Shown in pieces: positions 1-64,000 of a DNA stretch of 64,000 nucleotides. The translations under genes were made by a program, and so were the position numbers. How positions within the stretch are numbered: position 1 is the first letter of the stretch; the number at the start of each line of letters is the position of its first letter. This DNA is from Acidimicrobiales bacterium (GTDB lineage Bacteria; Actinomycetota; Acidimicrobiia; Acidimicrobiales; Aldehydirespiratoraceae), in the NCBI GenBank assembly GCA_965207755.1, contig OZ242297.1, positions 199,406-263,405 of the forward strand, given 5' to 3'. The notes below the pieces were generated by a model. The model saw nothing but the letters and a program-made list of their open reading frames with translations. It was not told where the DNA came from and ran no database searches.

Positions 1-174
1 GCCTGCTGGCATCCCGACAACGTGTGGAGCCTGCACGGCCTGCACGAGTGCCTGACCCGCCGGGGCGAGACCGTAGAGGCCAACCACATCAAGCAGCGCC
101 TAGACATGGCCCAAGCCCGAGCCGACGTCCCGATCGAGTCGTCTTGCTACTGCCGCCTAGAACGCGCCGCCTGA
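1..174 (+). CDS. 3' end of an unidentified CDS entering from upstream of the window
   Basis: Frame 1 is open from base 1 to TGA at 172-174 (..WSLHGLHECLTRRGETVEANHIKQRLD..). GC3-rich like neighbouring genes. No family recognised. Confidence 0.35.
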   Translation, partial: ACWHPDNVWSLHGLHECLTRRGETVEANHIKQRLDMAQARADVPIESSCYCRLERAA

Positions 175-198
175 ACAGTCCCCAGCCGTCCCCCAGTT

Positions 199-303
199 TC
201 TCGGGTTGGTTTTCGGCGTCCACCGCCCATAACCGACCCGAGATTTGTGGCGGGGAGTTCTCGGGTTGGTTGTTGGCGTCCACCGCCCATAAGCGACCCG
301 AGA
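199..303. repeat. Hairpin repeat family 1 (TCTCGG..N33..CCGAGA), 2 tandem copies, period 60
   Basis: TCTCGGGTTGGTT...AACCGACCCGAGA at 199-243 and 259-303. 13-bp arms are near-perfect reverse complements. Confidence 0.85.
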
Positions 304-396
304 TTTTGGCGGAGTGACCGGCTGAACGCGCGGCCCGACTACCGGCTGACGTCCGCCTTGCCGAGCCTCCCGCGGAACGGGGCCTAGCGTGGTGAC

Positions 397-2016
397 GTGA
401 CCTCCCGGACCCATGTCCTGTGCGTCCTGCTGGCTGCACTCGCGCTGGTTGCTGCCGCCTGCTCAGGCGGCAGCGACACGGACACGACCGCGTTCACCGA
501 CGACTCGACGGCCGAGCCCCAGGAGGTCGCGACCCTAGACGCGGAGACCCCGGCGACCACCCCAGAGACCGACCCCGCCACCCCAGAGTCTGAGCCCGCC
601 GCCGCGCCAGCGAGCGACACCCCAGAGTCTGAGCCCGCCGCCGGGCCAGCGAGCGACACCGCCGAGTCTGAGCCCGCCGTCGGGACGGGCCCGCAGGACC
701 CGCGGGAGCGGGGCGTGCTGCGCAACTTCCTGGGGTACGAGTTCCCGCCCGCCCCCGACACCCCGACCGGCCCGATCGACCAGGCCGCGGTCGACGTCCT
801 CGAGGTCATCTGGGCCGGGCTCGAACGGGGCGGCTTCGACGGTGGCGTGGTCGCCGCCCTCGGCGACACCGGCGACCCCCGCCTGGCCTGGATCCTGTCC
901 GACCTGCTCCGGTTCTTCTTCGTCGGCGACATCCACGACGGCGCCGTCTCGGCGTTCCAGCGGCTGACCGGTGTGAGGCTGAACGACGACCCGGTGTCCG
1001 AGCGGAGCCGCTGGCAGTCGGCCACCGACCACCTGATCGCCTGGGACCTCCCGGCCTTCCCCGGATACGCCGACTACAAGAAGCGGCTGTTCCTGCTGGT
1101 CGACGCCGGCTGGGCGCCGCTGTTCGCCGACCCCGACGCCACCATCGACTGGCGGCTGGTGAGCTGGGGAGGCGTGCGGATCGACGACCGTCCGCTGGGC
1201 GACCCCGACGCCTGCCCCCGGGGCTGCATCCCGGCCCTGGACGACCCCGCGGTCACCGGCGCGGCCGGCGGCGCCTGGTACGCCGACGACGGCATCGTGT
1301 TCGCGGTCGTGGTCAACGGCGAGGTCCGGGCCTACCCCCGCAACATCATGGAGATCCACGAGATGGTGAACGACACCCTCGGCGGGCGCCGCATCGGCAT
1401 GCCGTACTGCACGCTGTGCGGCTCGGCCCAAGCCTACTTCACCGACGACTTGCCCGCCGGCGTGGAGACTCCCGTCCTGCGCACGTCGGGCCTGCTGGCC
1501 AGGTCCAACAAGGTGATGTACGACCTGGTCACCAGGTCGGTGTTCGACACGTTCACCGGCGAGGCGATCTCGGGGCCGCTGCGCGAGCGGGGGGTGGTCC
1601 TCAACCAGGCCACCGTGGTCACCACCACCTGGGGCGAGTGGAAGGCGGCCCATCCCGACACCACCATCATCGCCGAGGACGGCGGCATCGGCCGCAGCTA
1701 CCCGCTCGACCCGCTGCGGGGCCGCGACGACGGCGGACCCATCTTCCCGATCGGCGACGCCGACGGCACCCTCGGCGTCCACGACCAGGTCTTCGGTGTG
1801 GTGCTGGACGACGGCACCCCGGTGGCGTTCCCCGTCGACGCCGCCGCGGCGACCCTCGAAGCGGGCGGACGCGTCGAACTGGCCGGGGTGACGCTCCGCC
1901 CGGACGGCGGCGGCGTGCGGGCCGTCGACTCGGCCGGCAACGAGATCGAGGGACACCAGGCGTTCTGGTTCGCCTGGAGCCAGTTCATGCCCGACACCCT
2001 CCTCTGGCAGCCCTGA
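397..2016 (+). CDS. DUF3179 family lipoprotein
   Basis: Signal peptide plus lipobox (LALVAAAC). The C-terminal body with YCTLCGSAQAYF is typical of DUF3179. N-terminal linker holds a 39-bp x3 in-frame repeat (ESEPAAxPASDTP). Confidence 0.8.
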   Translation: MTSRTHVLCVLLAALALVAAACSGGSDTDTTAFTDDSTAEPQEVATLDAETPATTPETDPATPESEPAAAPASDTPESEPAAGPASDTAESEPAVGTGPQDPRERGVLRNFLGYEFPPAPDTPTGPIDQAAVDVLEVIWAGLERGGFDGGVVAALGDTGDPRLAWILSDLLRFFFVGDIHDGAVSAFQRLTGVRLNDDPVSERSRWQSATDHLIAWDLPAFPGYADYKKRLFLLVDAGWAPLFADPDATIDWRLVSWGGVRIDDRPLGDPDACPRGCIPALDDPAVTGAAGGAWYADDGIVFAVVVNGEVRAYPRNIMEIHEMVNDTLGGRRIGMPYCTLCGSAQAYFTDDLPAGVETPVLRTSGLLARSNKVMYDLVTRSVFDTFTGEAISGPLRERGVVLNQATVVTTTWGEWKAAHPDTTIIAEDGGIGRSYPLDPLRGRDDGGPIFPIGDADGTLGVHDQVFGVVLDDGTPVAFPVDAAAATLEAGGRVELAGVTLRPDGGGVRAVDSAGNEIEGHQAFWFAWSQFMPDTLLWQP

Positions 2017-2467
2017 GGGCCGACACGGAATTCTCAGGTTTGTGACAGGATCGGGTGGTTGGGGTGGTCCCATTCGCCACCGACTTCCAGTTCTTCGGCG
2101 GGGTGCTACCGGCGTTCCATTCGCCCGTGAATCGGACCCATTCGGGGACGTAGATGATGGAGAAGGCGCGTCTGGGACGGTCGGACCGGTTGGGCCCGGC
2201 GCGGTGGAAGGTGCAGCTGTGGTGGGAGGTGACCCCGCCGGCCTCCATCTCCATCGTCTGGTTGAAGACGCGCTCGTAGGCCTCGCCATGGCGTCCGCCG
2301 CCTTCGGCCCCGAGTATCCGGTCTCGACCGGTGGCTACGGCGTCGTCGATCGCGGCGCGCAGGGGAGCGATCTCGGATGCGGTGAAGAATGACGGGTACT
2401 GGATGTAGCCGTTCTGCTGGTAGGAGTCGACCTCTGACGGGGTGACTGGGTCGAGCGGCCCGGTCAC
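1985..2467 (-). pseudogene. Phytanoyl-CoA dioxygenase (PhyH) family remnant with apparent internal deletion
   Basis: 160 aa. A PhyH-like N-terminus (SEVDSYQQNGYIQYP) joins directly to the C-terminal His motif region (FHRAGPNRSDRPRRAF). The central HxD-bearing core (~100 aa) is missing. 3' end overlaps the DUF3179 gene by 32 nt. Confidence 0.5.
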
Positions 2468-2516
2468 AAGCCGGATCTGGAGTTCGGGAGTTTCGAGCCT
2501 TCAAATGTGAACAGGG

Positions 2517-4097
2517 TCAGAGTTGAGGCTCGCCGTTGAGGCGCCGGGCCAGTGACAGGGGGTTGGCGTCGCGGACTGCGTCCGGGAGCAGGTCGGACGG
2601 GAAGTTCTGGTAGCAGACCGGGCGCTGGAACCGCCGGATGGCCAGCGTGCCCACCGACGTCGAGCGGGGATCGGAGGTGGCCGGGAACGGGCCGCCATGC
2701 ACCATGGCGTGGTTGACCTCCACCCCGGTCGGCCAGCCGTTGGCGATCAGCCGGCCCGCCTTGCGCTCCAGCACCGGCACCAACTCGGCCGCGGCCGCAT
2801 GATCCGACTCGGCCATGTGAATCGAGGCCGCGAGCTGGCCCGGCAGCGCCTCCAGCAACGCCCGCAGCTCGTCCATCGACTCGTAGATGGCCACCAGCCC
2901 GGCCGAGCCGAACACCTCCTCCTGGAGGTCGGGCGACTCCAGCACCTCGGCCGCGGTGGCGGTGAACAGCACCGGCGCGGGCGCGTTGGCCGAATCCCCG
3001 GCACTCCCCGTACACACCCGGTTCGCACCGGCCGCCTCAAGCCGGGCCAGCCCCTCGTGGTAAGACTCGCGGATCCCGGCGGTCAGCATCACCTGGCCGG
3101 TCTGGGAGGCCACCGCCGCGGCGATGGCCTCTACCAGCCCGCTGGCCGGCGCCGGCACGAACAGCAGCCCCGGGTTGGTGCAGAACTGGCCCGCGCCCAG
3201 CGTCAGCGACCCCGCATAGGCGGACGCGAACGCCTCCAGGTCACCAGTCGCAGCCCCGGCCAGCACCACCTGAGGGTTGATGCTCGACATCTCGGCGTAC
3301 ACCGGGATCGGCTCGGGCCGGGCCGCCGCGGTGGCCATCAGCGCGGTGCCGCCCGCCTGCGACCCCGTGAAGGCCACGGCCTTGATCGCCGGATGGGCGG
3401 CCAGGGCCTGGCCCACCACCCGGCCCGCCCCGAACAGCAGCGAGTACACCCCGCCGGGCAGCCCGCAGGCCTCCACCGCAGCCGCCACCGCCGATCCGGC
3501 CAACTCGGCCGTCCCCGGATGGGCGTTGTGGGCTTTGACGATCACCGGGCAGCCGGCGGCCAGCGCCGAGGCCACGTCGCCGCCGGCAGCCGAGAACGCC
3601 AGCGGGAAGTTGCTGGGCCCGAACACCGCCACCGGGCCCACCCCGATGTGGCGCTGGCGCACATCCGGCGCTGGCAGCGGCGCCCGGTCGGGCTGGGCCG
3701 CGTCGATGCGCACCCCCTGGTGGGAGCCGAGCCGCACCTCCCGGGCGAACAGCCGGATCTGGCCGGTGGTACGACCGTGCTCGCCCTCGATCCTGGCCCG
3801 GGGCAGCCCGCTCTCGAGGCAGGCCCGGTCCACGAGGGCCTCCCGCCGGTCGTCGAGCTCGGCCGCGATCCGCTCCAAGAACCCGGCCCGCTCAGCCGGC
3901 GAGGTCTCCCGGAACACGTCGAAGGCCACCCCGGCCGCGGCCGCCGCCGCGTCCACAGCCGCCTCGGTCACGAACGAGAACTCCGGGTCCAGCTCAGCCC
4001 CCGAAGCCGGATCCACCGCCCGAACCGACTCGCCCGAACCAGCGCCGTCCCACCCGGCGATGATCGAGCGCCCCGTCGGCTCTGCCTGTGCCGTCAT
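2517..4097 (-). CDS. NAD(P)-dependent aldehyde dehydrogenase, alpha-ketoglutarate semialdehyde dehydrogenase-like
   Basis: 526 aa with ALDH family motifs (FTGSxxGG, EEVFGS, catalytic QFCTNPG). The length and N-terminus resemble the KGSADH subgroup. Confidence 0.85.
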   Translation of the reverse strand: MTAQAEPTGRSIIAGWDGAGSGESVRAVDPASGAELDPEFSFVTEAAVDAAAAAAGVAFDVFRETSPAERAGFLERIAAELDDRREALVDRACLESGLPRARIEGEHGRTTGQIRLFAREVRLGSHQGVRIDAAQPDRAPLPAPDVRQRHIGVGPVAVFGPSNFPLAFSAAGGDVASALAAGCPVIVKAHNAHPGTAELAGSAVAAAVEACGLPGGVYSLLFGAGRVVGQALAAHPAIKAVAFTGSQAGGTALMATAAARPEPIPVYAEMSSINPQVVLAGAATGDLEAFASAYAGSLTLGAGQFCTNPGLLFVPAPASGLVEAIAAAVASQTGQVMLTAGIRESYHEGLARLEAAGANRVCTGSAGDSANAPAPVLFTATAAEVLESPDLQEEVFGSAGLVAIYESMDELRALLEALPGQLAASIHMAESDHAAAAELVPVLERKAGRLIANGWPTGVEVNHAMVHGGPFPATSDPRSTSVGTLAIRRFQRPVCYQNFPSDLLPDAVRDANPLSLARRLNGEPQL

Positions 4098-4138
4098 GGC
4101 CGCCCTGTCAGGCCGTGCCGTTCTGCCTGTGCCGTCAT
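4094..4138 (-). other. 14-codon mini-ORF made by duplication of the ALDH start; its TGA overlaps the ALDH ATG (ATGA)
   Basis: GCCATGACGGCACAGGCAGA occurs twice (4081-4100 and 4122-4141). The upstream copy reads MTAQAERHGLTGRP*; the true gene starts MTAQAEPTGRS. Confidence 0.6.
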
Positions 4139-4245
4139 GGCTGTCTTGCCATGCTCAACGGGCACCTCCTCCCCGCCCCGGACCTCCAGTCCCGGAGCAC
4201 GGCACAGGTATAGCGACGGGCTATGACAGAGCCGCGACACAGCTC

Positions 4246-5160
4246 TCACGCAACCATGCTCGCCCGGTGCTCGCTGACCGCGGTTTCCCACTGCGGCCAC
4301 GTCGGCCTTGCCTTCTCGGGCAGCACCGCGAAGGGCACGTCACCAGCCGCGCGACACCCGTTCTCGATGAACTCCGCCTGCGCTCGTACCGGGTCGTCCA
4401 GACCGGCGCTGGACGGGGTCGGCATGAAGCGGAAGTCGACGCTCCAGCGGCACTCCCGAGTCCGGTTCTGCTTGCTGCCGTGGACGGTGAGATTGGTGAA
4501 GAACAACGCCCCGCCCACCTTCACCGGTACCGGCACCGGCGTGGCCCGGGCCTCGATGTCCTCGCCGATCCGGACATTGCGGTCCTCGCCCCGCATCGCA
4601 TCCAGCAGACCCCAGCGGTGGCTGCCCGGGATCACCCAGCAGCAGCCGTTCTCGACCGTGGCCGGCACAAGCGGCACCCACACCGACACCATGTGCAGGT
4701 CCCCGGTGTGCTTCTCCATCCGCCCCACCTCGGTCTGGTCGAAGTAGTGGCTGTCCTGGTGCCAGGGGAACGACGTGACCTCGCTGCCCGGAAGCTTCTG
4801 GCGCAGCGACGGGCTCGCGATCACCGAGACCTCCTCACCCAGCAGCAGGCCCACGACCCGCAGGATCCCCGAATGGGTGTACAGCCCGTAGAACTCGGGC
4901 CCGAAGAGCCCGAGACCCCAGTCCCGCGGCGAGATGCCCTGCTCCTCGCAGATGGCCGCGTACCGGCGCTCGAACGGCTCGCCGGCATGCAGCGACGCCA
5001 ACTCGCCCCGGGCGTGCTGCTCGGACGCGTACCGATCGATCGCCGCCGCGATGAAGCCCCGCATCGGATCCAAGTCCCGGTCCTCGACGACGTCATCAAC
5101 CACCACATAGCCGTCGCGCTGGTAGTGCTCGACGATCTCGGTGTCGCTCATTTGCGCCAT
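4246..5160 (-). CDS. Phytanoyl-CoA dioxygenase (PhyH) family Fe(II)/2OG oxygenase
   Basis: 304 aa with N-terminal YQRDGYVVV, WHQDSHYF (HxD) and distal His (TVHGSKQNRT). Confidence 0.85.
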   Translation of the reverse strand: MAQMSDTEIVEHYQRDGYVVVDDVVEDRDLDPMRGFIAAAIDRYASEQHARGELASLHAGEPFERRYAAICEEQGISPRDWGLGLFGPEFYGLYTHSGILRVVGLLLGEEVSVIASPSLRQKLPGSEVTSFPWHQDSHYFDQTEVGRMEKHTGDLHMVSVWVPLVPATVENGCCWVIPGSHRWGLLDAMRGEDRNVRIGEDIEARATPVPVPVKVGGALFFTNLTVHGSKQNRTRECRWSVDFRFMPTPSSAGLDDPVRAQAEFIENGCRAAGDVPFAVLPEKARPTWPQWETAVSEHRASMVA

Positions 5161-5219
5161 GCGCCACCTCCGTGGGTCGTCGCCCCGCTGAGGCCACCCG
5201 GTTTGGACAGCCCTTCAGT

Positions 5220-5238
5220 GATGTATATATCATGCATC
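5220..5238. promoter_or_regulatory. Candidate operator palindrome GATGTAT-N5-ATGCATC in the divergent phyH/gntR intergenic region
   Basis: GATGTATATATCATGCATC lies in an AT-rich pocket. A near-identical 19-mer occurs at 19020-19038. Confidence 0.5.
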
Positions 5239-5265
5239 CAACCGAGGCAGGAGGGTCAACACCGG

Positions 5266-5949
5266 GTGGGTCCTTCCCGACTAGCACCGCTGGCGCGAAA
5301 GAACCTGAGCGAGCAGATCATCGACGCGATCCGCAACGCGATCGTGGAAGGCCGCTTCCGGCCGGGCGACAAGATCCCGGAAGCCGAACTGGCCGAGCAA
5401 CTCGGAGTGAGCCGCACTCCCGTCCGGGAAGCGTTCAAGCTGCTCGAACAGCAGGGCCTCATCGAGATCCGGTCCAAGCACGGGACCTACGTGGCCAGCA
5501 TGAACCGGGCCGAGGCCGAGGACGGGCTGCACGTCCGCGCCGCGCTCGAAGTCCTCGCCGTGCGCCAGGCCCTCGACCGCCTCTCAGTCGAGGAATGGGA
5601 CGAGATCTGCAGCCGGTACGAGGCCATGCTGCAGGACGCCTGGCGGGCCTCCGACACCGCCGACGCGGTCGTCGGCATCGAGTTCGACATCGCCTGGCAC
5701 ACGCTGCTGGTCGAGTCGGCCGGGAACCAGGCCCTGCTCCGCACCTGGTCGATGGCCGGGCTGTCCAACCTCATCTGGTCGTTCGAGTTCGAGCTCTATC
5801 CCCTCGACGATGTGGCCTTCAAGTCGTGGGTGCTCCGCCACGTCGAGTTCCTGGACGTGCTGCGGAGCCGCGACCCGGACGCCTGCGAGGAGGCCGTCCG
5901 CTCCCACATTCTCATCAAGGTGCACGACGTGGACGACGTCGACGGCTGA
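5266..5949 (+). CDS. GntR family (FadR/FCD-type) transcriptional regulator
   Basis: Winged-HTH (IPEAELAEQLGVSRTPVREAFKLLEQQGLI) plus FCD-like C-terminal domain. GTG at 5266 follows GGAGGG; an in-frame ATG at 5221 is an alternative start. Confidence 0.85.
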   Translation: MGPSRLAPLARKNLSEQIIDAIRNAIVEGRFRPGDKIPEAELAEQLGVSRTPVREAFKLLEQQGLIEIRSKHGTYVASMNRAEAEDGLHVRAALEVLAVRQALDRLSVEEWDEICSRYEAMLQDAWRASDTADAVVGIEFDIAWHTLLVESAGNQALLRTWSMAGLSNLIWSFEFELYPLDDVAFKSWVLRHVEFLDVLRSRDPDACEEAVRSHILIKVHDVDDVDG

Positions 5950-6017
5950 CGGCGTCGACGGCTGACTCCGCTGACCACTGAGCACAACCAACACACAACA
6001 CACCCCAGGGGGAGACA

Positions 6018-7709
6018 ATGTCAGACAGCGAACAAAGCAAAGAACAAGAGGGAGTCGTCAAGCGCACTCTCAGCAGGCGCAAGTTCAACATGATCGTCGG
6101 CGGCTCGGTGCTGCTGGCCGCCTGCGGCGACGACGGCGACACGGCCCAGCCGGCGGCCACCACAACCGCCGCGCCGGCCACCACCACCGAGGCCGCCCCC
6201 GCGACCACCACGCCCGCGACCACCACCACCATCGCGGCGACAACCACCACCGAGGCCGGCGCCACCACTACGACCGCCGCGCCGCGGCCCCTCAAGACGC
6301 TGCGCTACGGCTATCACGCCGCAGCCACATCGGCCGATACTCTCGATCCGGCCTACCGGACCTCGTCCACCGACGGGCTGTTCCAGGGGCTGGTCTCCGA
6401 GCAGATCGTCCGGCTGGACGAGAACCTCACCCCCACACCGCATCTGGCCGAGAGGTGGGAGGCCAACGCCGACGGCACCGAGTGGACGTTCCATCTGCGC
6501 GACGGCATCACCTTCCACGACGGCAAGCCGTTCGTGGCCGCCGACGTGGTGTATACCTTCCAGCGGCTCCTCGATCCCGACGTTGCATCGCCGGGCGCGG
6601 GCGGCCTGCCCGGCCTCGAACCCGACGGGATAACCGCGCCGGACGACCGCACGGTGGTCATGAGGCTCACCCAGCCCAACGTGGACTGGCCCGAGGCCAT
6701 CACCAACTCCCACACCCGGATCGTGCCCGAGGGCGCCACCAACGCCGATCTGGCCGCCCAGAGCCTCGGCACCGGCGCATACCGGATCGACGAGTTCATA
6801 CCGGGCGAGATCAGCACCGTCTTCGAGCGCAACGAGAACTACTGGCAGCCCGACTTGCCCAAGGTCGACTTCTTCGAGGTGATCACCATTCCCGAGGTAG
6901 AGGCCCAGTTGGCCGCCATCAGGGGCGGTCAGATTGACATCCTGTCGAGAGCCCCTGCGGCCCAGTTGGACGCTCTCGACGCCGAGCCCGACATCATGGT
7001 CATCAGCAATCCGGTCGGCAGTTCCTCGGTCGCCTACTGCCAGATAGATGTCCCGCCGTTCGACAACAACGACCTGCGCTTGGCCATCAAGTACGCCACC
7101 AACCGCCCGCAGCACAACGACCTCGTGTACGGGGGCCGGGCCTACCAGATGAACGACATCCCCCTGCCGGGGTTGATCCGGTTCGGCCTGACCGGCTCAC
7201 GCGAGCACAACCTGGCCATGGCCAGGGAGCACCTCAGCCGGGCCGGCTACGCCGACGGCATCGACTTGACGCTCACGCTGGCCTCCATGGAGGACTGGAT
7301 CGAGTGGACCCAGGTCTGGCAGCAACAGTTGGCCGAGGCCGGTATCAATGTCGAGCTGAACGTCACGCCGGCCGACACCTACTGGGGCGACCAGTGGCTG
7401 TCCGCGCCCTTCGCCATGACCGGCTGGAACGTCCGCACCGTCGACCATGGCCTGGGCCTGTGGTACCACTCCGAAGCCGAGTGGAACGAGACCCACTGGG
7501 CCGACGAGCAGTTCGACGCCGACCTGGCCGCCGCCCGGTCCACCACCGACGAGGCCGAGCGGACCAGGCTGTACCACAAGATGCAGCAGCAGATCATCGA
7601 CGAGGGCGGCCACTTCGTGCCCAACATGTTCCCCCTGAGCAGCGCGGTGCGCGTCGGCGTGACCGGTTGGCAGCCCCGCGGGGTCTACTACACCATCGAC
7701 GTCCCCTAA
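6018..7709 (+). CDS. ABC transporter substrate-binding protein, family 5 (peptide/nickel type), Tat/lipoprotein signal
   Basis: SRRKFNMIVGGSVLLAAC signal, Thr/Ala-rich linker, then an SBP_bac_5-like body of 563 aa. Confidence 0.9.
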   Translation: MSDSEQSKEQEGVVKRTLSRRKFNMIVGGSVLLAACGDDGDTAQPAATTTAAPATTTEAAPATTTPATTTTIAATTTTEAGATTTTAAPRPLKTLRYGYHAAATSADTLDPAYRTSSTDGLFQGLVSEQIVRLDENLTPTPHLAERWEANADGTEWTFHLRDGITFHDGKPFVAADVVYTFQRLLDPDVASPGAGGLPGLEPDGITAPDDRTVVMRLTQPNVDWPEAITNSHTRIVPEGATNADLAAQSLGTGAYRIDEFIPGEISTVFERNENYWQPDLPKVDFFEVITIPEVEAQLAAIRGGQIDILSRAPAAQLDALDAEPDIMVISNPVGSSSVAYCQIDVPPFDNNDLRLAIKYATNRPQHNDLVYGGRAYQMNDIPLPGLIRFGLTGSREHNLAMAREHLSRAGYADGIDLTLTLASMEDWIEWTQVWQQQLAEAGINVELNVTPADTYWGDQWLSAPFAMTGWNVRTVDHGLGLWYHSEAEWNETHWADEQFDADLAAARSTTDEAERTRLYHKMQQQIIDEGGHFVPNMFPLSSAVRVGVTGWQPRGVYYTIDVP

Positions 7710-7820
7710 ACGACGGGTCATGTGCCGCGGGTAGAACCCGCCAGATGAGCCGCATGAGTAGAGGCCGAGCGGGTAGGCGGCACCAATGCAAGAGACCTGC
7801 GAGGCGCTGAGCGAGGCCGT

Positions 7821-7859
7821 GGCCCGAGCGGCCCGTGAGCGCAGCGAACAAGAGCGGGA
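7821..7859 (+). repeat. Repeat family 2 (GAGCGGCCCGTGAGCGCAGCGAACAnGAGCGGG), single copy
   Basis: Same 33-38-mer as at 56851-57027 (x4), 59801-59836 and 63028-63066 (inverted). Confidence 0.8.
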
Positions 7860-7920
7860 GACACCACGCCGGACCGCGAGGCACTATTCCCGCTCGCGCT
7901 CGCATGAGTAGCCTCGGCTA

Positions 7921-8910
7921 GTGCATTTCGTCCGCGTAACCGGACAACGAACTGCGCTGGCCGTGGTCGCCCTGTTCGCGGTGTCGTTGATCACCTTCTG
8001 GGCGGTCGAGTTGCTGCCCGGCGACGCCGCCACCCGGATGCTCGGCCGGGAGGCCACCCCGGAGCGGGTGGCGAACTTCCGTGAGCAGATGAACCTCGAC
8101 GCGCCGGCGTTGGAGCGCTACACGACCTGGATCACCGGCTTCGTGCAGGGGGACTGGGGCGAGTCGCTGGTGCAGGCCCGGCCCAAAACCGAGGGGGCGC
8201 CCGCCGGGCGGATCAACCGGAGCGTCACCGACATCATCGTCCCCCGCCTGACCAACACGCTGCAGCTGGCCGCGTTCGCCCTGATCATGTACGTCCCGCT
8301 CAGCCTGCTGATCGGCATCGTCACCGCCGTCTACCGCGACCGGACCCTCGCGGCCGGCCTCTCGACGCTGGTGATCCTCGGCTGCGCGGTACCCGACTTC
8401 GTGATCGCCATATTCCTGCTGGTCATCTTCGCGGTGGCCCTCGAATGGTTCCCCGCGCTGTCGCTCGTCGACCAGGCCCAGTCGTTCGGGGCCGAGCTCA
8501 GGATGATGACCTTGCCCGCGGTGACGCTGACCGCGGCCATGACCGGCTTCGCGGTGCGCCAGATGCAGGCCAGCCTGTTGTCGGTGCTGAACTCCGACTA
8601 CGTGCAGTTCGCCACCCTCAAGGGCCTGCCCCGCCGCCGGGTGCTGCTGCTGCACGCGCTGCCCAACGCCCTGGGCCCGGCCCTGCGAGCCACCGTGATC
8701 AACGTGGTGTGGCTGGTCGGCGGGGTGGTGCTGGTGGAGGTGGTGTTCACCTATCCGGGCATCGGGCTGCTGCTGCTCGACGCGCTGCGGCTGCTGGACA
8801 CGCCGGTGATCCTAGCCTCGACCATGATCCTGGCCGGCGTCTACGTTCTGTGCAACCTGGGGGCCGACCTGGTGGCGGCCGCGTTGAACCCCCGCCTGAG
8901 GACCGGCTGA
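7921..8910 (+). CDS. ABC transporter permease (DppB/OppB-like)
   Basis: 329 aa with a multi-TM BPD_transp_1 pattern and N-terminal ..ITFWAVELLPGD. Confidence 0.9.
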   Translation: MHFVRVTGQRTALAVVALFAVSLITFWAVELLPGDAATRMLGREATPERVANFREQMNLDAPALERYTTWITGFVQGDWGESLVQARPKTEGAPAGRINRSVTDIIVPRLTNTLQLAAFALIMYVPLSLLIGIVTAVYRDRTLAAGLSTLVILGCAVPDFVIAIFLLVIFAVALEWFPALSLVDQAQSFGAELRMMTLPAVTLTAAMTGFAVRQMQASLLSVLNSDYVQFATLKGLPRRRVLLLHALPNALGPALRATVINVVWLVGGVVLVEVVFTYPGIGLLLLDALRLLDTPVILASTMILAGVYVLCNLGADLVAAALNPRLRTG

Positions 8911-9851
8911 TGGCCGAGCCCGCCGACGCCGGTGTGGCTGAGACCCCTGCAGCCGACACTCAGGTGGCCGGCAGTCAGGTGGCCGGCGGGCCGGTGGCCG
9001 GGCCCGGCCGCCTCCGGAGGCTGGCGCGTCTCACCCGCGAGCGCCCCGTGTTCGTGGTGCTCCTGGGTGTGCTGGCCCTGCACTTCTTCACCGCCATCAC
9101 CGGACCGTGGTGGGCGCCGTACACCCACGACACGATGCTGGTCGGCGAACCGTTCACCGGCCCGTCGTGGGACCATCCCTTCGGCACCGACAACTTCGGG
9201 CGGGACGTGTTCAGCCGGGTGGTCCGGGGCGAGCGGATCGTGCTCATCCAGGCGCTGTCGGCATCGGGACTGGCCATCATCTCCGGCTCCACCATCGGCA
9301 TCCTGCTGGCCTACAAGCGGGGCTGGGTCGACGAGGTCGGCATGCGGGGCGTCGACATCATGCTGGCCCTGCCGGGACTCATCATGACCCTGCTCATCCT
9401 GGGCTCGATCGAGACCAACAACCTAGTGATCATCCTGACCGTCGCCTTCTTCTTCACATGGCCGGTCACCCTCACCGTCCGGGCCGCGGCCCTGGGGGTG
9501 GTCACCGAGGACTTCGTGACCAAGGCCAAGCTGAGAGGGGAGTCGGCGTTGTCGATCGCCCGGCGAGAGATCCTGCCCAACGTGCTGGGCAACGTGCTGG
9601 TGGAGTTCTCGCTGCGCACCGGGTACGCGGTGTTCTTCATCGGGGCGCTCAGCTTCCTGGGCTTCGCGGCCGCGCCGCCGTCGCCCGAGTGGGGGCTGAT
9701 GATCAATGAGGGCCGCAAGTTCCTCAGCGCCTCCAAGTGGATGGTGCTGGGCCCCGCCGGGGCGCTGGCCTCGCTGGTGGTGGCGCTGAGCCTTGTCACC
9801 GAGGAGGTCGCCGACATCCTCGGCGTGTCCACCCGCCGGAGCTCGGGCTGA
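8910..9851 (+). CDS. ABC transporter permease (DppC/OppC-like)
   Basis: ATG overlaps the upstream stop (ATGA). Contains the HPFGTDNFGRDVFSRV motif typical of DppC-type permeases. Confidence 0.9.
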   Translation: MAEPADAGVAETPAADTQVAGSQVAGGPVAGPGRLRRLARLTRERPVFVVLLGVLALHFFTAITGPWWAPYTHDTMLVGEPFTGPSWDHPFGTDNFGRDVFSRVVRGERIVLIQALSASGLAIISGSTIGILLAYKRGWVDEVGMRGVDIMLALPGLIMTLLILGSIETNNLVIILTVAFFFTWPVTLTVRAAALGVVTEDFVTKAKLRGESALSIARREILPNVLGNVLVEFSLRTGYAVFFIGALSFLGFAAAPPSPEWGLMINEGRKFLSASKWMVLGPAGALASLVVALSLVTEEVADILGVSTRRSSG

Positions 9852-9955
9852 TGGCCGCGATTCCTGCCGCTGGCGCGATGATCTCGGCGGTCGCCAGCGA
9901 TGGCTGGAGGCTCGATGGTCTCGGCGGTCGCCGGCGATGGCTGGAGGCGCGATGA
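9851..9955 (+). other. 34-codon junction mini-ORF built from a 37-bp x3 repeat of the ATPase start region
   Basis: Its ATG shares one base with the permease TGA (TGATG). Its TGA overlaps the ATG at 9952 (ATGA). ATGATCTCGGCGGTCGCC, ATGGTCTCGGCGGTCGCC and ATGACCTCGGCGGCT sit at 9878, 9915 and 9952. Confidence 0.55.
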
Positions 9956-10989
9956 CCTCGGCGGCTACGAGTGGTGCAGCCACCGCCAGCCCCTCCGCGA
10001 ACGGCGGCGAGCCGCTGGTGCGGGTCGACGACCTCACCGTCGACTACCGCAACGACGACCAGTGGGTGAGCGTGGTCAAGGACGTGTCGTTCTCCATCGG
10101 CCGGGGCGAGACGCTGGGCCTGGCCGGCGAGTCCGGCTGCGGCAAGACCACCACCGCGCTGGCCATGTTCGGCTACAACAAGCCCGGCAGCCGGGTGGCC
10201 GGCGGCCGGGTCACCTTCGACGGCCGCGACCTGCTGGACCTGTCCGTCCGCCAGATGCAGCCCATCCGGGGCGCTCGGATCTCGCTGGTGCCCCAGAACC
10301 CGGCCAGCACCCTCACCCCGTCGATGAAGGTCGGCCGCCAGGTGGTCGAGACGCTGGAGGGCCACGGCGTGAGCTCCGGCGGCGACGCCATGGACCGCAC
10401 GGTCGAGCTGTTCGGCCAAGTCGGGCTGCCCGAGCCGGCCAAGATCGCCCGCCGCTACCCGCACCAGCTCAGCGGCGGCCAGCAGCAGCGAGTGGTGATC
10501 GCCATCGCCATCGCCTGCCGTCCGGACCTGATCGTGCTGGACGAGCCCACCACCGCCCTCGACGTCACCACCCAGGCCCGGCTGCTCGACCTGCTCACCC
10601 ACATCAAGGACGAGAGCGGCATGAGCGCCCTGTACGTCAGCCACAACCTGGGGGTGCTGGAGCAGATCTGCGACCGGGTGGCGGTGATGTACGCCGGCGA
10701 GCTCATCGAGATCGCGCCCACCGCCGAACTGTTCAACCGGCCCCGCCACCCCTACACCCGGGGCCTGATCGCGGCCGTGCCCCGGGTGGAGGCCGAGCAC
10801 GCCGGCACCGAGAAGCTGCGGGGCCTGCTGCGCCGCGACGACCTGCCCGACGGATGCGGCTTCGCCCCCCGGTGCCCCTACTCGCGGCCGCAGTGCTTCA
10901 CCGACCCGCAGCGGCTGGCCGAGATCGAGCCGTCGCACCACGTGGCCTGCTGGCGGGCCCCGGACATCGAAGCCGAGGCAACGCCATGA
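9952..10989 (+). CDS. ABC transporter ATP-binding protein (DppD/OppD-like)
   Basis: Walker [10 protein letters not shown], signature LSGGQQQR and an oligopeptide-type C-terminal domain. An in-frame ATG at 9937 is an alternative start. Confidence 0.9.
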
Positions 10990-11077
10990 CCCGATCCGCT
11001 CGTTCTGTGTGTACAAACCCGGTCTATGCCCGGGAAAGCGCGAACAGATCCGGCAGATCCGCAGGGGGCGGCGCGCT

Positions 11078-12133
11078 ATGACCCCGCTGCTGGAAGTCTC
11101 CGACGTCCGGATCTCGTACCGGCCCCGCCGCGGGCTGGTGTCCAGACTGGTCCGGGCCCTGCGGTCCGACACCACCGAGCCGGTGCCGGCGGTGCGGGAC
11201 GCGTCGTTCACCATCAACACGGGCGAGACGGTGGCCCTGGTGGGCGAGAGCGGCAGCGGCAAGACCACCCTGGCCCGCTCCATCGCCGGGCTGATCCAGC
11301 CCCAGCGGGGGAGCCTGCGCTTCGAGGGCGCCGACATCACCCGGCCCGTGTACCGCCGGCCGCCGGAGCTGCTGCGCCACATCCAGTACGTGTTCCAGAA
11401 CCCGGCTTCGTCGCTGAACCCCCGCCGCAAGGTCCGCTACAGCCTGGGCCGCACGCTCGACGTGTTCTTCAAGCTGTCCAAGGCCGAGAGGCGCGACCGG
11501 ATGGCCGGGCTGCTGGCCAGCGTCCACCTCGACCCCGGCTACATCGACCGCTACCCGCCCCAGCTCAGCGGGGGCGAGGCCCAGCGGGTGGCCATCGCCC
11601 AGGCCCTGGCCGCCGAGCCCAAGCTGATCCTGTGCGACGAGGTCCTGTCGGCCCTCGACGTGTCGGTGCAGGACAACATCCTCGAGCTGCTGCGGGAGCT
11701 GCAGGCCGCCCGGGACGTGGCCTACCTGTTCATCGCCCACGACCTGGCCGTGGTGCGGTGGCTGGCAGACCGGGTGGTGGTGCTGTACCACGGCCGCATC
11801 GTCGAGCAGGGCACCGTCGAGGAGATCTTCACCCCGCCCCACCATCCCTACACCGCGCTTCTGCTCGACTCGATCCCCGGCAAGGGCGAGCACCAGACCT
11901 CCGCGCTGACCGAGGACGCCTCCACGGTAGGCACCGCCCCCGATGCCGGCTGCGCCTTCGAGCCCCGCTGCCAGCACCGGATCGCCGGGGTGTGCGAGGT
12001 CGAAGAACCGCCCCGCCTCCAAGACAGCCCGACCCACGACGTGCTCTGCCACCTGAGCGCCGACGACCGAGCCCGAGTACAGGTCCGTTCCGCCGCCGCT
12101 GTCGTGGCCGGCGCGCCGTCCGAGGAGATCTGA
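11078..12133 (+). CDS. ABC transporter ATP-binding protein (DppF/OppF-like)
   Basis: Walker A GESGSGKTT, signature LSGGEAQR, Walker B LILCDE. Start is taken at MTPLLEVSDV. Confidence 0.9.
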   Translation: MTPLLEVSDVRISYRPRRGLVSRLVRALRSDTTEPVPAVRDASFTINTGETVALVGESGSGKTTLARSIAGLIQPQRGSLRFEGADITRPVYRRPPELLRHIQYVFQNPASSLNPRRKVRYSLGRTLDVFFKLSKAERRDRMAGLLASVHLDPGYIDRYPPQLSGGEAQRVAIAQALAAEPKLILCDEVLSALDVSVQDNILELLRELQAARDVAYLFIAHDLAVVRWLADRVVVLYHGRIVEQGTVEEIFTPPHHPYTALLLDSIPGKGEHQTSALTEDASTVGTAPDAGCAFEPRCQHRIAGVCEVEEPPRLQDSPTHDVLCHLSADDRARVQVRSAAAVVAGAPSEEI

Positions 12134-12261
12134 TGGCCGACACCGCGGAATCCCAAGCCGTCCGAGGAAATCTGATGGCCGACACCGCGGAATCCCAAGC
12201 CGTCCGAGGAGATCGGATGACTTGCGCCGTGGAGTTCCAGCCGCCTAAGGAGACGAGATGA
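12133..12261 (+). other. 42-codon junction mini-ORF (42-bp x2 repeat) linking the ATPase stop to the DapA-family start
   Basis: TGATG overlap at 12131-12135 and ATGA overlap at 12258-12261. The repeat unit MADTAESQAVRGNL mimics the downstream N-terminus MTDTAQL. Confidence 0.55.
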
Positions 12262-13214
12262 CCGACACCGCCCAACTCCGTGACCGCCTCCAGGGCTGCT
12301 ATGTGACCGTGCCCACCCTGTTCCGGGACGACGACGAGCTGTCGGTCGACCTCGATGCCATGCGCAAGCACGTGGGCTTCCTGGTCGACGGCGGGATCAC
12401 CACCGGCAACGGGGTGCTGCTGGCCTGCGGCGCGGCCGGGGACTTCTCCACCATGACCTTCGACGAGCGGGTGGCGGTGACCGCCGCGGTGGTGGAGGAG
12501 GCCGCCGGCCGGGTGCCGGTGGTGATGGGCGGCCAGACCACCAGCACCATGGAGCTGGCGCGCCTGGCCCGGGCCGCGGCCGACATCGGCGCCGAGTACA
12601 TGCAGGTGTCGCCGCCATTCTACTTCGCCCACACCGACGACGACTTCATGGAGCACGTGGCCGCCGCCGCGGCCGCCTCGGATGTGGGCATGGTGGTCTA
12701 CAACACCCACTGGACCAGCCTGGAGATCTCCAACGCCCTCATCGACCGCCTGGCCGGCCTGGGCACGGTGGTGGGCCTGAAGTGGTCGATGCCCGACAAC
12801 GGGTTCATGGAGTTCGAGGGTGTGGTGGCCGACTACTCCGACCGGTTCTGCATCATCGACAACCAGCTGCGGTTCCCGACCAGCCACATGCTCGGAGCGA
12901 AGGGCATCGAGGTCCACATCTGCAACTTCTGGCCCCAGTGGGGGGTGCGGATGTGGGAGATGCTGAACAAGGGCCGCTACGTCGAGGCCCAGCATGAGCT
13001 GGTGCAGGTGGTGCTGCCGTTCATGCGGCTGTGGACCGAGATGGAGGGCTACACCAGCGGCGACGGCCATCTCGACAAACTGTGCATGGAGCTGGTGGGC
13101 CTGCCGTCGAGCCGCAGCCGTCCCCCCACCCGCGACATCCGCGACCGCTACCGGGAGCAGGCCCGGGAGATGCTCCAGGCCATAGGCACCCCCAACGTCC
13201 TAACCGCCGACTGA
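12258..13214 (+). CDS. Dihydrodipicolinate synthase (DapA) family class I aldolase/lyase
   Basis: 318 aa with the family pattern (GVLLACGAAGDFSTMTFDER, Schiff-base Lys context VVGLKWS). Confidence 0.85.
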   Translation: MTDTAQLRDRLQGCYVTVPTLFRDDDELSVDLDAMRKHVGFLVDGGITTGNGVLLACGAAGDFSTMTFDERVAVTAAVVEEAAGRVPVVMGGQTTSTMELARLARAAADIGAEYMQVSPPFYFAHTDDDFMEHVAAAAAASDVGMVVYNTHWTSLEISNALIDRLAGLGTVVGLKWSMPDNGFMEFEGVVADYSDRFCIIDNQLRFPTSHMLGAKGIEVHICNFWPQWGVRMWEMLNKGRYVEAQHELVQVVLPFMRLWTEMEGYTSGDGHLDKLCMELVGLPSSRSRPPTRDIRDRYREQAREMLQAIGTPNVLTAD

Positions 13215-13248
13215 CCGTCACCCAGCCCGCCCGCGCCCCCCGGCAACA

Positions 13249-13366
13249 TCTCGGGTTGGTTTTGGGTCGTAGGTACTCACAAATCGCCCCAAGATCTCGC
13301 GGCCAACCCGTCCCCAAGATCTCGGGTTGGTTTTGGGTCGTGGGTACCCACAAATCGCCCCAAGAT
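13249..13366. repeat. Hairpin repeat family 1, 2 tandem copies, period 71
   Basis: TCTCGGGTTGGTTTTGGGTCGT..AATCGCCCCAAGA at 13249-13295 and 13320-13366, between convergent genes. Confidence 0.85.
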
Positions 13367-13392
13367 CTTGCGGCTGGTTCGGTCAGCCGCCG

Positions 13393-14220
13393 TCAGCAGG
13401 GCAGCGGCACCACATGGTGGCGGCCGGTGTAGTCACGGCCCCGCAGCAGCCCCATCTGGCGGGGCTCGTCGGGGGCGTGGCGGGCCCGGTCGAGGCCGGC
13501 GTAGAGCGGGTTGCCGGTCACCCGCACGAACGGCACCGTCACCCGAGGCGACAACCCGATCCGCGGCTGGGACGTGCGGTTGGGACCCGACCCGTGCAGC
13601 GCGTTCTCGCTGAACATCACGAACTCCCCCGGCTCCAGTTCGAAGACCCGGATGTCGTCGGGATCGATGGCATCGGTCGGCACGGCCTGGTGGAACGAGT
13701 GACGGGTGCCGTCCACGTCGTGGTCGAAGGTGCTGGTGTGCGAACCCCTCACCACCTGGAGGCACCCGTTGTCGACGGTGGCCTCGGTGATGGCGATCCA
13801 GGCCGACGCCCAGACCGGGGGCAGCAGATCGAAGTAGGCCCCGTCCTGGTGCCACGGCACCTCGGTGTAGCGCTGCTCGTCACCGGTGGCCTCGGCCAGG
13901 GGCTGCTTGATCTGGAAGTTGCTGCGCCAGATCAGCAGGTCGGGCCCCAGCAGCGAAGCGACACGGTCCACCAACTCCGGTCCCCGGCACAGCCGGCACA
14001 CCGTCTCATGGTCCAGATGCCGGTCGTGGTAGTCCACGTGGGGGTCATCCAGTAGCGCTCCGGGAACGACGATCTCTTCCACGATCCGTTCCCGCATCGC
14101 GGCCATGACCTCCGGCGACACCAACCGGTAAGGCCCAATCACCCCATCGGAGTGATAAGCCTCCACCTCCGCCGCACCCAAAGGAAACCGCAACTCCGCC
14201 TCCAGCGCGACAACCCCCAC
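13393..14220 (-). CDS. Phytanoyl-CoA dioxygenase (PhyH) family Fe(II)/2OG oxygenase
   Basis: 275 aa with WHQDGAYF (HxD) and distal NALHGSGPNRT. Confidence 0.85.
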   Translation of the reverse strand: MGVVALEAELRFPLGAAEVEAYHSDGVIGPYRLVSPEVMAAMRERIVEEIVVPGALLDDPHVDYHDRHLDHETVCRLCRGPELVDRVASLLGPDLLIWRSNFQIKQPLAEATGDEQRYTEVPWHQDGAYFDLLPPVWASAWIAITEATVDNGCLQVVRGSHTSTFDHDVDGTRHSFHQAVPTDAIDPDDIRVFELEPGEFVMFSENALHGSGPNRTSQPRIGLSPRVTVPFVRVTGNPLYAGLDRARHAPDEPRQMGLLRGRDYTGRHHVVPLPC

Positions 14221-14495
14221 GGCCTCACCCTACTGAACCCGCATCCATCCGTTAACAGTCGCAGCCGGCATGTGATCACCGTCCACCGGTTAGCGTTGCC
14301 GCACGGCCGAGGCGCATCGTGATTTGATGATCGAGCGGGGCATTGAGGAGGGCTGGATCACGCTGGCGTCCCGGACATGTCTGGGGCCGGCTCAGCGTTT
14401 CGTCGCGCCGCGAAGCATCGCCGGCGTGCCCGACGAGGACCGGGATGACGGGCCGTGTATCTCCTATCACGATGACAACTGACTACAGTGTCGGC

Positions 14496-14918
14496 ATGAC
14501 TGTACTTTCAATATGTTTCAAGCGTCCGGGTGTCTTGGAGCGGCTCAGGCGGGGCGCGGCCCAGCGGGCTGAGTCGCTCTCATCGGCGGGGGAGCGCCTG
14601 ATCGACGAGGGGCTGCGCATGGACGCCTATCCCGGGATCGTCTTCCGCGATGGGCCCGCGGGCCGGCGGGCCGCGCTGGACACCGGGCCCGATGTGTGGC
14701 AGGTCGTCCCGCTGCTGCAGGGCTTGAGCGGAAGCCTGGAGGAGCGGATCGCGGAAACGGCTGAGCAGCTCTGGCTCACCGAGAGGCAGGTCCGAGCCGT
14801 CAGCCGGTACTACGCCGAGTTCACCGCCGAGATCGACGCCATGATCGCAGAGAACGAAGAGATTGCCGACCGCGAGTTGGCCGCCTGGGAGAACGAGCGC
14901 AAGCTGCTGACGGGGTGA
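14496..14918 (+). CDS. Putative antitoxin-like protein (DUF433-like)
   Basis: 140 aa. GIVFRDGPAGRRAALDTGPDVWQVV plus LTERQVRAVSRYY resemble DUF433. GTGA overlap with the downstream DUF5615-like gene. The 5' end is locally AT-richer. Start is uncertain (14472 or 14496). Confidence 0.45.
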   Translation: MTVLSICFKRPGVLERLRRGAAQRAESLSSAGERLIDEGLRMDAYPGIVFRDGPAGRRAALDTGPDVWQVVPLLQGLSGSLEERIAETAEQLWLTERQVRAVSRYYAEFTAEIDAMIAENEEIADRELAAWENERKLLTG

Positions 14919-15295
14919 AACTTCTCCTCGATGAGATGTACGCCTCCGGCGTCGCGGCCCTGCTGCGAGACTGGGGACACGATGTCGTCGCCGTCAAGGA
15001 GCGTCGCGATCTCATCGGGTTGTCTGACGAGGATCTGCTTAGGATGGCGATGGCCGAAGGCAGAGCGGTGGTCACTGAGGATCTGTATGACTTCGCGGCG
15101 CTTGACCGGCGCATCTCTGCCGTGGGACAGCGTCACTCGGGGCTGGTCCTCGCCCATCCCCGCCGGTTCCCCCGCTCAGTGCGGAACCATGCGCGAGTGC
15201 TCGCCGACGCGCTCGCTGCCCTCCTCAGCGAGCACGGCTCCAGGCTCGACGACGTCGACTCGTTCGTATGGTGGCTGGAGCGGCCCGACCGCTGA
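14915..15295 (+). CDS. DUF5615 family PIN-like (Mut7-C-like) putative toxin
   Basis: MKLLLDEMY..LLRDWGHDVVAV..LSDEDLLRMAMAEGRAVVTEDLYDF matches the DUF5615 pattern. 126 aa. Confidence 0.6.
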   Translation: MKLLLDEMYASGVAALLRDWGHDVVAVKERRDLIGLSDEDLLRMAMAEGRAVVTEDLYDFAALDRRISAVGQRHSGLVLAHPRRFPRSVRNHARVLADALAALLSEHGSRLDDVDSFVWWLERPDR

Positions 15296-15301
15296 GAGCC
15301 G

Positions 15302-16426
15302 CTAATCCCTCAGGCCGGAGAGCTCCATGACCGTGTTGTCTTCGATCCAGTTCCAGTCGAGCTCTACCCCTAGGCCGGGACCGGTGGGCAGGTGCAGGCA
15401 GCCGTCGGCGTCGATGTCCAGGGGGGCGCCCTTGAGGGCGAAGCGGAACATCTCATGGTGCAGTTCGAAGAACTCGCAGTTGCGTACCGAGCAGGCCACG
15501 TGCAGGTTGGCGATGTCGAGCAGCGATGAGTGCAGGGCGTGGATCTCGAGGTTCATGCCGGCCTCGTCGCACATGGCCGACGCCTTGCGCAGACCGGTGA
15601 TGCCGGCCTTGATGAACACGTCGCCCCGGGCCATGTCGCAGGCTCTGCGCTCCAGGAACTGGGGCAGCTCCCGGAGGCTGACCGTCTCGGTGGCCAGGAT
15701 GGGGACCTCCAGCCGCCGGGTGAGCTGCTCCAGGGTGGCGATGTCGCGGTCGGGGACGGGCTCCTCGAACCAGCGGTAGCCGAGACGGGCCAGCGCCTCG
15801 CCCACCTCCAGAGCCTGCTCGAAGCTGTACTCGGCCACCGCGTCCAGCATCAGCGGGAAGTCGTCGCCTGCGGCGTCACGGGCGGCCTCGGCCCGACCGA
15901 TGTCGGCGGCCGGGCCGTCGTACAGGGTCAGCTTGTAGCCCCGGTAGCCGAGCTGCTTCATGGCGGCCGCCTCGTCGAACGTGTCGGCGGGGGTGAGGTT
16001 CCAGTGCGAGCCGGTCCGGTAGGCGGGCACCTCGGTGCGGCACACCCCGAGCAGCTCGGCGATGGGCACTCCGGCGGCCTTGCCCTTGATGTCCCAGAAG
16101 GCCACGTCGAGCATGCCCAGCAGGCCGTCGCTGATGGGGTAGAGGTGGCGGTTGAGGCTCATGAGTTCCCGCCACAGTTCCTCGTGTTGCCGGGGGTCCT
16201 TGCCCAGGATGGCCCTCAGGTACACGTCGTGGAGCTGGTGGGCCGAGCCGATCCCCTCGCCGTTGGCGCCGTAGCCCATCGTGTACCCGTCGACACCCTC
16301 GTCGGTAGTCACGCACGTCAACGGGAAGTGCCAGACCGGCGGCACGTCGTCGGGTATAGGGCTGTCGCCGTACCAAGGCTGCGCGTCCAGCGCCAGCACC
16401 CGGGTCACCATCCCGGTGATCCTCAC
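15302..16426 (-). CDS. Enolase superfamily enzyme (mandelate racemase/muconate lactonizing family; acid-sugar dehydratase-like)
   Basis: 374 aa with DVAFWDIKGK, metal ligand contexts MLDAV/FEEP and a C-terminal barrel pattern. Confidence 0.9.
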   Translation of the reverse strand: MRITGMVTRVLALDAQPWYGDSPIPDDVPPVWHFPLTCVTTDEGVDGYTMGYGANGEGIGSAHQLHDVYLRAILGKDPRQHEELWRELMSLNRHLYPISDGLLGMLDVAFWDIKGKAAGVPIAELLGVCRTEVPAYRTGSHWNLTPADTFDEAAAMKQLGYRGYKLTLYDGPAADIGRAEAARDAAGDDFPLMLDAVAEYSFEQALEVGEALARLGYRWFEEPVPDRDIATLEQLTRRLEVPILATETVSLRELPQFLERRACDMARGDVFIKAGITGLRKASAMCDEAGMNLEIHALHSSLLDIANLHVACSVRNCEFFELHHEMFRFALKGAPLDIDADGCLHLPTGPGLGVELDWNWIEDNTVMELSGLRD

Positions 16427-16623
16427 GGCGCCCCTGAGTTCACGCCGTCGCCGCGGGTGGTTGCCGTCGGCTCGGTTCCGGGGTTCGTGTCGTCGTTGTG
16501 GGTGGTTGCCGTCGGCTCGGTTCCGGGGTTCGTGTCGTCGTTGTGGGTGGTTGCCGTCGGCTCGGTTCCGGGGTTCGTGTCGTCGTTGTGGGTGGTTGCC
16601 GTCGGCTCGGCTTCTGGGTTCAT
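16423..16623 (-). CDS. 66-codon repeat mini-ORF (45-bp x3.7, unit NPGTEPTATTHNDDT) coupled at both ends
   Basis: Its ATG overlaps the 2-hydroxyacid dehydrogenase stop (ATGA). Its TGA overlaps the enolase-family GTG (GTGA). The repeat period is a multiple of 3. Confidence 0.35.
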   Translation of the reverse strand: MNPEAEPTATTHNDDTNPGTEPTATTHNDDTNPGTEPTATTHNDDTNPGTEPTATTRGDGVNSGAP

Positions 16624-17612
16624 GTCGCCGCTCCCGGGCTCAGGTCGACCACATGGTGCAGCGGCTCACCGGCGCGGTGGCGGGCCAGGTTGGCTGCGAA
16701 CACCTCGCACAGCTCGTCGGCGTAGTCCCAGGTGTGGCCGGCCATGTGGGGCGTCACGATGACATTCTCCAGGTTCCACAGCGGGCTGTCACCGGGCAGC
16801 GGCTCGACGGCGAACACGTCGAGTCCTGCGCCAGCCAGGTGCCCGCCGGCCAGCCGCTCCACCAAGGCCGTCTCGTCGACGGACGGGCCCCGGCCGACGT
16901 TGCAGAAGCAGGCGCCCGGCTTCATGGCCGCGAACACCTCGCGGCTGATCACGCCACGGGTGGCCGCCCCGCCCGGCAGTGCCCCCACCACATGGTCGGC
17001 CCCGGCCACCGCGGCACCCAGCGCCTCGGGCCCGAACACCTCCGACACGTTCGGGCAGGGCCGATCCGGATGCCGGCGCACGCCGACCACCCGCATTCCC
17101 AGGATCGCGCACCGCTGGGCGATGGCCGATCCCAGCGTCCCCAGCCCGATCACGCACACCGTCGACCCGGCCAGCCGGCCGTGGCGGTGCAGATGCTCCC
17201 AACTGCGCCCCGGCATGGCCCGGAGGTACTCCGGCAGGCGGCGCACCAGTGCCAGCATCATGGCTACGCAGTGCTCGGCCACCCCCTCGGAGTAGGCGCC
17301 GCCGGCGTTGCACACCACCAGGTCATCCCTGGCCGCCAGCTCCGGGGTCAGGTACTCCTCGTAGCCCGCGCTGGGCAGCAGCAGCAGCCGTAGCGGGCTG
17401 GCGGCCAGCAGGTCAGGCTCAGGCCAGCCCACCATGACCTCGGCCGCGGCCATCGCCCGGCGATACTCGTCGGCGGAGGCGTCCTGGCCGAGCCGGTCAC
17501 ACGCCGCCCGGCCGCCGGCGGCCTCACACAGCGCTTGGATGTGTTGGTCGCCGAAGGCGTCTACGGCGATGAGCAGTCTCAGAGGCCGAGCGACTTCGCG
17601 ACGCGATTTCAT
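16620..17612 (-). CDS. D-isomer-specific 2-hydroxyacid dehydrogenase, NAD-binding
   Basis: VIGLGTLGSAIA Rossmann motif and the catalytic R/E/H region (TPHMAGHT). 330 aa. Confidence 0.9.
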   Translation of the reverse strand: MKSRREVARPLRLLIAVDAFGDQHIQALCEAAGGRAACDRLGQDASADEYRRAMAAAEVMVGWPEPDLLAASPLRLLLLPSAGYEEYLTPELAARDDLVVCNAGGAYSEGVAEHCVAMMLALVRRLPEYLRAMPGRSWEHLHRHGRLAGSTVCVIGLGTLGSAIAQRCAILGMRVVGVRRHPDRPCPNVSEVFGPEALGAAVAGADHVVGALPGGAATRGVISREVFAAMKPGACFCNVGRGPSVDETALVERLAGGHLAGAGLDVFAVEPLPGDSPLWNLENVIVTPHMAGHTWDYADELCEVFAANLARHRAGEPLHHVVDLSPGAAT

Positions 17613-17651
17613 GGGACGTCAAGCGAGACCGTGGCCGGTGCGGCCCCGGAT

Positions 17652-17766
17652 TCTCGGGTTGGTTGTGTGTGGCAGGCCCGCAGAACTCGCCCGAGATTCT
17701 GCGCCCGGCCCGTTCCCGGATTCTCGGGTTGGTTGTGTGTGGCAGGTCCGCAGAACGCTCCCGAGA
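17652..17766. repeat. Hairpin repeat family 1, 2 copies plus a partial third, period 70
   Basis: TCTCGGGTTGGTTGTGTGTGGCAGG.CCGCAGAAC..CCCGAGA at 17652-17696 and 17722-17766. A partial left arm sits at 17792. Confidence 0.85.
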
Positions 17767-17832
17767 TTCTGCGCCCGGCCCGGCGCCGGGTTCTCGGGCG
17801 CTCGCAGCGACGACGAGGACAGGGCAGGTACC

Positions 17833-18978
17833 TCAGTCGAGCCGGAAGCGGGCGGTCTGCATGTACTGGATGGGCCAGTCGTCCTTGGTGTACTCGTGGT
17901 AGGCGGTCACGATCGTGCCGTCGTCTAGCTGCACCACGGTCGGGTAGCCGATGTGCCAGTACTGCCGGTGAACCTCCGGCTCAGGCGCGTGGCAGCCGGC
18001 GATGATGAACTCGTCGGCCGGGTCCCAGTTGATGCCGTCCTCCGACGTGCAGCCCCGCACGTCCATGGGGAAGGCCCGGTAGCTGTACACGCTCAGCACC
18101 CGGCCGTCCTGGAGCTGGATCATGTCGGCGGGATAGCCCCAAAGCCGGGTCCGCGACGGTGGGGCCCAGGTCACGCCGTCGTCGGTGGAGTGGGTCACCC
18201 ACTGGTAGTCGTAGCGGGCCGGCCGGAACAGCACCCTGATCATCGACACCAGCCGGCCGTTGGACATGCGGGTCAGCGACGGCTCCTGGAAGTTGATGAT
18301 CGAGGCCGGGTCGAAGGCCATCGTGCCCCAGTGGTGCCAGTTGTCGCCGCCGTCGTCGGAGCGCAGCAGGAAGCAGCGCGACGGCTCCCAGTTGACCCCG
18401 CCGCCGAGGATGTAGCCGTCGGGGCTGAGGGTGCCCTCCAGCGGCATCAGCAGCCCGCCGTCGGGCAGCTCCACCACATGGCCGGACCCGGTGCCGCCGG
18501 CCAGGCAGACCGCCGTGCCCGAATCGGCGATCGGGTGGGTGCTGACCGGGATCGGACCGTTCCACGTGTCGCCGTTGTCGGAGGACTTGTAGACCGCATA
18601 GCCGGTCTGGTGGGGTCGGATGTAGCCCATCGCCTGCTCGTCGATGCGGTTGGCGATGGCGCCGGGGGCGTTGATGAAACCGCAGATGCGGGTGTGCATG
18701 ATGATCGTGCCGTCGCTGATCTGGGCGAAGGCGCAGTCCCAGTTGCCGGTGTGCTCGGTGTAGTCCTCCACCACCACCCGGGTGCTCGGATCCCAGCTCC
18801 TGCCGCCGTCGGACGACTTGATCAGGCACGACCGGCCGGTGTCGGCGTGCATCGGTCCCCGCTCCTCGTTGTAGCCCAGCAGCAGTTCGCCGTTCTGGAG
18901 CTTGACGATGCTGCCCTGGTTGCAGCACCGCTCGGGGTCGATGTAGGCGTCGACTACTTCGGCGTCCACTCTGCGCAT
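17833..18978 (-). CDS. BNR/Asp-box repeat protein, sialidase (GH33)-like beta-propeller, no signal peptide
   Basis: Five Asp-boxes: SSDGGRSW, SSDNGDTW, RSDDGGDNW, STDDGVTW, TSEDGINW. Confidence 0.8.
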   Translation of the reverse strand: MRRVDAEVVDAYIDPERCCNQGSIVKLQNGELLLGYNEERGPMHADTGRSCLIKSSDGGRSWDPSTRVVVEDYTEHTGNWDCAFAQISDGTIIMHTRICGFINAPGAIANRIDEQAMGYIRPHQTGYAVYKSSDNGDTWNGPIPVSTHPIADSGTAVCLAGGTGSGHVVELPDGGLLMPLEGTLSPDGYILGGGVNWEPSRCFLLRSDDGGDNWHHWGTMAFDPASIINFQEPSLTRMSNGRLVSMIRVLFRPARYDYQWVTHSTDDGVTWAPPSRTRLWGYPADMIQLQDGRVLSVYSYRAFPMDVRGCTSEDGINWDPADEFIIAGCHAPEPEVHRQYWHIGYPTVVQLDDGTIVTAYHEYTKDDWPIQYMQTARFRLD

Positions 18979-19019
18979 GGTGTTGTCGCTCCCTGTGGCT
19001 GTATCGGACTTCGGTCGCC

Positions 19020-19038
19020 GATGTATACCTCATACATC
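19020..19038. promoter_or_regulatory. Candidate operator palindrome GATGTAT-N5-ATACATC upstream of the BNR gene
   Basis: GATGTATACCTCATACATC lies 42 nt upstream of the BNR start. It matches the site at 5220-5238 at 15 of 19 positions, including both arms. Confidence 0.5.
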
Positions 19039-19168
19039 ACGGCGCTAGCAAAGGGGGCAACCGCGGGATTGCCCCTCCCGCCCCTCAAACGTCAGGACGA
19101 GCGATCCAGGAGCCCGAGCAGCACTGGGTATTGTCCATACGAGAAGGGCCCCACCAAAGGAGGTTCCA

Positions 19169-19660
19169 GTGAAGAAGGTGACCGAGACCGACCTGCCCGG
19201 AGTGGGGATCCGTTTCGACCTTCAGACCGACGCCGGCCGCTGCGTCGGCGTGGTGGCTCACCAGACCGGTCGGCGCGACCTGGTGGTCTACGACGAGCGG
19301 GACATCGACCGGGCCTGCGAGAGCGTCCAGCTGACCGAGGACGAGGGCCACACCCTGGGCGAGCTGCTGGGCGGTAGCCCCGTGCTCGAGCACCTCGACG
19401 ACGCCGTGCATCGCCTGGAGGACCTCGTGATCTCGTGGGTCACGATCGCCTCCGGGTCGGCTGTCGCCGGGCTGACTCTGGCCGAGGCGACCCTGAGAAC
19501 CCGGACGGGGGCCGGAGTCGTCGCCCTCGTCACAGAGGCGGGCGCCATCCCCATACCGGCCGGCACCGAGCGCCTCGAAGCGGGCGACACCGCGGTGGTG
19601 GTGGGCGTCCCGTCGGCGGTCAAGGCCGCCACCAGGCTGCTCAGGCGCCCCGCCGACTAG
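19169..19660 (+). CDS. Cation:proton antiporter regulatory subunit (KhtT-like, RCK_C/TrkA_C domain)
   Basis: 163 aa with N-terminal ETDLPGVGIRFD and a C-terminal RCK_C pattern. GTG start follows AAAGGAGG. Confidence 0.8.
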   Translation: MKKVTETDLPGVGIRFDLQTDAGRCVGVVAHQTGRRDLVVYDERDIDRACESVQLTEDEGHTLGELLGGSPVLEHLDDAVHRLEDLVISWVTIASGSAVAGLTLAEATLRTRTGAGVVALVTEAGAIPIPAGTERLEAGDTAVVVGVPSAVKAATRLLRRPAD

Positions 19661-19731
19661 ATCGACTGGGTCGGCGCGGTGCGTGCATACCGCCGTCCTG
19701 CCGGCTGGGTCGGCCCAAGGCAAGGGCCAAC

Positions 19732-19974
19732 ATGAACACCGGCGCCGACCTGCCGACTGGATCGGCCCTGTCCGTGCATACCGGCGGCGACTTGCTGGCC
19801 AGACCGACTGGATCGGCCCTGTCCGTGCATACTGGCGGCGACTTGCTGGCCAGACCGACTGGATCGGCCCTGTCCGTGCATACTGGCGGCGACTTGCTGG
19901 CCAGACCGACTGGATCGGCCCTGTCCGTGCATACTGGCGGCGACTTGCTGGCCAGACCGACTGGATCGGCCTAG
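19732..19974 (+). other. 80-codon ORF built from a 51-bp x5 tandem repeat copying the antiporter 5' end
   Basis: Starts MNTGADLP, repeats ..HTGGDLLARPTGSALSV.., and stops 3 nt before the antiporter ATG (MNTGGDLLV). Repeat copies start at 19753, 19804, 19855, 19906 and 19957. Confidence 0.55.
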
Positions 19975-19977
19975 GCA

Positions 19978-21147
19978 ATGAACACCGGCGGCGACTTGCT
20001 GGTCATCGAGCTCGGCGCGCTCGTGCTGGCTCTGGCGGTCGTCGCCCGCCTGGCCCGCCGGATCGGCCTGCCCGCCCTGCCGCTGTACCTGCTGGCCGGG
20101 CTGGCCCTCGGCGAGGGCAGCCTCTTCGAGCTGGACGCATCGGAGGACTTCATCGAGGTGGGCGCCGAGATCGGCGTCATCCTGATGCTGCTGATGCTGG
20201 GCCTGGAGTTCTCGACCCACGAGCTGATCAACAACGTGCGCCGCTCGACGCTGGCCGGCGTGGCCGACCTGGTCCTGAACTTCACCCCCGGGTTCGTGGC
20301 CGGCCTGATCCTCGGCTTCGATCCGGTCGTGGCGGTCCTGCTCGGCGGCGTCACCTACATCTCGTCGTCGGGCATCGTGGCCAAGCTGGTGGCCGACCTC
20401 GACCGGATCGGCAACCACGAGACCTCGGTCGTCCTCAGCGTGCTCGTCATCGAGGACCTGGCCATGGTGCTGTACCTGCCGATCGTGTCGGGCGTGCTCT
20501 TCGGCGGGTCGGCCGTGAGCACCACCGTCACCGTCACCATCTCGCTGGCGGCCGTGCTCGGGGTGCTCGGCGTCGCCTACCTGCTGGGCGACCGGCTCAG
20601 CGCCATCGCCCTGAGCCAGTCCAGCGAGGCGCTGCTGCTGACCCTGCTGGGCGGCACCCTGCTGGTCGCCGGCATCGCCGGGCGTCTCGGCGTCTCGACC
20701 GCGGTCGGGGCCTTCGTGGTGGGCGTGGCACTGTCGGGCGACATCGTCTCGCACGCCCGGGGGCTGCTGCTGCCGCTGCGCAACCTGTTCGCCGCGGTCT
20801 TCTTCGTGTTCTTCGGGCTCAAAGTAGACCTCGGCCTCATACCGGGCGTGGCCGTCGCCGCGCTGGCCATCGCGGCCGTCACCGTCGCCACCAAGATCGC
20901 CTCCGGCTGGATCGCCGCCGCTCGGGCCGGCATCGGCAGGCCCGGCCGGCTGCGGGCCGGTGCCGCCCTCATCGCCCACGGCGAGTTCTCGATCGTCATC
21001 GCCGAGCTCGGCATCGCCCGCGAGAGCGACCTCGGCGCACTGGCGGCCGCCTACGTAATCGTCCTAACCCTGGTAGGAGCGGTCCTCTACCAGTTCGCAG
21101 ACTCGATCACCCTCCCCGCCCGCAAGCGCCGCCCCGCCCGCGCCTAG
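19978..21147 (+). CDS. Cation:proton antiporter, CPA2 family (KhtU/YhaU-like)
   Basis: 389 aa, about 11-12 TM, Na_H_Exchanger pattern. Sits directly downstream of the RCK_C subunit. Confidence 0.9.
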   Translation: MNTGGDLLVIELGALVLALAVVARLARRIGLPALPLYLLAGLALGEGSLFELDASEDFIEVGAEIGVILMLLMLGLEFSTHELINNVRRSTLAGVADLVLNFTPGFVAGLILGFDPVVAVLLGGVTYISSSGIVAKLVADLDRIGNHETSVVLSVLVIEDLAMVLYLPIVSGVLFGGSAVSTTVTVTISLAAVLGVLGVAYLLGDRLSAIALSQSSEALLLTLLGGTLLVAGIAGRLGVSTAVGAFVVGVALSGDIVSHARGLLLPLRNLFAAVFFVFFGLKVDLGLIPGVAVAALAIAAVTVATKIASGWIAAARAGIGRPGRLRAGAALIAHGEFSIVIAELGIARESDLGALAAAYVIVLTLVGAVLYQFADSITLPARKRRPARA

Positions 21148-21151
21148 TGGT

Positions 21152-21520
21152 GTGTCCGACGTGCTGGCGTTCTTCAAGCACATCGACTCCCGCACCCCCG
21201 CCGGCCTCGACGTCCACGTCATCTTGGACAACGTCTCCGCCCACAAGTCCGAACCGGTGCGCAAATGGCTGTCGAACCCCCGCCGCCAGCGCTGGCACCT
21301 GCACTTCACCCCCACCAGCTCCAGCTGGGCCAACCTCGTCGAGTGCTGGTTCTCGGTCCTGACCCGCAAAGCCCTCAAGAACCGAGCGTTCAGCTCCGTC
21401 GCCGAACTCCAAGATGCCATCGACACATGGGCCCAGCACTGGAACCACGACCCCCAGCCCCTCAAATGGACCAAACAAGCCCAACCCGTCATCGACAAAG
21501 GCAAACGAGCCCGAACCGCC
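21152..21520 (+). mobile_element. IS630-family transposase C-terminal fragment (remnant)
   Basis: ..VHVILDNVSAHKS..HLHFTPTSSSWANLVECWFSVLTRK..LQDAIDTW.. is the DDE C-terminal third of IS630/Tc1-like transposases. The N-terminal HTH and first catalytic Asp residues are absent, and no inverted repeats were seen. Confidence 0.75.
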
Positions 21521-21656
21521 CTACACCACGCAACCAACCCGCGACAGACCAATAGGCCCGTCCGTGCCCCATCCGCTGGCCGCCCGGGCATCGACTCTGA
21601 CGGCCTGTGCTTCGTGTTCGAGAACCGTCCCGGCCTGCGGGGCGTCCCTGGTTGGC

Positions 21657-22586
21657 TCAGTCCCGGGCCAGGCGGGTGATCAGCAGGACCACGGCGAAGC
21701 CGACCACGGCGGCTGCTGTGGGAGCGGCCCACTCGCCGGCGCCGGGCCAGTCCAGGCCGGTGCCCGAGATGATCTCGTTCTCGTGGCGGCTGATCACGCC
21801 CACGCCGTTGGGCCACGGCCACAGCACCCGCAGCGACCCGAGCATCAGTCCCACCAGCACGGCCATGACCGGGTTGCGGGCCTGGTCCAGCAGCCTCCCC
21901 AGCACCGTCGAGAACAACCCCAGCCCCACCGCCGCCCCAGCCAGGAACACGGCCGCGTCGAGGTAGCGCAGGTCGGTGACGACGTTGATCACCGCCCCGT
22001 ACATGCCCAGCATCAGCAGCAGGAACGCCCCGGAAATGCCGGGGAGGATCATGGCGCAGATCGCTATGGCCCCGGCCCCGGCCAGCACCGGCAGCGACGG
22101 GTCGGCCACCGGGCCCGACTGCAGTCCCAGCAGGGCGAAAGTCGCTGCCGCCGACGCTGCCGTCAACGAGATCCGGTCCCCGCCCCGCCACTCGAACAGC
22201 CGGCACGCCGACACCGCCGATGCGAGCACCAGCCCGCAGAACAGGCCGGCCATCGTCTCGGGGCGCTCCTCCAGCTGGGTCTCGATCACCGACGCCAGCA
22301 GCAGGATCGTCCCCAGGATCCCGACCAGCAGCGGCACGATCAGCCACCAGTCCACCCCGGCCAGGCGCCGCCCGGCCTCCCGCCAGTCGCCCCGCAGCAA
22401 CCGGGCCGCGGCCCCGGCAGCCCCCCGGATCGCCCCCAGCAGCCGCTCGTAGATGCCGAGCACCACCGCGATCGTGCCGCCCGACACGCCCGGCACCACA
22501 TCGGCCGCGCCCATGGCCAACCCCCGGGCCAGCCCGAGCGCCAGCCGCCTCCCGGCGCCCCAGCCCGCCTCGCGCCCCCCGGTCAC
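21657..22586 (-). CDS. DUF368 family membrane protein (family recently linked to undecaprenyl-phosphate recycling)
   Basis: GVSGGTIAVVLGIYERL signature, about 8 TM, 309 aa. The GTG start directly follows an in-frame TGA. Confidence 0.85.
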   Translation of the reverse strand: MTGGREAGWGAGRRLALGLARGLAMGAADVVPGVSGGTIAVVLGIYERLLGAIRGAAGAAARLLRGDWREAGRRLAGVDWWLIVPLLVGILGTILLLASVIETQLEERPETMAGLFCGLVLASAVSACRLFEWRGGDRISLTAASAAATFALLGLQSGPVADPSLPVLAGAGAIAICAMILPGISGAFLLLMLGMYGAVINVVTDLRYLDAAVFLAGAAVGLGLFSTVLGRLLDQARNPVMAVLVGLMLGSLRVLWPWPNGVGVISRHENEIISGTGLDWPGAGEWAAPTAAAVVGFAVVLLITRLARD

Positions 22587-22626
22587 TCATACCCCCCGGT
22601 CACTCACGCCCACTGCCGCCCCCAAG

Positions 22627-22815
22627 ATCTCGGGTTGGTATTGGGTGGTAGGTCCACAGAATCGCCCCGAGATTCTCGCTCCGGCCCGTCCCGGAAATCT
22701 CGGGTTGGTTTTGGGTGGTAGGTCCACAGAATCGCCCCGAGATTCTCGCTCCGGCCCGTCCCGGAAATCTCGGGTTGGTTTTGGGTGGTAGGTCCACAGA
22801 ATCGCCCCGAGATTT
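22627..22815. repeat. Hairpin repeat family 1, 3 tandem copies, period 70
   Basis: TCTCGGGTTGGT(A/T)TTGGGTGGTAGGTCCACAGAATCGCCCCGAGA starting at 22629, 22699 and 22769. Confidence 0.9.
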
Positions 22816-22853
22816 CCGTCCCGGCCTGCCCCGGCCTGCCCCGACCGTACCGG

Positions 22854-23674
22854 TCAGGTCTGGGAGGCGAGGCGGCGGTTCTTGACCTTGGCCTTCAGGT
22901 AGTCGCGGTTCAGCACCGCGATGAAATCGAGGCTGATCTCCTTGGGGCAGGCCTCGGTGCACTCGCCGTGGTTGGTACACGACCCGAAGAACGACTCCAT
23001 CGTCTCCACCATGGCCTCGGCCCGCCGCCAGCGCTCGGGCTGGCCCTGCGGCAGCACGTTCAGGTGGCCGAGCTTGGCCGCGGTGAACAGCTGGGCCGCC
23101 GAGTTGGGGCAGGCGGCCACGCACGCCCCGCAGCCGATGCAGGCCGCCGCGTCCATGGCGAAGTCGGCCACGTCCTTGGGGACCGGGATCTCGTTGGCGT
23201 CGGGGGCGGTGCCGGTGGCCGCCGAGATGAAGCCGCCCGACTCGATGATCCGGTCGAACGCCCGCCGGTCCACCATCAGGTCCTTCACCACCGGGAACGA
23301 CGCCGCCCGGAACGGCTCGATCACGATCTCGTCGCCGTCGCGGAACTTGCGCATGTGCAGCTGGCAGGTGGCGGTGGCCTTCTCGGGGCCGTGGGGCCGC
23401 CCGTTGATCATCACCCCGCAGGTACCGCAGATGCCCTCCCGGCAGTCGTGGGCGAAGGTGACGGGCTCGATGTCGTCGTCGATGAGGCGTTCGTTGACGA
23501 TGTCGAGCATCTCCAGGAACGAGCAGTCGACGGGAATATCCGGGGCGTCGACGTCGAGGAACGCCCCCGGCTCGTCGGGCCCGGCCTGACGCCAGATCCG
23601 CAGCTTGAGCCGCAGGGTCGCCCGGTGCGCGCCGCCCGAGCCGTTGCCGGAACTCCCGCTCCCGTTCCCGGTGC

Positions 23675-23678
<4 letters not shown>
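22854..23678 (-). CDS. sdhB: Succinate dehydrogenase/fumarate reductase iron-sulfur subunit
   Basis: Three Fe-S cluster Cys motifs ([31 protein letters not shown]). GTG overlaps the sdhA stop (GTGA). Confidence 0.9.
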
Positions 23679-25593
<1,915 letters not shown>

Positions 25594-25597
<4 letters not shown>

Positions 25598-25742
25598 GCG
25601 GCTGTCCTCCTCGCCGCCCCGGTCGTGGGACCGCTTGGCGCCGCCCCCGCGCTCATGCGGCTGTCCTGCTCGCTGTGTCGGCCGCTGTCCCGGTCGTGGG
25701 ACCGCTTGGCGCCGCCCCCGCGCTCATGCCGCGACCCGTCAT
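25594..25742 (-). other. Two stop/start-overlapped mini-ORFs (29 and 20 codons) bridging sdhC and sdhA
   Basis: sdhC TGA/ATG (ATGA) at 25739-25742, ATGA at 25653-25656, ATGA at 25594-25597 (sdhA start). Built from repeats of CGGTCGTGGGACCGCTTGGCGCCGCCCCCGCGCTCATGC. Confidence 0.6.
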
Positions 25743-26515
25743 GCGACCACTCCCGCCTGGACCATGATCGGGAAGCTCAGGTTGCCGACCAGGATCGCCC
25801 CCGCGATCACCGTGGCCAGCCCCCGCCGCAGGTGGTTGAACCGGGGGTTGTTGACGCCCAGCGTCTGGAACGCCGACCACATGCCGTGGTAGACGTGCAC
25901 CGACAGCGCCACGTTGGCGACGATGTAGATGATCGCCACCGGGATCGACGACAGCGACTCCACGACGTTGTGGTACACGTCGCCCCGGATGTAGTCGCCG
26001 CCCAGCCACCAGCCCCAGGTGAGGTCGGCCAGGTGGAACAGCACGTAGAGGCCGACGATGGGGCCGGTCCAGCGCATGGTGCGGCTGGCGAAGTTGACGG
26101 CCACGAAGTCCTGGCCGCTGGCGTAGCGCTTGTTGCCGCTCACCCAGTTGGCCTTCGGGCTGCTGCGCCGGCTGATCTCCTTGAGCGACCAGGCGCTGTG
26201 GATGTGCAGCACGAACATGGCCAGCAGCCCGATCCGCATCACCCACAGGACCAAGGTGCGGGGCACCAGATGGCCGCCCAGGTCCCGCAGGGCCTCGGCG
26301 TACTCGTTGAGCTGGGTCGGGCCCTCGTAAAGGTGCAGGTTGCCGATCATGTGAACGATCACGAAGGCCAGCAGCCCGATCCCGGTGGCCGCCATCACGT
26401 ACTTCTTGCCGACTGCGGTCTGGTAGATGTTCAGCGGCCAGGCAAGCTCCCGCCGGCGCCGTCTCAGCGGCGGCACCCGCTCGGCGGTCTCCGGGGGAGC
26501 GACCGTCTGCGCCAT
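25739..26515 (-). CDS. sdhC: Succinate dehydrogenase cytochrome b subunit (5-TM, single-subunit anchor type)
   Basis: 258 aa with multi-TM His-bearing helices (FVIVHMIGNLH, MFVLHIHSAW). Positioned upstream of sdhA-sdhB. Confidence 0.8.
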   Translation of the reverse strand: MAQTVAPPETAERVPPLRRRRRELAWPLNIYQTAVGKKYVMAATGIGLLAFVIVHMIGNLHLYEGPTQLNEYAEALRDLGGHLVPRTLVLWVMRIGLLAMFVLHIHSAWSLKEISRRSSPKANWVSGNKRYASGQDFVAVNFASRTMRWTGPIVGLYVLFHLADLTWGWWLGGDYIRGDVYHNVVESLSSIPVAIIYIVANVALSVHVYHGMWSAFQTLGVNNPRFNHLRRGLATVIAGAILVGNLSFPIMVQAGVVA

Positions 26516-26563
26516 CCCCCCAACCTATCGCTCCCACCACCACCACCGAGGCCCCCTGCTGGT

Positions 26564-26680
26564 TCTCGGCCGAGTATTGGGTCGCAGAGGCCCATAACCC
26601 GCCCCGAGATCCTGCGCTCGGCCCCCCTGCTGGTTCTCGGCCGAGTATTGGGTCGCAGAGGCCCATAACCCGCCCCGAGA
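26564..26680 (+). repeat. Hairpin repeat family 1 variant, 2 tandem copies, period 71
   Basis: TCTCGGCCGAGTATTGGGTCGCAGAGGCCCATAACCCGCCCCGAGA at 26564-26609 and 26635-26680. Confidence 0.85.
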
Positions 26681-26693
26681 TCCTGCAGTCCCT

Positions 26694-27641
26694 CTAGCTC
26701 GCGATGCGGTGGGTTGGCTCGCAGAACTTCGCCACCGTGGCGCACAGTTGGTTCGGGTGATCCACATAGTCGCTCCATGTGAACGTGAGCACCGTCCAAC
26801 CGTTCGCAGCCAGCGAGTTCCGGCGCCGCGGGTCGCGCTCGAATGCCTCGCTGTTCAAGTGCCAGCGCTTGCTGTCGAGTTCGATGGCCAGCCGTCGAGT
26901 CGGGTAGGCAAGGTCCACCTGGGCAAGGAACTGGCCGGTGGGGTCGCGGATCTGGTGCTCCAGCACTGGACGGTCCAGCCCGGACTCCACCAGCAGGTCA
27001 GCCACCATGCGGCTCCAGGCGCTGAGCGGCACCCGAATGTCGCCGCAACGCTCATCCAGCGCCTCGCGGAAGGCGACGCATCCGGTTCGCCCCTGACGGG
27101 AGTGCGACACCAGCACGGCGTACAGGTCTGAAGGCCGGAGTAGTCCGTCCCGGAGGACGGCATCGAGGGTCCGGGTCAGCTGCTTGCGGTTGACCACGGT
27201 CGCAAGGTCCAGGACTGTGCGACCGATCCCAGTGCAGAGAATGCCTTGCCGGTCCATCGGCTTGGCCAGATGCATCTGAGTCGTGCGGTGCAACCGCGCG
27301 CCCTTGAGGACCGGCTTCCGTTGCCATGGCACGGTCAGCTCGACTCGATCGAGCTTGTAGCCGTCCAGGTCATGGAGTGCGGCCGCAGAGCGATGGCTGG
27401 CAAGCCCATTGCACGCCAGGCAGCCGGCGAGCAGACGCGAGTGCGGGGTCTCCCGAAAGACGACATGGCGGTAGACGCCACGATTGGCACGCAGCCAGAT
27501 GCCTGCCGCCAAGCGTCGCTTGATCTGCGTATCGGTCATGCCCTTTGCGAGCGCCTGCTGCCGGCTGATCAGCCCGTGCTGCTGCCTCATCTGCTCAAGG
27601 ACCGGCGTCTCCTCCCGCACAGGCGCAACATAACATGACAT
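26694..27641 (-). CDS. DUF559 (Vsr-like endonuclease fold) protein with an AbiEi_4-like N-terminal HTH
   Basis: HGLISRQQALAKGMTDTQIKRRLAAGIWLRANRGVYRH at the N-terminus; C-terminal ELDSKRWH..RRRNSLAANGWTVLTFTW is DUF559-like. The likelier start is ATG at 27590. Confidence 0.7.
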   Translation of the reverse strand: MSCYVAPVREETPVLEQMRQQHGLISRQQALAKGMTDTQIKRRLAAGIWLRANRGVYRHVVFRETPHSRLLAGCLACNGLASHRSAAALHDLDGYKLDRVELTVPWQRKPVLKGARLHRTTQMHLAKPMDRQGILCTGIGRTVLDLATVVNRKQLTRTLDAVLRDGLLRPSDLYAVLVSHSRQGRTGCVAFREALDERCGDIRVPLSAWSRMVADLLVESGLDRPVLEHQIRDPTGQFLAQVDLAYPTRRLAIELDSKRWHLNSEAFERDPRRRNSLAANGWTVLTFTWSDYVDHPNQLCATVAKFCEPTHRIAS

Positions 27642-27674
27642 ATAGCAAAACGGCGCTTTCAGCGAGATCCGCAG

Positions 27675-27720
27675 ATCTTGGGGCGGTTTCTGAGTCCGTG
27701 CGGCCCATTACTCGGCCGAG
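27675..27720 (-). repeat. Hairpin repeat family 1 variant, single copy, inverted relative to 26564-26680
   Basis: The reverse complement (CTGGTTCTCGGCCGAGTAATGGGCCGCACGG..CCGCCCCAAGA) matches the 26.5-kb copies, including the flanking CTGCTGGT. Confidence 0.8.
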
Positions 27721-27771
27721 AACCAGCAACGGGCGGCGTCCGGCGGGGCGTTACCGGCGCGCGGCAGCGGC

Positions 27772-28749
27772 TCAGGAAGTACCGAACGTGACGCCCAGAT
27801 CCTTGAGCCAGCGGCGGTAGGCGACCGCCGTCCTGTCTCCTCGCACGTGCCACTCGGCCGCCAGGTCCAGCGGCAGCAGCTCGGGCCGCTGTGACTCCAC
27901 GATGGGGATGTCCTGCATGACGATCTCGTCGATGTAGGCCCCGAAGTCCTCGTCGGACAGGTCGCGGTTGTAGTTCATCGAGTTCCACATCCAGCCGACG
28001 CTGTTCCGCTCGTCGACCGGGGTGACCGCGAAGTACATGGTGTAGCGCTCGGGGCCTCCGCCGGGGATCGACAGCTCGATGTAGGCGGTGAGGGGCCGCA
28101 GCACCCGGTACAGCCACTGGGCCATCTTGGCTTCGCCCGAACCGTCGGGGTTGGGGGTCCAGGTGTGGATGTCGCGGGCGGTGATGCCGTCGGGGGTGGT
28201 CTCGACGTTGTAGTCGCCGACTTCGGCGTGGTCGCGGTCGCCGAGGATGCCCTCGTGGACGAACGGGAAGTGGGTGGCGTCCAGGAAGTTCTCGATGACT
28301 CGGGGCGCGCCGGCCCGTATGGGGTACGGGCCGCCGAGGACGTGACGGAAGGCGGGGTCGTCCCACTCGTCGTAGGGGGGCGGTGGCCGGTCGGGGCGGC
28401 CGAGCGAGACCCAGATCAGGCCGTGGGCCTCGGTGGCCGTGTAGGTGGTGGCGCAGGCCCGGGCCGGGGGCTTCTGCTGCGGGCGGGACGGGATGTGGAC
28501 GCAGGTGCCGGACTGGTCGTAGGTCCAGCCGTGGTATGCGCACTCCAGGCCGAGCCCGGTGACCTGGCCGAGCGAGAGGCGGGTGCCCCGATGCACGCAC
28601 AGGTCCTTCCACGCCATGACCTCGGTGCCCTGGCGCCACACGACCAGGTCCTCGCCCAGCAGTCGGGCGCCGGCCACGCCCGACTGCGGCACGTCGTCGC
28701 TGCGGGCCACCACGTGCCAGTCGTCCACCAGCACCGGGTCGTCGATCAT
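27772..28749 (-). CDS. Rieske [2Fe-2S] non-heme iron oxygenase, VanA/NdmA-type alpha subunit
   Basis: Rieske ligands CVHRG..x17..CAYHGW. Catalytic motif NFLDATHFPFVHEG. 325 aa. Confidence 0.85.
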   Translation of the reverse strand: MIDDPVLVDDWHVVARSDDVPQSGVAGARLLGEDLVVWRQGTEVMAWKDLCVHRGTRLSLGQVTGLGLECAYHGWTYDQSGTCVHIPSRPQQKPPARACATTYTATEAHGLIWVSLGRPDRPPPPYDEWDDPAFRHVLGGPYPIRAGAPRVIENFLDATHFPFVHEGILGDRDHAEVGDYNVETTPDGITARDIHTWTPNPDGSGEAKMAQWLYRVLRPLTAYIELSIPGGGPERYTMYFAVTPVDERNSVGWMWNSMNYNRDLSDEDFGAYIDEIVMQDIPIVESQRPELLPLDLAAEWHVRGDRTAVAYRRWLKDLGVTFGTS

Positions 28750-28768
28750 GGCCGGCCCGCTCGTTGGC

Positions 28769-29683
28769 TCACACGGCGGCGGGGATCACGCCGTAGGTGA
28801 CGCCGAGGTCGGAGAGCCACCGGCGGTAGGCGATGGCCGACCGGTCGGCCCTGATGGGGGTCTCGGCCCGGGGGTCGAGGGGCAGGCGCTTGGGGTGCTG
28901 GTTCTCGAGGATGGGCTTGTCCTGGGCGAAGATCAGCAGCTGGTAGCCCTTGATGTCGGTGTTGGTGCTGGCGTCGTCGATGACGCCCATGTAGTTGTGG
29001 GCCCGCACCACCTCCGCGCTCATGGGCTGCACCCAGATGGCGCAGATGTCCTCGAGGGAGGGGTCGGGGAGGCTGTCGTAGTAGAGCATCACGCAGTAGG
29101 GGTGCGGGACCCGGTACCGGTAGCGCATGACGACCGGCTCGTCGAAGTTGGCGCCCACCTTCGGCACCATCATGTCGCACTTGGTGGCGTGGACCTCGCC
29201 GTCGCGGACCTCGACGTCGTACTCGACCACCTCGGTGTGGGGCTGCACGCCCAGCGAGCCCTCGTGCACGTAGGGGAAGTGGGCCAGGTCCAGGAAGTTC
29301 TCGACCGCCCGGGGCGCCGAGGTGGCCACCCCGACGCTGCCGGCGTTCATGTTGCGCCGGCGGGGGTGGTGGTACTCCGGCAGCGGGAACAGGTCGTCGG
29401 GCGGGTCGCCGAGGCTGGTCCAGAGGTAGCCGTACTCGGGTTTGACCGGCAGGGCGTCGGCCCCGTTCAGCGGCGCGGACCCGTCGATCTCGGCGCCGGC
29501 AGGCAGGCGGATCGACGACCGCCAGACGCGGTGCTCGCCGGCGGGGGTGGCGGTGAAGCTGATCCGCTCGTCGAGCAGCAGCGTCTCGCTCACCACGCCC
29601 GCCGGGACTTCGTCGAGGGCGCTGATCACGTGCCACTGGTTCCAGATCACCGGATCGGTGCAGGCCGGCTGTGTGATCTCCAC
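28769..29683 (-). CDS. Oxygenase catalytic-domain paralog lacking Rieske cluster ligands (NdmC-like)
   Basis: Clear paralog of 27772-28749 (NFLDLAHFPYVHEG; C-terminal AIAYRRWLSDLGVTYG), but the N-terminal ~100 aa has no CxH/CxxH. GTG at 29683 follows GGCAGGAA. Confidence 0.75.
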   Translation of the reverse strand: MEITQPACTDPVIWNQWHVISALDEVPAGVVSETLLLDERISFTATPAGEHRVWRSSIRLPAGAEIDGSAPLNGADALPVKPEYGYLWTSLGDPPDDLFPLPEYHHPRRRNMNAGSVGVATSAPRAVENFLDLAHFPYVHEGSLGVQPHTEVVEYDVEVRDGEVHATKCDMMVPKVGANFDEPVVMRYRYRVPHPYCVMLYYDSLPDPSLEDICAIWVQPMSAEVVRAHNYMGVIDDASTNTDIKGYQLLIFAQDKPILENQHPKRLPLDPRAETPIRADRSAIAYRRWLSDLGVTYGVIPAAV

Positions 29684-29699
29684 TGTGTCGTTCCTGCCT

Positions 29700-29718
29700 T
29701 GATAAATGCCGCTTATCA
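29700..29718. promoter_or_regulatory. Candidate operator TGATAA-N7-TTATCA
   Basis: TGATAAATGCCGCTTATCA lies 17 nt upstream of the 29683 start. Identical half-sites and spacing occur at 34686-34704. Confidence 0.55.
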
Positions 29719-29776
29719 GTCTGGCATCCGATGGGGGCGGGCGCAATCGCCCGTCCCACGGCGATGGTGCAGACCA

Positions 29777-30841
29777 CTAGCAGCGGGCGAGCGCGGGCGA
29801 CAGGGGCGCCACCAGTTTGGCCGCGCCGATGAGGGCGTGGAAGTAGAAGTGGGCCACCACTGCGCCTGTGACGGTGGCCGCGGTGTCGTGGCCCCGCTCG
29901 GTGGGCTCCAGGGGGCCGGTGTCGGCCAGCATCCGTGCCTTGAAGCCGGCGATGAACTCTGCGTCGGTGATCAGCAGGCAGACCTCCTGGTTGCAGCGGA
30001 AGCTGTGACGGCTGAAGTTCGACGAGCCGATGAGCAGCTTGTCGTCGTCGGCCAGCAGGAAGCGAGCGTGGAAGAAGTCCGGGTAGGTGCGCAGTTCCAC
30101 GCCGGCGCGGGCCAGGCGGCGCCAGATATAGGGCTCGGCCAGGCGCAGCCAGCGGTAGTTGTTCTGCTGGGCGGTGATGACGGTCTTGGCCGGGGCCCGG
30201 GCCTGGCCGAGCAGCTTGACGATCCCGACGTCGAGGGAATAGGGGGAGGCCAGCACGAGGCTGCGGGCCGCGCCGTTGATGATCTCGCTGAACGCGGGCT
30301 CGATCTCCCTGTTTGTCAGCACCGCAGTGTTCACGGAGCGGCGGTCGCCCCGTTCGGTGCGGGCGAAGTCGTCCGTGAGGGCGTCCACGATGGCGGGGTC
30401 TGTGGTGCGGATCATGAAGTCGCGCCAGGCGAAGTTGTGGTCGCTGATGTTGATGCCGCCGAGGTAGGCGTGGTCGTCCACCACGTAGAGCTTCTTGTGG
30501 TTGCGGCTGAGGCCGAAGAACTTCACCGGTCCGAAGGGCTGGGTGAAGGTGACGGCCACGTCGGCGGACCTGAGCCGGGCGAACATGGCCTTGGTCTCTG
30601 CGGCCTCGTGGAGCACGGACGGGTCGGTGTCCTTGCGGTCGCTGACGTAGCGCAGGGCGAAGCAGTCGACCGCCAGCCTCACGTCCACGCCCCGGCCGGC
30701 GGCCCCGGCCAGCAGGTCGGCCACGGCCAGGCCCGAGGCGTCGCCGTCGAAGGTCATCACCTGTACAAGCACCCGCCGCTCGGCCGAGGCCAGGGCCCGG
30801 TGCAGGTCCTCGATGAACTCCTGATTCGTCAGCAGCTGCAA
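29777..30841 (-). CDS. Phospholipase D-like (HKD) domain protein
   Basis: First motif NHKKLYVVDD..GGINIS. Second motif HARFLLADDDKLLIGSSNFS (HxR instead of HxK). 354 aa. Confidence 0.75.
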   Translation of the reverse strand: MQLLTNQEFIEDLHRALASAERRVLVQVMTFDGDASGLAVADLLAGAAGRGVDVRLAVDCFALRYVSDRKDTDPSVLHEAAETKAMFARLRSADVAVTFTQPFGPVKFFGLSRNHKKLYVVDDHAYLGGINISDHNFAWRDFMIRTTDPAIVDALTDDFARTERGDRRSVNTAVLTNREIEPAFSEIINGAARSLVLASPYSLDVGIVKLLGQARAPAKTVITAQQNNYRWLRLAEPYIWRRLARAGVELRTYPDFFHARFLLADDDKLLIGSSNFSRHSFRCNQEVCLLITDAEFIAGFKARMLADTGPLEPTERGHDTAATVTGAVVAHFYFHALIGAAKLVAPLSPALARC

Positions 30842-30872
30842 CGGCCCACCGCCAGTCGCCCGCCGTGAGCCG

Positions 30873-31514
30873 CTAGCGCCCCGGCGAGGCGGGGAAGATC
30901 CCGGGCATCAACTCGAAGCCGGGGATCCGCTTCACCCGGTCGGTCCAGCGCCGCAACGCCGGGTAGTCGAGCCGGGAGATCCCGCCCTCCTCCGACAGCA
31001 CCACGTCGGGGAACAGGGCGATGTCGGCGATGGTGGGATGGTCGCCCGAGCACACCCACGACCGGCCCCCGCGCTCACGGAACCACAGATGCTCGTCCAG
31101 CACTCGGAAGAGACGGTGGGCGCCGGCCTGGCACGCCTCGAGGTCGAAGTCGTAGCCGAGGTTGACGCACAGCCGGGCCGCCGACGCGGTGTTGGTGGTG
31201 CCCTCCGCGAACAGCATCCACGAGGCGGTCTCGCCCAGCAGCCCGGGATCGCCGGTCGGGTACCAGCGTCCGCTCGGGTCGTGCTTGGCCGCCAGGTACA
31301 CCAGGATGGCGTGGGCGTCCCACAGGATGTAGCCGTCGTCGTCGATGACCGGGATGTGGCCCAGCGGGTTGATCTTGCGGAACTCCTCGCCCTTGTGCTC
31401 CCACCCCGGGAAGAAGTCCACGGGGACCGGCTCGTACTCGACGCCGAGGATGCTCATCATCAGCCGCTGCTTGTAGCAGTTGACCGACAGCACGTAGTCG
31501 TACAGCTTGATCAT
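30873..31514 (-). CDS. Glutathione S-transferase family protein (NdmE-like by context)
   Basis: 213 aa with a GST N-terminal thioredoxin-like fold (INPLGHIPVIDDDG) and a C-terminal helical domain. Confidence 0.8.
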   Translation of the reverse strand: MIKLYDYVLSVNCYKQRLMMSILGVEYEPVPVDFFPGWEHKGEEFRKINPLGHIPVIDDDGYILWDAHAILVYLAAKHDPSGRWYPTGDPGLLGETASWMLFAEGTTNTASAARLCVNLGYDFDLEACQAGAHRLFRVLDEHLWFRERGGRSWVCSGDHPTIADIALFPDVVLSEEGGISRLDYPALRRWTDRVKRIPGFELMPGIFPASPGR

Positions 31515-31530
31515 CGCTTGCCGCCCAGCC

Positions 31531-33387
31531 TCACAGGTCGAGCACGAGCCGGTCGGACAGGGCCCGGGACACGCAGGTCATGATCCGGTCGCCGGCCTCG
31601 TGGTCGGAGTCGTTGAGGTACACGTCCTGGTGGTCGGGCTCGCCCTCTATCACGGTCGCCACACACGTGCCGCACGCCCCCTGCTCGCACGACGACGGCA
31701 GGGGCACCCCGTTCTCCCGCAGCACCTCGAGGATCGTCCGGCCCGACCCGACGGTGACGGTCAGCGCCGAGCGGGCCAGGGCCACCTCGAACGTCGACGA
31801 GTCGTGGATCTCGTTGGCGTTCTTGAAGTACTCGAAGTGGACGTGATCGTCGGGCCAGCCGGCCGCGGCCGCCTCCCGCCGGGCAGCCTCCAGCATCGGT
31901 CCGGGACCGCACACGTACAGGTGGGTGAACTCGTCGTGGGCAGCCACCAGCCGCCGGATCTCCGCGACCGTCTCGTCGGGCGGGAGCCCGAGATGGCGCA
32001 CGACGGATGAGCCCAGCCCGTCGAGCACGTCGCTGAACGCGGTGTGCGCCGCTGACTGGGCGAAGCAGTGCAGCTCGAAGGGAAGCGACATGCGGTCGAG
32101 GGCCTGGGCCATGGCCAGCAGCGGGGTGATGCCGATGCCGCCGGCCAGCAGGATCGTCCGCATCGAGTCGCGCCGCAGCGGGAAGTTGTTGCGGGGCTCG
32201 GAGACGGCCAGCACGTCGCCCTCCCGCACCGCCTCGTGCAGGCAGACCGACCCTCCGGTCGAGTCGGGCTCGAGCTTGACCCCGAGGCGGTAGTACGACG
32301 TCTCGCCGGGGCCGTTGGTGATGGAGTACTGGCGCACCAGCCCGTTGGGCAGATGGACGTCGATGTGGGCGCCCGGCTGGAACGTGGGCAGCACCCCGCT
32401 GAGCGGGGCGAGCTCGAAGGCGGCCACCCCGGTCGCGGTCTCCCACTTGCGGCGCACCTGCACCCGCAGCGCGGCCTGGCGGCCGGACGGAGCTTCCGGC
32501 ATTTCCGCCAGGTGCAGCGGAACCTGCTGCAGCACGGGCACCATCGGCTCGGGGGCCGGCAGCAGGGCGGCCTCGGCCTCGATCCTGGCCACCAGCCCGC
32601 TCAACCCGGTCGCGTGGTGCCGCAGCACGGCCGTCTGCTCGCCCGCCGGAGGCGTCTCCGCCAGCACAGCCCTGATCACGCTGCGCCCCGAGTCGACCGG
32701 CTGCACGAAGAACACCGCGGTCGATGACGCCCCCGACGCCGAGCCCGGCGCCCCCGCCCCCGACGCCGAGCCCGACGAGCCCGCCGAGCCTGACGCCGAT
32801 GACGACGAACGGTCGGCGCCGTCGGTGGCGGTGAGCGCCACCGAATAGTCGTCGGGCCACTCCACCGTCATCTCCGCCGACTCGGCGCCGAGGCTCCCCG
32901 AAGGCAGGAACCGGTGAGTCTGCAGGTGCTGAAGCACCAGCTCGACCGACGCGTCGACCGGCAGGTTGCGCAGCCCGAACGGCGTGCCCGCCTCCAACAC
33001 GTCCACCGTCGGCGGCTCGCCCACCGGATCCTCGCCCGACCACACCAGCCCGTAGCGCTCCACCGACGGGAACGTGCGGTTGCAGATGGTCCGGGCCGGG
33101 GCGTCGGCCGGATGGGCGGGGATGTAGGTGCATCCCGCCGACCGGTTGGCGTAGCGCCATCCGTGGTACTGGCAGCGCAGCTCGGTGCCGTCGTTGCTGC
33201 CGATCGACAGCCGCACTCCCCGGTGCAGGCACCGGTTCTCCCACACGTTGACGTAGCCGTCGTCGGCCCGCCACACCGCCAGCTCCCGGCCCAGAAGCTG
33301 GGCGTGGCACACGTGGCGGTAGGGCACGTCGTGAGCCGACGCCACCGGATGCCACATCGTGAACGGATCGGCTGTCACCAGGGTCAT
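31531..33387 (-). CDS. Rieske domain fused to a phthalate-dioxygenase-reductase-type reductase (flavin/NAD/plant-type [2Fe-2S]); NdmD-like
   Basis: N-terminus CLHRG..CQYHGW. Ser/Gly/Ala linker. RQYSITN flavin motif, LLAGGIGITP NAD motif and C-terminal CEQGACGTCV ferredoxin motif. 618 aa. Confidence 0.85.
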   Translation of the reverse strand: MTLVTADPFTMWHPVASAHDVPYRHVCHAQLLGRELAVWRADDGYVNVWENRCLHRGVRLSIGSNDGTELRCQYHGWRYANRSAGCTYIPAHPADAPARTICNRTFPSVERYGLVWSGEDPVGEPPTVDVLEAGTPFGLRNLPVDASVELVLQHLQTHRFLPSGSLGAESAEMTVEWPDDYSVALTATDGADRSSSSASGSAGSSGSASGAGAPGSASGASSTAVFFVQPVDSGRSVIRAVLAETPPAGEQTAVLRHHATGLSGLVARIEAEAALLPAPEPMVPVLQQVPLHLAEMPEAPSGRQAALRVQVRRKWETATGVAAFELAPLSGVLPTFQPGAHIDVHLPNGLVRQYSITNGPGETSYYRLGVKLEPDSTGGSVCLHEAVREGDVLAVSEPRNNFPLRRDSMRTILLAGGIGITPLLAMAQALDRMSLPFELHCFAQSAAHTAFSDVLDGLGSSVVRHLGLPPDETVAEIRRLVAAHDEFTHLYVCGPGPMLEAARREAAAAGWPDDHVHFEYFKNANEIHDSSTFEVALARSALTVTVGSGRTILEVLRENGVPLPSSCEQGACGTCVATVIEGEPDHQDVYLNDSDHEAGDRIMTCVSRALSDRLVLDL

Positions 33388-34643
33388 GCTGTCTCCCTAC
33401 CGAGATCGATGAACGGATACTCGCACACTTCCGCGGCTGCCTCACCCAGGGGGCGTCCCCAGAAGTCGGCCCACTCGACGGCGAGGACGGTCCCCGGCGC
33501 GGACAGCTCCGCCGGCACCAGCCCGAAGCCGATCAGCTGCGACGTCGTGGGGCTCCAGGTGACGCTGCTGGCCCGGCCCACCGCGTCGTTGCCCGCTCGC
33601 AACGGCAGATGGTCCCATCGCACCCTGGGCGACACGTCGGGGGACAGGCCGGCGTCCATGAACAGCCTGACTACGCGCTCCACATCGAACGTCAGGCCCA
33701 CGACACGCCTGGACGGCCCCCGGCGGTTCTCGGCGGCCAGAGCCTCCCGCCCCATGAAGTCGGCGGCCTTGTCCAGCTTCACGCAGTGCCCGAGACCCAG
33801 CTCGTAGGGCGTCACGAAGTCGGCCGGGTTGGGGGCGGTGTCGGCGCTGGGGGCGTCGGGCCCGGCGCCGGTGTAGTCGGCCGAGATCAGGATCAGGCCG
33901 GCCTCCACCCGGGCGATGTCGATGGCGTACTCGCCCGCCGGCTGGATCCCGAACGGCGCCCCGGCCGAGGCCACCGCCTCCCACACCCGCTCACCACCGG
34001 ACCGCTCGACCCACAGCTCGAAGCCCAGCTCGCCGGTGAACCCCTGCCGGGCCACGGTCACGCCCACGCCGTCGATCTCCGCCGCCCGGAATCGCGAGAA
34101 CCGGAGATCACTCCAGCTCTCGCCGGTCACGGCCTCCAAGACCTCACGCGACCGCGGCCCCTGCACCGCCAGGATCCCGTGGTCGTCGGTCACGGCCGCG
34201 ACCTCGACATCGAAACCGACGGTCTCCTTCCTCAAGAACGTCTCGCACCGGTCGCCCGAGAACACGAACCTCTCCGGCTCGAAGCGGAACACGATGCCGT
34301 CGGCCACCACCTTGCCGTCGTGGGTGCACCACGGCGTGTACCAGGCGTGCCCGACGTCCATCCGGGAGGCGTCCCGGGTGATCAGGTAGTCCACGCAGGC
34401 GGCTGCCTCGACCCCCTGCACCTCGATCTTCGGTATCGGCGACATCTCGTTCATGGACACCCCGCCCCGGATGGCCCGCAACTCCGAGACCGGGTCGGAG
34501 TACACGTCGGGCACCACGTAGCCGCCCCAGCCGAACCACCAGGTGGACGCCATCCGCGCCACGGTCCCCCGGTGGAACGGCGTCCCACGGAGGGCGCCGG
34601 CGGGCGCCGCGTGCCCTTCCAGTCCCGTCATCGGCTCGCCCAT
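33384..34643 (-). CDS. Aminomethyltransferase (GcvT) family folate-binding protein
   Basis: 419 aa with a GCV_T/GCV_T_C pattern (FTGELGFELW). Its stop overlaps the downstream start (ATGA). Confidence 0.85.
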   Translation of the reverse strand: MGEPMTGLEGHAAPAGALRGTPFHRGTVARMASTWWFGWGGYVVPDVYSDPVSELRAIRGGVSMNEMSPIPKIEVQGVEAAACVDYLITRDASRMDVGHAWYTPWCTHDGKVVADGIVFRFEPERFVFSGDRCETFLRKETVGFDVEVAAVTDDHGILAVQGPRSREVLEAVTGESWSDLRFSRFRAAEIDGVGVTVARQGFTGELGFELWVERSGGERVWEAVASAGAPFGIQPAGEYAIDIARVEAGLILISADYTGAGPDAPSADTAPNPADFVTPYELGLGHCVKLDKAADFMGREALAAENRRGPSRRVVGLTFDVERVVRLFMDAGLSPDVSPRVRWDHLPLRAGNDAVGRASSVTWSPTTSQLIGFGLVPAELSAPGTVLAVEWADFWGRPLGEAAAEVCEYPFIDLGRETA

Positions 34644-34685
34644 CGGTACCGCCTGCCCATTTGGCTTGAAACAGCCCTTACGGGA

Positions 34686-34704
34686 TGATAAGAACCAGTT
34701 ATCA
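34686..34704. promoter_or_regulatory. Candidate operator TGATAA-N7-TTATCA in the divergent gcvT-like/BMP-SBP promoter region
   Basis: TGATAAGAACCAGTTATCA lies 43 nt upstream of the gcvT-like start and 31 nt upstream of the SBP ATG. Confidence 0.55.
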
Positions 34705-34734
34705 CCCTGTCAAAACACCTGGGGAGGGAACGAC

Positions 34735-35982
34735 ATGAGACAGGCCCGATGGCTGATGGCACTTCTAGCCGTGTTCGCGTTGGTGGCCGCGGCGTGCGGG
34801 GACGACGACGACGCTGCCCCGGCCGAACCGGCAGCGCCGGCGGAAGCACCCGCGGAAGCCCCGGCCGAGGAAGCCGCGCCCGCCGAGGAGCCTGCCGAAG
34901 AGGCGCCGGCCGAGGAAGCCGCGCCTGCCGAAGGGGCGCCGATGGAGGAAGAGGAGCCCGCCGAAGAGGCCGCGCCGTCCGACGGCACCGGCTACTCGGT
35001 GGCCTTCGTGTTCGACGGGTTCCTGGACGACGGCGGATGGAACACCACCCACCACCGTGGCGTGCAGCAGGTACAGGCAGCGCTGCCGGGCCTCGACGTC
35101 CAGTTGGTGACCGAGATATCTCCCGGCCCGAGCGCGACCAACGCCTTCGAGGACCTCGCCGAGGCGGGCGTGGACATGGTGATCGCCACCGGCTTCTACC
35201 AGCCCGACGCCGAGCCGGTCGCGGCCGCCTATCCCGACACCATCTTCCTGACCTGGGCCGGATGGACGACCACCGACAACATGGGCCACTTCGACGGGGC
35301 CACCGAGGACGGCCGCTACCTCGACGGTCTGATCGCGGGGAGCGTCACCGAGAGCGGCATCATCGGCTATCCCGCCGGGTTCCCCATCGAGGAGGTCAAC
35401 CGGGCCCTCAACGCCTTCACCATCGGCGTGCGCGAGATGAACCCCGACGCGGTGGTGCAGGTCGTGTACATCAACAGCTGGTACGACCCGCCCGCCGAGC
35501 AGCAGGCCGCGGAAGCGCTGGCCAACGCCGGCGCCGACGTGCTGGCCCACGAGCTGAACTCCCCGGCGGTGGCGTCGGTGGCCGAGAGCCGGGGCCTCAA
35601 CATCATCGGCTACTCCTCGGACCGTTCGGCTGAGGCGCCCAACGCCTGGCTGTCGTCGTTCACCTTCGAGTGGGGCGGCTACTACACCGACCAGATCAAG
35701 TCCATGATGGACGGCACCTGGGCGCCGGCCCTCAGCTACGGCGGGCTGGCCGACGGCTTCATCGGCAACGCGCCGTACGGCCCCGACGTCAGCGACGAGA
35801 TGCTGGCCCTGGTCGAGGAGCGTCGCCAGCAGATCATCGACGGGACGTTCGACTACTTCGCCGGACCGCTGATGGACAACGAGGGCAACGTCCAGGTGCC
35901 CGACGGCGGCACCATCCCCTTCGGGGAGCGGACACTCTGCTGCCTGTGGCTCATCGAGGGCATCGAGGGCTCGATCAACTGA
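34735..35982 (+). CDS. BMP family (PnrA/Med-like) ABC transporter substrate-binding lipoprotein
   Basis: MRQARWLMALLAVFALVAAC lipobox, Pro/Ala/Glu linker, then a Bmp-type body. RBS GGGGAGGGAA. Confidence 0.85.
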   Translation: MRQARWLMALLAVFALVAAACGDDDDAAPAEPAAPAEAPAEAPAEEAAPAEEPAEEAPAEEAAPAEGAPMEEEEPAEEAAPSDGTGYSVAFVFDGFLDDGGWNTTHHRGVQQVQAALPGLDVQLVTEISPGPSATNAFEDLAEAGVDMVIATGFYQPDAEPVAAAYPDTIFLTWAGWTTTDNMGHFDGATEDGRYLDGLIAGSVTESGIIGYPAGFPIEEVNRALNAFTIGVREMNPDAVVQVVYINSWYDPPAEQQAAEALANAGADVLAHELNSPAVASVAESRGLNIIGYSSDRSAEAPNAWLSSFTFEWGGYYTDQIKSMMDGTWAPALSYGGLADGFIGNAPYGPDVSDEMLALVEERRQQIIDGTFDYFAGPLMDNEGNVQVPDGGTIPFGERTLCCLWLIEGIEGSIN

Positions 35983-36051
35983 CAAACAGGGTGGCGGGCC
36001 GGCCTCTCGGGGCCGGCCCGCAGCCCCACCCCATGGGTTACGGTCGGAGCC

Positions 36052-37607
<1,556 letters not shown>

Positions 37608-37611
<4 letters not shown>

Positions 37612-38699
37612 CCCTGCGCGTCTCCGTCGAGCCGCGGGCCAGGCCGGCGCTGCCGGTTCGGCTCGGCGTCCCGGTCGCGTCGCTGGCCGCGGCCGGCTTG
37701 GCCGGAGCCGTCGTGATCCTGATCGCGGGCGCCAGCCCCTTCGAGGCCTACCGCACCATGCTGGACGCCAGCCTGAACGGCTTGCGGCCCCTGACCCGCA
37801 CCCTGGTGCTGGCCACGCCGCTGATCCTCACCGGCCTGGCCGCTGCGGTCGCCTTCCGCATGAAGGTGTGGAACATCGGGGCCGAGGGCCAGCTCTACAT
37901 GGGGGCCATCGCGGCCGCCGGGCTGGCTCTGGCCCTGCCGCCGGGCACTCCGAAGCCGCTGATGCTGCTGGTGATCCTGGCGGCCGGCGCGGTGGCGGGG
38001 GCGCTGTGGGCCGGGCTGGCCGCGCTGCCCAAGGCCTACTTCAACACCAACGAGGTGATCACCACCCTGATGCTCAACTTCGTGGCCCTGTACTTCATGA
38101 ACTATCTGATCTTCGGTTCGGTCAGCTTCTGGCGCGACCCCGAGGCCATGTTCCCGCAGGGCAAGCTCATCGGTGACGCGGCCCAACTCCCGATCATCTC
38201 GCACCGGCTCCACTACGGGCTGCTGGTGGCACTGGCGGCTGCGCTGGTGCTGTGGTGGAGCCTGCGGGGCACCACCTGGGGGTTCGAGCTGCGCACCATC
38301 GGCGACTCCCCGGCCGCCTCCCGCTACGCGGGGATGAGCGTGAGCGGCAAGATCCTGTCGGTGCTGGCCCTGTCGGGGGCGCTGGCCGGCGTGGCCGGAG
38401 CCATCGAGGTCAGCGGCGTGCTCAAGACCCTCGACCCCCGGGCCATCGCCACCGAGCTCGGGTTCACCGGCATCGTGGTGGCCGCCGTCGCCCGGCTCAA
38501 CCCCCTCGGCGTGGTGCCGGTGGCCGTGCTGCTCGGCGCGGTGGTGGCGTCGGGGACCAGCCTGCAGACCGTCGGCCTCGAGGCCGAGATCGTGTTCCTG
38601 CTCCAGGGCCTGATCTTCCTGTTCGTGGCGGCCGGCGAATTCTTCCTGGCCAACCGTCTCGTGCTCCCCAGGACGGCGGCCGCGGTGGGTTCGCCATGA
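37608..38699 (+). CDS. ABC transporter permease (BPD_transp_2 type)
   Basis: ATGA overlap with the ATPase stop. Multi-TM, 363 aa. Confidence 0.85.
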
Positions 38700-38782
38700 A
38701 CGACGCTGTTCTGGACGGCGGCCGCGGTGGGTTCGCCATGAACGACGCTGTTCTGGACGGCGCGGCGGTGGGTTCGCCATGA
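38696..38782 (+). other. 28-codon junction mini-ORF made by triplication (42 + 41 bp) of the permease-permease ATGA junction
   Basis: GGTGGGTTCGCCATGAACGAC occurs 3 times, with ATGs at 38696, 38738 and 38779. ATGA overlaps at both ends. Confidence 0.6.
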
Positions 38783-39726
38783 ACGACACCGTCCTGGTCC
38801 TGTCGATCGTCAGCGCCATCGTGGCCGGCACGCCGATCCTGTTCGCCACTCTCGGCGAGGTCCTGACCGAGCGCTCCGGGGTCATGAACCTGGGCGTGGA
38901 GGGGATGATGCTCATCGGGGGCGTCACCGGCTTCTGGGCCGGGGTCCAGACCGGCAACCTCTGGCTGGCGCTGCTGGCCGGCGGGCTGGCCGGAGCGGTG
39001 CTCAGCGGGATCCATGCCCTGCTGGCCATCTCGCTGCGGGTGAACCAGATCGTCTCGGGCCTCGCCCTCGTGATCGTCGGAGGGGGGCTCTCCGCCTTCT
39101 GGGGCAGCAGCGGCGACACCCCGCTGATCCAGAGCTTCAACGGCGTGCGGGTCGATCCGCTGCTGCCCGAAGCCCTGCGGGACCTGCCCGCGGTGGGTCC
39201 GATCCTGTTCGGCCACGACCCGGTGGTGTACCTGTCGTGGCTGATCGTGGCCGCAGCCGCCTACTTCCTGTACCGCACCAACGCCGGCCTGTCGCTGCGG
39301 GCGGTGGGGGAGGACCCGGCCGCGGCCGACGCCGCCGGCCTGTCGGTTGCCGGCATCCGCTACCTGTTCACCCTGGTGGGCGGCTTCGGCGCCGGGGTGG
39401 GCGGCGCCTACCTGGCGCTGGCCGTGCTGGGGACCTGGCAGACGGGCATGACCGCAGGGGCGGGCTGGATCGCGGTGGCGCTGGTGATCCTGGCCGGTTG
39501 GCGGCCCTGGCTGGCCCTGGCCGCCTCCTACGTGTTCGGCGCGCTGCGCACGTTGGGGTTCACGCTGCAGATCGCCGGAGTCGAGGTCCCGTCCGACTTC
39601 CTGAACATGATCCCGTTCGTGGTGACGTTCCTGGTGGTGATCGTGGTGTCGGCCAACCCGGAGCGGGCCCGCCGGGTGGGCGCGCCGGCCAGCCTCGGCG
39701 AGCCCTATGCGAGGGAGGCGCGATGA
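38779..39726 (+). CDS. ABC transporter permease (BPD_transp_2 type)
   Basis: 315 aa, multi-TM, second permease of the BMP-type system. Confidence 0.85.
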   Translation: MNDTVLVLSIVSAIVAGTPILFATLGEVLTERSGVMNLGVEGMMLIGGVTGFWAGVQTGNLWLALLAGGLAGAVLSGIHALLAISLRVNQIVSGLALVIVGGGLSAFWGSSGDTPLIQSFNGVRVDPLLPEALRDLPAVGPILFGHDPVVYLSWLIVAAAAYFLYRTNAGLSLRAVGEDPAAADAAGLSVAGIRYLFTLVGGFGAGVGGAYLALAVLGTWQTGMTAGAGWIAVALVILAGWRPWLALAASYVFGALRTLGFTLQIAGVEVPSDFLNMIPFVVTFLVVIVVSANPERARRVGAPASLGEPYAREAR

Positions 39727-40313
39727 GCGAGGCCAATGAGAGCGGCCCGGGGAGGGATGAGCTGGGCCTCCAGATCGGGGCCAAGGTCAAGGCGCTGCGA
39801 GCCGAGCGGGGCCTGTCGGGCCGCAAGCTGGCCGCGGCCGCCGACGTCAGCCAGCCGTTCCTCAGCCAGCTCGAGGCCGGGAGGACGTCGGTGGCCATAG
39901 CCACGCTGTACCGCTTGGCGTCCGCCCTCGACATCAAGCCGTCGGACCTGCTGCCCGACCCGCCGACCGACACCGAGGTCGAGGTCCTGCGGGCCGCGGA
40001 GCTGGATCAGATGCCGGTGAGCGAACTGCCCAACGCCACCACCGCCCGGACCGCCTACCGGGGCGGCCGGCGGATCACCGAGCTGGGCGACTTCCGGATC
40101 GAGCCCGGCCCCGACGTCGACGAGTGGTTCGAATCCTCCGACGAGACCGTGATCTACGTGATAGAGGGATCGCTGCACGTGGACTTCGAGGACCGCCCCC
40201 GAGTGACCCTCCACGCCGGCGACGTCATGTTCCACTCGGCGTGGGTCCGGACCCGCTGGCGCCTGGCGTCGGGGTCGCCCGCCCGGGTGGTCCTCGTAGC
40301 GGCCGGAGGCTGA
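39723..40313 (+). CDS. XRE-family HTH transcriptional regulator with C-terminal cupin domain
   Basis: LGLQIGAKVKALRAERGLSGRKLAAAADVSQPFLSQLEAG HTH, plus a cupin region (IYVIEGSLHVDF..HAGDVMFH). ATGA overlap with the permease. Confidence 0.85.
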   Translation: MSEANESGPGRDELGLQIGAKVKALRAERGLSGRKLAAAADVSQPFLSQLEAGRTSVAIATLYRLASALDIKPSDLLPDPPTDTEVEVLRAAELDQMPVSELPNATTARTAYRGGRRITELGDFRIEPGPDVDEWFESSDETVIYVIEGSLHVDFEDRPRVTLHAGDVMFHSAWVRTRWRLASGSPARVVLVAAGG

Positions 40314-40384
40314 TCTGGACCCAGGAGGATGATCTAGTGTCCCGAGTCGTAAGTCTCATGCGGCTTGTTCAGACCTCCGTGGAA

Positions 40385-40548
40385 TCTCGGGTTGGTTCTG
40401 CGCGCTCCATCCACAAGACCGCACCGAGAAACCTGGCGGCGGCATGCTGGTGTTCCAGCAGAGCGCCCGCACCAACCTGGGGCGGGCACAGAATCTCGGG
40501 GCGATTCCGGGTACCTGCCACCCACAACCAACCCGAGATTTCTTGTGG
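40385..40548. repeat. Hairpin repeat family 1, two copies in opposite orientation
   Basis: 40385-40429 (forward) and 40494-40548 (inverted; reverse complement TCTCGGGTTGGTTGTGGGTGGCAGG..CGCCCCGAGA), between convergent genes. Confidence 0.8.
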
Positions 40549-40553
40549 GCCAG

Positions 40554-42800
40554 CTACACGATCACCGTTGTGTAGCGGTTGGTGACGACCGGTGCGGGCT
40601 GACAGTCGGGGCCGCGGGGATGGCTGAGGGTCAGCTCCACAGTTAGCCGACCGGGCTGGGCGACCACCGGGACCACTGCCGAGAGCCGGCCCACCAGCAC
40701 GCAGTCGTCGGCGCGGGCCGTGCCCGCCCAGCGGCGCTCGCGGACCACGCGGCCGTCGGGACCGAGCATCCGGGCCTGCACCTGCATGCCGGGCACGTCG
40801 GCCCTGGTGTCGTTGACCACATGGACCGCCAGGTCGAGACAGTCGCCGGACCGCACGCTCTCCGGCAGCTGATCGGCCACCACGATCAGCGGGCGGCACG
40901 CCTCCTGAAGCGCCCACCACCCCTGCTTGGGCCGGCGCAACCCGTCCAGCACGCCGAAGCCTGCGCCAGCCTCCGCGTCGGCCGCGGCGCCGTCGGCGCC
41001 GCCCGCGTCGGCCAGCGCGTGCAGCAGGAAACCCCCGGTGGGCCGGTACTTCAGCCGCCGCAGGGTCTCGACGGTCGTCTTGATCACATCGGGCTGGTCG
41101 CCGTCCACCGGCGTGCCGAACGCCGACACGAACCGGCCCATCGCCGGCACCCGGGCCAGCATCGGACCCACGTCCGCGGCCCGTCGCCCGTGCAGGTCGA
41201 ACCACAGTTCGCTGGTGGTGCCGTCCAGCAGCGGGAGGCGGGGCGGCACGCCGGTGTGGGACACCACCGGGCGGGAGCCGTCGCAGCGATCGAGCACCCG
41301 GCCCAGCCGCCGGTCGAGCACGTCGCGGTTCCATGACGGCCCCTGGCGGCGGACCACCGCCGGTGTGCGGCCGGGGCGGCGGGCCCGGGAGTAGGGCTGG
41401 TCGTGCGCGCACCACACCGCCACCGAGGGGCGGTGGCCCAGCAGGTCGACGGCCTCCCGGGCCTGGCGGCCGGCCTCGTCGGCGACGCTGCGGCTCATGA
41501 GGCCGCGGATCGGCAGGTCCTGCCACACCAGCACGCCCAGCTCGTCGGCCGCGTCGTACAGCTCGGGCCGGGCGATGTGGGCGACCGGCCGCACCATGTC
41601 GAGGCCGGCGTTGCGGGCGGCCCGGATGTCGTCGGCCACCTCCGATGCCGTGGCCGTGCCCAGCAGCGGCCGGGTGGGCAGCAGGTTGGCGCCCTTGGCG
41701 AACAGCCGCTCACCGTTGACGTGCAGCACCCAGCGGCGCATGGCCACCGACCGGAACCCGATGCGGAAGTACCGCCCGTCGTGGACCTCGGTGCCCGTCA
41801 GCACCTCCATCAGCAGGTCGCAGAGATGCTGGTCGCCCAGCGTGTGGGGCCACCACAGCGGGGGATCGTCGACGTCGACGGTCCACTCCACCCGGTTCTC
41901 CCCGTCGGCGGCATGGTGGATGTGGACGTGCTCGGCGCCGGCCACCCGGGTTCGAAGGTCCACCCGACCGCCGCCGGGCACGTCCAGCACCGCCCGCAGC
42001 TCCAGACGGGCCCGCGGCCGGTCCCGACCCTCGCCTAGGCTGACTCCGGCGCAGACGGCCCGGGCGTGGCGGATCGCAATCCGTCCCGTGGACCGCAGCC
42101 GGACCGGCCGCCACAACCCGCCCACGATCAGATCGTCGACCCCGCACAGCTCGGGGTCCTGCAGCGCTCCGGTGAGCAGGGTCCGGTTGTCGGGGTCGCC
42201 GAAACGGCGGCAGGTGGCCTCGATGGCCAGCAGGTGCTCGGGCCGGGCGGCGATCTGCTCGGTCACCTCCAGTTCGTGGGGCACGAAGTACCCGTCGGTG
42301 TGGCCCAGGTACGCGCCGTCGAGCCAGACGTCCCCCTGCTGGGCCAACCCCTCGATCCGCAGCCACCAGCGCCGGCCGCGGCCCCCGGCGGGGTCGCCGG
42401 CGTCCTCGCCCCCGCCGGCGTCCTCGCCCCCGGTCGTGTCGCTTGCGTCCTCGCCCCCGCCGGCGTCCTCGCCCCCGGTCGTGTCGTCGCTCCCGGTTGC
42501 GTCGTCGCCTCCGGTTGCGTCGCTTGCGTCCTCGACGCTGGTCGTGTCGTCGCCCCCGGTCGTGTCGTCGGCGTGTTCGCTCCTGGCTGCGGCCGCCTCC
42601 GACGGTCCCTCGAAGCGGCGGCGGTAGAGCACCGACTCCTCGAGAGCCAGGTCCCTGCCCTCGCCGTCGGGTGTGCCCTGCGCCCAATGGCCGGGCACCG
42701 GCATCTCCCTCCAGCGCGAGTCGTCGTGGTCGAACTCGTGGAACGTGCGCCGCCGTCCTTCGGTGGCCGCCGCGACCCGCCACGTCCCGCCTAGGTCCAC
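40554..42800 (-). CDS. Glycoside hydrolase family 2 (beta-mannosidase/beta-galactosidase-like)
   Basis: 748 aa with a GH2 N-terminal sugar-binding pattern (WREMPVPGHW) and TIM barrel region. An acidic Asp/Thr/Gly tandem-repeat insertion is encoded at about 42398-42570. Confidence 0.8.
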   Translation of the reverse strand: MDLGGTWRVAAATEGRRRTFHEFDHDDSRWREMPVPGHWAQGTPDGEGRDLALEESVLYRRRFEGPSEAAAARSEHADDTTGGDDTTSVEDASDATGGDDATGSDDTTGGEDAGGGEDASDTTGGEDAGGGEDAGDPAGGRGRRWWLRIEGLAQQGDVWLDGAYLGHTDGYFVPHELEVTEQIAARPEHLLAIEATCRRFGDPDNRTLLTGALQDPELCGVDDLIVGGLWRPVRLRSTGRIAIRHARAVCAGVSLGEGRDRPRARLELRAVLDVPGGGRVDLRTRVAGAEHVHIHHAADGENRVEWTVDVDDPPLWWPHTLGDQHLCDLLMEVLTGTEVHDGRYFRIGFRSVAMRRWVLHVNGERLFAKGANLLPTRPLLGTATASEVADDIRAARNAGLDMVRPVAHIARPELYDAADELGVLVWQDLPIRGLMSRSVADEAGRQAREAVDLLGHRPSVAVWCAHDQPYSRARRPGRTPAVVRRQGPSWNRDVLDRRLGRVLDRCDGSRPVVSHTGVPPRLPLLDGTTSELWFDLHGRRAADVGPMLARVPAMGRFVSAFGTPVDGDQPDVIKTTVETLRRLKYRPTGGFLLHALADAGGADGAAADAEAGAGFGVLDGLRRPKQGWWALQEACRPLIVVADQLPESVRSGDCLDLAVHVVNDTRADVPGMQVQARMLGPDGRVVRERRWAGTARADDCVLVGRLSAVVPVVAQPGRLTVELTLSHPRGPDCQPAPVVTNRYTTVIV

Positions 42801-42870
42801 CGCCCCAAGCTACCGCCCGTCCCATCCTCAAGACCCAGCGCCCCCAGTGCGCGCCCGCTTCGCCTGGGAA

Positions 42871-42975
42871 TCTCGGGTTGGTTTTGGGTGGTGGGTGCCC
42901 GGAATCGTCCCGAGATTTCTGCGCCCGCTTCGCCTGGGAATCTCGGGTTGGTTTTGGGTGGTGGGTGCCCGGAAT
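42871..42975. repeat. Hairpin repeat family 1, 2 tandem copies, period 60
   Basis: TCTCGGGTTGGTTTTGGGTGGTGGGTGCCCGGAATCGTCCCGAGA at 42871-42915 and 42931-42975, between divergent genes. Confidence 0.9.
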
Positions 42976-43086
42976 CGTCCCGAGATTTCTGCGCCCTGCC
43001 GCGAGCTCTCTCGCGGCCTCGCCGTGCCCGCCGGACGCCGCCCTGCCCCGAAGGACCGAGAACGGGGGCCGCTAGGGTGACCGTCG

Positions 43087-44592
43087 ATGCTTGAGTCCAG
43101 ACCGACGACGCTCGGCGAGCTGCGGGCCTCCGGCTGGACGTCGGTGCCGGTGCGCCAGGAGCTGCGCCGCAACGCCACCGAGCGCATCCGCTCCGGCCGG
43201 CCGCTGTTCGACGACGTGCTCGGCTACCACAGCACCGTCATCCCCCAGGTGGAGAACGCCCTGCTGGCCGGCCACGACATGATCATGCTGGGGGAGCGGG
43301 GCCAGGCGAAGACCCGCATGATCCGCGGCCTCATCGGCCTGCTCGACGAGTGGATGCCGATCATCGCCACCTCCGAGATCAACGACGACCCCTACGCCCC
43401 GGTGTCGGCCCACGCCCGGGCCCTGGTGGCCGAGCACGGCGACGACACGCCCGTCGCCTGGATGCACCGCGACGACCGCTACGGCGAGAAGCTGGCCACC
43501 CCCGACACGTCGATCGCCGACCTGATCGGCGAGGTCGATCCCATCAAGGTGGCCGAGGGCCGGTACCTGTCCGACGAGTTCACCGTGCACTACGGGCTGG
43601 TGCCCCGCACCAACCGGGGGATCTTCGCCATCAACGAGCTGCCCGACCTCGCCGAGCGCATCCAGGTGGGCCTGCTCAACGTGCTGGAGGAGCGCGACGT
43701 CCAGATCCGCGGCTACAAGGTCCGCCTGCCCCTCGACGTGGTCCTGGTGGCGACGGCCAACCCCGAGGACTACACCAACCGGGGTCGCATCATCACGCCC
43801 CTCAAGGACCGTTTCGGGGCCCAGATCCGCACCCACTACCCGCTCGACGCCGGGACCGAGATCGCCATCGTCGAGCAGGAGGCCTACGTCGGCTCGGCCG
43901 GGGCCGGGCCCGGCGGCGGCGATGCCTTGATGTCGTCCGGTGACCGGGTGCCGGTGAACGCGGCCGGGCCCGGCGGCGGCGACGATCCGACGGGCGTGGC
44001 CGTGACCGTGCCTTCGTTCATGACCCGCATCGTGGTGGCGCTCACCCGGGCGGCCCGGTCCAGCTCCCACGTCTCGCAGCGCTCGGGAGTCTCGGTGCGC
44101 CTCAGCATCTCCAACACCGAGACGATGGTGGCCAACGCGGTGCGCCGCACCCTGCGCACCGGCGCCGACCACGCCGTTCCCCGGGTGACCGACCTCGAGG
44201 CGCTCACCTCGTCGACCGCGGGCAAGGTCGAGATCGAGACCCTGGAGGAGGGCCGGGAGGCCGAGATCCTCCAACGGCTGGTCCACTCGGCCGTGCTGTC
44301 GGTGTTCAAGGACTGCGTGCCGCCCGACATGCACCGCGAGGTGGTGGACGCCTTCGACGACGACCTGGTGGTGGACGTGGGCGACGACGTGGCCGACGCC
44401 GACTACGCCGGCCTGCTGGCGACCGTCCCGGCACTGACCGCCCCCGTGCAGGCTCTGCTGGCCGGAGACGAGGCCGCCGAGTCGCCGGCCATGGTCGCCT
44501 CGGCGGTGGAGCTGGTGCTGGAGGGCCTGCACTTGTCGAAGCGCCTCAACAAGGACGCCCAGGGGCCCCGGGCCCAGTACCGCTCCCGCTAG
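43087..44592 (+). CDS. AAA+ ATPase, Mg-chelatase ChlI/BchI-like (often annotated as sigma54-interaction-domain protein)
   Basis: Walker A GERGQAKT, Walker B IFAINELPDL, ..VATANPEDY... A 60-bp in-frame duplication sits at 43901-43981. Confidence 0.8.
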   Translation: MLESRPTTLGELRASGWTSVPVRQELRRNATERIRSGRPLFDDVLGYHSTVIPQVENALLAGHDMIMLGERGQAKTRMIRGLIGLLDEWMPIIATSEINDDPYAPVSAHARALVAEHGDDTPVAWMHRDDRYGEKLATPDTSIADLIGEVDPIKVAEGRYLSDEFTVHYGLVPRTNRGIFAINELPDLAERIQVGLLNVLEERDVQIRGYKVRLPLDVVLVATANPEDYTNRGRIITPLKDRFGAQIRTHYPLDAGTEIAIVEQEAYVGSAGAGPGGGDALMSSGDRVPVNAAGPGGGDDPTGVAVTVPSFMTRIVVALTRAARSSSHVSQRSGVSVRLSISNTETMVANAVRRTLRTGADHAVPRVTDLEALTSSTAGKVEIETLEEGREAEILQRLVHSAVLSVFKDCVPPDMHREVVDAFDDDLVVDVGDDVADADYAGLLATVPALTAPVQALLAGDEAAESPAMVASAVELVLEGLHLSKRLNKDAQGPRAQYRSR

Positions 44593-44686
44593 CCCGAATG
44601 ACGGGGGCTCGGCAGGGGCGCGGCCGCCGGCCCGCCGGGGGCGCGGAGTGACCCTCGGGCGCGGCGCTCGCCGGGGAGTGGGAGCG

Positions 44687-46950
44687 CTAGCCGGTGAAGG
44701 TGACGTCTCCCTGCGCCGCGCGGTTGGCCAGACCCGTGCTCCGGACGAGGACGAGACCGAGCTGGTCCTCGCCGCCGATGGTGACGGTGACGGTGGCGGT
44801 GGTCTGCTCGCCTGACAGGTCGACGAACCTGTTCAGGCCGATGCCGCCGTCGCGGACGGCGGTCACCAGGATTGTCGGTCTGCTGTCGGGGATGCAGCTG
44901 AGGCTGACCTCGAAGTCGACCGCCGTGTCGCTGCGGCTGGCCTCGGGGCTGCTGATCGTCAGCGTCGGACGGCCGGTGCAGGCAACCAGTGCCTGCTAGT
45001 CGTCGTCGGGCGGTGGCGGGTCGTCGGGCGGTGGCGGGTCGTCGTTGTCGGTGACTGCGGCGGTGTCGGCGCCGCTGCCGGTGTAGCCGTCGCCGCTGTT
45101 GATCGTCGCTGTGACTGAGCCGTCGGCTTCGTCGTCGGAGTCGTCGGCGGTGGCGACGGTGAGGGTGGCGCTGCCCGATGTGGGGATGGTGACGGTGCGC
45201 GTGCCGGTGCCGGCGCCGTAGTCGCCGCTTGCGGACACTGTGACGGTGACGTCGAGGTCGGCCGCCGGCGCCGGGCTGGCGCTCAGCGTGAAGGTGGGGC
45301 TGCCGCCCTCGGTGACGCCGTTGCCGGCGGCGATGCTGATTGCCGGAACCTCCACGGGAGCGTCGCTGTCGGTGACGGTGGCGGTCAGAGACGACGGCGC
45401 GCCCAGCGTGTAGCCGCTGCCGGCATCGAGTGTGAGGGTGATCGATGCGTCGGCGAAGGTGGGCAGGGCGATGCGCCGGGCCCGGAAGCTGTCGGCATCG
45501 AGTGTGAGGGTGATCGATGCGTCGGCGAAGGCGGGCAGGGCGATGCGCCGGGCCCGGAAGCTGTCGGCATCGAGTGTGGCGGTGACCGATCCGTCCGGCT
45601 CGCCGGTGCTGTCGTCACTCGTGGCGACCGTCAGCGTGGCGCTGGTCGCGCCCGCATTGATCGTCACCCGCCGTGGACCCGCCTGCCCGACAGCAGCGAA
45701 ATCACCGCTGTCGATAACAGTTACATCGACAGCCAGCGCAGCCGAACCCGCCGAGTTCGAGGACTACGGCAGCAGCGAGCAGGTCTTCACGTCACATCGA
45801 CAGCCAGCGCAGCCGAACCCGCCGAGCCCCGGCTCACCGTGAACGTCGCCGCGGCACCCTCAGTCACATCGGCACCCACGGCGATGGAGACCTCTGGGAG
45901 GTCGCCGTCGTTGTCGGCGATGGAGACAGTCGCTCGATCCGGTGTGCCGACCGAGCACTACAAGTCATAGCCCAAGTCCCAATACGGCAGCAGTTCCAAG
46001 GTGACCGATCCGCCGGCCTCGACACTCCCGTCGTCGAGGGTCCCGACGGAGAACGCATACTCCAACTCGCGTTCGCCGGGGATGAACGTGGCCGCGCGCG
46101 CGGAATCGTCGGCAAAGTCGCCGTCGAACGACCACCGGACCCTGACGGGAAGGACACCGCCGAAGCTCCTGATCGGCGGCCGGTCGAAGGTGATCGTGAA
46201 GCTGGCATCCTCGCCTTCCACGATGGTGTCGCCCGACGCGCCGACCGACACCGTCCCCACAGCGTTGCCGCCGGAGGTGTCGTCGTCCATGACGACCACC
46301 ACGTCGGCCCGCTCGTGCTCGACATGGCGTAGCCGCTGCCCGTCTGAAGCGTCGCCGTCAGCTCGAGGTCGACCCCCCAGTCGTCGTCGGTCGTGACGAT
46401 GGTGAGCTTCGCGCTGCCGGTGGCGGGAATGGTGACGGTCCGCGCACCGGCCGTGATCCCCTGATTCGCCTGGTGCAGGGGATATTGCGTCCAGAGCGAG
46501 GACATCACGCCGACCGGCGGCGGGGCCGTCGGGGCGCGGGTTCGCCACCAGCGTGAAGGACGCCGCGTCACCCTCGATCACGTTGCCGTCAGCGACGATC
46601 CTGACCGTCGGCGGAGGGCGGTCGCCGTCTGCGGGCCGCACCGCCGGCTGGGCGTCGTCGTCGATGGTGACGATGATCGCGCTGGGATCGGCGACATCGC
46701 CTCCGGCGGCCGCGGCCGCGGTCCTGAACTCCTTGAGCGGCTCGTCGACTTCGTTCTGGGAAGCGATGAACGCCACAGGATCGGTGCTCGCGGTGGCGCC
46801 CGCCGCGACGGTGAGCCTGGTCCATGCGCTCATCGAGCCTTCGGCAGGCACCGCGGCGGCGACAGCGGCAGCGCTGACGTCGACGATGACATCCTGCGAC
46901 GACGATGGCTGAGGCTCGCGCCCCCCAGGGTGCGTAGGGAGGGCTACCAA
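44687..46950 (-). pseudogene. Decayed large Calx-beta/cadherin-like repeat protein gene (frameshifts, in-frame stops, internal duplications)
   Basis: Repeated ..ATVSIADND.., ..TLTVATSDDS.., ..DGSVTATL.. modules are spread over at least 3 frames. In-frame TAG stops at 44996 and 45958. 72-bp x2.3 tandem insert at 45422-45590. Confidence 0.6.
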
Positions 46951-46989
46951 GCCGGGACGGTTCGCCGTGAGAATTGATGCAGGTCTGGG

Positions 46990-48273
46990 CTAACGGCCGC
47001 TGCCGGCGATGGCGGCGGCCAGGCACCGGGCTGAGGGCTTGACCACCCGGTCGCGGCCGACCAGGCCCCGCGGCGCGTCGAAGCCCAGGGCCCACTCGTA
47101 GCCGTCCACCGCGCTGTCGTGGAAGTATCCCCGCAGGCCCGAGGCCCGGGCGTCGGCCACCGCCGCCAACGACCCGTCCAGCACCGTGTCGCGCCAGTCG
47201 TCGTCATCGGTGGGCACGCCGTGGGCGGCCACCGCCACGCCCCGGCCCGGCACCGCCTCGATGGCCCGGTGTACCGCCTCGCCCAACTCGGCCGGCTCGG
47301 GGGCGAAGCCCGCGGCCGAGCGCCGGGCCGACGCCGGCCAGCTCACCAGCCGGCCCGTCTCGGTCACCCCCACCGGGTGGTCGTGGCTCAGTCCCACCAG
47401 CTCCGGGCCCCTCTCGAAGCTCGGAGCTGCCACCGGCGACCGGCCCGGCACCTCCACCGCACCCTCGCGCAGGGCCCTCGTCCAGGTGCCCCACAGCAGG
47501 TCGTCCCAGCGGCGGGTCTCCATGCTCGCCGCGTGCGCGTGCTCGCGCTCCACCGGCGCGGCGTGCAGCGTCGGGGCCCCGAAGGTCGCCATCACCGGCT
47601 GCGGACCCGACTCCAGCAGCCGGCACGCCTCGTGCAGGGCCAGCATCGCCGCCTCGGCCGCCTCACCGGCGGCCTCGGCGCTGCGCCTGCCCGGCGGCCG
47701 GGTGCCCAGCCCGTAGCCCCGCACGGCCCAGCCGATGGGGTCCTCGATCGGGCACCAGCCCGCGGCCCGGCCGTCGAAGGCTTCGGCCATGCGGTCGATG
47801 TGGCGGGCCCACCAGCGCCTCCGGGCCGTCTCGTCGGCGTGGCCGCCCTCGTCGTCGACGTACCAGCCCGGCAGCGACGTGTGCTGCAGCGTGATCCACA
47901 CGCCCAGGCCCTCGGCGGCGGCCGCGTCGGCGATGTCCAGGTAGCGGTCCAGCGCGTCGCTGCCGGGCCTTCCCGCGGCCGGCTCGACCCGGGCCCACTC
48001 CACGGTCAGGCGCAGGCTGTTGAGCCCCAGCCCCCGCAGCTGGGCCAGATCGTCGCGGTAGTCGGTGGCGAAGCCGGCGCCGTCCCCGGAGCGCGGCGCC
48101 CGCCCGTCGCGCTCCCAAACCGACCAGTCGGCCGCTGGCGCCACCCCCTCGGCCGACACCGACGACGCCCCCGCCCCCCACAAGAACCCGTCGCTCCTGC
48201 CGGTCATGGCCTCGGCCGCTCGCCCCGGGATCGATGTCGAGAATGTGCCTCCGAGGTCGTCACCGGCATCCAT
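46990..48273 (-). CDS. Glycoside hydrolase family 1-like protein with atypical acid/base motif
   Basis: FLWGAGASSVSAEG, RLTVEWARVEP and TLQHTSLPGWY match GH1. The NEP position reads IEDP; the nucleophile region reads VTETG. Confidence 0.7.
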   Translation of the reverse strand: MDAGDDLGGTFSTSIPGRAAEAMTGRSDGFLWGAGASSVSAEGVAPAADWSVWERDGRAPRSGDGAGFATDYRDDLAQLRGLGLNSLRLTVEWARVEPAAGRPGSDALDRYLDIADAAAAEGLGVWITLQHTSLPGWYVDDEGGHADETARRRWWARHIDRMAEAFDGRAAGWCPIEDPIGWAVRGYGLGTRPPGRRSAEAAGEAAEAAMLALHEACRLLESGPQPVMATFGAPTLHAAPVEREHAHAASMETRRWDDLLWGTWTRALREGAVEVPGRSPVAAPSFERGPELVGLSHDHPVGVTETGRLVSWPASARRSAAGFAPEPAELGEAVHRAIEAVPGRGVAVAAHGVPTDDDDWRDTVLDGSLAAVADARASGLRGYFHDSAVDGYEWALGFDAPRGLVGRDRVVKPSARCLAAAIAGSGR

Positions 48274-48294
48274 TTCCCAATGGGGGTGGGGCGC

Positions 48295-49137
48295 TCAGCG
48301 CAGGGTGAACACGCCGGCGTCGAACACCACCCGGTCGTCCACCCGGGTCTGGAACAGCGTGGTGTCGCCCTCGTCCCACATGCAGACGTCGAGGCGCTGT
48401 CCGGGCAGCACCGGCGCCTTGAAGCGCCCGGCCATCGATCCGAAGCGGGCCGGGTCGCTGCCGCACAGCGTGTGCAGCAGGGCCCGGCCGGTCACCCCGA
48501 ACGTGCACAGCCCGTGCAGGATCGGGGTCTCGAACCCGGCCATGGCCGCGAACGACGGGTCGGAGTGGAGGGGGTTGCGGTCGCCGCTGAGGCGGTACAG
48601 CAGGGCCTGGTCGGTTCGGGTGTCGAAGCCGGCCACGTGGTCGGGCTCGCGGTCGGGCTGCCGCCAGGTGTTCGACGGCCCGCGGTCGCCGCCCCAGCCC
48701 CCCTCCCCGGAGATGAACAGCCCGGCCCGGCTGGTCCACATCGGCTCGCCGTCGTGGCTGCGGACGTCGGTCTCCAGCACCACCAGCGCGGCCTTGATCT
48801 TGTCGTAGACGGCGGCCACTCGGGCCTGGGCCACCGCCGATCCGGCCGCCGGCAGCTCCTGGTGGAGCTCGATGCGCTGGTCGCCGTGCAGCAGCGCGGC
48901 CAAGTTGAAGTCGCCGTAGTCGGGCATGTTGCCCGCGCCCAGCACCACCGCCTGCGTGGGCAGCGCCCGCTGGGGCACGCCCCGGGTGTTCTCGGTGGTG
49001 AACTCCAGCTCGAAGCCGGTGGGATCCGACGCTCCCGCCCCCACGCCCAAGGCGTAGAGCAGGCTGTCCTTCGAGGTCCAGCCGATCTCGGTCTCTTCTC
49101 CCACGGCGCCCACGGCATCAGGATCGATGGGCATCAC
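48295..49137 (-). CDS. MaoC-family double hot-dog (R)-specific enoyl-CoA hydratase/dehydratase
   Basis: 280 aa. The C-terminal hot-dog carries DRNPLHSDPSFA; the N-terminal is a degenerate hot-dog. Confidence 0.8.
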   Translation of the reverse strand: MMPIDPDAVGAVGEETEIGWTSKDSLLYALGVGAGASDPTGFELEFTTENTRGVPQRALPTQAVVLGAGNMPDYGDFNLAALLHGDQRIELHQELPAAGSAVAQARVAAVYDKIKAALVVLETDVRSHDGEPMWTSRAGLFISGEGGWGGDRGPSNTWRQPDREPDHVAGFDTRTDQALLYRLSGDRNPLHSDPSFAAMAGFETPILHGLCTFGVTGRALLHTLCGSDPARFGSMAGRFKAPVLPGQRLDVCMWDEGDTTLFQTRVDDRVVFDAGVFTLR

Positions 49138-49206
49138 ACCTCCACTCCTTGCGGGCCGTTCACGCTAACGCCACTCGCACTCCTGCAGCCCGGCGTCCGC
49201 ACAGAT

Positions 49207-49323
49207 TCTCGGTGCGATTTCTGGGCGTATACGACACACAACCGACCCGAGATTGTGGGGCCGGCCGCGCCGCGGATTCTCGGTGCGATTTCTGGGCGTA
49301 TACGACACACAACCGACCCGAGA
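49207..49323. repeat. Hairpin repeat family 1 variant, 2 tandem copies, period 71
   Basis: TCTCGGTGCGATTTCTGGGCGTATACGACACACAACCGACCCGAGA at 49207-49252 and 49278-49323, between divergent genes. Confidence 0.85.
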
Positions 49324-49374
49324 TTGTGGGGCCGGCCGTACTGTCGTGCTGGCCGGCCGCGTAGGATCGACGGG

Positions 49375-51072
49375 ATGAGAGCCGGTGGCGAGGTCGCGTT
49401 CCCGTCGCGCCGCGAGTGCGACCTGGAGGCGTTCGCTGCGCTGGTCGAGCAGCCCCTCGACCCGGCCGACTACCCGCTGGCGAACCGGATCACCCAGGGC
49501 GTCCCCACCTACGACGCCAGCGCGCTGGCCCACGGCCCCGCCGACCCCGAGCACCGCACTGCGCTCCGTGACGAGCTCTCCAGGGCCCTCGTCGGAGGTC
49601 CCGGCATCGTCCTGCTCGAAGGGGCCGTGCCCGTCGCGGCCGTCGATCGGGCTTCGGCGGTGTTCTGGGGCCTGATCGCGGCCCAGCACGCCCAGGGCGG
49701 ACCGGCCGGCGACCACTTCGCCAAGCCCGGAGCCAACGACCGGGTGTGGAACGCCCTGGGGAAGCTGGCCGTGGCCGATCCCGAGGCCTTCATCGACTAC
49801 CACCGCTCCGACGCGGTGGCGGTGGCCTGCGAGGCCTGGCTCGGCCCCCGCTACCAGCTCACCGAGCAGGTCAACGTGGTCAACCCGGGCGGCGAGGCCC
49901 AGCACCCCCACCGCGACTACCACATGGGCTTCCTCACCGACGACGAGGCCGAGCAGTTCCCCCGCCACGCCCACCTGCTGTCGCCGCTGCTCACCCTTCA
50001 GGGGGCCATCGCCCACTGCGACATGGGCACCGACACGGGCCCCACCATGTACCTGCCCCACTCCCACAAGTACGAGTTGGGCTATCTGGCGTGGCGCCGC
50101 CCCGAGTTCATGGAGTACTTCGCTCGGCACCGGGTGCAGTTGCCGCTGCGCACCGGCGACGCCGTGTTCTTCAGCCCGGCCATGTTCCACGCCGCCGGCC
50201 ACAACCGCACCGCCGGCATGCACCGCATGGCCAACCTGCTGCAGATCTCCTCCGCGTTCGGGCGGGCCACCGAGGCCGTGGACCGCGCCCGCATGGTCCA
50301 CGCCGTGTACCCGCGGCTGCGGGCCCGGCTGGCGTCGGGCCTCGACCGGGCCGCGGCCGCCAACGTGGTGGCCTGCTGCGCCGAGGGCTACGCCTTCCCC
50401 ACCAACCTCGACCGCGACCAGCCGGTGGACGGCCTCGCCCCGCCGTCGCAGACCGATCTGATGAACCAAGGCCTGGACGAGGACTGGACCCCCGAGCGTC
50501 TCCGTCTCGAGCTGTACCTGCACGGCGAGCGCCACCGCAGCTCGGTGGGGGAGGATCCTCCCCTCTTCGGCGCTGATGAGGACGGCGGACCGGCCATCGC
50601 GGAGTCGGCCCCACGGGAACCTGCCTTGGTGGGCGGCAGCCTCGGCCAAGCCGCCCGCCTCACGGTCGACGAACTGCTGGCTCAGGCCCGGTCCGGCCTG
50701 CGGCGGTTCGCCCCCGGGGAGCTGGCCACCGAGATGGAGTCCGCGACCGCCCCCGGTCCGGACGGCCCCCTGGTGATCATCGACATCCGAGACCGCGACG
50801 ACCGGGAGCGGACCGGGATGATCCCGGGATCGGTCAGCATCCCCCTGATCGTGCTGGAGTGGCGCTGCCATCCGACGGCCAGCTACTCCCACCCGGCCGT
50901 CGAGTCGTTCGACCAGCCGCTGGTGATGGTCTGCAACGAGGGCTACACGTCGAGCCTCGCAGCCGCCTCACTGCGCCGCCTCGGCTTCTCCGACGTCAGC
51001 GACCTCGAGGGAGGCATCGAGGCCTGGTCGGAGGCCGGGCTGCCGGTGACCACCCCCCCGTCCCCTGCCTAG
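49375..51072 (+). CDS. PhyH-family Fe(II)/2OG dioxygenase fused to a C-terminal rhodanese domain
   Basis: HPHRDYH and FHAAGHNRT in the N-terminal ~390 aa. C-terminal ~120 aa: LVIIDIRD..GMIPGSVSIP..VMVCNEGYTSS..LEGGIEAW (active-site Cys loop). Confidence 0.75.
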   Translation: MRAGGEVAFPSRRECDLEAFAALVEQPLDPADYPLANRITQGVPTYDASALAHGPADPEHRTALRDELSRALVGGPGIVLLEGAVPVAAVDRASAVFWGLIAAQHAQGGPAGDHFAKPGANDRVWNALGKLAVADPEAFIDYHRSDAVAVACEAWLGPRYQLTEQVNVVNPGGEAQHPHRDYHMGFLTDDEAEQFPRHAHLLSPLLTLQGAIAHCDMGTDTGPTMYLPHSHKYELGYLAWRRPEFMEYFARHRVQLPLRTGDAVFFSPAMFHAAGHNRTAGMHRMANLLQISSAFGRATEAVDRARMVHAVYPRLRARLASGLDRAAAANVVACCAEGYAFPTNLDRDQPVDGLAPPSQTDLMNQGLDEDWTPERLRLELYLHGERHRSSVGEDPPLFGADEDGGPAIAESAPREPALVGGSLGQAARLTVDELLAQARSGLRRFAPGELATEMESATAPGPDGPLVIIDIRDRDDRERTGMIPGSVSIPLIVLEWRCHPTASYSHPAVESFDQPLVMVCNEGYTSSLAAASLRRLGFSDVSDLEGGIEAWSEAGLPVTTPPSPA

Positions 51073-51097
51073 CCCGACCGCCGCGCCACCGCCGCCG

Positions 51098-51450
51098 TCT
51101 CGGAATTGGCAGCGTTTTGCGCGGTATGCGTGCATTGTGCTGCCAGTTCGCGGCAAGGTCCGGCCGCTGTCTCGGAATTGGCAGCGTTTTGCGCGGTATG
51201 CGTGCATTGTGCTGCCAGTTCGCGGCAAGGTCTGGCCGCTGTCTCGGAATTGGCAGCGTTTTGCGCGGTATGCGTGCATTGTGCTGCCAGTTCGCGGCAA
51301 GGTCTGGCCGCTGTCTGGGAATTGGCAGCGTTTTGCGCGGTATGCGTGCATTGTGCTGCCAGTTCGCGGCAAGGTCTGGCCGCTGTCTCGGAATTGGCAG
51401 CGTTTTGCGCGGTATGCGTGCATTGTGCTGCCAGTTCGCGGCAAGGCTGC
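51098..51450. repeat. 72-bp tandem array, 4.9 copies, each with a 10-bp-stem hairpin
   Basis: Copies start at 51098, 51170, 51242, 51314 and 51386. Unit is TCTCGGAATTGGCAGCGTTTTGCGCGGTATGCGTGCATTGTGCTGCCAGTTCGCGGCAAGGTCTGGCCGCTG. Arms AATTGGCAGC/GCTGCCAGTT. Confidence 0.9.
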
Positions 51451-51487
51451 CGCTGGCCTAGCCGGCCCGCGGGGGTAGGGTCGGGGC

Positions 51488-53569
51488 ATGGCTCTGCGGG
51501 AGCGCTGGCGGCGCCGGCCGAGGGCTAGGCCCGAGCCGGCCCACTTCGCCTACTGGCGCTGGGACGGCACCCAGGCCGGCTTCGACCTCGACGCCGACTC
51601 GATCTTCGACGAGCTGGCCGACGACCTGCTCTACCACGGCGACCTCGCCAGCGCGCTGCGCCGCCTGATGGCCGACGGGTTCGAGGACCGTTCGGGCCGC
51701 CGGATCCAGGGCCTGCGCGAGATGCTCGAGCGGCTGAGGGAGCGTCGCCGCGACCTGCTGGAGAACCACGACCTGGGCGGCGTGTACGACGACATCGCCG
51801 AGGCCCTGCGCGACGTGGTGCGCACCGAGCGCCGGGCGCTGGAAGAGTTGGATGCGGCCGCGGCCCAGGCCCGGGCCGACGGCGACGAGCGCCGGGCCGA
51901 CCTCACCGCCCAGACCGCGGCCACCAGGAACCTCCAGCTCGACATGCTGCCCCCCGACCTGGCCGGCCAGTTCAAGGCCCTCGACAACTACGACTTCGAG
52001 AGCGACGAGGCCCGCCGGCAGTTCACCGAACTGGCCGAGCAGCTGCGCGAGCAGCTCATGCAGCAGTTCCTGGACCGGATGGCGGGCGCGGTGAACGACG
52101 CCACCGACGGCGACACGTCCGAGGAGATGCAGCGGCTCAAGGACATGCTGGCCGAGCTCAACGCCATGCTGGCCCAGCGGGCCCGCGGTGAGGAGCCCGA
52201 CTTCGAGGGGTTCATGGAGCGCCACGGCGACTTCTTCGGTGAGAACCCCAAGACCCTCGACGAGCTCCTCGAGGCGATGGCCCGGCGCATGGCCGCGGCC
52301 CAGTCCCTCATGAACTCGATGACACCGGGCCAGCGCGACCAGCTCCAGCAACTGTCCGACCAGTTGCTGTCCGACATGGACCTCAACTGGCAGGTCAACG
52401 AACTCGCCGGCCACCTCCGCAACCAGTTCGGCGACCTCGGCTGGGACCGGCGCTACGAGTTCGGCGGGGCCGACCCCCTCGACTTCAGCGAGGCCGCCGA
52501 CATGCTGGCCGAGCTGGGCGACATCGACCAGCTCGAGAACCTGCTGCGGGGCTCGCCCAGCCCCGGCGCCCTGGCCGAGGCCGACACCGAGGCCGTCCGC
52601 AGACTGTTGGGCGACGACGAGGCCGAGAGCCTCGAACGCATGGCCGAGGTGGCTCGGATGCTGGAGGAGGCCGGCCTGATCACCAAGCGCGAGGGCCGCT
52701 TCGACCTCACCCCCCGGGCCATCCGCAGGATCGGGCTGGGCGCGCTTCGCGACCTGTTCGCCAGGCTCGACGCGGACAAGCTCGGCCGCCACGCCATCCA
52801 CCGGGAGGGCATGGGCCACGAGCGCGAGCCCGACACCAAGCCCTACGAGTTCGGCGACGCGTTCAACCTCCACATCGGCCGGACCGTCCGCAACGCCGTC
52901 ACCCGCACCGGCGGCGGCGTGCCCGTAGACCTGCACCCCGAGGACTTCGAGGTGGAGCGGACCGAGCAGCAGGTGCGGTCGGCCACCGTGCTCATGCTCG
53001 ACCTGTCGCTGTCGATGCCGATGCGCAACAACTTCCTGCCGGCCAAGAAGGTGGCCATGGCGCTGCACGCGCTGATCTCCAGCCAGTACCCCCGCGACTA
53101 CCTGGGGCTGGTGTCGTTCAGCGAGGTCGCACGGGAGTTCCGTCCCGAGAAGCTCCCCGAGGTGTCGTGGGACTACGTCTACGGCACCAACATGCAGCAC
53201 GGGTTCATGCTCGCCCGGCGCATGCTCAACCGCCAGACCGGCACCAAGCAGATCATCATGATCACCGACGGCGAGCCCACTGCCCACATCACCGCGTCGG
53301 GACGGCCCTTCTTCAGCTACCCGCCCACCCGCGAGACCGTCGATCTCACGCTGGCCGAGGTGGGCCGGTGTACCCGCGACGGCATCCGGATCAACACGTT
53401 CATGCTCGACGCCACGTCGTACCTGACCAGCTTCGTGGAGCGCATGACCGAGCTGAACGGCGGCCGGGCCTTCTTCACCACCAACGAGAACCTCGGCGAC
53501 TACGTGCTGGTCGACTTCGTGGAGCACAGGCGCAGCCTGGTCCACGCCCGCCGCCGGCAGCTCCGCTAG
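51488..53569 (+). CDS. VWA domain protein (ChlD/BchD-like partner of the AAA+ ATPase)
   Basis: 693 aa with a long acidic helical N-terminus and a C-terminal VWA with MIDAS LDLSLSM. Confidence 0.8.
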   Translation: MALRERWRRRPRARPEPAHFAYWRWDGTQAGFDLDADSIFDELADDLLYHGDLASALRRLMADGFEDRSGRRIQGLREMLERLRERRRDLLENHDLGGVYDDIAEALRDVVRTERRALEELDAAAAQARADGDERRADLTAQTAATRNLQLDMLPPDLAGQFKALDNYDFESDEARRQFTELAEQLREQLMQQFLDRMAGAVNDATDGDTSEEMQRLKDMLAELNAMLAQRARGEEPDFEGFMERHGDFFGENPKTLDELLEAMARRMAAAQSLMNSMTPGQRDQLQQLSDQLLSDMDLNWQVNELAGHLRNQFGDLGWDRRYEFGGADPLDFSEAADMLAELGDIDQLENLLRGSPSPGALAEADTEAVRRLLGDDEAESLERMAEVARMLEEAGLITKREGRFDLTPRAIRRIGLGALRDLFARLDADKLGRHAIHREGMGHEREPDTKPYEFGDAFNLHIGRTVRNAVTRTGGGVPVDLHPEDFEVERTEQQVRSATVLMLDLSLSMPMRNNFLPAKKVAMALHALISSQYPRDYLGLVSFSEVAREFRPEKLPEVSWDYVYGTNMQHGFMLARRMLNRQTGTKQIIMITDGEPTAHITASGRPFFSYPPTRETVDLTLAEVGRCTRDGIRINTFMLDATSYLTSFVERMTELNGGRAFFTTNENLGDYVLVDFVEHRRSLVHARRRQLR

Positions 53570-53693
53570 CGACTGCGGCGGCCGACCGCGCCGGTGCCGG
53601 CCTCAAGCGGTCGACCACCTCTGTGGTGGCCGAACCACTGGAGGTCGGGCCGCCGACGGCGCCGTGCGGAGATTTCCTGCTCCCGGGTTTGCA

Positions 53694-53709
53694 AGTGTCA
53701 TATCGCACT
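53694..53709. promoter_or_regulatory. CRP/FNR-type site candidate (aGTGt-N6-gCACt) upstream of whiB
   Basis: AGTGTCATATCGCACT lies within TTGCAAGTGTCATATCGCACTGGTGTAATTACAG, 87 nt upstream of the whiB ATG. GTG-N8-CAC spacing as in TGTGA-N6-TCACA. Confidence 0.4.
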
Positions 53710-53795
53710 GGTGTAATTACAGTGATGGCACACGGGCAGGCCGGGCCCTAGCCCCCGTCGCCGGGGCCCCGCACGGTCATCAGGAGGAACACCCA

Positions 53796-54071
53796 ATGGA
53801 GCTACACGGTATCTATCCGGCTGAGGACATGTCCTGGCAGCGCGAGGCCAACTGCCTCGGAGTGCATCCCGACCTCTTCTTCCCCGAGCGGGGCGCCTCC
53901 ACACGGGAGGCCAAGGAAGTGTGCGGAGGCTGCGTAGTGCGCGAGGCGTGCCTGGAGTTCGCGCTGAACAACGGCGAGAAGTTCGGCATCTGGGGCGGCA
54001 TGAGCGAGCGTGAGCGCCGCCGCTTGCGCAGAGCCCGCGCCGTCCAGCGCCGCGCCGCCGCCAGCGCCTGA
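53796..54071 (+). CDS. whiB: WhiB family transcriptional regulator (Fe-S)
   Basis: Four Cys (C..x..CGGCVVREAC) and GIWGGMSERERRRLRR. RBS AGGAGGAA. 91 aa. Confidence 0.9.
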   Translation: MELHGIYPAEDMSWQREANCLGVHPDLFFPERGASTREAKEVCGGCVVREACLEFALNNGEKFGIWGGMSERERRRLRRARAVQRRAAASA

Positions 54072-54153
54072 CGGCGCCGCCCCGATCACCGCAGCCGCGT
54101 CCCCTCCACCGAAGGGATGCGGCTGCGGACAGAGCACGGTATGCTGTCCGGCG

Positions 54154-54381
54154 ATGCCAAACATCGGTGCACCTGAACTCCTCATCATCCTTGTGCTCGT
54201 CCTGCTGGTGTTCGGCGGGGCGAAGCTCCCGAAGCTCGCCCGCTCGCTGGGCCAGGCGCAGCGCGAGTTCAAGGACGGCCTGACCGAGAGCGCCAAGGAG
54301 GCCGACGCCTCCGGCGGCAGCCAGGCGACCGGCGGCGAGAGCTCGGGCGGCGGCACTTCGGGCAAGAACGGCTCTGCCTGA
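54154..54381 (+). CDS. tatA: Twin-arginine translocase subunit TatA/E
   Basis: MPNIGAPELLIILVLVLLVFGGAKLPKLARSLGQAQREFKDG is a canonical TatA N-terminus. Confidence 0.9.
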   Translation: MPNIGAPELLIILVLVLLVFGGAKLPKLARSLGQAQREFKDGLTESAKEADASGGSQATGGESSGGGTSGKNGSA

Positions 54382-54406
54382 GAGCCCCGCGGCGAGGCGG
54401 ACACCG

Positions 54407-54712
54407 ATGACGCTCGCGGGCGCCGACATCGAGGCGGTGGACGAACCGCCGGTCGGCCAGGCCACCATCATCTATCTCGGGCCGGTTGCGCCCCACTGGG
54501 AGGTGCGCGCCGTGTACGGCGACGCCGACTTCATGACCTCCTTCCGGGACCGGGTCCACGCCCGTCTGCTGCTGCTGCCGCCCCACGACCCGCAATTCCG
54601 CCGCAACCGCGAGCGGGTCAACCGCGACGCCGAGCGCGAGCGGATCGTCGTCGACTGGGACCTCGGCTACCCGGAGGAGGAAGACGAGTACTCCGGCCGG
54701 GGGCGGGTCTGA
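54407..54712 (+). CDS. Hypothetical protein
   Basis: 101-aa ORF with neighbour-like codon bias, filling the tatA-ppk gap. No family recognised. Confidence 0.4.
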   Translation: MTLAGADIEAVDEPPVGQATIIYLGPVAPHWEVRAVYGDADFMTSFRDRVHARLLLLPPHDPQFRRNRERVNRDAERERIVVDWDLGYPEEEDEYSGRGRV

Positions 54713-54743
54713 CAGCGGGCCGGAGAGTGAGACCGCCCCCACC

Positions 54744-56828
54744 ATGACCCGCGTCGGGGGATGGGTCGAGCCGCTCACGGACTACTTCAGCCGGGAGATC
54801 TCGTGGCTGGCCTTCAACGCCCGCGTCCTCGCCCTCGCCGACGACGCCGACGTCCCCCTGCTCGAGCAGGCCAGGTACCTCAGCATCTTCGCCACCAACC
54901 TCGACGAGTTCTTCCAGGTCCGGGTGTCGGGCCTCGCCGGCCGGGTCGCGGCCGAACTCACCGAGCGCACCCTCGACGGGCACACCCCCGGCGAGCAGCT
55001 CCGCGAGGTCCGCCGTATCGCCGCCGAGCTGTGCGCCGAGCAGCAGCGCCTCTTCATCGAGGAGGTCAGGCCGGCCCTGGCCGCCGAGGGCATACACCTC
55101 CTCACCCCCGACGAGATCAGCCCCGCCGAGCGCGCCCGCCTCCGCGACCACTTCGAGCAGCGGGTCTTCCCGGTGCTCACCCCGCTGGCCGTCGATCCCG
55201 GGCACCCGTTCCCGTTCATCTCGGACCTCTCGCTGAGCCTGGCCGTCCTGATGCGCGACCCGGTCGACTCCGAGCAGCGCTTCGCCCGGGTCAAGGTCCC
55301 CGACACCCTCGACCGCTGGGTGGAGACCGGCGAGGGCGCCTGCCGGTTCGTGGCGCTCGAGGACGTGATCGCGGCCCATCTCGACATGCTCTTCCCCGGC
55401 ATGGAGGTGCTGGAGCACCACAGCTTCCGGGTCACCCGCAACGCCGACCTCACCCTCAACGACGAGGACGCCGACGACCTGCTGATCGCGGTGCAGATGG
55501 AGCTCCGCCGGCGACGCTTCCAGTGGGCCGTCCGCCTCGAGGTGGCCGACACCATGTCGGACGAGGTGCTCGACCTGCTGCTGCGCGAGCTCAACCTGCG
55601 CGCGGACGCCCTGGTCCGGGTGCGGGGCCCCATCGATCTGAGCGGCCTCAACGAGATCGCGGGCCTGCCCCGGCCCGAGCTGACATGGCCCCACTGGCGC
55701 GGCATCACCGAGCCGGAGCTGCTGACCGAGGACGGCCCGGCCGACTTCTTCAAGGTGCTGCGCTCCGGCGACCTGCTCGTGCACCATCCGTACTCGTCGT
55801 TCAGCCGCTCGGTTGGCGCGCTCATCCACCAGGCCGCCAGGGATCCGGCCGTGCTGGCCATCAAGCTCACGCTGTACCGCACCTCCGGCGACAGCCCCAT
55901 CATCGACGCGCTGGTGGCCGCGGCCGAGAGGGGCAAGCAGGTGGCGGTGCTGGTGGAGCTGAAGGCCCGCTTCGACGAGGCCCAGAACATCGGCTGGGCC
56001 AAGCGGCTGGAGCAGGCCGGCGCCCACGTGGCCTACGGCCTGGTCGGCCTGAAGATCCACGCCAAGATCGCCATGATCGTGCGGGAGGAGCCCGACGGCA
56101 TCCGCCGCTACTGCCACATCGGCACCGGCAACTACAACCACCGCACCGCCCGCATCTACGAGGACTTCGGCCTGCTCACCGCCGATCCGGGGGTCGGAGC
56201 GGACATCGCCGGCCTGTTCAACCAGCTCACCGGCTACGGCCGCAACGTCGACCACAAGCACCTGATCACCGCGCCCGAGCTGCTCCGCCCCCGCCTGACC
56301 GAGCTGGTCGAGCAGGAGATGCACGTGCCCGGCGGCCGCATCATCATGAAGCTCAACGCGCTGGCCGACGGGCCGATGATCGACCAGCTCTACAAGGCGT
56401 CGCAGGCCGGCGTGGAGATCGACCTGATCGTGCGGGGCCTGTGCGGTCTGCGGCCCGGCGTCGAGGGGCTGTCGGAGACGATACGGGTGCGCTCGATAGT
56501 GGGCCGGTTCTTGGAGCACTCGCGCATCTACCATTTCGCCAACGGCGACGGACCGGGCCGTCCCGCCACCTACATCGGCTCCGCGGACCTGCTGAGCCGC
56601 AACCTCGACCGGAGGGTGGAGGCTCTCGTGCGGGTGGACGACCCGGGGCTGGCGGCCCGGGTGGCCGAGGTGGCCGAGGTGAGCCTGTCCGACGAGCACC
56701 TGGCCTGGACGCTGGACTCCGAAGGCGTCTGGACCCGCCACGACCGCGGCGCCGACACCGACACCCACGTCAGGCTCCAGCAGCTGGCCCTGAACCGGGC
56801 CCGTCCCGCCGAGCGCGTCCTACCCTGA
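54744..56828 (+). CDS. ppk: Polyphosphate kinase 1
   Basis: FSREISWLAFNARVL, FATNLDEFFQVR, the HAK autophosphorylation His context (LKIHAKIAMI) and tandem PLD-like C-terminal domains. 694 aa. Confidence 0.95.
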   Translation: MTRVGGWVEPLTDYFSREISWLAFNARVLALADDADVPLLEQARYLSIFATNLDEFFQVRVSGLAGRVAAELTERTLDGHTPGEQLREVRRIAAELCAEQQRLFIEEVRPALAAEGIHLLTPDEISPAERARLRDHFEQRVFPVLTPLAVDPGHPFPFISDLSLSLAVLMRDPVDSEQRFARVKVPDTLDRWVETGEGACRFVALEDVIAAHLDMLFPGMEVLEHHSFRVTRNADLTLNDEDADDLLIAVQMELRRRRFQWAVRLEVADTMSDEVLDLLLRELNLRADALVRVRGPIDLSGLNEIAGLPRPELTWPHWRGITEPELLTEDGPADFFKVLRSGDLLVHHPYSSFSRSVGALIHQAARDPAVLAIKLTLYRTSGDSPIIDALVAAAERGKQVAVLVELKARFDEAQNIGWAKRLEQAGAHVAYGLVGLKIHAKIAMIVREEPDGIRRYCHIGTGNYNHRTARIYEDFGLLTADPGVGADIAGLFNQLTGYGRNVDHKHLITAPELLRPRLTELVEQEMHVPGGRIIMKLNALADGPMIDQLYKASQAGVEIDLIVRGLCGLRPGVEGLSETIRVRSIVGRFLEHSRIYHFANGDGPGRPATYIGSADLLSRNLDRRVEALVRVDDPGLAARVAEVAEVSLSDEHLAWTLDSEGVWTRHDRGADTDTHVRLQQLALNRARPAERVLP

Positions 56829-56850
56829 CCAGAGGCCGAGCCTGCGAGGC

Positions 56851-57027
56851 CCCTGGGCCCGAGCGGCCCGTGAGCGCAGCGAACAGGAGCGGGCTCCTGG
56901 GCTCGAGCGGCCCGTGAGCGCAGCGAACAGGAGCGGGCTCCTGGGCTCGAGCGGCCCGTGAGCGCAGCGAACAGGAGCGGGCCCCTGGGCCCGAGCGGCC
57001 CGTGAGCGCAGCGAACAGGAGCGGGCG
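56851..57027 (+). repeat. Repeat family 2, 4 tandem copies, period 44
   Basis: GAGCGGCCCGTGAGCGCAGCGAACAGGAGCGGG starts at 56861, 56905, 56949 and 56993. The array is flanked by direct repeats GCGTCCTACCCTGA(C/G)CAG at 56815-56832 and 57062-57079. Confidence 0.9.
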
Positions 57028-57079
57028 ATAACGCCGCGGCACCGCGACCGGCGTCCTATTCGCGTCCTACCCTGAGCAG

Positions 57080-58387
57080 GTGGGCCAGGACCGGGTGAGC
57101 GATCAGGGCGAGCCGGGCCGGCCCGTTCCCGCGTACAGCCCGTTCCAGCGCCTGGCCCGCGTCCACGCCGCGGCCACCGCCACCGACGCGGTGATCGCGG
57201 TGGCCCTGGCCGGGTCGATCTTCTTCTCGATCAGCCCCGACGCGGCCCGCGACCGCATCGCCCTGTACCTGGCCCTCACCATGGCGCCGTTCGCGGTGGT
57301 CACACCGCTGATCGGTCCGGTCATCGACCGGATGCCGGGCGGGCGCCGGGCCATGATCCTCACCACCAACCTGGGCCGTCTGGTGGTGGCCCTGCTCATG
57401 ATCCGCCACCTCGACACCCTGTGGCTGTTCCCCGAGGCCTTCGCGCTGCTGGTGCTCCAGAAGTCCTACGCAGTGGCCAAGAGCGCGGTGGTGCCCCGCT
57501 ACGTGCCCACCGAATCCAACCTGGTGCAGGCCAACAGCCGGCTGGCCCTCATCAGCGCGGTGATGAGTCTGGTGGGGGCGGGCACAGGCGCGGCCCTGGC
57601 CTTCCTGGGGAGCCCGGCCGTGGCCGCCGGCGCGGCCACCGTCGGCTACCTGGTGGCGACCGCGATCACGCTGCAGCTGCCCCGCATCCCGGTGGCCCGG
57701 ACCAGGACGACCTCCACCGAGCGCTCCGCCCTGCGGGCGGCCACCATCCTGCTGTCGGCGTCGGCCATGGCGGTGATCCGGGGCGCGGTGGGGTTCGTCA
57801 CCTTCACGCTGGCCTTCGCGCTGCGCGGCGGCGAGGAGGGGCTGGATGTGAGCGCGCCGGGCGCGGCGGCCGGCGGGGCGGTGGCATCCGAGCGCGGCGT
57901 CGACATCGTCGGCGATCCGGGCGCCCCATTCTGGCACTACGCGGTGGTGGTGGCCGTGGCCGGACTGGCCGCCTTCACGGGAGTGCAGGTCGCTCCCGTC
58001 CTGAGGCGCCGCCTGGTGGAGGAGATGATCCTGCTCGGATCGCTGGCCGTGGCCCTGTCCACCGCGTTGCTGGCCGTCATGACCGGCGGGCTGATGGGCA
58101 TGGCGCTGCTGTCGGGCGGTGTGGCCGTCTCGGCCGCGGCGGGCAAGCTCGCCTTCGACTCGCTGGTGCAGCGCGACGCGCCCGACGCCAACCACGGACG
58201 GTCGTTCTCCCGCTTCGAGGCCCGCTTCCAGATCGCCTGGGTGGTCGGCGCCTTCGTCCCGGTGGTCCTGCCCGTCCCGGCCCGGCTGGGATCCGGCATG
58301 GTGGCCGTGGTGGCCGCCGCCGCGCTGGTCTTCTTCGTAGTCAGCCGGCGCCGCCCCTCCATGCCGGGACCCCGGGGACTCGAGTAG
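57080..58387 (+). CDS. MFS transporter
   Basis: 435 aa, about 12 TM, with the loop motif GPVIDRMPGGRR. Confidence 0.8.
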   Translation: MGQDRVSDQGEPGRPVPAYSPFQRLARVHAAATATDAVIAVALAGSIFFSISPDAARDRIALYLALTMAPFAVVTPLIGPVIDRMPGGRRAMILTTNLGRLVVALLMIRHLDTLWLFPEAFALLVLQKSYAVAKSAVVPRYVPTESNLVQANSRLALISAVMSLVGAGTGAALAFLGSPAVAAGAATVGYLVATAITLQLPRIPVARTRTTSTERSALRAATILLSASAMAVIRGAVGFVTFTLAFALRGGEEGLDVSAPGAAAGGAVASERGVDIVGDPGAPFWHYAVVVAVAGLAAFTGVQVAPVLRRRLVEEMILLGSLAVALSTALLAVMTGGLMGMALLSGGVAVSAAAGKLAFDSLVQRDAPDANHGRSFSRFEARFQIAWVVGAFVPVVLPVPARLGSGMVAVVAAAALVFFVVSRRRPSMPGPRGLE

Positions 58388-59674
58388 CTAGCGGGGCAGG
58401 TCGATCCGGGCCAGCCACAGGCCGGCCGCGTCGACCTCGGCCGGGGTGGGCAGGTTGTCCGGATGGGTGAAGAGCCGACGCAGCCCGTCGGTTCCGGCCC
58501 GCTCCACCACCCCCGCGGCGAAGGCCGCCCCCCGTTCGTACTGGGTCTGGTCCAGCTCCAGGCCGAGGAGCCGCGCCACGAACCGGTCGGACGCGCCCGC
58601 CTCGACACGATGGCGCCGCAACGCCTCGGACAGGCGGTCGTACGAACCGATCAGGTCGGCGCCGATGCGGTCCATGGTGAAATCGACGTACCCGGTGATG
58701 GCCGCCACCAGAGCGGTCAACTGCGGCAGGAGCGCATCCTGGGCCGGCGACCTTACCGCTCCCAGCAGGACGTCGGGGCTGCCCAGCTCCGACTGGAGCC
58801 GCGCGAACGCATCAGGGCCGAGAGAGCCGGGGTCGAAGTCGCCCAGCAGCTCCTCGATGCGCCGGGGGTTGGTCTCGAAGGCGGAGGCATGGCGCAGCAG
58901 CAGGTCGCTGACCGCGCCGCGCACATGGTCCACCCCGAACACCGCGCAGCAGGCGGCCTCATGCACGCACACCCACAGGCGGACGTCGTCGGCGTCGAGC
59001 GACCACTCCCGGCTGAACTCGTCGACGTTGGGCAGGGCGACGAGCATCGGCTTGCCGGCGGGGCGGGGCACCGGCAGCACGTAGCCGCCGAGGGCATGCT
59101 GCGCGAGGCGGCCCACCATGGCGCCGGTGGTGAGGGCCAGCATGGTGGGGCCGATCATCTTGGAGATGCCGGCCAGCATGGCCGCCATCGGGTCGCCGGG
59201 CGTGTCGTCGGGGTCCGGCTCAAGGCTCGCCGAGATCGACTTGTGGAGCGCGCCGAACAGGGCCTCGTAGTCGCTGACGGTGCGGTCCGACCACCCGGCG
59301 CGGTTCACCACCTCCACCCGCAGCGCCGCCCCCGGGGCCGGCTGCAGGCCGGTCGCGTCTGCCACCCGCAGCTCGGCCACCCGGACGAGCTGTTCGATGG
59401 CGATGCGCTGGGACGGGTCGATGTTGGGCTCCGAGACCCCGCCGCTGGCGATGGCCCGCCCCACCTCGCGGGCCTGGCCGGCACCGGGCGCGGCCGACTG
59501 CAGCGTCCGCATCAGGTTGCCGAGCAGCGGAACGTCCCCCAGCCCGCCGAAGCCGTCCGGCTCATCAGTCTCGCCGCTCTCGCCCAGATCGCCGAGCCCC
59601 TCCAGACCCTCCAGACCCTCCAGGCCCTCGAAGGGATCTTCGGGCCCGCCCTCTGTTGGCGGATCGCCGCTCAT
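58388..59674 (-). CDS. DUF2342 family zincin-like protein with degenerate HExxH (HEAAC)
   Basis: 428 aa from MSGDPPTEGG. Family-like body, with LWVCVHEAACCAVF where HExxH is expected. N-terminal GLEGLEGLEGLGDLG repeat. Confidence 0.7.
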   Translation of the reverse strand: MSGDPPTEGGPEDPFEGLEGLEGLEGLGDLGESGETDEPDGFGGLGDVPLLGNLMRTLQSAAPGAGQAREVGRAIASGGVSEPNIDPSQRIAIEQLVRVAELRVADATGLQPAPGAALRVEVVNRAGWSDRTVSDYEALFGALHKSISASLEPDPDDTPGDPMAAMLAGISKMIGPTMLALTTGAMVGRLAQHALGGYVLPVPRPAGKPMLVALPNVDEFSREWSLDADDVRLWVCVHEAACCAVFGVDHVRGAVSDLLLRHASAFETNPRRIEELLGDFDPGSLGPDAFARLQSELGSPDVLLGAVRSPAQDALLPQLTALVAAITGYVDFTMDRIGADLIGSYDRLSEALRRHRVEAGASDRFVARLLGLELDQTQYERGAAFAAGVVERAGTDGLRRLFTHPDNLPTPAEVDAAGLWLARIDLPR

Positions 59675-59800
59675 GAGGGCATCGTAGAGGGGTGAGGCCC
59701 CGATTGTCCTGCCCGCCGCCGCCCGCCGGCCCGCCGGGCGGGGAGCGCCCAGAGGCCGGCACACCCGCCGGGCGGATCCTGCCGACACGGGCGAGGCCTT

Positions 59801-59836
59801 GGCCCGAGCGGCCCGTTGGCGCAGCGAACAGGCGCC
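59801..59836 (+). repeat. Repeat family 2, single diverged copy
   Basis: GGCCCGAGCGGCCCGTTGGCGCAGCGAACAGGCGCC in the divergent intergenic region. Confidence 0.7.
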
Positions 59837-59888
59837 GGAGACGCAACGCGGCGGCGAGGTCGGTCGTCGCCGCGCACGGTGCGGTTCG

Positions 59889-60040
59889 ATGAGGCGGGTG
59901 GTGGTGACCGGTTGTCGCGGCGTGGTGGCGATGTCGGTCGTCGCCGCGCACGGTCCGGTTCGATGAGGCGGGTGGTGGTGGCCGGTTGTCGCGGCGTGGT
60001 GGCGAGGTCGGTCGTCGCCGCGCACGGTGCGGTTCGATGA
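59889..60040 (+). other. Two 25-codon mini-ORFs from a 74-bp x3 duplication of the epimerase start, chained by ATGA overlaps
   Basis: ATGAGGCGGGTGGTGGTG(A/G)CCGG at 59889, 59963 and 60037. Each upstream copy reads MRRVVV(T/A)GCRGVVA..AAHG.VR* and ends on the next ATG. Confidence 0.65.
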
Positions 60041-61095
60041 GGCGGGTGGTGGTGACCGGCGCCCACGGCTCGGTGGGGCGTCGGGTGGTGGCCCGCCTGG
60101 CCGAGCAGCATCCGACGGTGAGCGTGGTCGCCATCGACAAGCACGCGCCCCCCGCCCCCTACGCCTCGGTCACCACCAAGCAGGTCGACCTGGCCGGCGC
60201 CGACCTGGGGGCGCTCTTCTCGGGGGCTGACGCGGTGGTGCACCTGGCCTCGGTCGTGGCCGCCGGCACGCTCAAGGAGGCCGAGGTCGAGCTGGAGACG
60301 GCCTTGCTGCACCGGGTGCTCGACGCGCTCGGCGCTGCCGTGGTCCCCCACCTCGTGGTGATGTCCTCGGCGATGGTCTACGGCGCCTGGAAGGACAACC
60401 CGGTACCCCTCACCGAGGACGCTCCCGCCCGCCCCAACCCCGACTTCGACTGGGCGGTGCAGCGGCACCGGCTGGAGCGGCTGGCCCAGCAGTGGGGGCA
60501 GGGCCCGGGCCGGTCCGTCACCGTGCTGCGGCCGGCGCCGGTGGTGGCGGAGGACCGCCTGGGCCGGGCGGCCCACACCCTGCGGGCCGCACGGTCGGGC
60601 GTGACCGCCGACGGCGACCCGCCGGTGCAGTACCTCCACGCCGACGACCTGGCCTCGGCCGTGTTGACGGCGGTGAGCGGGCGCTACGACGGGATACTCA
60701 ACGTGGCGCCCGACGGCTGGATACCTCCCGACACCCTGGCCGCGCTGGAAGGGCCCCGCCCCCGGCTGCGGGTCCCGTCACACCTGGTGAGGATCCTGAG
60801 CGCGCTGCGCTGGCGCTGGGGTCTGGCGCCGACGCCGCCGGGGGTGGTGCCCTACACCACCCACGGGTGGGTGGTGGCCAACGACCGGCTGCGCGCGCTG
60901 GGATGGAGGGCCGCGCACAGCAACGAGGAGGCGTGGGTGGTCTCCCACGAGCCCCACCCGTTGGAGTCGCTGCCGGCCCGCCGCCGCCAGGAGCTGCTGC
61001 TGGCCATTGCGGCGGCGCTGCTGGCCTCCGGCGCGGTCACCGCAGTCCTGATCGTGAGATCCCTGCGCCGGCGCCGCCGCGCTGCCCGTGCGTAG
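60037..61095 (+). CDS. NAD-dependent epimerase/dehydratase family (extended SDR) with C-terminal TM helix
   Basis: MRRVVVTGAHGSVGRRV Rossmann start, YGAWK catalytic YxxxK and a C-terminal hydrophobic segment. Confidence 0.8.
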   Translation: MRRVVVTGAHGSVGRRVVARLAEQHPTVSVVAIDKHAPPAPYASVTTKQVDLAGADLGALFSGADAVVHLASVVAAGTLKEAEVELETALLHRVLDALGAAVVPHLVVMSSAMVYGAWKDNPVPLTEDAPARPNPDFDWAVQRHRLERLAQQWGQGPGRSVTVLRPAPVVAEDRLGRAAHTLRAARSGVTADGDPPVQYLHADDLASAVLTAVSGRYDGILNVAPDGWIPPDTLAALEGPRPRLRVPSHLVRILSALRWRWGLAPTPPGVVPYTTHGWVVANDRLRALGWRAAHSNEEAWVVSHEPHPLESLPARRRQELLLAIAAALLASGAVTAVLIVRSLRRRRRAARA

Positions 61096-61109
61096 CGGCC
61101 GACACGGAA

Positions 61110-61154
61110 TCTCGGCGCGATTCTGCGGACATTCCCCACATTTCCGACCCGAGA
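61110..61154. repeat. Hairpin repeat family 1 variant, single copy
   Basis: TCTCGGCGCGATTCTGCGGACATTCCCCACATTTCCGACCCGAGA. Confidence 0.75.
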
Positions 61155-61214
61155 TCCTGAGCACGCGACTGCGCCTTTCCGCTCGGCCTCCGGCCACCAT
61201 TACGATGTCGCGCA

Positions 61215-61751
61215 GTGCTCGCACCCCCTGACACCGGCGACACCTGGCTCGGGCTGTCATCCGATCCGCTGCCGTCAGCGGAGATGGCCGCGTGGGTGGT
61301 GCTGCCCGACTGCGGCGCGGTGGTGCAGTTCAGCGGCACGGCGCGCGACCACTCGACCGGCCGGCCCGGCGTGGACCTCCTCCACTACGAGGCATACGAG
61401 GATCAGGTCGAGCCCCGACTCCGGTCGATCGCCGCCGAGATGCGAGCCCGCTGGGACGGCCTGGGACGGGTGGCGATGCTTCACCGGGTGGGACCGGTGG
61501 CCGTGGGCGAGCCCGCGGTGGTCGTTGCCGTGTCGTCCCCCCACCGGGACGCCGCCTTCGAGGCGGCCCGCTTCGCCATCGACACCCTCAAGGCCACCGT
61601 CCCCATCTGGAAGCGGGAGCGGTGGCAGGGAGGCGAGAGCTGGGGGCTCGAGGCCCAGCACATCGTCGCCGTGTCTGCCGGCGCCGGGTTGGCCGGCGGG
61701 GCCGGTGTGCCTGCGGGGCCGGGGCCGGCCGTCGCGGAGAGCGCCAGATGA
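61215..61751 (+). CDS. moaE: Molybdopterin synthase catalytic subunit
   Basis: GAVVQFSGTARD, LHYEAYE, VVVAVSSPHRDAAFEAARFAIDTLKATVPIWKRE. Confidence 0.9.
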   Translation: MLAPPDTGDTWLGLSSDPLPSAEMAAWVVLPDCGAVVQFSGTARDHSTGRPGVDLLHYEAYEDQVEPRLRSIAAEMRARWDGLGRVAMLHRVGPVAVGEPAVVVAVSSPHRDAAFEAARFAIDTLKATVPIWKRERWQGGESWGLEAQHIVAVSAGAGLAGGAGVPAGPGPAVAESAR

Positions 61752-62005
61752 GAGGCTCAGTGCTGCTGGTGGTGTCCTCGCTGGGCCTGGCCACCGTCGT
61801 CTCGATGCTGCTGTGGGTGGCCCGCAGGATCACCTGGCGCCGCCCGGTCCCCTTCCTCCGGCAACTCAAGGCCGTGTCGGGCGTTCCGGGACGCTCCGTC
61901 GGCCCGGCCAGCGGGATCTCCAGGCTCGATCCCCTGAATCCTGATCACCCGGCGGAGACCGCCGCGGACGCGGCCGGGGACGCGTCCGCCGTCTCGGAGC
62001 GCTGA
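61748..62005 (+). CDS. Small predicted membrane protein (85 aa), same frame as mreB and separated from it by one TGA
   Basis: ATGA overlap with the moaE stop. N-terminal TM helix SVLLVVSSLGLATVVSMLLWV. TGA at 62003-62005. Confidence 0.4.
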   Translation: MRGSVLLVVSSLGLATVVSMLLWVARRITWRRPVPFLRQLKAVSGVPGRSVGPASGISRLDPLNPDHPAETAADAAGDASAVSER

Positions 62006-62008
62006 GCC

Positions 62009-63013
62009 CTGCCCCGCGACCTGGCCATCGACCTGGGCACGGCCAACACCCTGGTGTACGCCCGCGGGCAGGGCGTGGTGCTGAACGAGCCGTCCGTGGT
62101 GGCCCTCAACACCAACACCAACGAACTGCTGGCGGTGGGCCACAAGGCTCGCCGGATGCTGGGACGCACACCCGGCTACATCGTGGCCCGCCGGCCGCTG
62201 CGCAAGGGCGCCATCACCGACTTCGAGATCACCCAGGACATGATCCGGATCCTGCTCAGGCAGGTGGGGGTGAGCAGGATCAACCGGGCCCGGGTGGTGG
62301 TGTGCGTGCCGTCGGCGATCACTGCGGTCGAGCGGCGGGCCGTGCAGGAGGCCGCCCGCCGGGCCGGCGCCATCGAAGTGCGGCTGATCGACCAGCCCAT
62401 GGCTGCGGCCATCGGCGCCGGACTGCCCATCGATGAGCCGGTCGGGTCGATGGTGATCGACATCGGGGGCGGCACCACCCAGACCGCCCTGCTCAGCCTG
62501 GGCGGGATCGTGGCTCTGGAGGCGGTGAGGGTGGGCTCCTTCGACCTCGACGACGCCGTCCAGGCCCACATGCGCCGCGAGTACGGCATGGCCATCGGCG
62601 AGCCCACCGCGGAGCACACCAAGATCGTGGTCGGCTCGGCGGCGCCGACCCGCAGCGAGACCGCGGCCGAGATCCGCGGCCGGGAACTGATGTCGGGAAT
62701 GCCCAAGACCACAGTGGTGACCCCCGAGGAGATCCGCCGGGCGATCGAGGAGCCGGTGACCGCCATGGTCGACTCGGTGGTGAGCTGCCTGTCGCAGTCA
62801 CCCCCCGAACTGGCCCAGGACCTGATCGCCCGCGGCGTCATCCTCGTCGGCGGGGGAGGGCTGCTCAGGGGGATGGACATCCGGCTGTCCCGGGAGATGT
62901 CGTTGCGGGTGCGGCGGGTCGACGCCCCGCTGGAGACGGTGGTGCGGGGCGCGGGCCGCTGCCTCGAGCAGCTCGGCATGGACTTCTCGATCTTCAGCGA
63001 CGACTTCGAATAG
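62009..63013 (+). CDS. mreB: Rod shape-determining actin homolog MreB (start codon unresolved)
   Basis: DLAIDLGTANTLVYARGQGVVLNEPSVVAL.. through the C-terminus. The only ATG/GTG/TTG after the in-frame TGA is GTG 62054, which would delete the phosphate-1 motif. CTG at 62009 or 62021 is possible. Confidence 0.85.
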   Translation: MPRDLAIDLGTANTLVYARGQGVVLNEPSVVALNTNTNELLAVGHKARRMLGRTPGYIVARRPLRKGAITDFEITQDMIRILLRQVGVSRINRARVVVCVPSAITAVERRAVQEAARRAGAIEVRLIDQPMAAAIGAGLPIDEPVGSMVIDIGGGTTQTALLSLGGIVALEAVRVGSFDLDDAVQAHMRREYGMAIGEPTAEHTKIVVGSAAPTRSETAAEIRGRELMSGMPKTTVVTPEEIRRAIEEPVTAMVDSVVSCLSQSPPELAQDLIARGVILVGGGGLLRGMDIRLSREMSLRVRRVDAPLETVVRGAGRCLEQLGMDFSIFSDDFE

Positions 63014-63027
63014 CCGCGGCTGGCACT

Positions 63028-63066
63028 CCCGCTCTTGTTCGCTGCGCTCACGGGGCCGCTCGGGTC
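63028..63066 (-). repeat. Repeat family 2, single inverted copy
   Basis: CCCGCTCTTGTTCGCTGCGCTCACGGGGCCGCTCGGGTC is the reverse complement of the family-2 unit, between convergent mreB and the HEAT gene. Confidence 0.8.
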
Positions 63067-63074
63067 CCTGGCGC

Positions 63075-63896
63075 CTACACGCCCCGCAGTTCCGCGGCCG
63101 CGGCCCGGACCTGCTTGTCGCGGTCGGTGGATGCCCTCAGCAGAGCGGCATCGACCTCGGGCCCGTCGAAGGGGGCGAGGGCTATCACCGCCCGGCGGCG
63201 GACCTCCGGCTTGTCGTCCAACCCCGCCAGGATCGCCGGCAGACCGGCACGATCCGAGATCGCGCCCAGAGCGGCGACGGCCGACTCCCGGCACAGCGCA
63301 TCGGCGTGGGAGCGGGCCACCCGGACCAGCGCCTCCACCACCGCGGCCGTCTCGGACCCGGATGCACCGGCGTGGACCGCTGGGGCGTGGCCGCTCGCTG
63401 GGGCGTGGCCTGCTGGGGCGTGGCCTGCTGGGGCGTGACCGCTCGCCGAGACCTTCTCCCCGCAGGCCCAGGCGGCGGTCTCCACCACCCGGTGGTCGTC
63501 GTCGGCCAGCAGGCTCGCCGCCGCGGCCGCCGTGACATCGGATCGGCACGCGGCCAGCTCGAGAGCGGTCATCCGCACGGCCGCCGCGGGATCGTCCAGA
63601 GCGCCCGCGAGCTGCTGCCCGGCGAGGTCGCCGGCCCTCTCCAACGCCCGCAGCGCACTCGACCGCACCATCGGGTCGGGGTCGTGGAGGTACGAGCGGG
63701 CCTTGGCGGCGTCGCCGGTGTGGCCGGCCGCGGCCGCTTCCCGGCGCCGCCCGACGGCCCCTGCGGCTCGCTCCGCCCCCTGAGCCGCTGCGTCAGCCAC
63801 CCGGCCCTTCAGCACCCTGCTAGTGGAGTGTCGCGGGTTTGGTTGAGCGACCCGCCAAGTCTCTGACCTCGCGCCATGGACTACAGGGTTCCGCAA
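63075..63896 (-). CDS. HEAT repeat protein
   Basis: Repeated ..D..VR..A..AL.. HEAT-like units (DPDPMVRSSALRALE, DDKPEVRRRAVIALA). In-frame HAPAG x3 microrepeat. Start is uncertain. Confidence 0.65.
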   Translation of the reverse strand: MRNPVVHGARSETWRVAQPNPRHSTSRVLKGRVADAAAQGAERAAGAVGRRREAAAAGHTGDAAKARSYLHDPDPMVRSSALRALERAGDLAGQQLAGALDDPAAAVRMTALELAACRSDVTAAAAASLLADDDHRVVETAAWACGEKVSASGHAPAGHAPAGHAPASGHAPAVHAGASGSETAAVVEALVRVARSHADALCRESAVAALGAISDRAGLPAILAGLDDKPEVRRRAVIALAPFDGPEVDAALLRASTDRDKQVRAAAAELRGV

Positions 63897-64000
63897 TCGT
63901 ACTCACGACATACCGCCATTAGCCCGTCGCGGATGCGATGACCCGGACCGTCCACGGGCCCGAGCGGGTGGACGCGTCCGTCATGCGGATCACGGTTCTC

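Follow-up and report, generated by a model that had tools for sequence, protein, structure and literature searches.

Tandem copies of translation-start regions and overlapping mini-ORFs at gene junctions of a sponge-symbiont-type Acidimicrobiia chromosome

Tandem copies of translation-start regions recur in the chromosome of a high-GC, sponge-symbiont-type member of the Acidimicrobiia, and were identified by TRF and in the raw sequence at all nine sites proposed in an earlier note on a 64-kb window (the whole stretch of bacterial chromosomal DNA that was analysed, 64,000 nucleotides, ~70% GC). The arrays are probably locus-specific, VNTR-like minisatellites that arose by tandem duplication spanning a translation start, and the duplicated segment very often appears to span the ATGA/GTGA or TGATG overlap of two co-directional genes. 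The 3n+2 reading phase that prevails among them is attributable in part to codon-phased microhomology (~56% expected) and probably in part to selection for termination-reinitiation coupling.

Start-region arrays and mini-ORF chains in the window

Arrays were detected by running TRF on the window, and mini-ORF chains were traced in the raw sequence (Table 1). The repeat period is 17 nt at site 6 and 37-74 nt at all other sites, and the array copies are imperfect (84-97% match by TRF). Units are composed of the first codons of the adjoining gene and the last codons of the upstream gene, and the arrays include the real start, the real N-terminus being copied in the decoy peptides (e.g. MTAQAE at site 1) as the earlier note had recognized. 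In comparisons within the window each of the nine units is unrelated in sequence to the other eight and to the remainder of the window, the affected genes have no function in common, and scans for Rfam families and tRNAs gave no match in the window.

A stop/start relay, in which the TGA of a decoy ORF overlaps the next start codon, is present at eight of the nine sites; the claim that decoys end in this manner fails only at site 5, where the decoy is closed by a TAG and there is no overlap. All hops at the eight relay sites (1-4 and 6-9) are 4-nt (ATGA/GTGA) or 1-nt (TGATG) overlaps, and at eight sites the frame of the decoy differs from that of the gene. The further proposal of an unbroken chain from the stop of one gene to the start of the next, with decoys that begin on the upstream stop, applies to five sites (2, 3, 4, 7 and 8), which are flanked by an upstream stop and a downstream start on the same strand, but not to sites 1, 5, 6 and 9, which are gene starts without an attached upstream gene. 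All nine sites are real, but a tenth relay (56848-57031) had been overlooked.

Table 1. Tandem arrays and mini-ORF chains in the window (positions are those of the window).
Site	Coordinates	Strand	Location	Array	Entry	Mini-ORFs and exit
1	4083..4158	-	Start of aldehyde-dehydrogenase gene (2517-4097)	41-nt direct duplication; weak TRF signal 4086-4144	Upstream gene stop not attached; 5-aa ORF from ATG 4152 to TGA overlapping ATG 4138	14 aa (MTAQAE...) from ATG 4138; TGA 4096-4094 overlaps real ATG 4097
2	9849..9964	+	ABC-permease gene stop to downstream ATG 9952	TRF 9872-9964, 37 nt x2.5	ABC-permease TGA 9849-9851 overlaps ATG 9851 (TGATG at 9849-9853)	34 aa through the array; TGA 9953-9955 overlaps ATG 9952, where the real gene frame is entered (not via the ORF starting at 9900)
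3	12115..12261	+	ABC ATPase gene/DHDPS-family gene junction	TRF 12115-12219, 42 nt x2.5; AGGAG then (TG)ATG in each unit	ABC ATPase TGA 12131-12133 overlaps ATG 12133 (TGATG at 12131-12135)	One of 42 aa; TGA 12259-12261 overlaps ATG 12258
4	16423..16627	-	2-hydroxyacid dehydrogenase/enolase-superfamily gene junction	TRF 16455-16627, 45 nt x3.8	Dehydrogenase stop 16622-16620 overlaps ATG 16623 (ATGA)	66 aa; TGA 16425-16423 overlaps GTG 16426 of enolase-superfamily gene
5	19732..20002	+	Na+/H+ exchanger gene start	TRF 19753-20002, 51 nt x4.9		80-aa ORF from ATG 19732, in frame with exchanger gene; ended by TAG 19972-19974, 3 nt before real ATG 19978
6	22585..22607	-	VCA0040-like membrane protein gene start	17-nt duplication		6-aa ORF opened by GTGA 22607 or 22603; TGA overlaps ATG 22590 or GTG 22586
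7	25594..25742	-	Succinate dehydrogenase/fumarate reductase flavoprotein gene start	TRF 25593-25729, 71 nt x2.1; steps of 86 (71 from ATG 25727) and 59 nt, all 3n+2	Upstream gene stop 25741-25739 overlaps ATG 25742	ATGA 25742, 29 aa, to ATGA 25656, 20 aa, to TGA overlapping ATG 25597
8	38671..38787	+	Junction of two branched-chain amino-acid permease genes	TRF 38671-38787, 42 nt x2.8	First permease stop 38697-38699 overlaps ATG 38696	28 aa; TGA 38780-38782 overlaps ATG 38779 of second permease gene
9	59853..60059	+	NAD-dependent epimerase gene start, divergent intergenic region	TRF 74 nt x2.8		Two of 25 aa (ATG 59889, ATG 59963), each TGA overlapping next ATG; real start 60037
Tenth relay	56848..57031	+	Between ppk (stop 56826-56828) and MFS gene	44 nt x4.1	Chain attached to neither gene	56870-57031: three 15-aa GTGA-to-GTGA mini-ORFs, then a fourth ending at TAA 57029-57031

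The same junctions in related genomes

The junctions of sites 2, 3, 4 and 7 (J2, J3, J4 and J7) and the others were compared in 22 related Acidimicrobiia genomes (loci labelled L0xx), several of which are complete long-read chromosomes. The same junctions range among relatives from a bare ATGA/GTGA overlap to about seven copies, the basal state being either that overlap alone or a short spacer (L002, L006, L009 and L012 have the bare overlap at J3; J4 is 16 nt in six genomes). Different lineages often have different units at one junction, as at J4 with at least five (45, 40, 32, 29 and 14 nt), and the mini-ORFs are absent from, or different in, close relatives. In the window, L003 and L017 the 37-nt J2 unit makes exactly two steps, and every J3 unit across eight genomes retains AGGAG followed by (TG)ATG. 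Copy number, which the earlier note proposed to compare between strains, varies between related species at J2, J3, J4 and J7, but no second strain of the window's species was found, and an exact-protein look-up gave no match for the window's DHDPS protein.

Per 100 kb, high-GC outgroup loci have 0.3 strong tandem arrays, the clade 8-12 and the window 28, so that array density in the clade is ~25-40 times that of the outgroup. Inside gene bodies 51 of 53 arrays are 3n long; 56 of the 58 non-3n arrays lie outside gene bodies, in sequence that constitutes 19% of the total and holds 62% of all arrays. An upstream copy of the 25-nt start context (called at >=75% identity) accompanies ~7% of gene starts in the data set and ~15% in the window, versus 0.36% of the internal in-frame start-like codons that served as the chance control. 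Start-containing repeats are thus commoner than chance, and the array density and the related genomes agree with the idea of a shared mutational mechanism to the extent that a clade-wide tendency to tandem repeats is seen. The window is richer in junction arrays than its relatives. Of the loci from a metagenome scan, L032 and L033 alone were close, the distant remainder being used only as outgroup controls. Eight extra ppk loci (177 kb) bore out that the site 9 and 44-nt arrays are confined to the lineage of the window, but contained no new start duplications or start-duplication families; thus, junction arrays are unevenly distributed, and the phase statistics were not strengthened.

The 44-nt unit of the tenth relay is the core of a dispersed element of ~110 nt that is located at 7750-7915 and also in J3 of L001 and L007; the core is amplified at 56848-57026, and its other copies are at 7821-7858, 59801-59832 and 63028-63064 (minus strand). 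The ppk-MFS spacer of relatives is 18-27 nt, and both the 44-nt array and the site 9 array are missing from relatives with 93-96% identical ppk (the three closest relatives in the case of site 9). A separate family of 70-72-nt palindromic elements, distinct from the nine sites, is also dispersed in the window, and a 130-nt non-tandem insert is found at J4 of L004, L012 and L017.

Reading phase and the origin of the relays

The spacing of consecutive repeated stop/start motifs is 3n+2 in 83 of 112 cases, 3n in 20 and 3n+1 in nine; since copies within an array are not independent, roughly independent families were also counted, partly by hand (~22, 6 and 2-3, respectively). The enrichment of stop/start phases that the earlier note anticipated is therefore present in the raw spacings, but a null for it must take into account codon periodicity, which already puts 54-63% of the exact 5-8-nt direct repeats shared by upstream 3' ends and downstream 5' ends (70 overlap junctions) at a 3n+2 spacing. 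Mutational bias therefore accounts for much of the phasing, and the suggestion that the relays are retained for coupling or attenuation goes further than the phase counts do. At the family level (~22/30, ~73%) the excess of 3n+2 over this microhomology null is weak and marginal (P ~0.04 versus a null of 0.56, P 0.16 versus 0.63).

It is possible, if somewhat doubtful, that the relays are purely a mutational by-product, neutral junk in which 3n+2 derives wholly from codon-phased microhomology and relay and translation are irrelevant. The family share is not significantly above the 0.63 expected from direct repeats, units and copy number vary freely among relatives, and conservation in decoys shows no preference for the A of xTGA: mismatches amount to 2-6% at the T and G of the start and 24-25% at the A of TGA, a fourth base kept no better than those flanking it. 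However, starts without coding sequence upstream, where the bias should not apply, are 3n+2 in four of five cases (sites 1, 6, 9 and L008, with site 5 as the exception), and at four junctions the phase is restored by indels or copy number: two 37-nt steps give 74 nt at site 2, the spacings are 42, 42 and 41 nt at site 3, a last step of 17 nt sets the 3n+2 phase after the 45-nt units of site 4, and 42 nt is followed by 41 nt at site 8, where the last copy has lost 1 nt. The 3n+1 class is also the rarest; the J2 unit (37 nt) and the J4 unit of L032 (40 nt) belong to it and are exceptions to the 3n+2 phase. Finally, the start codon and the Shine-Dalgarno stretch are the best-kept decoy positions, but test geometry is a confounder here; the motif-conservation test is mixed overall and confounded by array-end positions, and the case is not rested on it.

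The preferred explanation, local tandem duplication spanning the translation start, may be set out in steps. Short tandem duplications and changes in copy number occur unusually often in this lineage, as is evident from array density, and slippage or a microhomology-mediated process may be responsible. Within genes almost only 3n duplications are found, whereas duplications that straddle a gene boundary are found at any length; the latter presumably survive because the first copy keeps the 3' end of the upstream gene and the last copy keeps the ribosome-binding site and start of the downstream gene, the arrays being tolerated because each gene retains one intact end. With a 3n+2 unit, the decoy begins with duplicated N-terminal codons from the downstream gene and passes into duplicated C-terminal codons from the upstream gene, which it reads in that gene's own frame; it is thus open by construction, and its TGA overlaps the start that follows, all of which is directly evident from the sequence. 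Codon-periodic microhomology appears to favour 3n+2, and the other phases are probably disfavoured, as a 3n+1 decoy would run past the real start in the wrong frame and 3n would add N-terminal extensions. Ribosomes that terminate on the upstream gene would probably be relayed by termination-reinitiation, by way of the mini-ORFs, to the real start, so that translational coupling would be kept, perhaps slightly weakened with each hop. Translation of the mini-ORFs is predicted from their sequence, and their peptides would have no function of their own.

An adaptive translational rheostat, in which each hop would lower reinitiation and heritable change in copy number would adjust how much downstream protein is made relative to upstream protein, is decidedly unlikely. 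Such a device would accord with the relay being unbroken at five operon junctions, with the difference in copy number between species at the same junctions, with the constancy of AGGAG and (TG)ATG at J3, and with the differential translation within operons proposed for MIRUs, but a bare overlap suffices at the same junctions in many relatives, the affected genes lack a common function, and the arrays are young and lineage-specific. Insertion of a dispersed mobile or MIRU/REP-like element at gene junctions, instead of local duplication, is highly improbable: the ~110-nt element, the 70-72-nt palindromic family and the 130-nt J4 insert do occupy junctions, but dispersal within the window is limited to the 44-nt unit and the palindromic elements, a palindromic or terminal-repeat unit of the REP/MITE type was recognized in the 70-72-nt family and at none of the nine sites, and the nine units, which match nothing else in the window, are made of the adjoining genes' own codons. 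This reading was rejected for the nine sites, where units are mutually unrelated and local. A conserved leader peptide was likewise rejected because the mini-ORFs are not conserved in relatives. That the arrays are assembly artefacts, or that they encode N-terminal protein repeats or alternative proteoforms in place of mini-ORFs, is hardly credible and was rejected. The 3n length of the site 4 and site 5 arrays would in principle allow a repeat-containing protein and some ppk homologues have longer N-termini, but the frames differ at eight sites and a TAG intervenes at site 5. Orthologous arrays whose copies differ by point changes were found at the same junctions of independent short-read and long-read assemblies, among them the complete chromosomes OZ220709.1 and OZ244872.1, and assemblers tend to collapse repeats, not create them (PMC9879509, on Borg tandem repeats).

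Comparison with known systems and implications

The earlier note knew of no described system of this kind, but the MIRU/VNTR minisatellites of M. tuberculosis have a comparable architecture and are the closest known system; outside MIRU, no description of this exact architecture was found in the literature searched. In the M. tuberculosis complex, tandem units are located between operon genes and vary in copy number by strain, the senX3-regX3 units of 77 and 53 bp are both 3n+2, and MIRUs have been proposed to modulate differential translation within polycistronic operons (PMC2734929, PMC3635867, PMC4213456). The two systems are alike in having tandem units of similar length (~40-100 bp in MIRU; 37-74 nt here, and 17 nt at site 6) that lie between co-directional operon genes in gene orientation (here at sites 2, 3, 4, 7 and 8). 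The small ORFs of MIRUs reportedly (Supply et al. in 1997) overlap neighbouring stop and start codons, as is the case here at eight of nine sites. However, MIRU is one interspersed family of 41 loci in Mycobacterium, whereas in these Acidimicrobiia the arrays are far denser, the units are mutually unrelated, and different units arose repeatedly at one junction. The present units are junction-made and locus-specific, unlike the dispersed MIRU family.

Borg elements also have pervasive, locus-unique tandem repeats that are genome-specific, independently arising and fast-evolving (Schoelmerich et al. 2023, PMC9879509). Repeats within Borg ORFs are always 3n and intergenic repeats mostly are not, with some arrays beginning in gene ends, and the repeats are perfect, A-rich and depleted in ATG and stop codons, with no stop/start relay described (PMC9879509). 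The burst of locus-unique repeats and the division between 3n inside genes and mostly non-3n between them are thus shared, but the copies here are imperfect, GC-rich, centred on start codons and located on a bacterial chromosome.

ATGA and TGATG overlaps are a known substrate of termination-reinitiation coupling (PMC6728339, PMC10666635), and each hop of the relays has the canonical 4-nt or 1-nt overlap from which such coupling would be predicted; known cases join two real genes directly, whereas here one to several non-conserved mini-ORFs intervene. Similar to leader peptides and uORFs, the mini-ORFs are short, lie just upstream and could influence translation of the gene, but leader peptides are conserved and linked to sensing, whereas the mini-ORFs are copies of neighbouring coding sequence that vary in relatives.

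The arrays would supply ready-made VNTR markers for uncultured Acidimicrobiia associated with sponges, and their decoy starts will mislead gene callers into wrong N-termini and spurious small or extended ORFs. Even if the arrays are neutral, one bacterial clade has ~25-40 times as many strong tandem arrays as comparable high-GC genomes, and codon periodicity alone pushes junction duplications towards 3n+2. It is rather unlikely, but conceivable, that phase selection keeps the arrays as relays, that copy number is a fast-mutating heritable dial on the protein ratio of operons, and that the arrays are the birth stage of MIRU-type elements, of which the already dispersed 44-nt GTGA unit would be an example. 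If the phase rule does reflect selection, the arrays would be evidence from nature that several mini-ORFs in a row can be crossed by termination-reinitiation and that operon junctions evolve under the constraint of translational coupling, and would offer a simple model for the origin of MIRU-like elements.

Stop-to-start relays at gene junctions

Tandemly duplicated start regions, described in an earlier note at nine gene junctions of the window (sites 1-9), are present at all nine, and a tenth chain absent from that note is added here (see table). The window has a G+C content of about 70% throughout and a strong third-position GC signal, so reading frames are easy to assign. Eight of the nine sites were recovered as arrays by Tandem Repeats Finder (TRF; periods of 37, 42, 45, 51, 71, 42 and 74 nt, with site 1 as a weak 41-nt-spaced repeat), and site 6 is a 17-nt duplication seen in the sequence itself. 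All start codons and their ORFs were traced through each site: at sites 1-4 and 6-9, the TGA of a decoy ORF (a short frame opened by a duplicated start) overlaps the next start as ATGA or GTGA, and at sites 2, 3, 4, 7 and 8 the first decoy start also overlaps the upstream gene's stop, as had been claimed for several decoys, resulting in an unbroken chain of gene stop, mini-ORF(s) and gene start. The claim that decoys end on the next start does not extend to site 5, a 51-nt in-frame array in which a TAG closes the frame 3 nt before the real ATG, so that there is no stop/start overlap. At site 2, ATG 9952 is the entry to the real gene (high-GC3 frame, 9790-10989), and the ORF starting at 9900 has no Pfam match. 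The mimicry of real N-termini by decoys was correctly described (MTAQAE/MTAQAE, MADTAES/MTDTAQL, MNTGADL/MNTGGDLL, MRRVVVTG/MRRVVVTG, MNDAVL/MNDTVL), as was the placement of the sites in unrelated operons: the flanking genes include those for an aldehyde dehydrogenase, ABC transporter parts, a DHDPS-family enzyme, an enolase-superfamily enzyme, a Na+/H+ exchanger, a succinate dehydrogenase flavoprotein, Liv-type permeases and an epimerase, with no shared function.

The repeat units are local, combining the opening codons of the downstream gene with the final codons of the upstream gene (Shine-Dalgarno sequence included); the nine units have no similarity to one another or to sequence elsewhere in the window. 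The 44-nt array of the tenth chain lies between two copies of a 21-nt direct repeat, GCGTCCTACCCTGA(C/G)CAG, that corresponds to the 3' end of ppk, stop included; the insert as a whole, about 250 nt long, therefore resembles a junction-spanning duplication on a larger scale.

Upstream copies are commoner at gene starts than at internal start-like codons. With genes called by a codon log-odds model, a copy of the 25-nt context of the candidate start (at least 75% identity, no more than 420 nt upstream) was found for 27 of 377 genes, eight or nine of them in the window, versus 17 of 4770 internal in-frame start-like codons (0.36%) taken as a control.

Repeat features of the window
Feature	Position	Description
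Tenth chain	56848-57026	Four 44-nt units, GTGA-to-GTGA mini-ORFs, between ppk and MFS gene
21-nt direct repeat	56815-56835, 57062-57082	Brackets the 44-nt array
Dispersed element, about 110 nt	7750-7915	Intergenic
Partial copies of the 110-nt element	59795-59840, 63028-63064(-)	
Palindromic element, 70-72 nt	198-312, 17641-17798, 22627-22814, 26552-26686, 42851-42996, 49204-49338	Two or three tandem copies, intergenic
Hairpin array	51091-51455	72-nt unit, 5.1 copies, upstream of VWA-domain gene
In-frame coding repeats	579-679, 42381-42570, 45416-45595, 59598-59629	39, 18-81, 72 and 9 nt, inside genes
Na+/H+ exchanger gene and 51-nt array	19000-21650	Segment missing from most syntenic relatives

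Orthologous junctions and dispersed elements

The 2-hydroxyacid dehydrogenase encoded at 16620-17612(-) served as query against species-representative genomes and retrieved 20 syntenic loci, all from Acidimicrobiia metagenome-assembled genomes, including 'Acidimicrobiaceae bacterium SB0675_bin_16' (93% identity to the query) and several complete chromosomes (OZ accessions) of Acidimicrobiales and of 'Candidatus Aldehydirespirator', a genus named in literature on sponge-associated Actinobacteriota. The window is 85-95% identical to its relatives at the nucleotide level across genes, and the alignments are interrupted precisely at the gene junctions of the earlier note.

The sequence between conserved anchors was extracted from all relatives at six junctions (J numbers follow the sites; L numbers denote loci of other genomes). 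The ABC ATPase-to-DHDPS junction (J3) is bare in L002, L006, L009 and L012 ('...AGGAGATCTCATGA', 4-nt overlap), and carries a 41-nt repeat of two units in L004, L010 and L016, three in L014, four in L017 and L032, and five or six in L003; the window has spacings of 42+42+41. J4 is a 16-nt bare GTGA junction in six genomes, and elsewhere contains two to four 45-nt units (window, L001, L002), about three to seven 32-nt units (L005, L007, L013, L015), a 29-nt duplication (L003), 14-nt repeats (L011), 40-nt units (L032), or an insert of about 130 nt that is not tandem and contains inverted repeats (L004, 10971-11114; L012, 11031-11247, in two copies; L017, 10932-11063). J2 and J7 vary similarly among relatives. 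The arrays of site 9 and of the tenth chain are absent at loci with ppk homologues 93-96% identical to that of the window, where 18-27 nt separate ppk from the MFS gene and the epimerase start is present once. Comparison of these sequences indicates that the arrays are young and variable in copy number, and that the same junctions have acquired them repeatedly and independently. An assembly artefact is very unlikely, because similar arrays, with copies distinguished by point substitutions, occupy orthologous junctions in assemblies made independently, whether from short reads (NODE_... contigs) or as complete long-read chromosomes such as OZ220709.1 and OZ244872.1. Relatives have further arrays before a sugar-kinase-like gene in L015 (7740-7460; eight 35-nt units) and at a VapB/VapC-like junction in L007 and L015 (five 35-nt units), and in L008 a spacer and start are duplicated together (35 nt). 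The Na+/H+ exchanger segment is kept only by L002, L032 and L033, with a minimal or absent array.

Dispersed elements were also observed. The element of about 110 nt (…GAGGCCGAGCGGGTAGGCG…GGCCCGAGCGGCCCGTGAGCGCAGCGAACAAGAGCGGG…), found also at J3 of L001 and L007, has inserted at gene junctions that differ from genome to genome; the unit amplified in the tenth chain, and also in L112 and L032, is its 44-nt core. One unit of the palindromic element (AATCTCGGG...loop...CCCGAGATT) forms a hairpin (-29 kcal/mol, z = -2.4) with no Rfam match; at the orthologous spot (J6), relatives have zero to three copies with diverged loops. The 72-nt unit upstream of the VWA-domain gene forms a strong hairpin on GAATTGGCAGC...GCTGCCAGTTC (-38 kcal/mol, z = -4.3) and contains an in-frame ATG in every copy, giving a 111-aa repeat ORF that ends at TAG 51459, 26 nt ahead of ATG 51488; at this place L114 has two copies of a related hairpin unit and L113 has none.

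Array density and reading-frame rules

Strong arrays (TRF score of 150 or more) number 28 per 100 kb in the window, 12 in a first set of relatives and 8 in a second, versus 0.3 in distant outgroup loci (323 kb, GC of 65% or more); for all arrays the figures are 32-39 per 100 kb versus 5-8 in outgroups. Thus, the lineage is unusually prone to tandem duplication. The distribution is uneven, with no strong arrays in L006, L010, L016, L019 and L020.

In the window and 20 loci (441 kb), the period is divisible by three (3n) in 51 of 53 arrays inside gene bodies, 56 of 58 arrays with a non-3n period lie outside gene bodies, and 87 of 140 arrays are found in the 19% of sequence that is outside gene bodies. 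Almost every relative has a different 18-54-nt repeat in the N-terminal region of a zincin-like protein (L112-L118, around 14600-14850).

Outside gene bodies, consecutive copies of repeated stop/start-overlap motifs are spaced 3n+2 in 83 cases, 3n in 20 and 3n+1 in 9 (about 22, 6 and 2-3 by roughly independent family, grouped manually). A 3n+2 unit spanning ATGA or TGATG necessarily yields a decoy that reads the codons of the downstream gene and then of the upstream gene, each in its own frame, and stops on the next overlap, so that the relay follows directly from this phase. The phase is restored at site 3 by 42+42+41, at site 8 by 42+41 via a 1-nt deletion in the last unit, and at site 4 by a 17-nt step after 45-nt units; in the window, L003 and L017, the 37-nt unit is repeated in precisely two steps (74 nt).

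The enrichment in overlap-generating phases that the earlier note suggested looking for is overwhelming against a uniform null (P about 1e-5 by family), but this is the wrong comparison because coding sequence is strongly periodic and, at 4-nt or 1-nt overlaps, the downstream frame is offset by 2 from the upstream frame. At 70 stop/start-overlap junctions (window, L001-L020), exact direct repeats of 5-8 nt between the last 90 nt of the upstream gene and the first 90 nt of the downstream gene have 3n+2 spacing in 54-63% of cases owing to codon periodicity, which is a built-in mutational bias on junction duplications; microhomology-mediated duplication alone would therefore yield mostly 3n+2 units. 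Against this microhomology null, the family-level excess is marginal at 0.56 (P about 0.04) and not significant at 0.63. The bias should vanish where the upstream flank is non-coding, and there four of five arrays (sites 1, 6, 9 and L008; the exception is site 5) are 3n+2, which is suggestive, though too few to decide. In a motif-blind comparison of decoy and real starts, confounded by where the arrays end, conservation is highest in the Shine-Dalgarno stretch and at T and G of the start codon, and does not extend to the A completing TGA. We conclude that the 3n+2 phase reflects mutational bias together with a purifying filter, in whatever proportion. The interpretation in the earlier note is supported in part.

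Proposed mechanism and known systems

Most probably, the arrays originate by short tandem duplication and slippage, the high rate of which is evident from array density. Duplications that span a junction would be tolerated because each gene retains one intact end, and those within genes would persist only at 3n length, as the observed pattern indicates. The 3n+2 phase would prevail via codon-phased microhomology, for which there is partial evidence, and is probably also favoured because 3n+1 would misframe ribosomes across the real start and 3n would extend the N-terminus. Given the established reinitiation behaviour of ATGA and TGATG overlaps (PMC6728339, PMC10666635), ribosomes ending the upstream gene may reinitiate at the overlapping decoy start and be handed along the mini-ORFs to the real start, so that the relay would keep coupling, possibly with loss at each hop. 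The mini-ORF peptides are not conserved, and so are unlikely to have a function of their own.

The closest known system is the MIRU/VNTR minisatellites of M. tuberculosis, the ORFs of which reportedly (Supply et al., 1997) overlap neighbouring stop and start codons. The nine sites are MIRU-like in architecture but are not MIRU members, because they do not form an interspersed family, the defining feature of MIRU; the 44-nt unit, being dispersed, is nearer to a true MIRU analogue. MIRU have units of 40-100 bp at 41 loci, 12 of them polymorphic, and are mostly intergenic and within operons; the effect proposed for them is differential translation inside polycistronic operons (PMC2734929, PMC3635867); the senX3-regX3 MIRU units of 77 and 53 bp, both 3n+2, vary in number by strain (PMC4213456). 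Borg tandem repeats are similar in their genome-specific burst, locus-unique units and 3n rule inside ORFs but, unlike the arrays of the window, are perfect, A-rich and depleted in starts and stops (PMC9879509). In the literature searched, no description was found, for Acidimicrobiia or elsewhere, of recurrent minisatellites that derive locally from start regions and form a 3n+2 relay.

The feature is a set of MIRU-like relay minisatellites, built from sequence local to each junction, in an Acidimicrobiia clade prone to repeats; it would be of markedly greater interest if the phase were under selection and translational coupling were tuned by copy number.

Follow-up and report, generated by a model that had tools for sequence, protein, structure and literature searches.

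The window analyzed here is a 64-kb stretch of DNA from an Acidimicrobiia actinobacterium. Six ORFs occupy its minus strand between positions 27772 and 34643, where the earlier note had placed them, and their GC3 values (0.93 to 0.97) are of the coding type. The GcvT-like and reductase ORFs share the 4 nt ATGA at 33384-33387, an overlap that had been claimed and that their coordinates imply. Genes for a BMP-type ABC transporter and a regulator lie divergently on the plus strand (Table 1).

Table 1. Genes and regulatory features of the locus (positions in the window)
Feature	Position	Strand	Details
Intact Rieske/VanA_C-type oxygenase, SxtT/GxtA/NdmA family, 325 aa	27772..28749	-	Pfam and PDB matches
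NdmC-like oxygenase subunit, 304 aa	28769..29683	-	Mononuclear-iron site kept; Rieske fold predicted to be vestigial; cluster ligands absent
Operator-like palindrome TGATAAATGCCGCTTATCA	29700..29718	.	17 nt upstream of NdmC-like start
PLD/HKD-superfamily protein, ClsB-like	29777..30841	-	Two PLDc_2 domains, 7.5e-28
NdmE-family GST-like subunit, 213 aa	30873..31514	-	Pfam GST_N + GST_C
NdmD-like reductase, 618 aa	31531..33387	-	N-terminal Rieske, Ser/Gly-rich linker, FMN/NAD(H) module, plant-type [2Fe-2S]
GcvT-family folate-binding protein, 419 aa	33384..34643	-	Pfam GCV_T (3.6e-54) + GCV_T_C; 4 nt over reductase start
Sigma-70-like promoter, GcvT-NdmD-GST unit	34685..34713	-	TTGACA, 17-nt spacer, TATCAT; 11/12 matches
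Operator-like palindrome TGATAAGAACCAGTTATCA	34686..34704	.	In the 91-bp divergent GcvT/BMP intergenic region
BMP-family lipoprotein substrate-binding protein, purine-base-binding subgroup	34735..35982	+	Pfam Bmp 1.6e-48
ABC transporter ATPase	36052..37611	+	Two ABC_tran domains, Pfam 2.1e-50, two stretches
ABC permease 1	37608..38699	+	BPD_transp_2, Pfam 1.2e-37
ABC permease 2	38779..39726	+	BPD_transp_2, Pfam 3.4e-35
XRE-type HTH + cupin regulator, 196 aa	39723..40313	+	4 nt over permease stop

The NdmC-like protein matched Pfam VanA_C only and contains the iron motif ENFLDLAHFPYVHEG. No Pfam Rieske match was returned, and the ligand positions hold neither Cys nor His. When 26 members of the NdmC-like family were aligned, N129, D132 (the bridging Asp), H135, H140, and D255 were invariant, and Rieske Cys or His ligands were found in none of them. 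The earlier note had described an oxygenase that keeps the iron motif and has lost its cluster ligands, and the loss extends to the whole family. The protein is 39% identical to Pseudomonas putida NdmC (P0128) over 294 aa (E = 2e-71), and the Rieske-less clade including both was monophyletic in 96/100 bootstraps. An AF2 model (pLDDT, 85.9) matched SxtT over its full length (TM score, 0.83), and a vestigial Rieske fold is predicted on this basis. The GTG start at 29683 is supported by the lengths of the homologues (303 to 304 aa).

The reductase carries the additional N-terminal Rieske domain that had been claimed for it, with Pfam matches to Rieske (3e-17), an FNR-like module, and Fer2 (1.6e-15). 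Its residues 305 to 618 matched phthalate dioxygenase reductase (2pia, 1.2e-57), and the Fer2 domain of NdmD was also recovered (6icm_D, 2.6e-19). Compared with the NdmD orthologue of a genuine Pseudomonas ndm cluster, it was 36% identical over the full length, extra Rieske domain included (E = 2e-128), and the Rieske motif WENRC.HRG...LRCQYHGW was nearly identical between the two. The GST-like protein was the best conserved of the three, with 57% full-length identity to the NdmE orthologue of the same cluster (E = 6e-92); the signature LYDYxLSxNCxKxRL...HPTxADxAxFP is invariant in this GST family from Proteobacteria to Acidimicrobiia. A generic detoxification GST could be ruled out, the best solved GST having reached only E = 5e-20. 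Judging from these alignments, the Acidimicrobiia cluster is truly related to the NdmCDE split Rieske oxygenase found in caffeine-degrading Pseudomonas.

We sampled 80 loci in genomes from several phyla, out of at least 589 matches. The NdmD-like gene was present in 58 of the 80 (in 8 more the locus was cut at a contig end), and the GST gene was present in 60, adjoining the NdmD-like gene. The triad of Rieske-less oxygenase, Rieske-reductase, and GST is thus co-conserved in about 60 genomes (58 to 60), which argues against a chance arrangement. In L081, the GST and the oxygenase form a single ORF, a fusion that supports physical contact between them. The BMP importer was found in 39 of the 80 loci. 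The closest genomes were those of sponge-associated Acidimicrobiia.

The second oxygenase has an intact Rieske/VanA_C architecture (Pfam, 1.3e-21 and 1.6e-21), with CVH...CAYH ligands in its translation. It shares the alpha-only organization and the same ligands with NdmA and NdmB, the N1- and N3-methylxanthine demethylases, and with SxtT and GxtA, which hydroxylate the saxitoxin scaffold. This much of its earlier description as an Ndm-type oxygenase stands, but NdmA/B are not its nearest relatives: the best PDB matches were SxtDIOX (GxtA) and SxtT (2.7e-76, against 1.8e-40 for NdmA), and identity was 41% to GxtA versus 30% to NdmA/NdmB. It belongs to a clade of its own (99/100 bootstraps), always paired with an NdmC-like gene. 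A second oxygenase without Rieske ligands does lie beside it, as had been noted, but the two are not recent tandem paralogues: they share 33% identity, less than the 39% between the NdmC-like protein and NdmC.

The BMP protein has a lipobox (LVAAAC) downstream of the ATG at 34735, followed by a long acidic Pro/Ala/Glu linker that distinguishes it from its closest PDB matches. These were AtzT (6pi5, 1.6e-60), which binds guanine with a Kd of 110 nM (PMC6834077), and a Brucella protein modeled with adenine (3s99, 4.7e-55), in agreement with the purine-type importer claimed earlier. The aromatic sandwich (W102 and W249), Glu220, Phe154, and Asn275 are conserved, and of the nine positions that form the AtzT pocket, six are unchanged or carry conservative replacements.

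The GcvT-like protein was most similar to the C-terminal tetrahydrofolate (THF) domain of trimethylamine N-oxide (TMAO) demethylase (NCBIfam, 2.7e-58; PDB 9q59, 9e-44). It shares the GCV_T and GCV_T_C folds with the THF-binding domain of Tdm and with the T-protein GcvT; unlike these, it stands alone and is translationally coupled to a Rieske reductase. A true GcvT was rejected since its NCBIfam score fell under the cut-off, and it was likewise under the equivalog cut-offs for Tdm and DmdA. A GcvT-like gene occupies the equivalent position in L015, L018, L020, L080, and L093 and is also clustered in L007, L022, and L023; the linkage is specific to the Acidimicrobiia clade of this cluster.

The palindrome TGATAA-N7-TTATCA has exactly two matches in the 64-kb window (0 expected), one ahead of each of two transcription units. 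The copy upstream of the NdmC-like gene is kept in L006, L013 to L016, L018 to L020, and L080, and the position of the GcvT/BMP-side copy is kept in L006, L013 to L015, L018 to L021, L023, and L080. The latter overlaps the -10 hexamer and spacer of the promoter of the GcvT-NdmD-GST unit, and this layout of TTGACA plus palindrome is conserved in relatives. The XRE-cupin protein is 88% identical to an HTH_3/Cupin_2 regulator of the L006 cluster; orthologues occur in L006, L013, L014, L016, L019, and L021, all six of which have the palindrome. It is therefore a candidate binder of both copies.

With moderate confidence, we read the locus as encoding a split Rieske monooxygenase system of the NdmCDE type, which would oxidatively remove N-methyl groups from an imported methylated purine or purine-like base; most likely, the cluster strips methyl groups from a methylated purine. 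The substrate would be taken up by the purine-type lipoprotein and its ABC transporter, and the XRE-cupin regulator would release the two promoters. Electrons would pass in the reductase from NAD(P)H to flavin and to its own plant-type [2Fe-2S] cluster. From there, one route would lead through the N-terminal Rieske domain of the reductase to the mononuclear iron of the NdmC-like subunit, with the NdmE-like GST as the scaffold of the complex, and another would reach the intact oxygenase at its Rieske cluster. Each oxygenase would hydroxylate a methyl group, giving a hemiaminal that breaks down to formaldehyde and the demethylated base, and the GcvT-like protein might trap the C1 unit on tetrahydrofolate. 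The core of this scheme, a split Rieske system plus an intact Ndm-family oxygenase beside a purine-type BMP importer, with a GcvT-like protein that could accept the C1 unit, had been proposed in the earlier note and held in every test that was run.

The same enzymes could instead act on a non-purine, such as another N-heterocycle, a methylated amine, or a triazine-like compound, pterin, or cytokinin, the purine link of the transporter being ancestral. With no more than 39% identity to NdmC, the NdmC-like protein may act on another substrate and even at another target atom. AtzT also accepts the non-purine 2-hydroxyatrazine (PMC6834077), and three of its nine pocket residues are changed here (S97G, N169A, and N218E). 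Moreover, neither Pfam scans of 36 window ORFs nor phmmer with deaminase queries detected a gene for downstream purine catabolism (xanthine dehydrogenase or deaminase). Nevertheless, purine genes recur next to homologous clusters across four phyla or classes. The closest relatives have adenine and adenosine deaminases, the Pseudomonas, Klebsiella, and Nocardioides clusters have NCS2 xanthine/uracil permeases, and in Pseudonocardia a Rieske-OHCU decarboxylase fusion adjoins the NdmC-like gene; a gene of the xanthine-dehydrogenase family also occurs nearby. The sole characterized family member, the N7-demethylase NdmCDE of P. putida CBB5, converts 7-methylxanthine to xanthine (PMC4408171). We therefore regard a non-purine substrate as unlikely.

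It is also improbable that the NdmC-like subunit acts chiefly within a heteromer formed with the adjacent intact oxygenase, drawing electrons from the Rieske cluster of this partner and not from that of the reductase via the GST scaffold. The invariant bridging Asp132 would fit such an arrangement, as would the pair itself, which is conserved, tightly spaced (19 nt here; a 4-nt overlap in L007), and provided with its own operator. In L007, L021, and L022, the pair occurs with NdmD and GST absent within 10 kb, so that the route through the NdmD Rieske domain is not the sole possibility; L023 also has the pair without NdmD or GST within this distance. On the other hand, the window and most relatives keep a complete NdmD-like Rieske domain and an NdmE-like GST, and an intact oxygenase lies near the NdmC-like gene in only 13 of the 80 loci, most family members (rhizobia and Devosia) being without one.

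Quite doubtful is a role in C-H hydroxylation like that of SxtT and GxtA, in which the oxygenases would modify or detoxify an alkaloid of guanidinium or purine-like type and would not be catabolic N-demethylases. In favor of this view, the closest relatives with solved structures are SxtT and GxtA for both oxygenases, the intact one is placed as sister to the Sxt proteins in 67/100 bootstraps, and the closest genomes are sponge-associated. Against this, Pfam scans of 36 window ORFs gave no further saxitoxin-type biosynthetic gene, the importer and a C1-capturing GcvT-like protein suit catabolism, and the orthologues of the NdmC-, NdmD-, and NdmE-like proteins form a demethylase complex. It is very unlikely that the GcvT-like protein is itself a THF-dependent, methyltransferase-type demethylase of the LigM, DesA, or DmdA kind, with the oxygenases hydroxylating the ring: GcvT-family demethylases are known, but the weak NCBIfam matches to DmdA (1.8e-40), DesA, and LigM fell far under the curated cut-offs, T-protein and the formaldehyde-capturing domains of Tdm, DMGDH, and SoxA matched better, and GcvT is present in just 9 of the 80 clusters, with L006 and L013 carrying a second NdmC-like gene in its place.

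The locus shares the three-part design and gene co-location of NdmCDE from P. putida CBB5 and differs in gene order (GcvT-D-E-(PLD)-C versus C-D-E), uptake (BMP ABC importer versus NCS2 permease and Tsx channel), and regulator (XRE-cupin versus GntR); a GcvT-like folate protein replaces the formaldehyde detoxification genes frmA/frmB. Clusters outside Pseudomonas were already in the literature in 2013: as cited in PMC4408171, Summers et al. noted ndmCDE homologues in Sinorhizobium and Mesorhizobium. These rhizobial clusters have NdmC-like proteins 55 to 57% identical to the one described here, the triad, and a divergent BMP ABC transporter with the same gene order around the ATPase. Unlike in the present locus, their regulator is of the GntR type, the Rieske-less oxygenase is often present as two paralogues, and the intact oxygenase partner, GcvT, and PLD are lacking.

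Coupling to both accessory genes had been suggested. For GcvT, the recurrence in Acidimicrobiia clusters supports this. For the PLD-like gene, functional coupling is doubtful because the linkage is limited to one bacterial family and, in most relatives, the operator-controlled unit does not include the gene; it is probably a syntenic passenger. The protein scored under every NCBIfam cardiolipin-synthase cut-off and had no sequence match in the PDB. Its homologues were linked to the cluster only at identities of at least 62%, and those at 51% or less were beside FxsA/SelAB. In its clade, the second HKD motif reads H-x-R.

The minus-strand ORFs of the cluster had GC3 values of 0.93 to 0.97 and were of the coding type, in a window with a G+C content of about 70%, and a BMP ABC transporter recognized with Pfam lies divergently on the plus strand. 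The ORFs named in an earlier note on this DNA were recovered at the same coordinates, with coding-type GC3 and the expected Pfam domains. The overlap it had described between the GcvT-like stop and the reductase start amounts to 4 nt according to the ORF coordinates.

Positions and properties of the genes and operator-like sites of the cluster
Feature	Position	Strand	Properties
Intact oxygenase	27772-28749	-	325 aa; Rieske + VanA_C
NdmC-like Rieske-less oxygenase	28769-29683	-	304 aa; VanA_C only
Operator-like palindrome	29700-29718		17 nt upstream of the GTG start of the NdmC-like gene
PLD-like	29777-30841	-	354 aa; two PLDc_2 domains
NdmE-like GST	30873-31514	-	213 aa; GST_N + GST_C
NdmD-like reductase	31531-33387	-	618 aa; Rieske + FNR-like + Fer2
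GcvT-like	33384-34643	-	419 aa; GCV_T + GCV_T_C (Pfam); GCV_T 3.6e-54
Operator-like palindrome	34686-34704		in the 91-bp GcvT/BMP divergent region
BMP binding protein	34735-35982	+	start ATG 34735, with lipobox
XRE-HTH/cupin regulator	39723-40313	+	4-nt overlap with the stop of the last ABC permease

The NdmC-like gene had been described as having lost the Rieske ligands while keeping the non-heme-iron motif, and the translation, the Pfam search and the homologue alignments all agreed with this. The motif CxH...CxxH was not found in its translation, Pfam returned VanA_C alone, and neither Cys nor His was present at the aligned Rieske-ligand positions; ENFLDLAHFPYVHEG was kept. In alignments with 15 and 26 homologues, H135, H140, D255 and the bridging D132 were invariant in the NdmC-like family. 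No sequence of NdmC, full-length NdmD or NdmE was found in the PDB. The NdmC reference was reached by a plasmid tblastn leading to a Klebsiella cluster and then by a Klebsiella-seeded protein search, which gave P0128 (the UniRef methylxanthine N7-demethylase of P. putida, M1EY73) and P0130, a Pseudomonas relative 87% identical to it. The NdmD and NdmE references were the orthologues from L011, the Pseudomonas contig encoding P0130, where NdmC is 87% identical to that of CBB5. Its ndm cluster is a typical one and comprises ADH/frmA, ndmA, Tsx, GntR, ndmB, an NCS2 permease, a TIM-barrel protein, ndmC, ndmD, ndmE and esterase/frmB. In a pairwise alignment, the NdmC-like protein was 39% identical to P. 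putida NdmC (P0128) over 294 aa (E 2e-71), and in a neighbor-joining (NJ) tree of 50 sequences, the Rieske-less sequences including NdmC formed a single split in 96/100 bootstraps, so that the likeness to NdmC proposed earlier held. Because the identity is only 39%, the identity of the substrate is not transferable from NdmC. An AlphaFold model of the protein (pLDDT 85.9, pTM 0.87) superposed over its full length on the saxitoxin-scaffold hydroxylases SxtT/GxtA (TM 0.83), and because of this superposition the N-terminal domain is modeled as a vestigial Rieske fold.

The reductase aligned end to end with the NdmD orthologue of L011 at 36% identity (E 2e-128, pairwise) and also matched PDR 2pia (1.2e-57) and the Fer2 domain of NdmD (2.6e-19). 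Its N terminus carries CLH...CQYH, a Rieske motif almost identical to that of NdmD; with the Pfam Rieske and Fer2 domains and the end-to-end alignment, it is the NdmD-type reductase with an extra N-terminal Rieske domain that had been expected. A Ser/Gly/Ala-rich low-complexity linker (residues ~190-225) joins the Rieske domain to the flavin module, whereas nothing comparable exists in NdmD. The GST was 57% identical end to end to the NdmE orthologue of L011 (E 6e-92, pairwise). The N-terminal motif of the NdmE family, LYDYxLSxNCxKxRL, with Ser10 and Cys13, is invariant from Pseudomonas to Acidimicrobiia, as are many other positions; since this motif is invariant, the GST may, to judge from its sequence, bind a thiol. 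At L081:12804-14627, in an Acidimicrobiia MAG, an NdmE-like GST and an intact Rieske oxygenase form one ORF of 608 aa, and this fusion supports a physical contact between GST and oxygenase unless it is an assembly error.

Next, the distribution of this gene set was examined. The Rieske-less family had more than 2,700 database matches, and a scan of species-representative genomes confirmed at least 589 NdmC-like loci, the best 80 of which were tabulated with phmmer. Among these best 80 of at least 589, the NdmD-like reductase was found in 58 loci, with 8 more interrupted by a contig end, and an NdmE-like GST beside the NdmD-like gene in 60. The neighborhood conservation of the triad, which the earlier note had put forward as a check, was therefore observed, and together with the 57% identity and the invariant signature it upholds the assignment of the GST as NdmE-like. 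In the same 80 loci, a BMP binding protein occurred in 39, an intact oxygenase in 13, GcvT in 9, an adenine/adenosine deaminase in 8 and PLD in 7. In Sinorhizobium pSymA and related rhizobia, GntR and a BMP ABC transporter are divergent from one or two Rieske-less genes, a Rieske-reductase and a GST. According to the review PMC4408171, Summers et al. (2013) found ndmCDE-homologous clusters in 18 organisms, chiefly Sinorhizobium and Mesorhizobium; the design was therefore already known outside Pseudomonas, and what is new here is the variant. The closest relatives of the window among the matches listed were Acidimicrobiia MAGs (85-93% identity), labeled as Candidatus Aldehydirespirator or as Acidimicrobiaceae 'SB06xx' bins, and the family Aldehydirespiratoraceae includes sponge symbionts. 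The Ca. Aldehydirespirator chromosome OZ242020.1 harbors three or more distinct NdmC-like loci (L021, L046, L090), and on the marine contig L007 three Rieske-less genes are lined up with GcvT and a single intact oxygenase; both show strong paralogue expansion.

To our knowledge, NdmCDE is the only characterized Rieske oxygenase in which the reductase carries the relocated Rieske domain and a GST-like scaffold is required, and we know of no solved structure of it. Judged by every sequence-level criterion, the window locus belongs to the NdmCDE design: the three parts are common to both, at 39% (NdmC), 36% (NdmD) and 57% (NdmE) identity, with the common clade at 96/100 and the syntenic triad, which supports the overall interpretation given earlier. 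By analogy, formation of a C/D/E complex and demethylase chemistry are predicted for this locus. The locus shows that this is an old design retained across phyla, in which the GST has diverged least of the three parts, even in an actinobacterium. Compared with the Pseudomonas prototype, the window locus has a host of another phylum, a partner oxygenase of the SxtT clade, an ABC importer of probable purine-base type and an XRE-cupin regulator with a candidate operator. In addition, the Pseudomonas cluster has glutathione-dependent frmA/frmB (PMC4408171; L011), whereas a GcvT-like folate coupling is found in the window.

The intact oxygenase has the CVH...CAYH Rieske ligands and the VanA_C iron site. 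Its best solved relatives were GxtA (SxtDIOX) and SxtT (2.7e-76, 41% identity), as against 30% identity each to NdmA and NdmB (E 2e-44 for the NdmA orthologue). It fell outside the NdmA/B clade and grouped with SxtT/GxtA at 67/100 (NJ), a moderate sister relation, its own clade being recovered at 99/100. Thus, its description as an intact VanA/Ndm-type oxygenase was right in architecture and ligands but not as to NdmA/B orthology. A Pfam scan of 36 window ORFs found no saxitoxin-pathway genes. Members of the clade always lie directly downstream of an NdmC-like gene of the window type (L006, L007, L015, L021-L023), with a 19-nt gap in the window and a 4-nt overlap in L007, and the pair persists in loci without NdmD or GST within 10 kb. 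This tight pairing and its persistence make it possible that the NdmC-like protein and the intact oxygenase act as a two-oxygenase heteromer. Directly downstream of the intact oxygenase, the window encodes an AbiEi-like HTH + DUF559/MTES_1575 endonuclease-like protein (26694-27641, minus strand), which occupies the same place in L006.

The NdmC-like gene had been called a tandem paralog of its neighbor. Adjacency and loss of the Rieske ligands were found as described, but not a recent duplication, since the two oxygenases share only 33% identity (pairwise); the gene is therefore an old member of the NdmC family and not a decayed tandem copy. A recent degenerate duplicate was rejected on this value, the higher identity to NdmC and the placement in the NdmC clade. 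A horizontal-transfer island was likewise rejected because the GC3 of the cluster was the same as that of the remaining window, and this comparison with the other window ORFs gave no sign of recent acquisition.

Putative regulatory sequences were found in front of both transcription units of the cluster. The palindrome TGATAA-N7-TTATCA has exactly 2 matches in the 64-kb window, with 0 expected, one before each unit, and both positions are kept in eleven related loci. The copy in the GcvT/BMP divergent region lies inside a sigma-70-like promoter (11/12 matches; TTGACA, 17-nt spacer, TATCAT) directed at GcvT. The XRE-cupin regulator is 88% identical to its counterpart inside the cluster of L006, a sister genome, and has orthologues in six palindrome-bearing loci; from this co-occurrence, it is likely the partner of both palindromes.

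The importer was then considered as a clue to the substrate. The best solved relatives of the BMP protein were the purine-binding proteins AtzT (1.6e-60) and Brucella 3s99 (4.7e-55). AtzT was purified with guanine bound (Kd 110 nM; adenine 2.5 µM), and adenine is modeled in the structure of 3s99 (PMC6834077). When the AtzT pocket was mapped on the window protein, 6 of 9 positions were kept or conservatively replaced, including the aromatic sandwich (Tyr45 to W102; W249), Glu165 (E220), Phe98 (F154) and Asn220 (N275), and 3 were changed (Ser97 to Gly, Asn169 to Ala and Asn218 to Glu). The mapped pocket is thus predicted to be purine-shaped and to differ from a plain guanine or adenine pocket. 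These matches agree with the earlier suggestion of a purine-associated BMP importer beside the set. A long acidic Pro/Ala/Glu repeat follows the lipobox of this protein (residues ~25-85). Besides a second NdmC-like gene and two more intact oxygenases, the cluster of L006, whose NdmC-like protein is 92-93% identical, encodes an adenine deaminase and a protein of the adenosine-deaminase family. The Pseudomonas, Klebsiella and Nocardioides clusters carry NCS2 nucleobase permeases. In Pseudonocardia (L005:10912-12867), a 651-aa Rieske-OHCU-decarboxylase-tautomerase fusion comes after the NdmC-like gene in place of the NdmD-like reductase and the GST, and this fusion links the NdmC-like family to urate/purine-ring catabolism. 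Literature searches for Rieske with methyladenine, 7-methylguanine or methylated purines turned up no paper that connects Rieske enzymes with natural methylpurines, and one for NdmC with SxtT found nothing relevant.

The GcvT-like protein best matched the C-terminal THF domain of TMAO demethylase and T-proteins. It scored below every curated NCBIfam equivalog cut-off (189 bits versus 300 for PRK00389 and 132 versus 235.85 for TIGR00528), which places it outside GcvT sensu stricto but inside the GCV_T fold family (3.6e-54). The gene immediately precedes the NdmD-like gene in L015, L018, L020, L080 and L093 and among NdmC-like genes in L007, L022 and L023, and in the window it occupies the site of the second NdmC-like gene of L006; this linkage to the cluster is essentially confined to Acidimicrobiia. 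The most economical reading is that the GcvT-like protein would capture the released formaldehyde as methylene-THF, and the translationally coupled folate protein suggests a formaldehyde-free use of methyl groups. With the purine-base-type importer and the deaminases in sister genomes, it indicates a substrate class: the cluster context points to methylated purine bases.

The PLD-like gene was present in the gene string as noted earlier, but a functional coupling was not borne out. It travels with the NdmC-like/intact-oxygenase pair through an inversion, the three-gene block being colinear with GcvT-NdmD-GST in the window, L006 and L013 and convergent in L015, L018, L020, L080 and L093, and linkage extends down to 62% identity. 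Homologues at 47-51% identity have FxsA and SelA/SelB as neighbors and lack an oxygenase in the vicinity. In alignment A2 of PLD-like proteins, the first HKD motif is intact and the second is H-x-R (FHARF) in the Aldehydirespirator clade, whereas homologues at 52% identity or less have H-x-K and were unlinked to the oxygenase cluster in the contexts checked (L094-L096). The protein, with its two PLDc_2 domains, scored 66.5 bits for ClsB against a cut-off of 281, and no PDB sequence matched it. A conserved operator-like palindrome separates the PLD-like and NdmC-like genes. Because the distant homologues occur elsewhere and the palindrome is downstream of the PLD-like gene, this gene is probably a passenger, and a role such as cleavage of phosphodiester-linked purines was rejected on the same grounds. 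The window has a second, unrelated PLD-fold protein, a polyphosphate kinase 1 (54744-56828, plus strand) whose C-terminal domains match PLDc_2.

We tentatively suggest, at somewhat less than an even chance, that these clusters, carried by 589 or more species-level genomes, form a widely distributed route for salvaging natural methylated purines (7-methylguanine/7-methylxanthine, methyladenines from RNA/DNA turnover, or methylpurine alkaloids of sponges), to which the Acidimicrobiia version would add direct folate C1 capture, a mixed pair of Rieske-less and Rieske-containing oxygenases, and an XRE-cupin sensor of its own together with the operator. The regulator, the two operator-like sites and the binding protein are handles for finding the natural ligand; if this ligand is a methylated purine, the system would fill a gap in the bacterial recycling of modified nucleobases.

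Elsewhere in the window, a separate cluster at 4246-14220 encodes two PhyH-family dioxygenases, an SBP_bac_5 peptide/opine-type ABC transporter and a DHDPS-family lyase. It is followed by an enolase-superfamily gene and a 2-hydroxyacid dehydrogenase (15.3-17.6 kb) and by a BNR/sialidase-like gene (17.8-19.0 kb).
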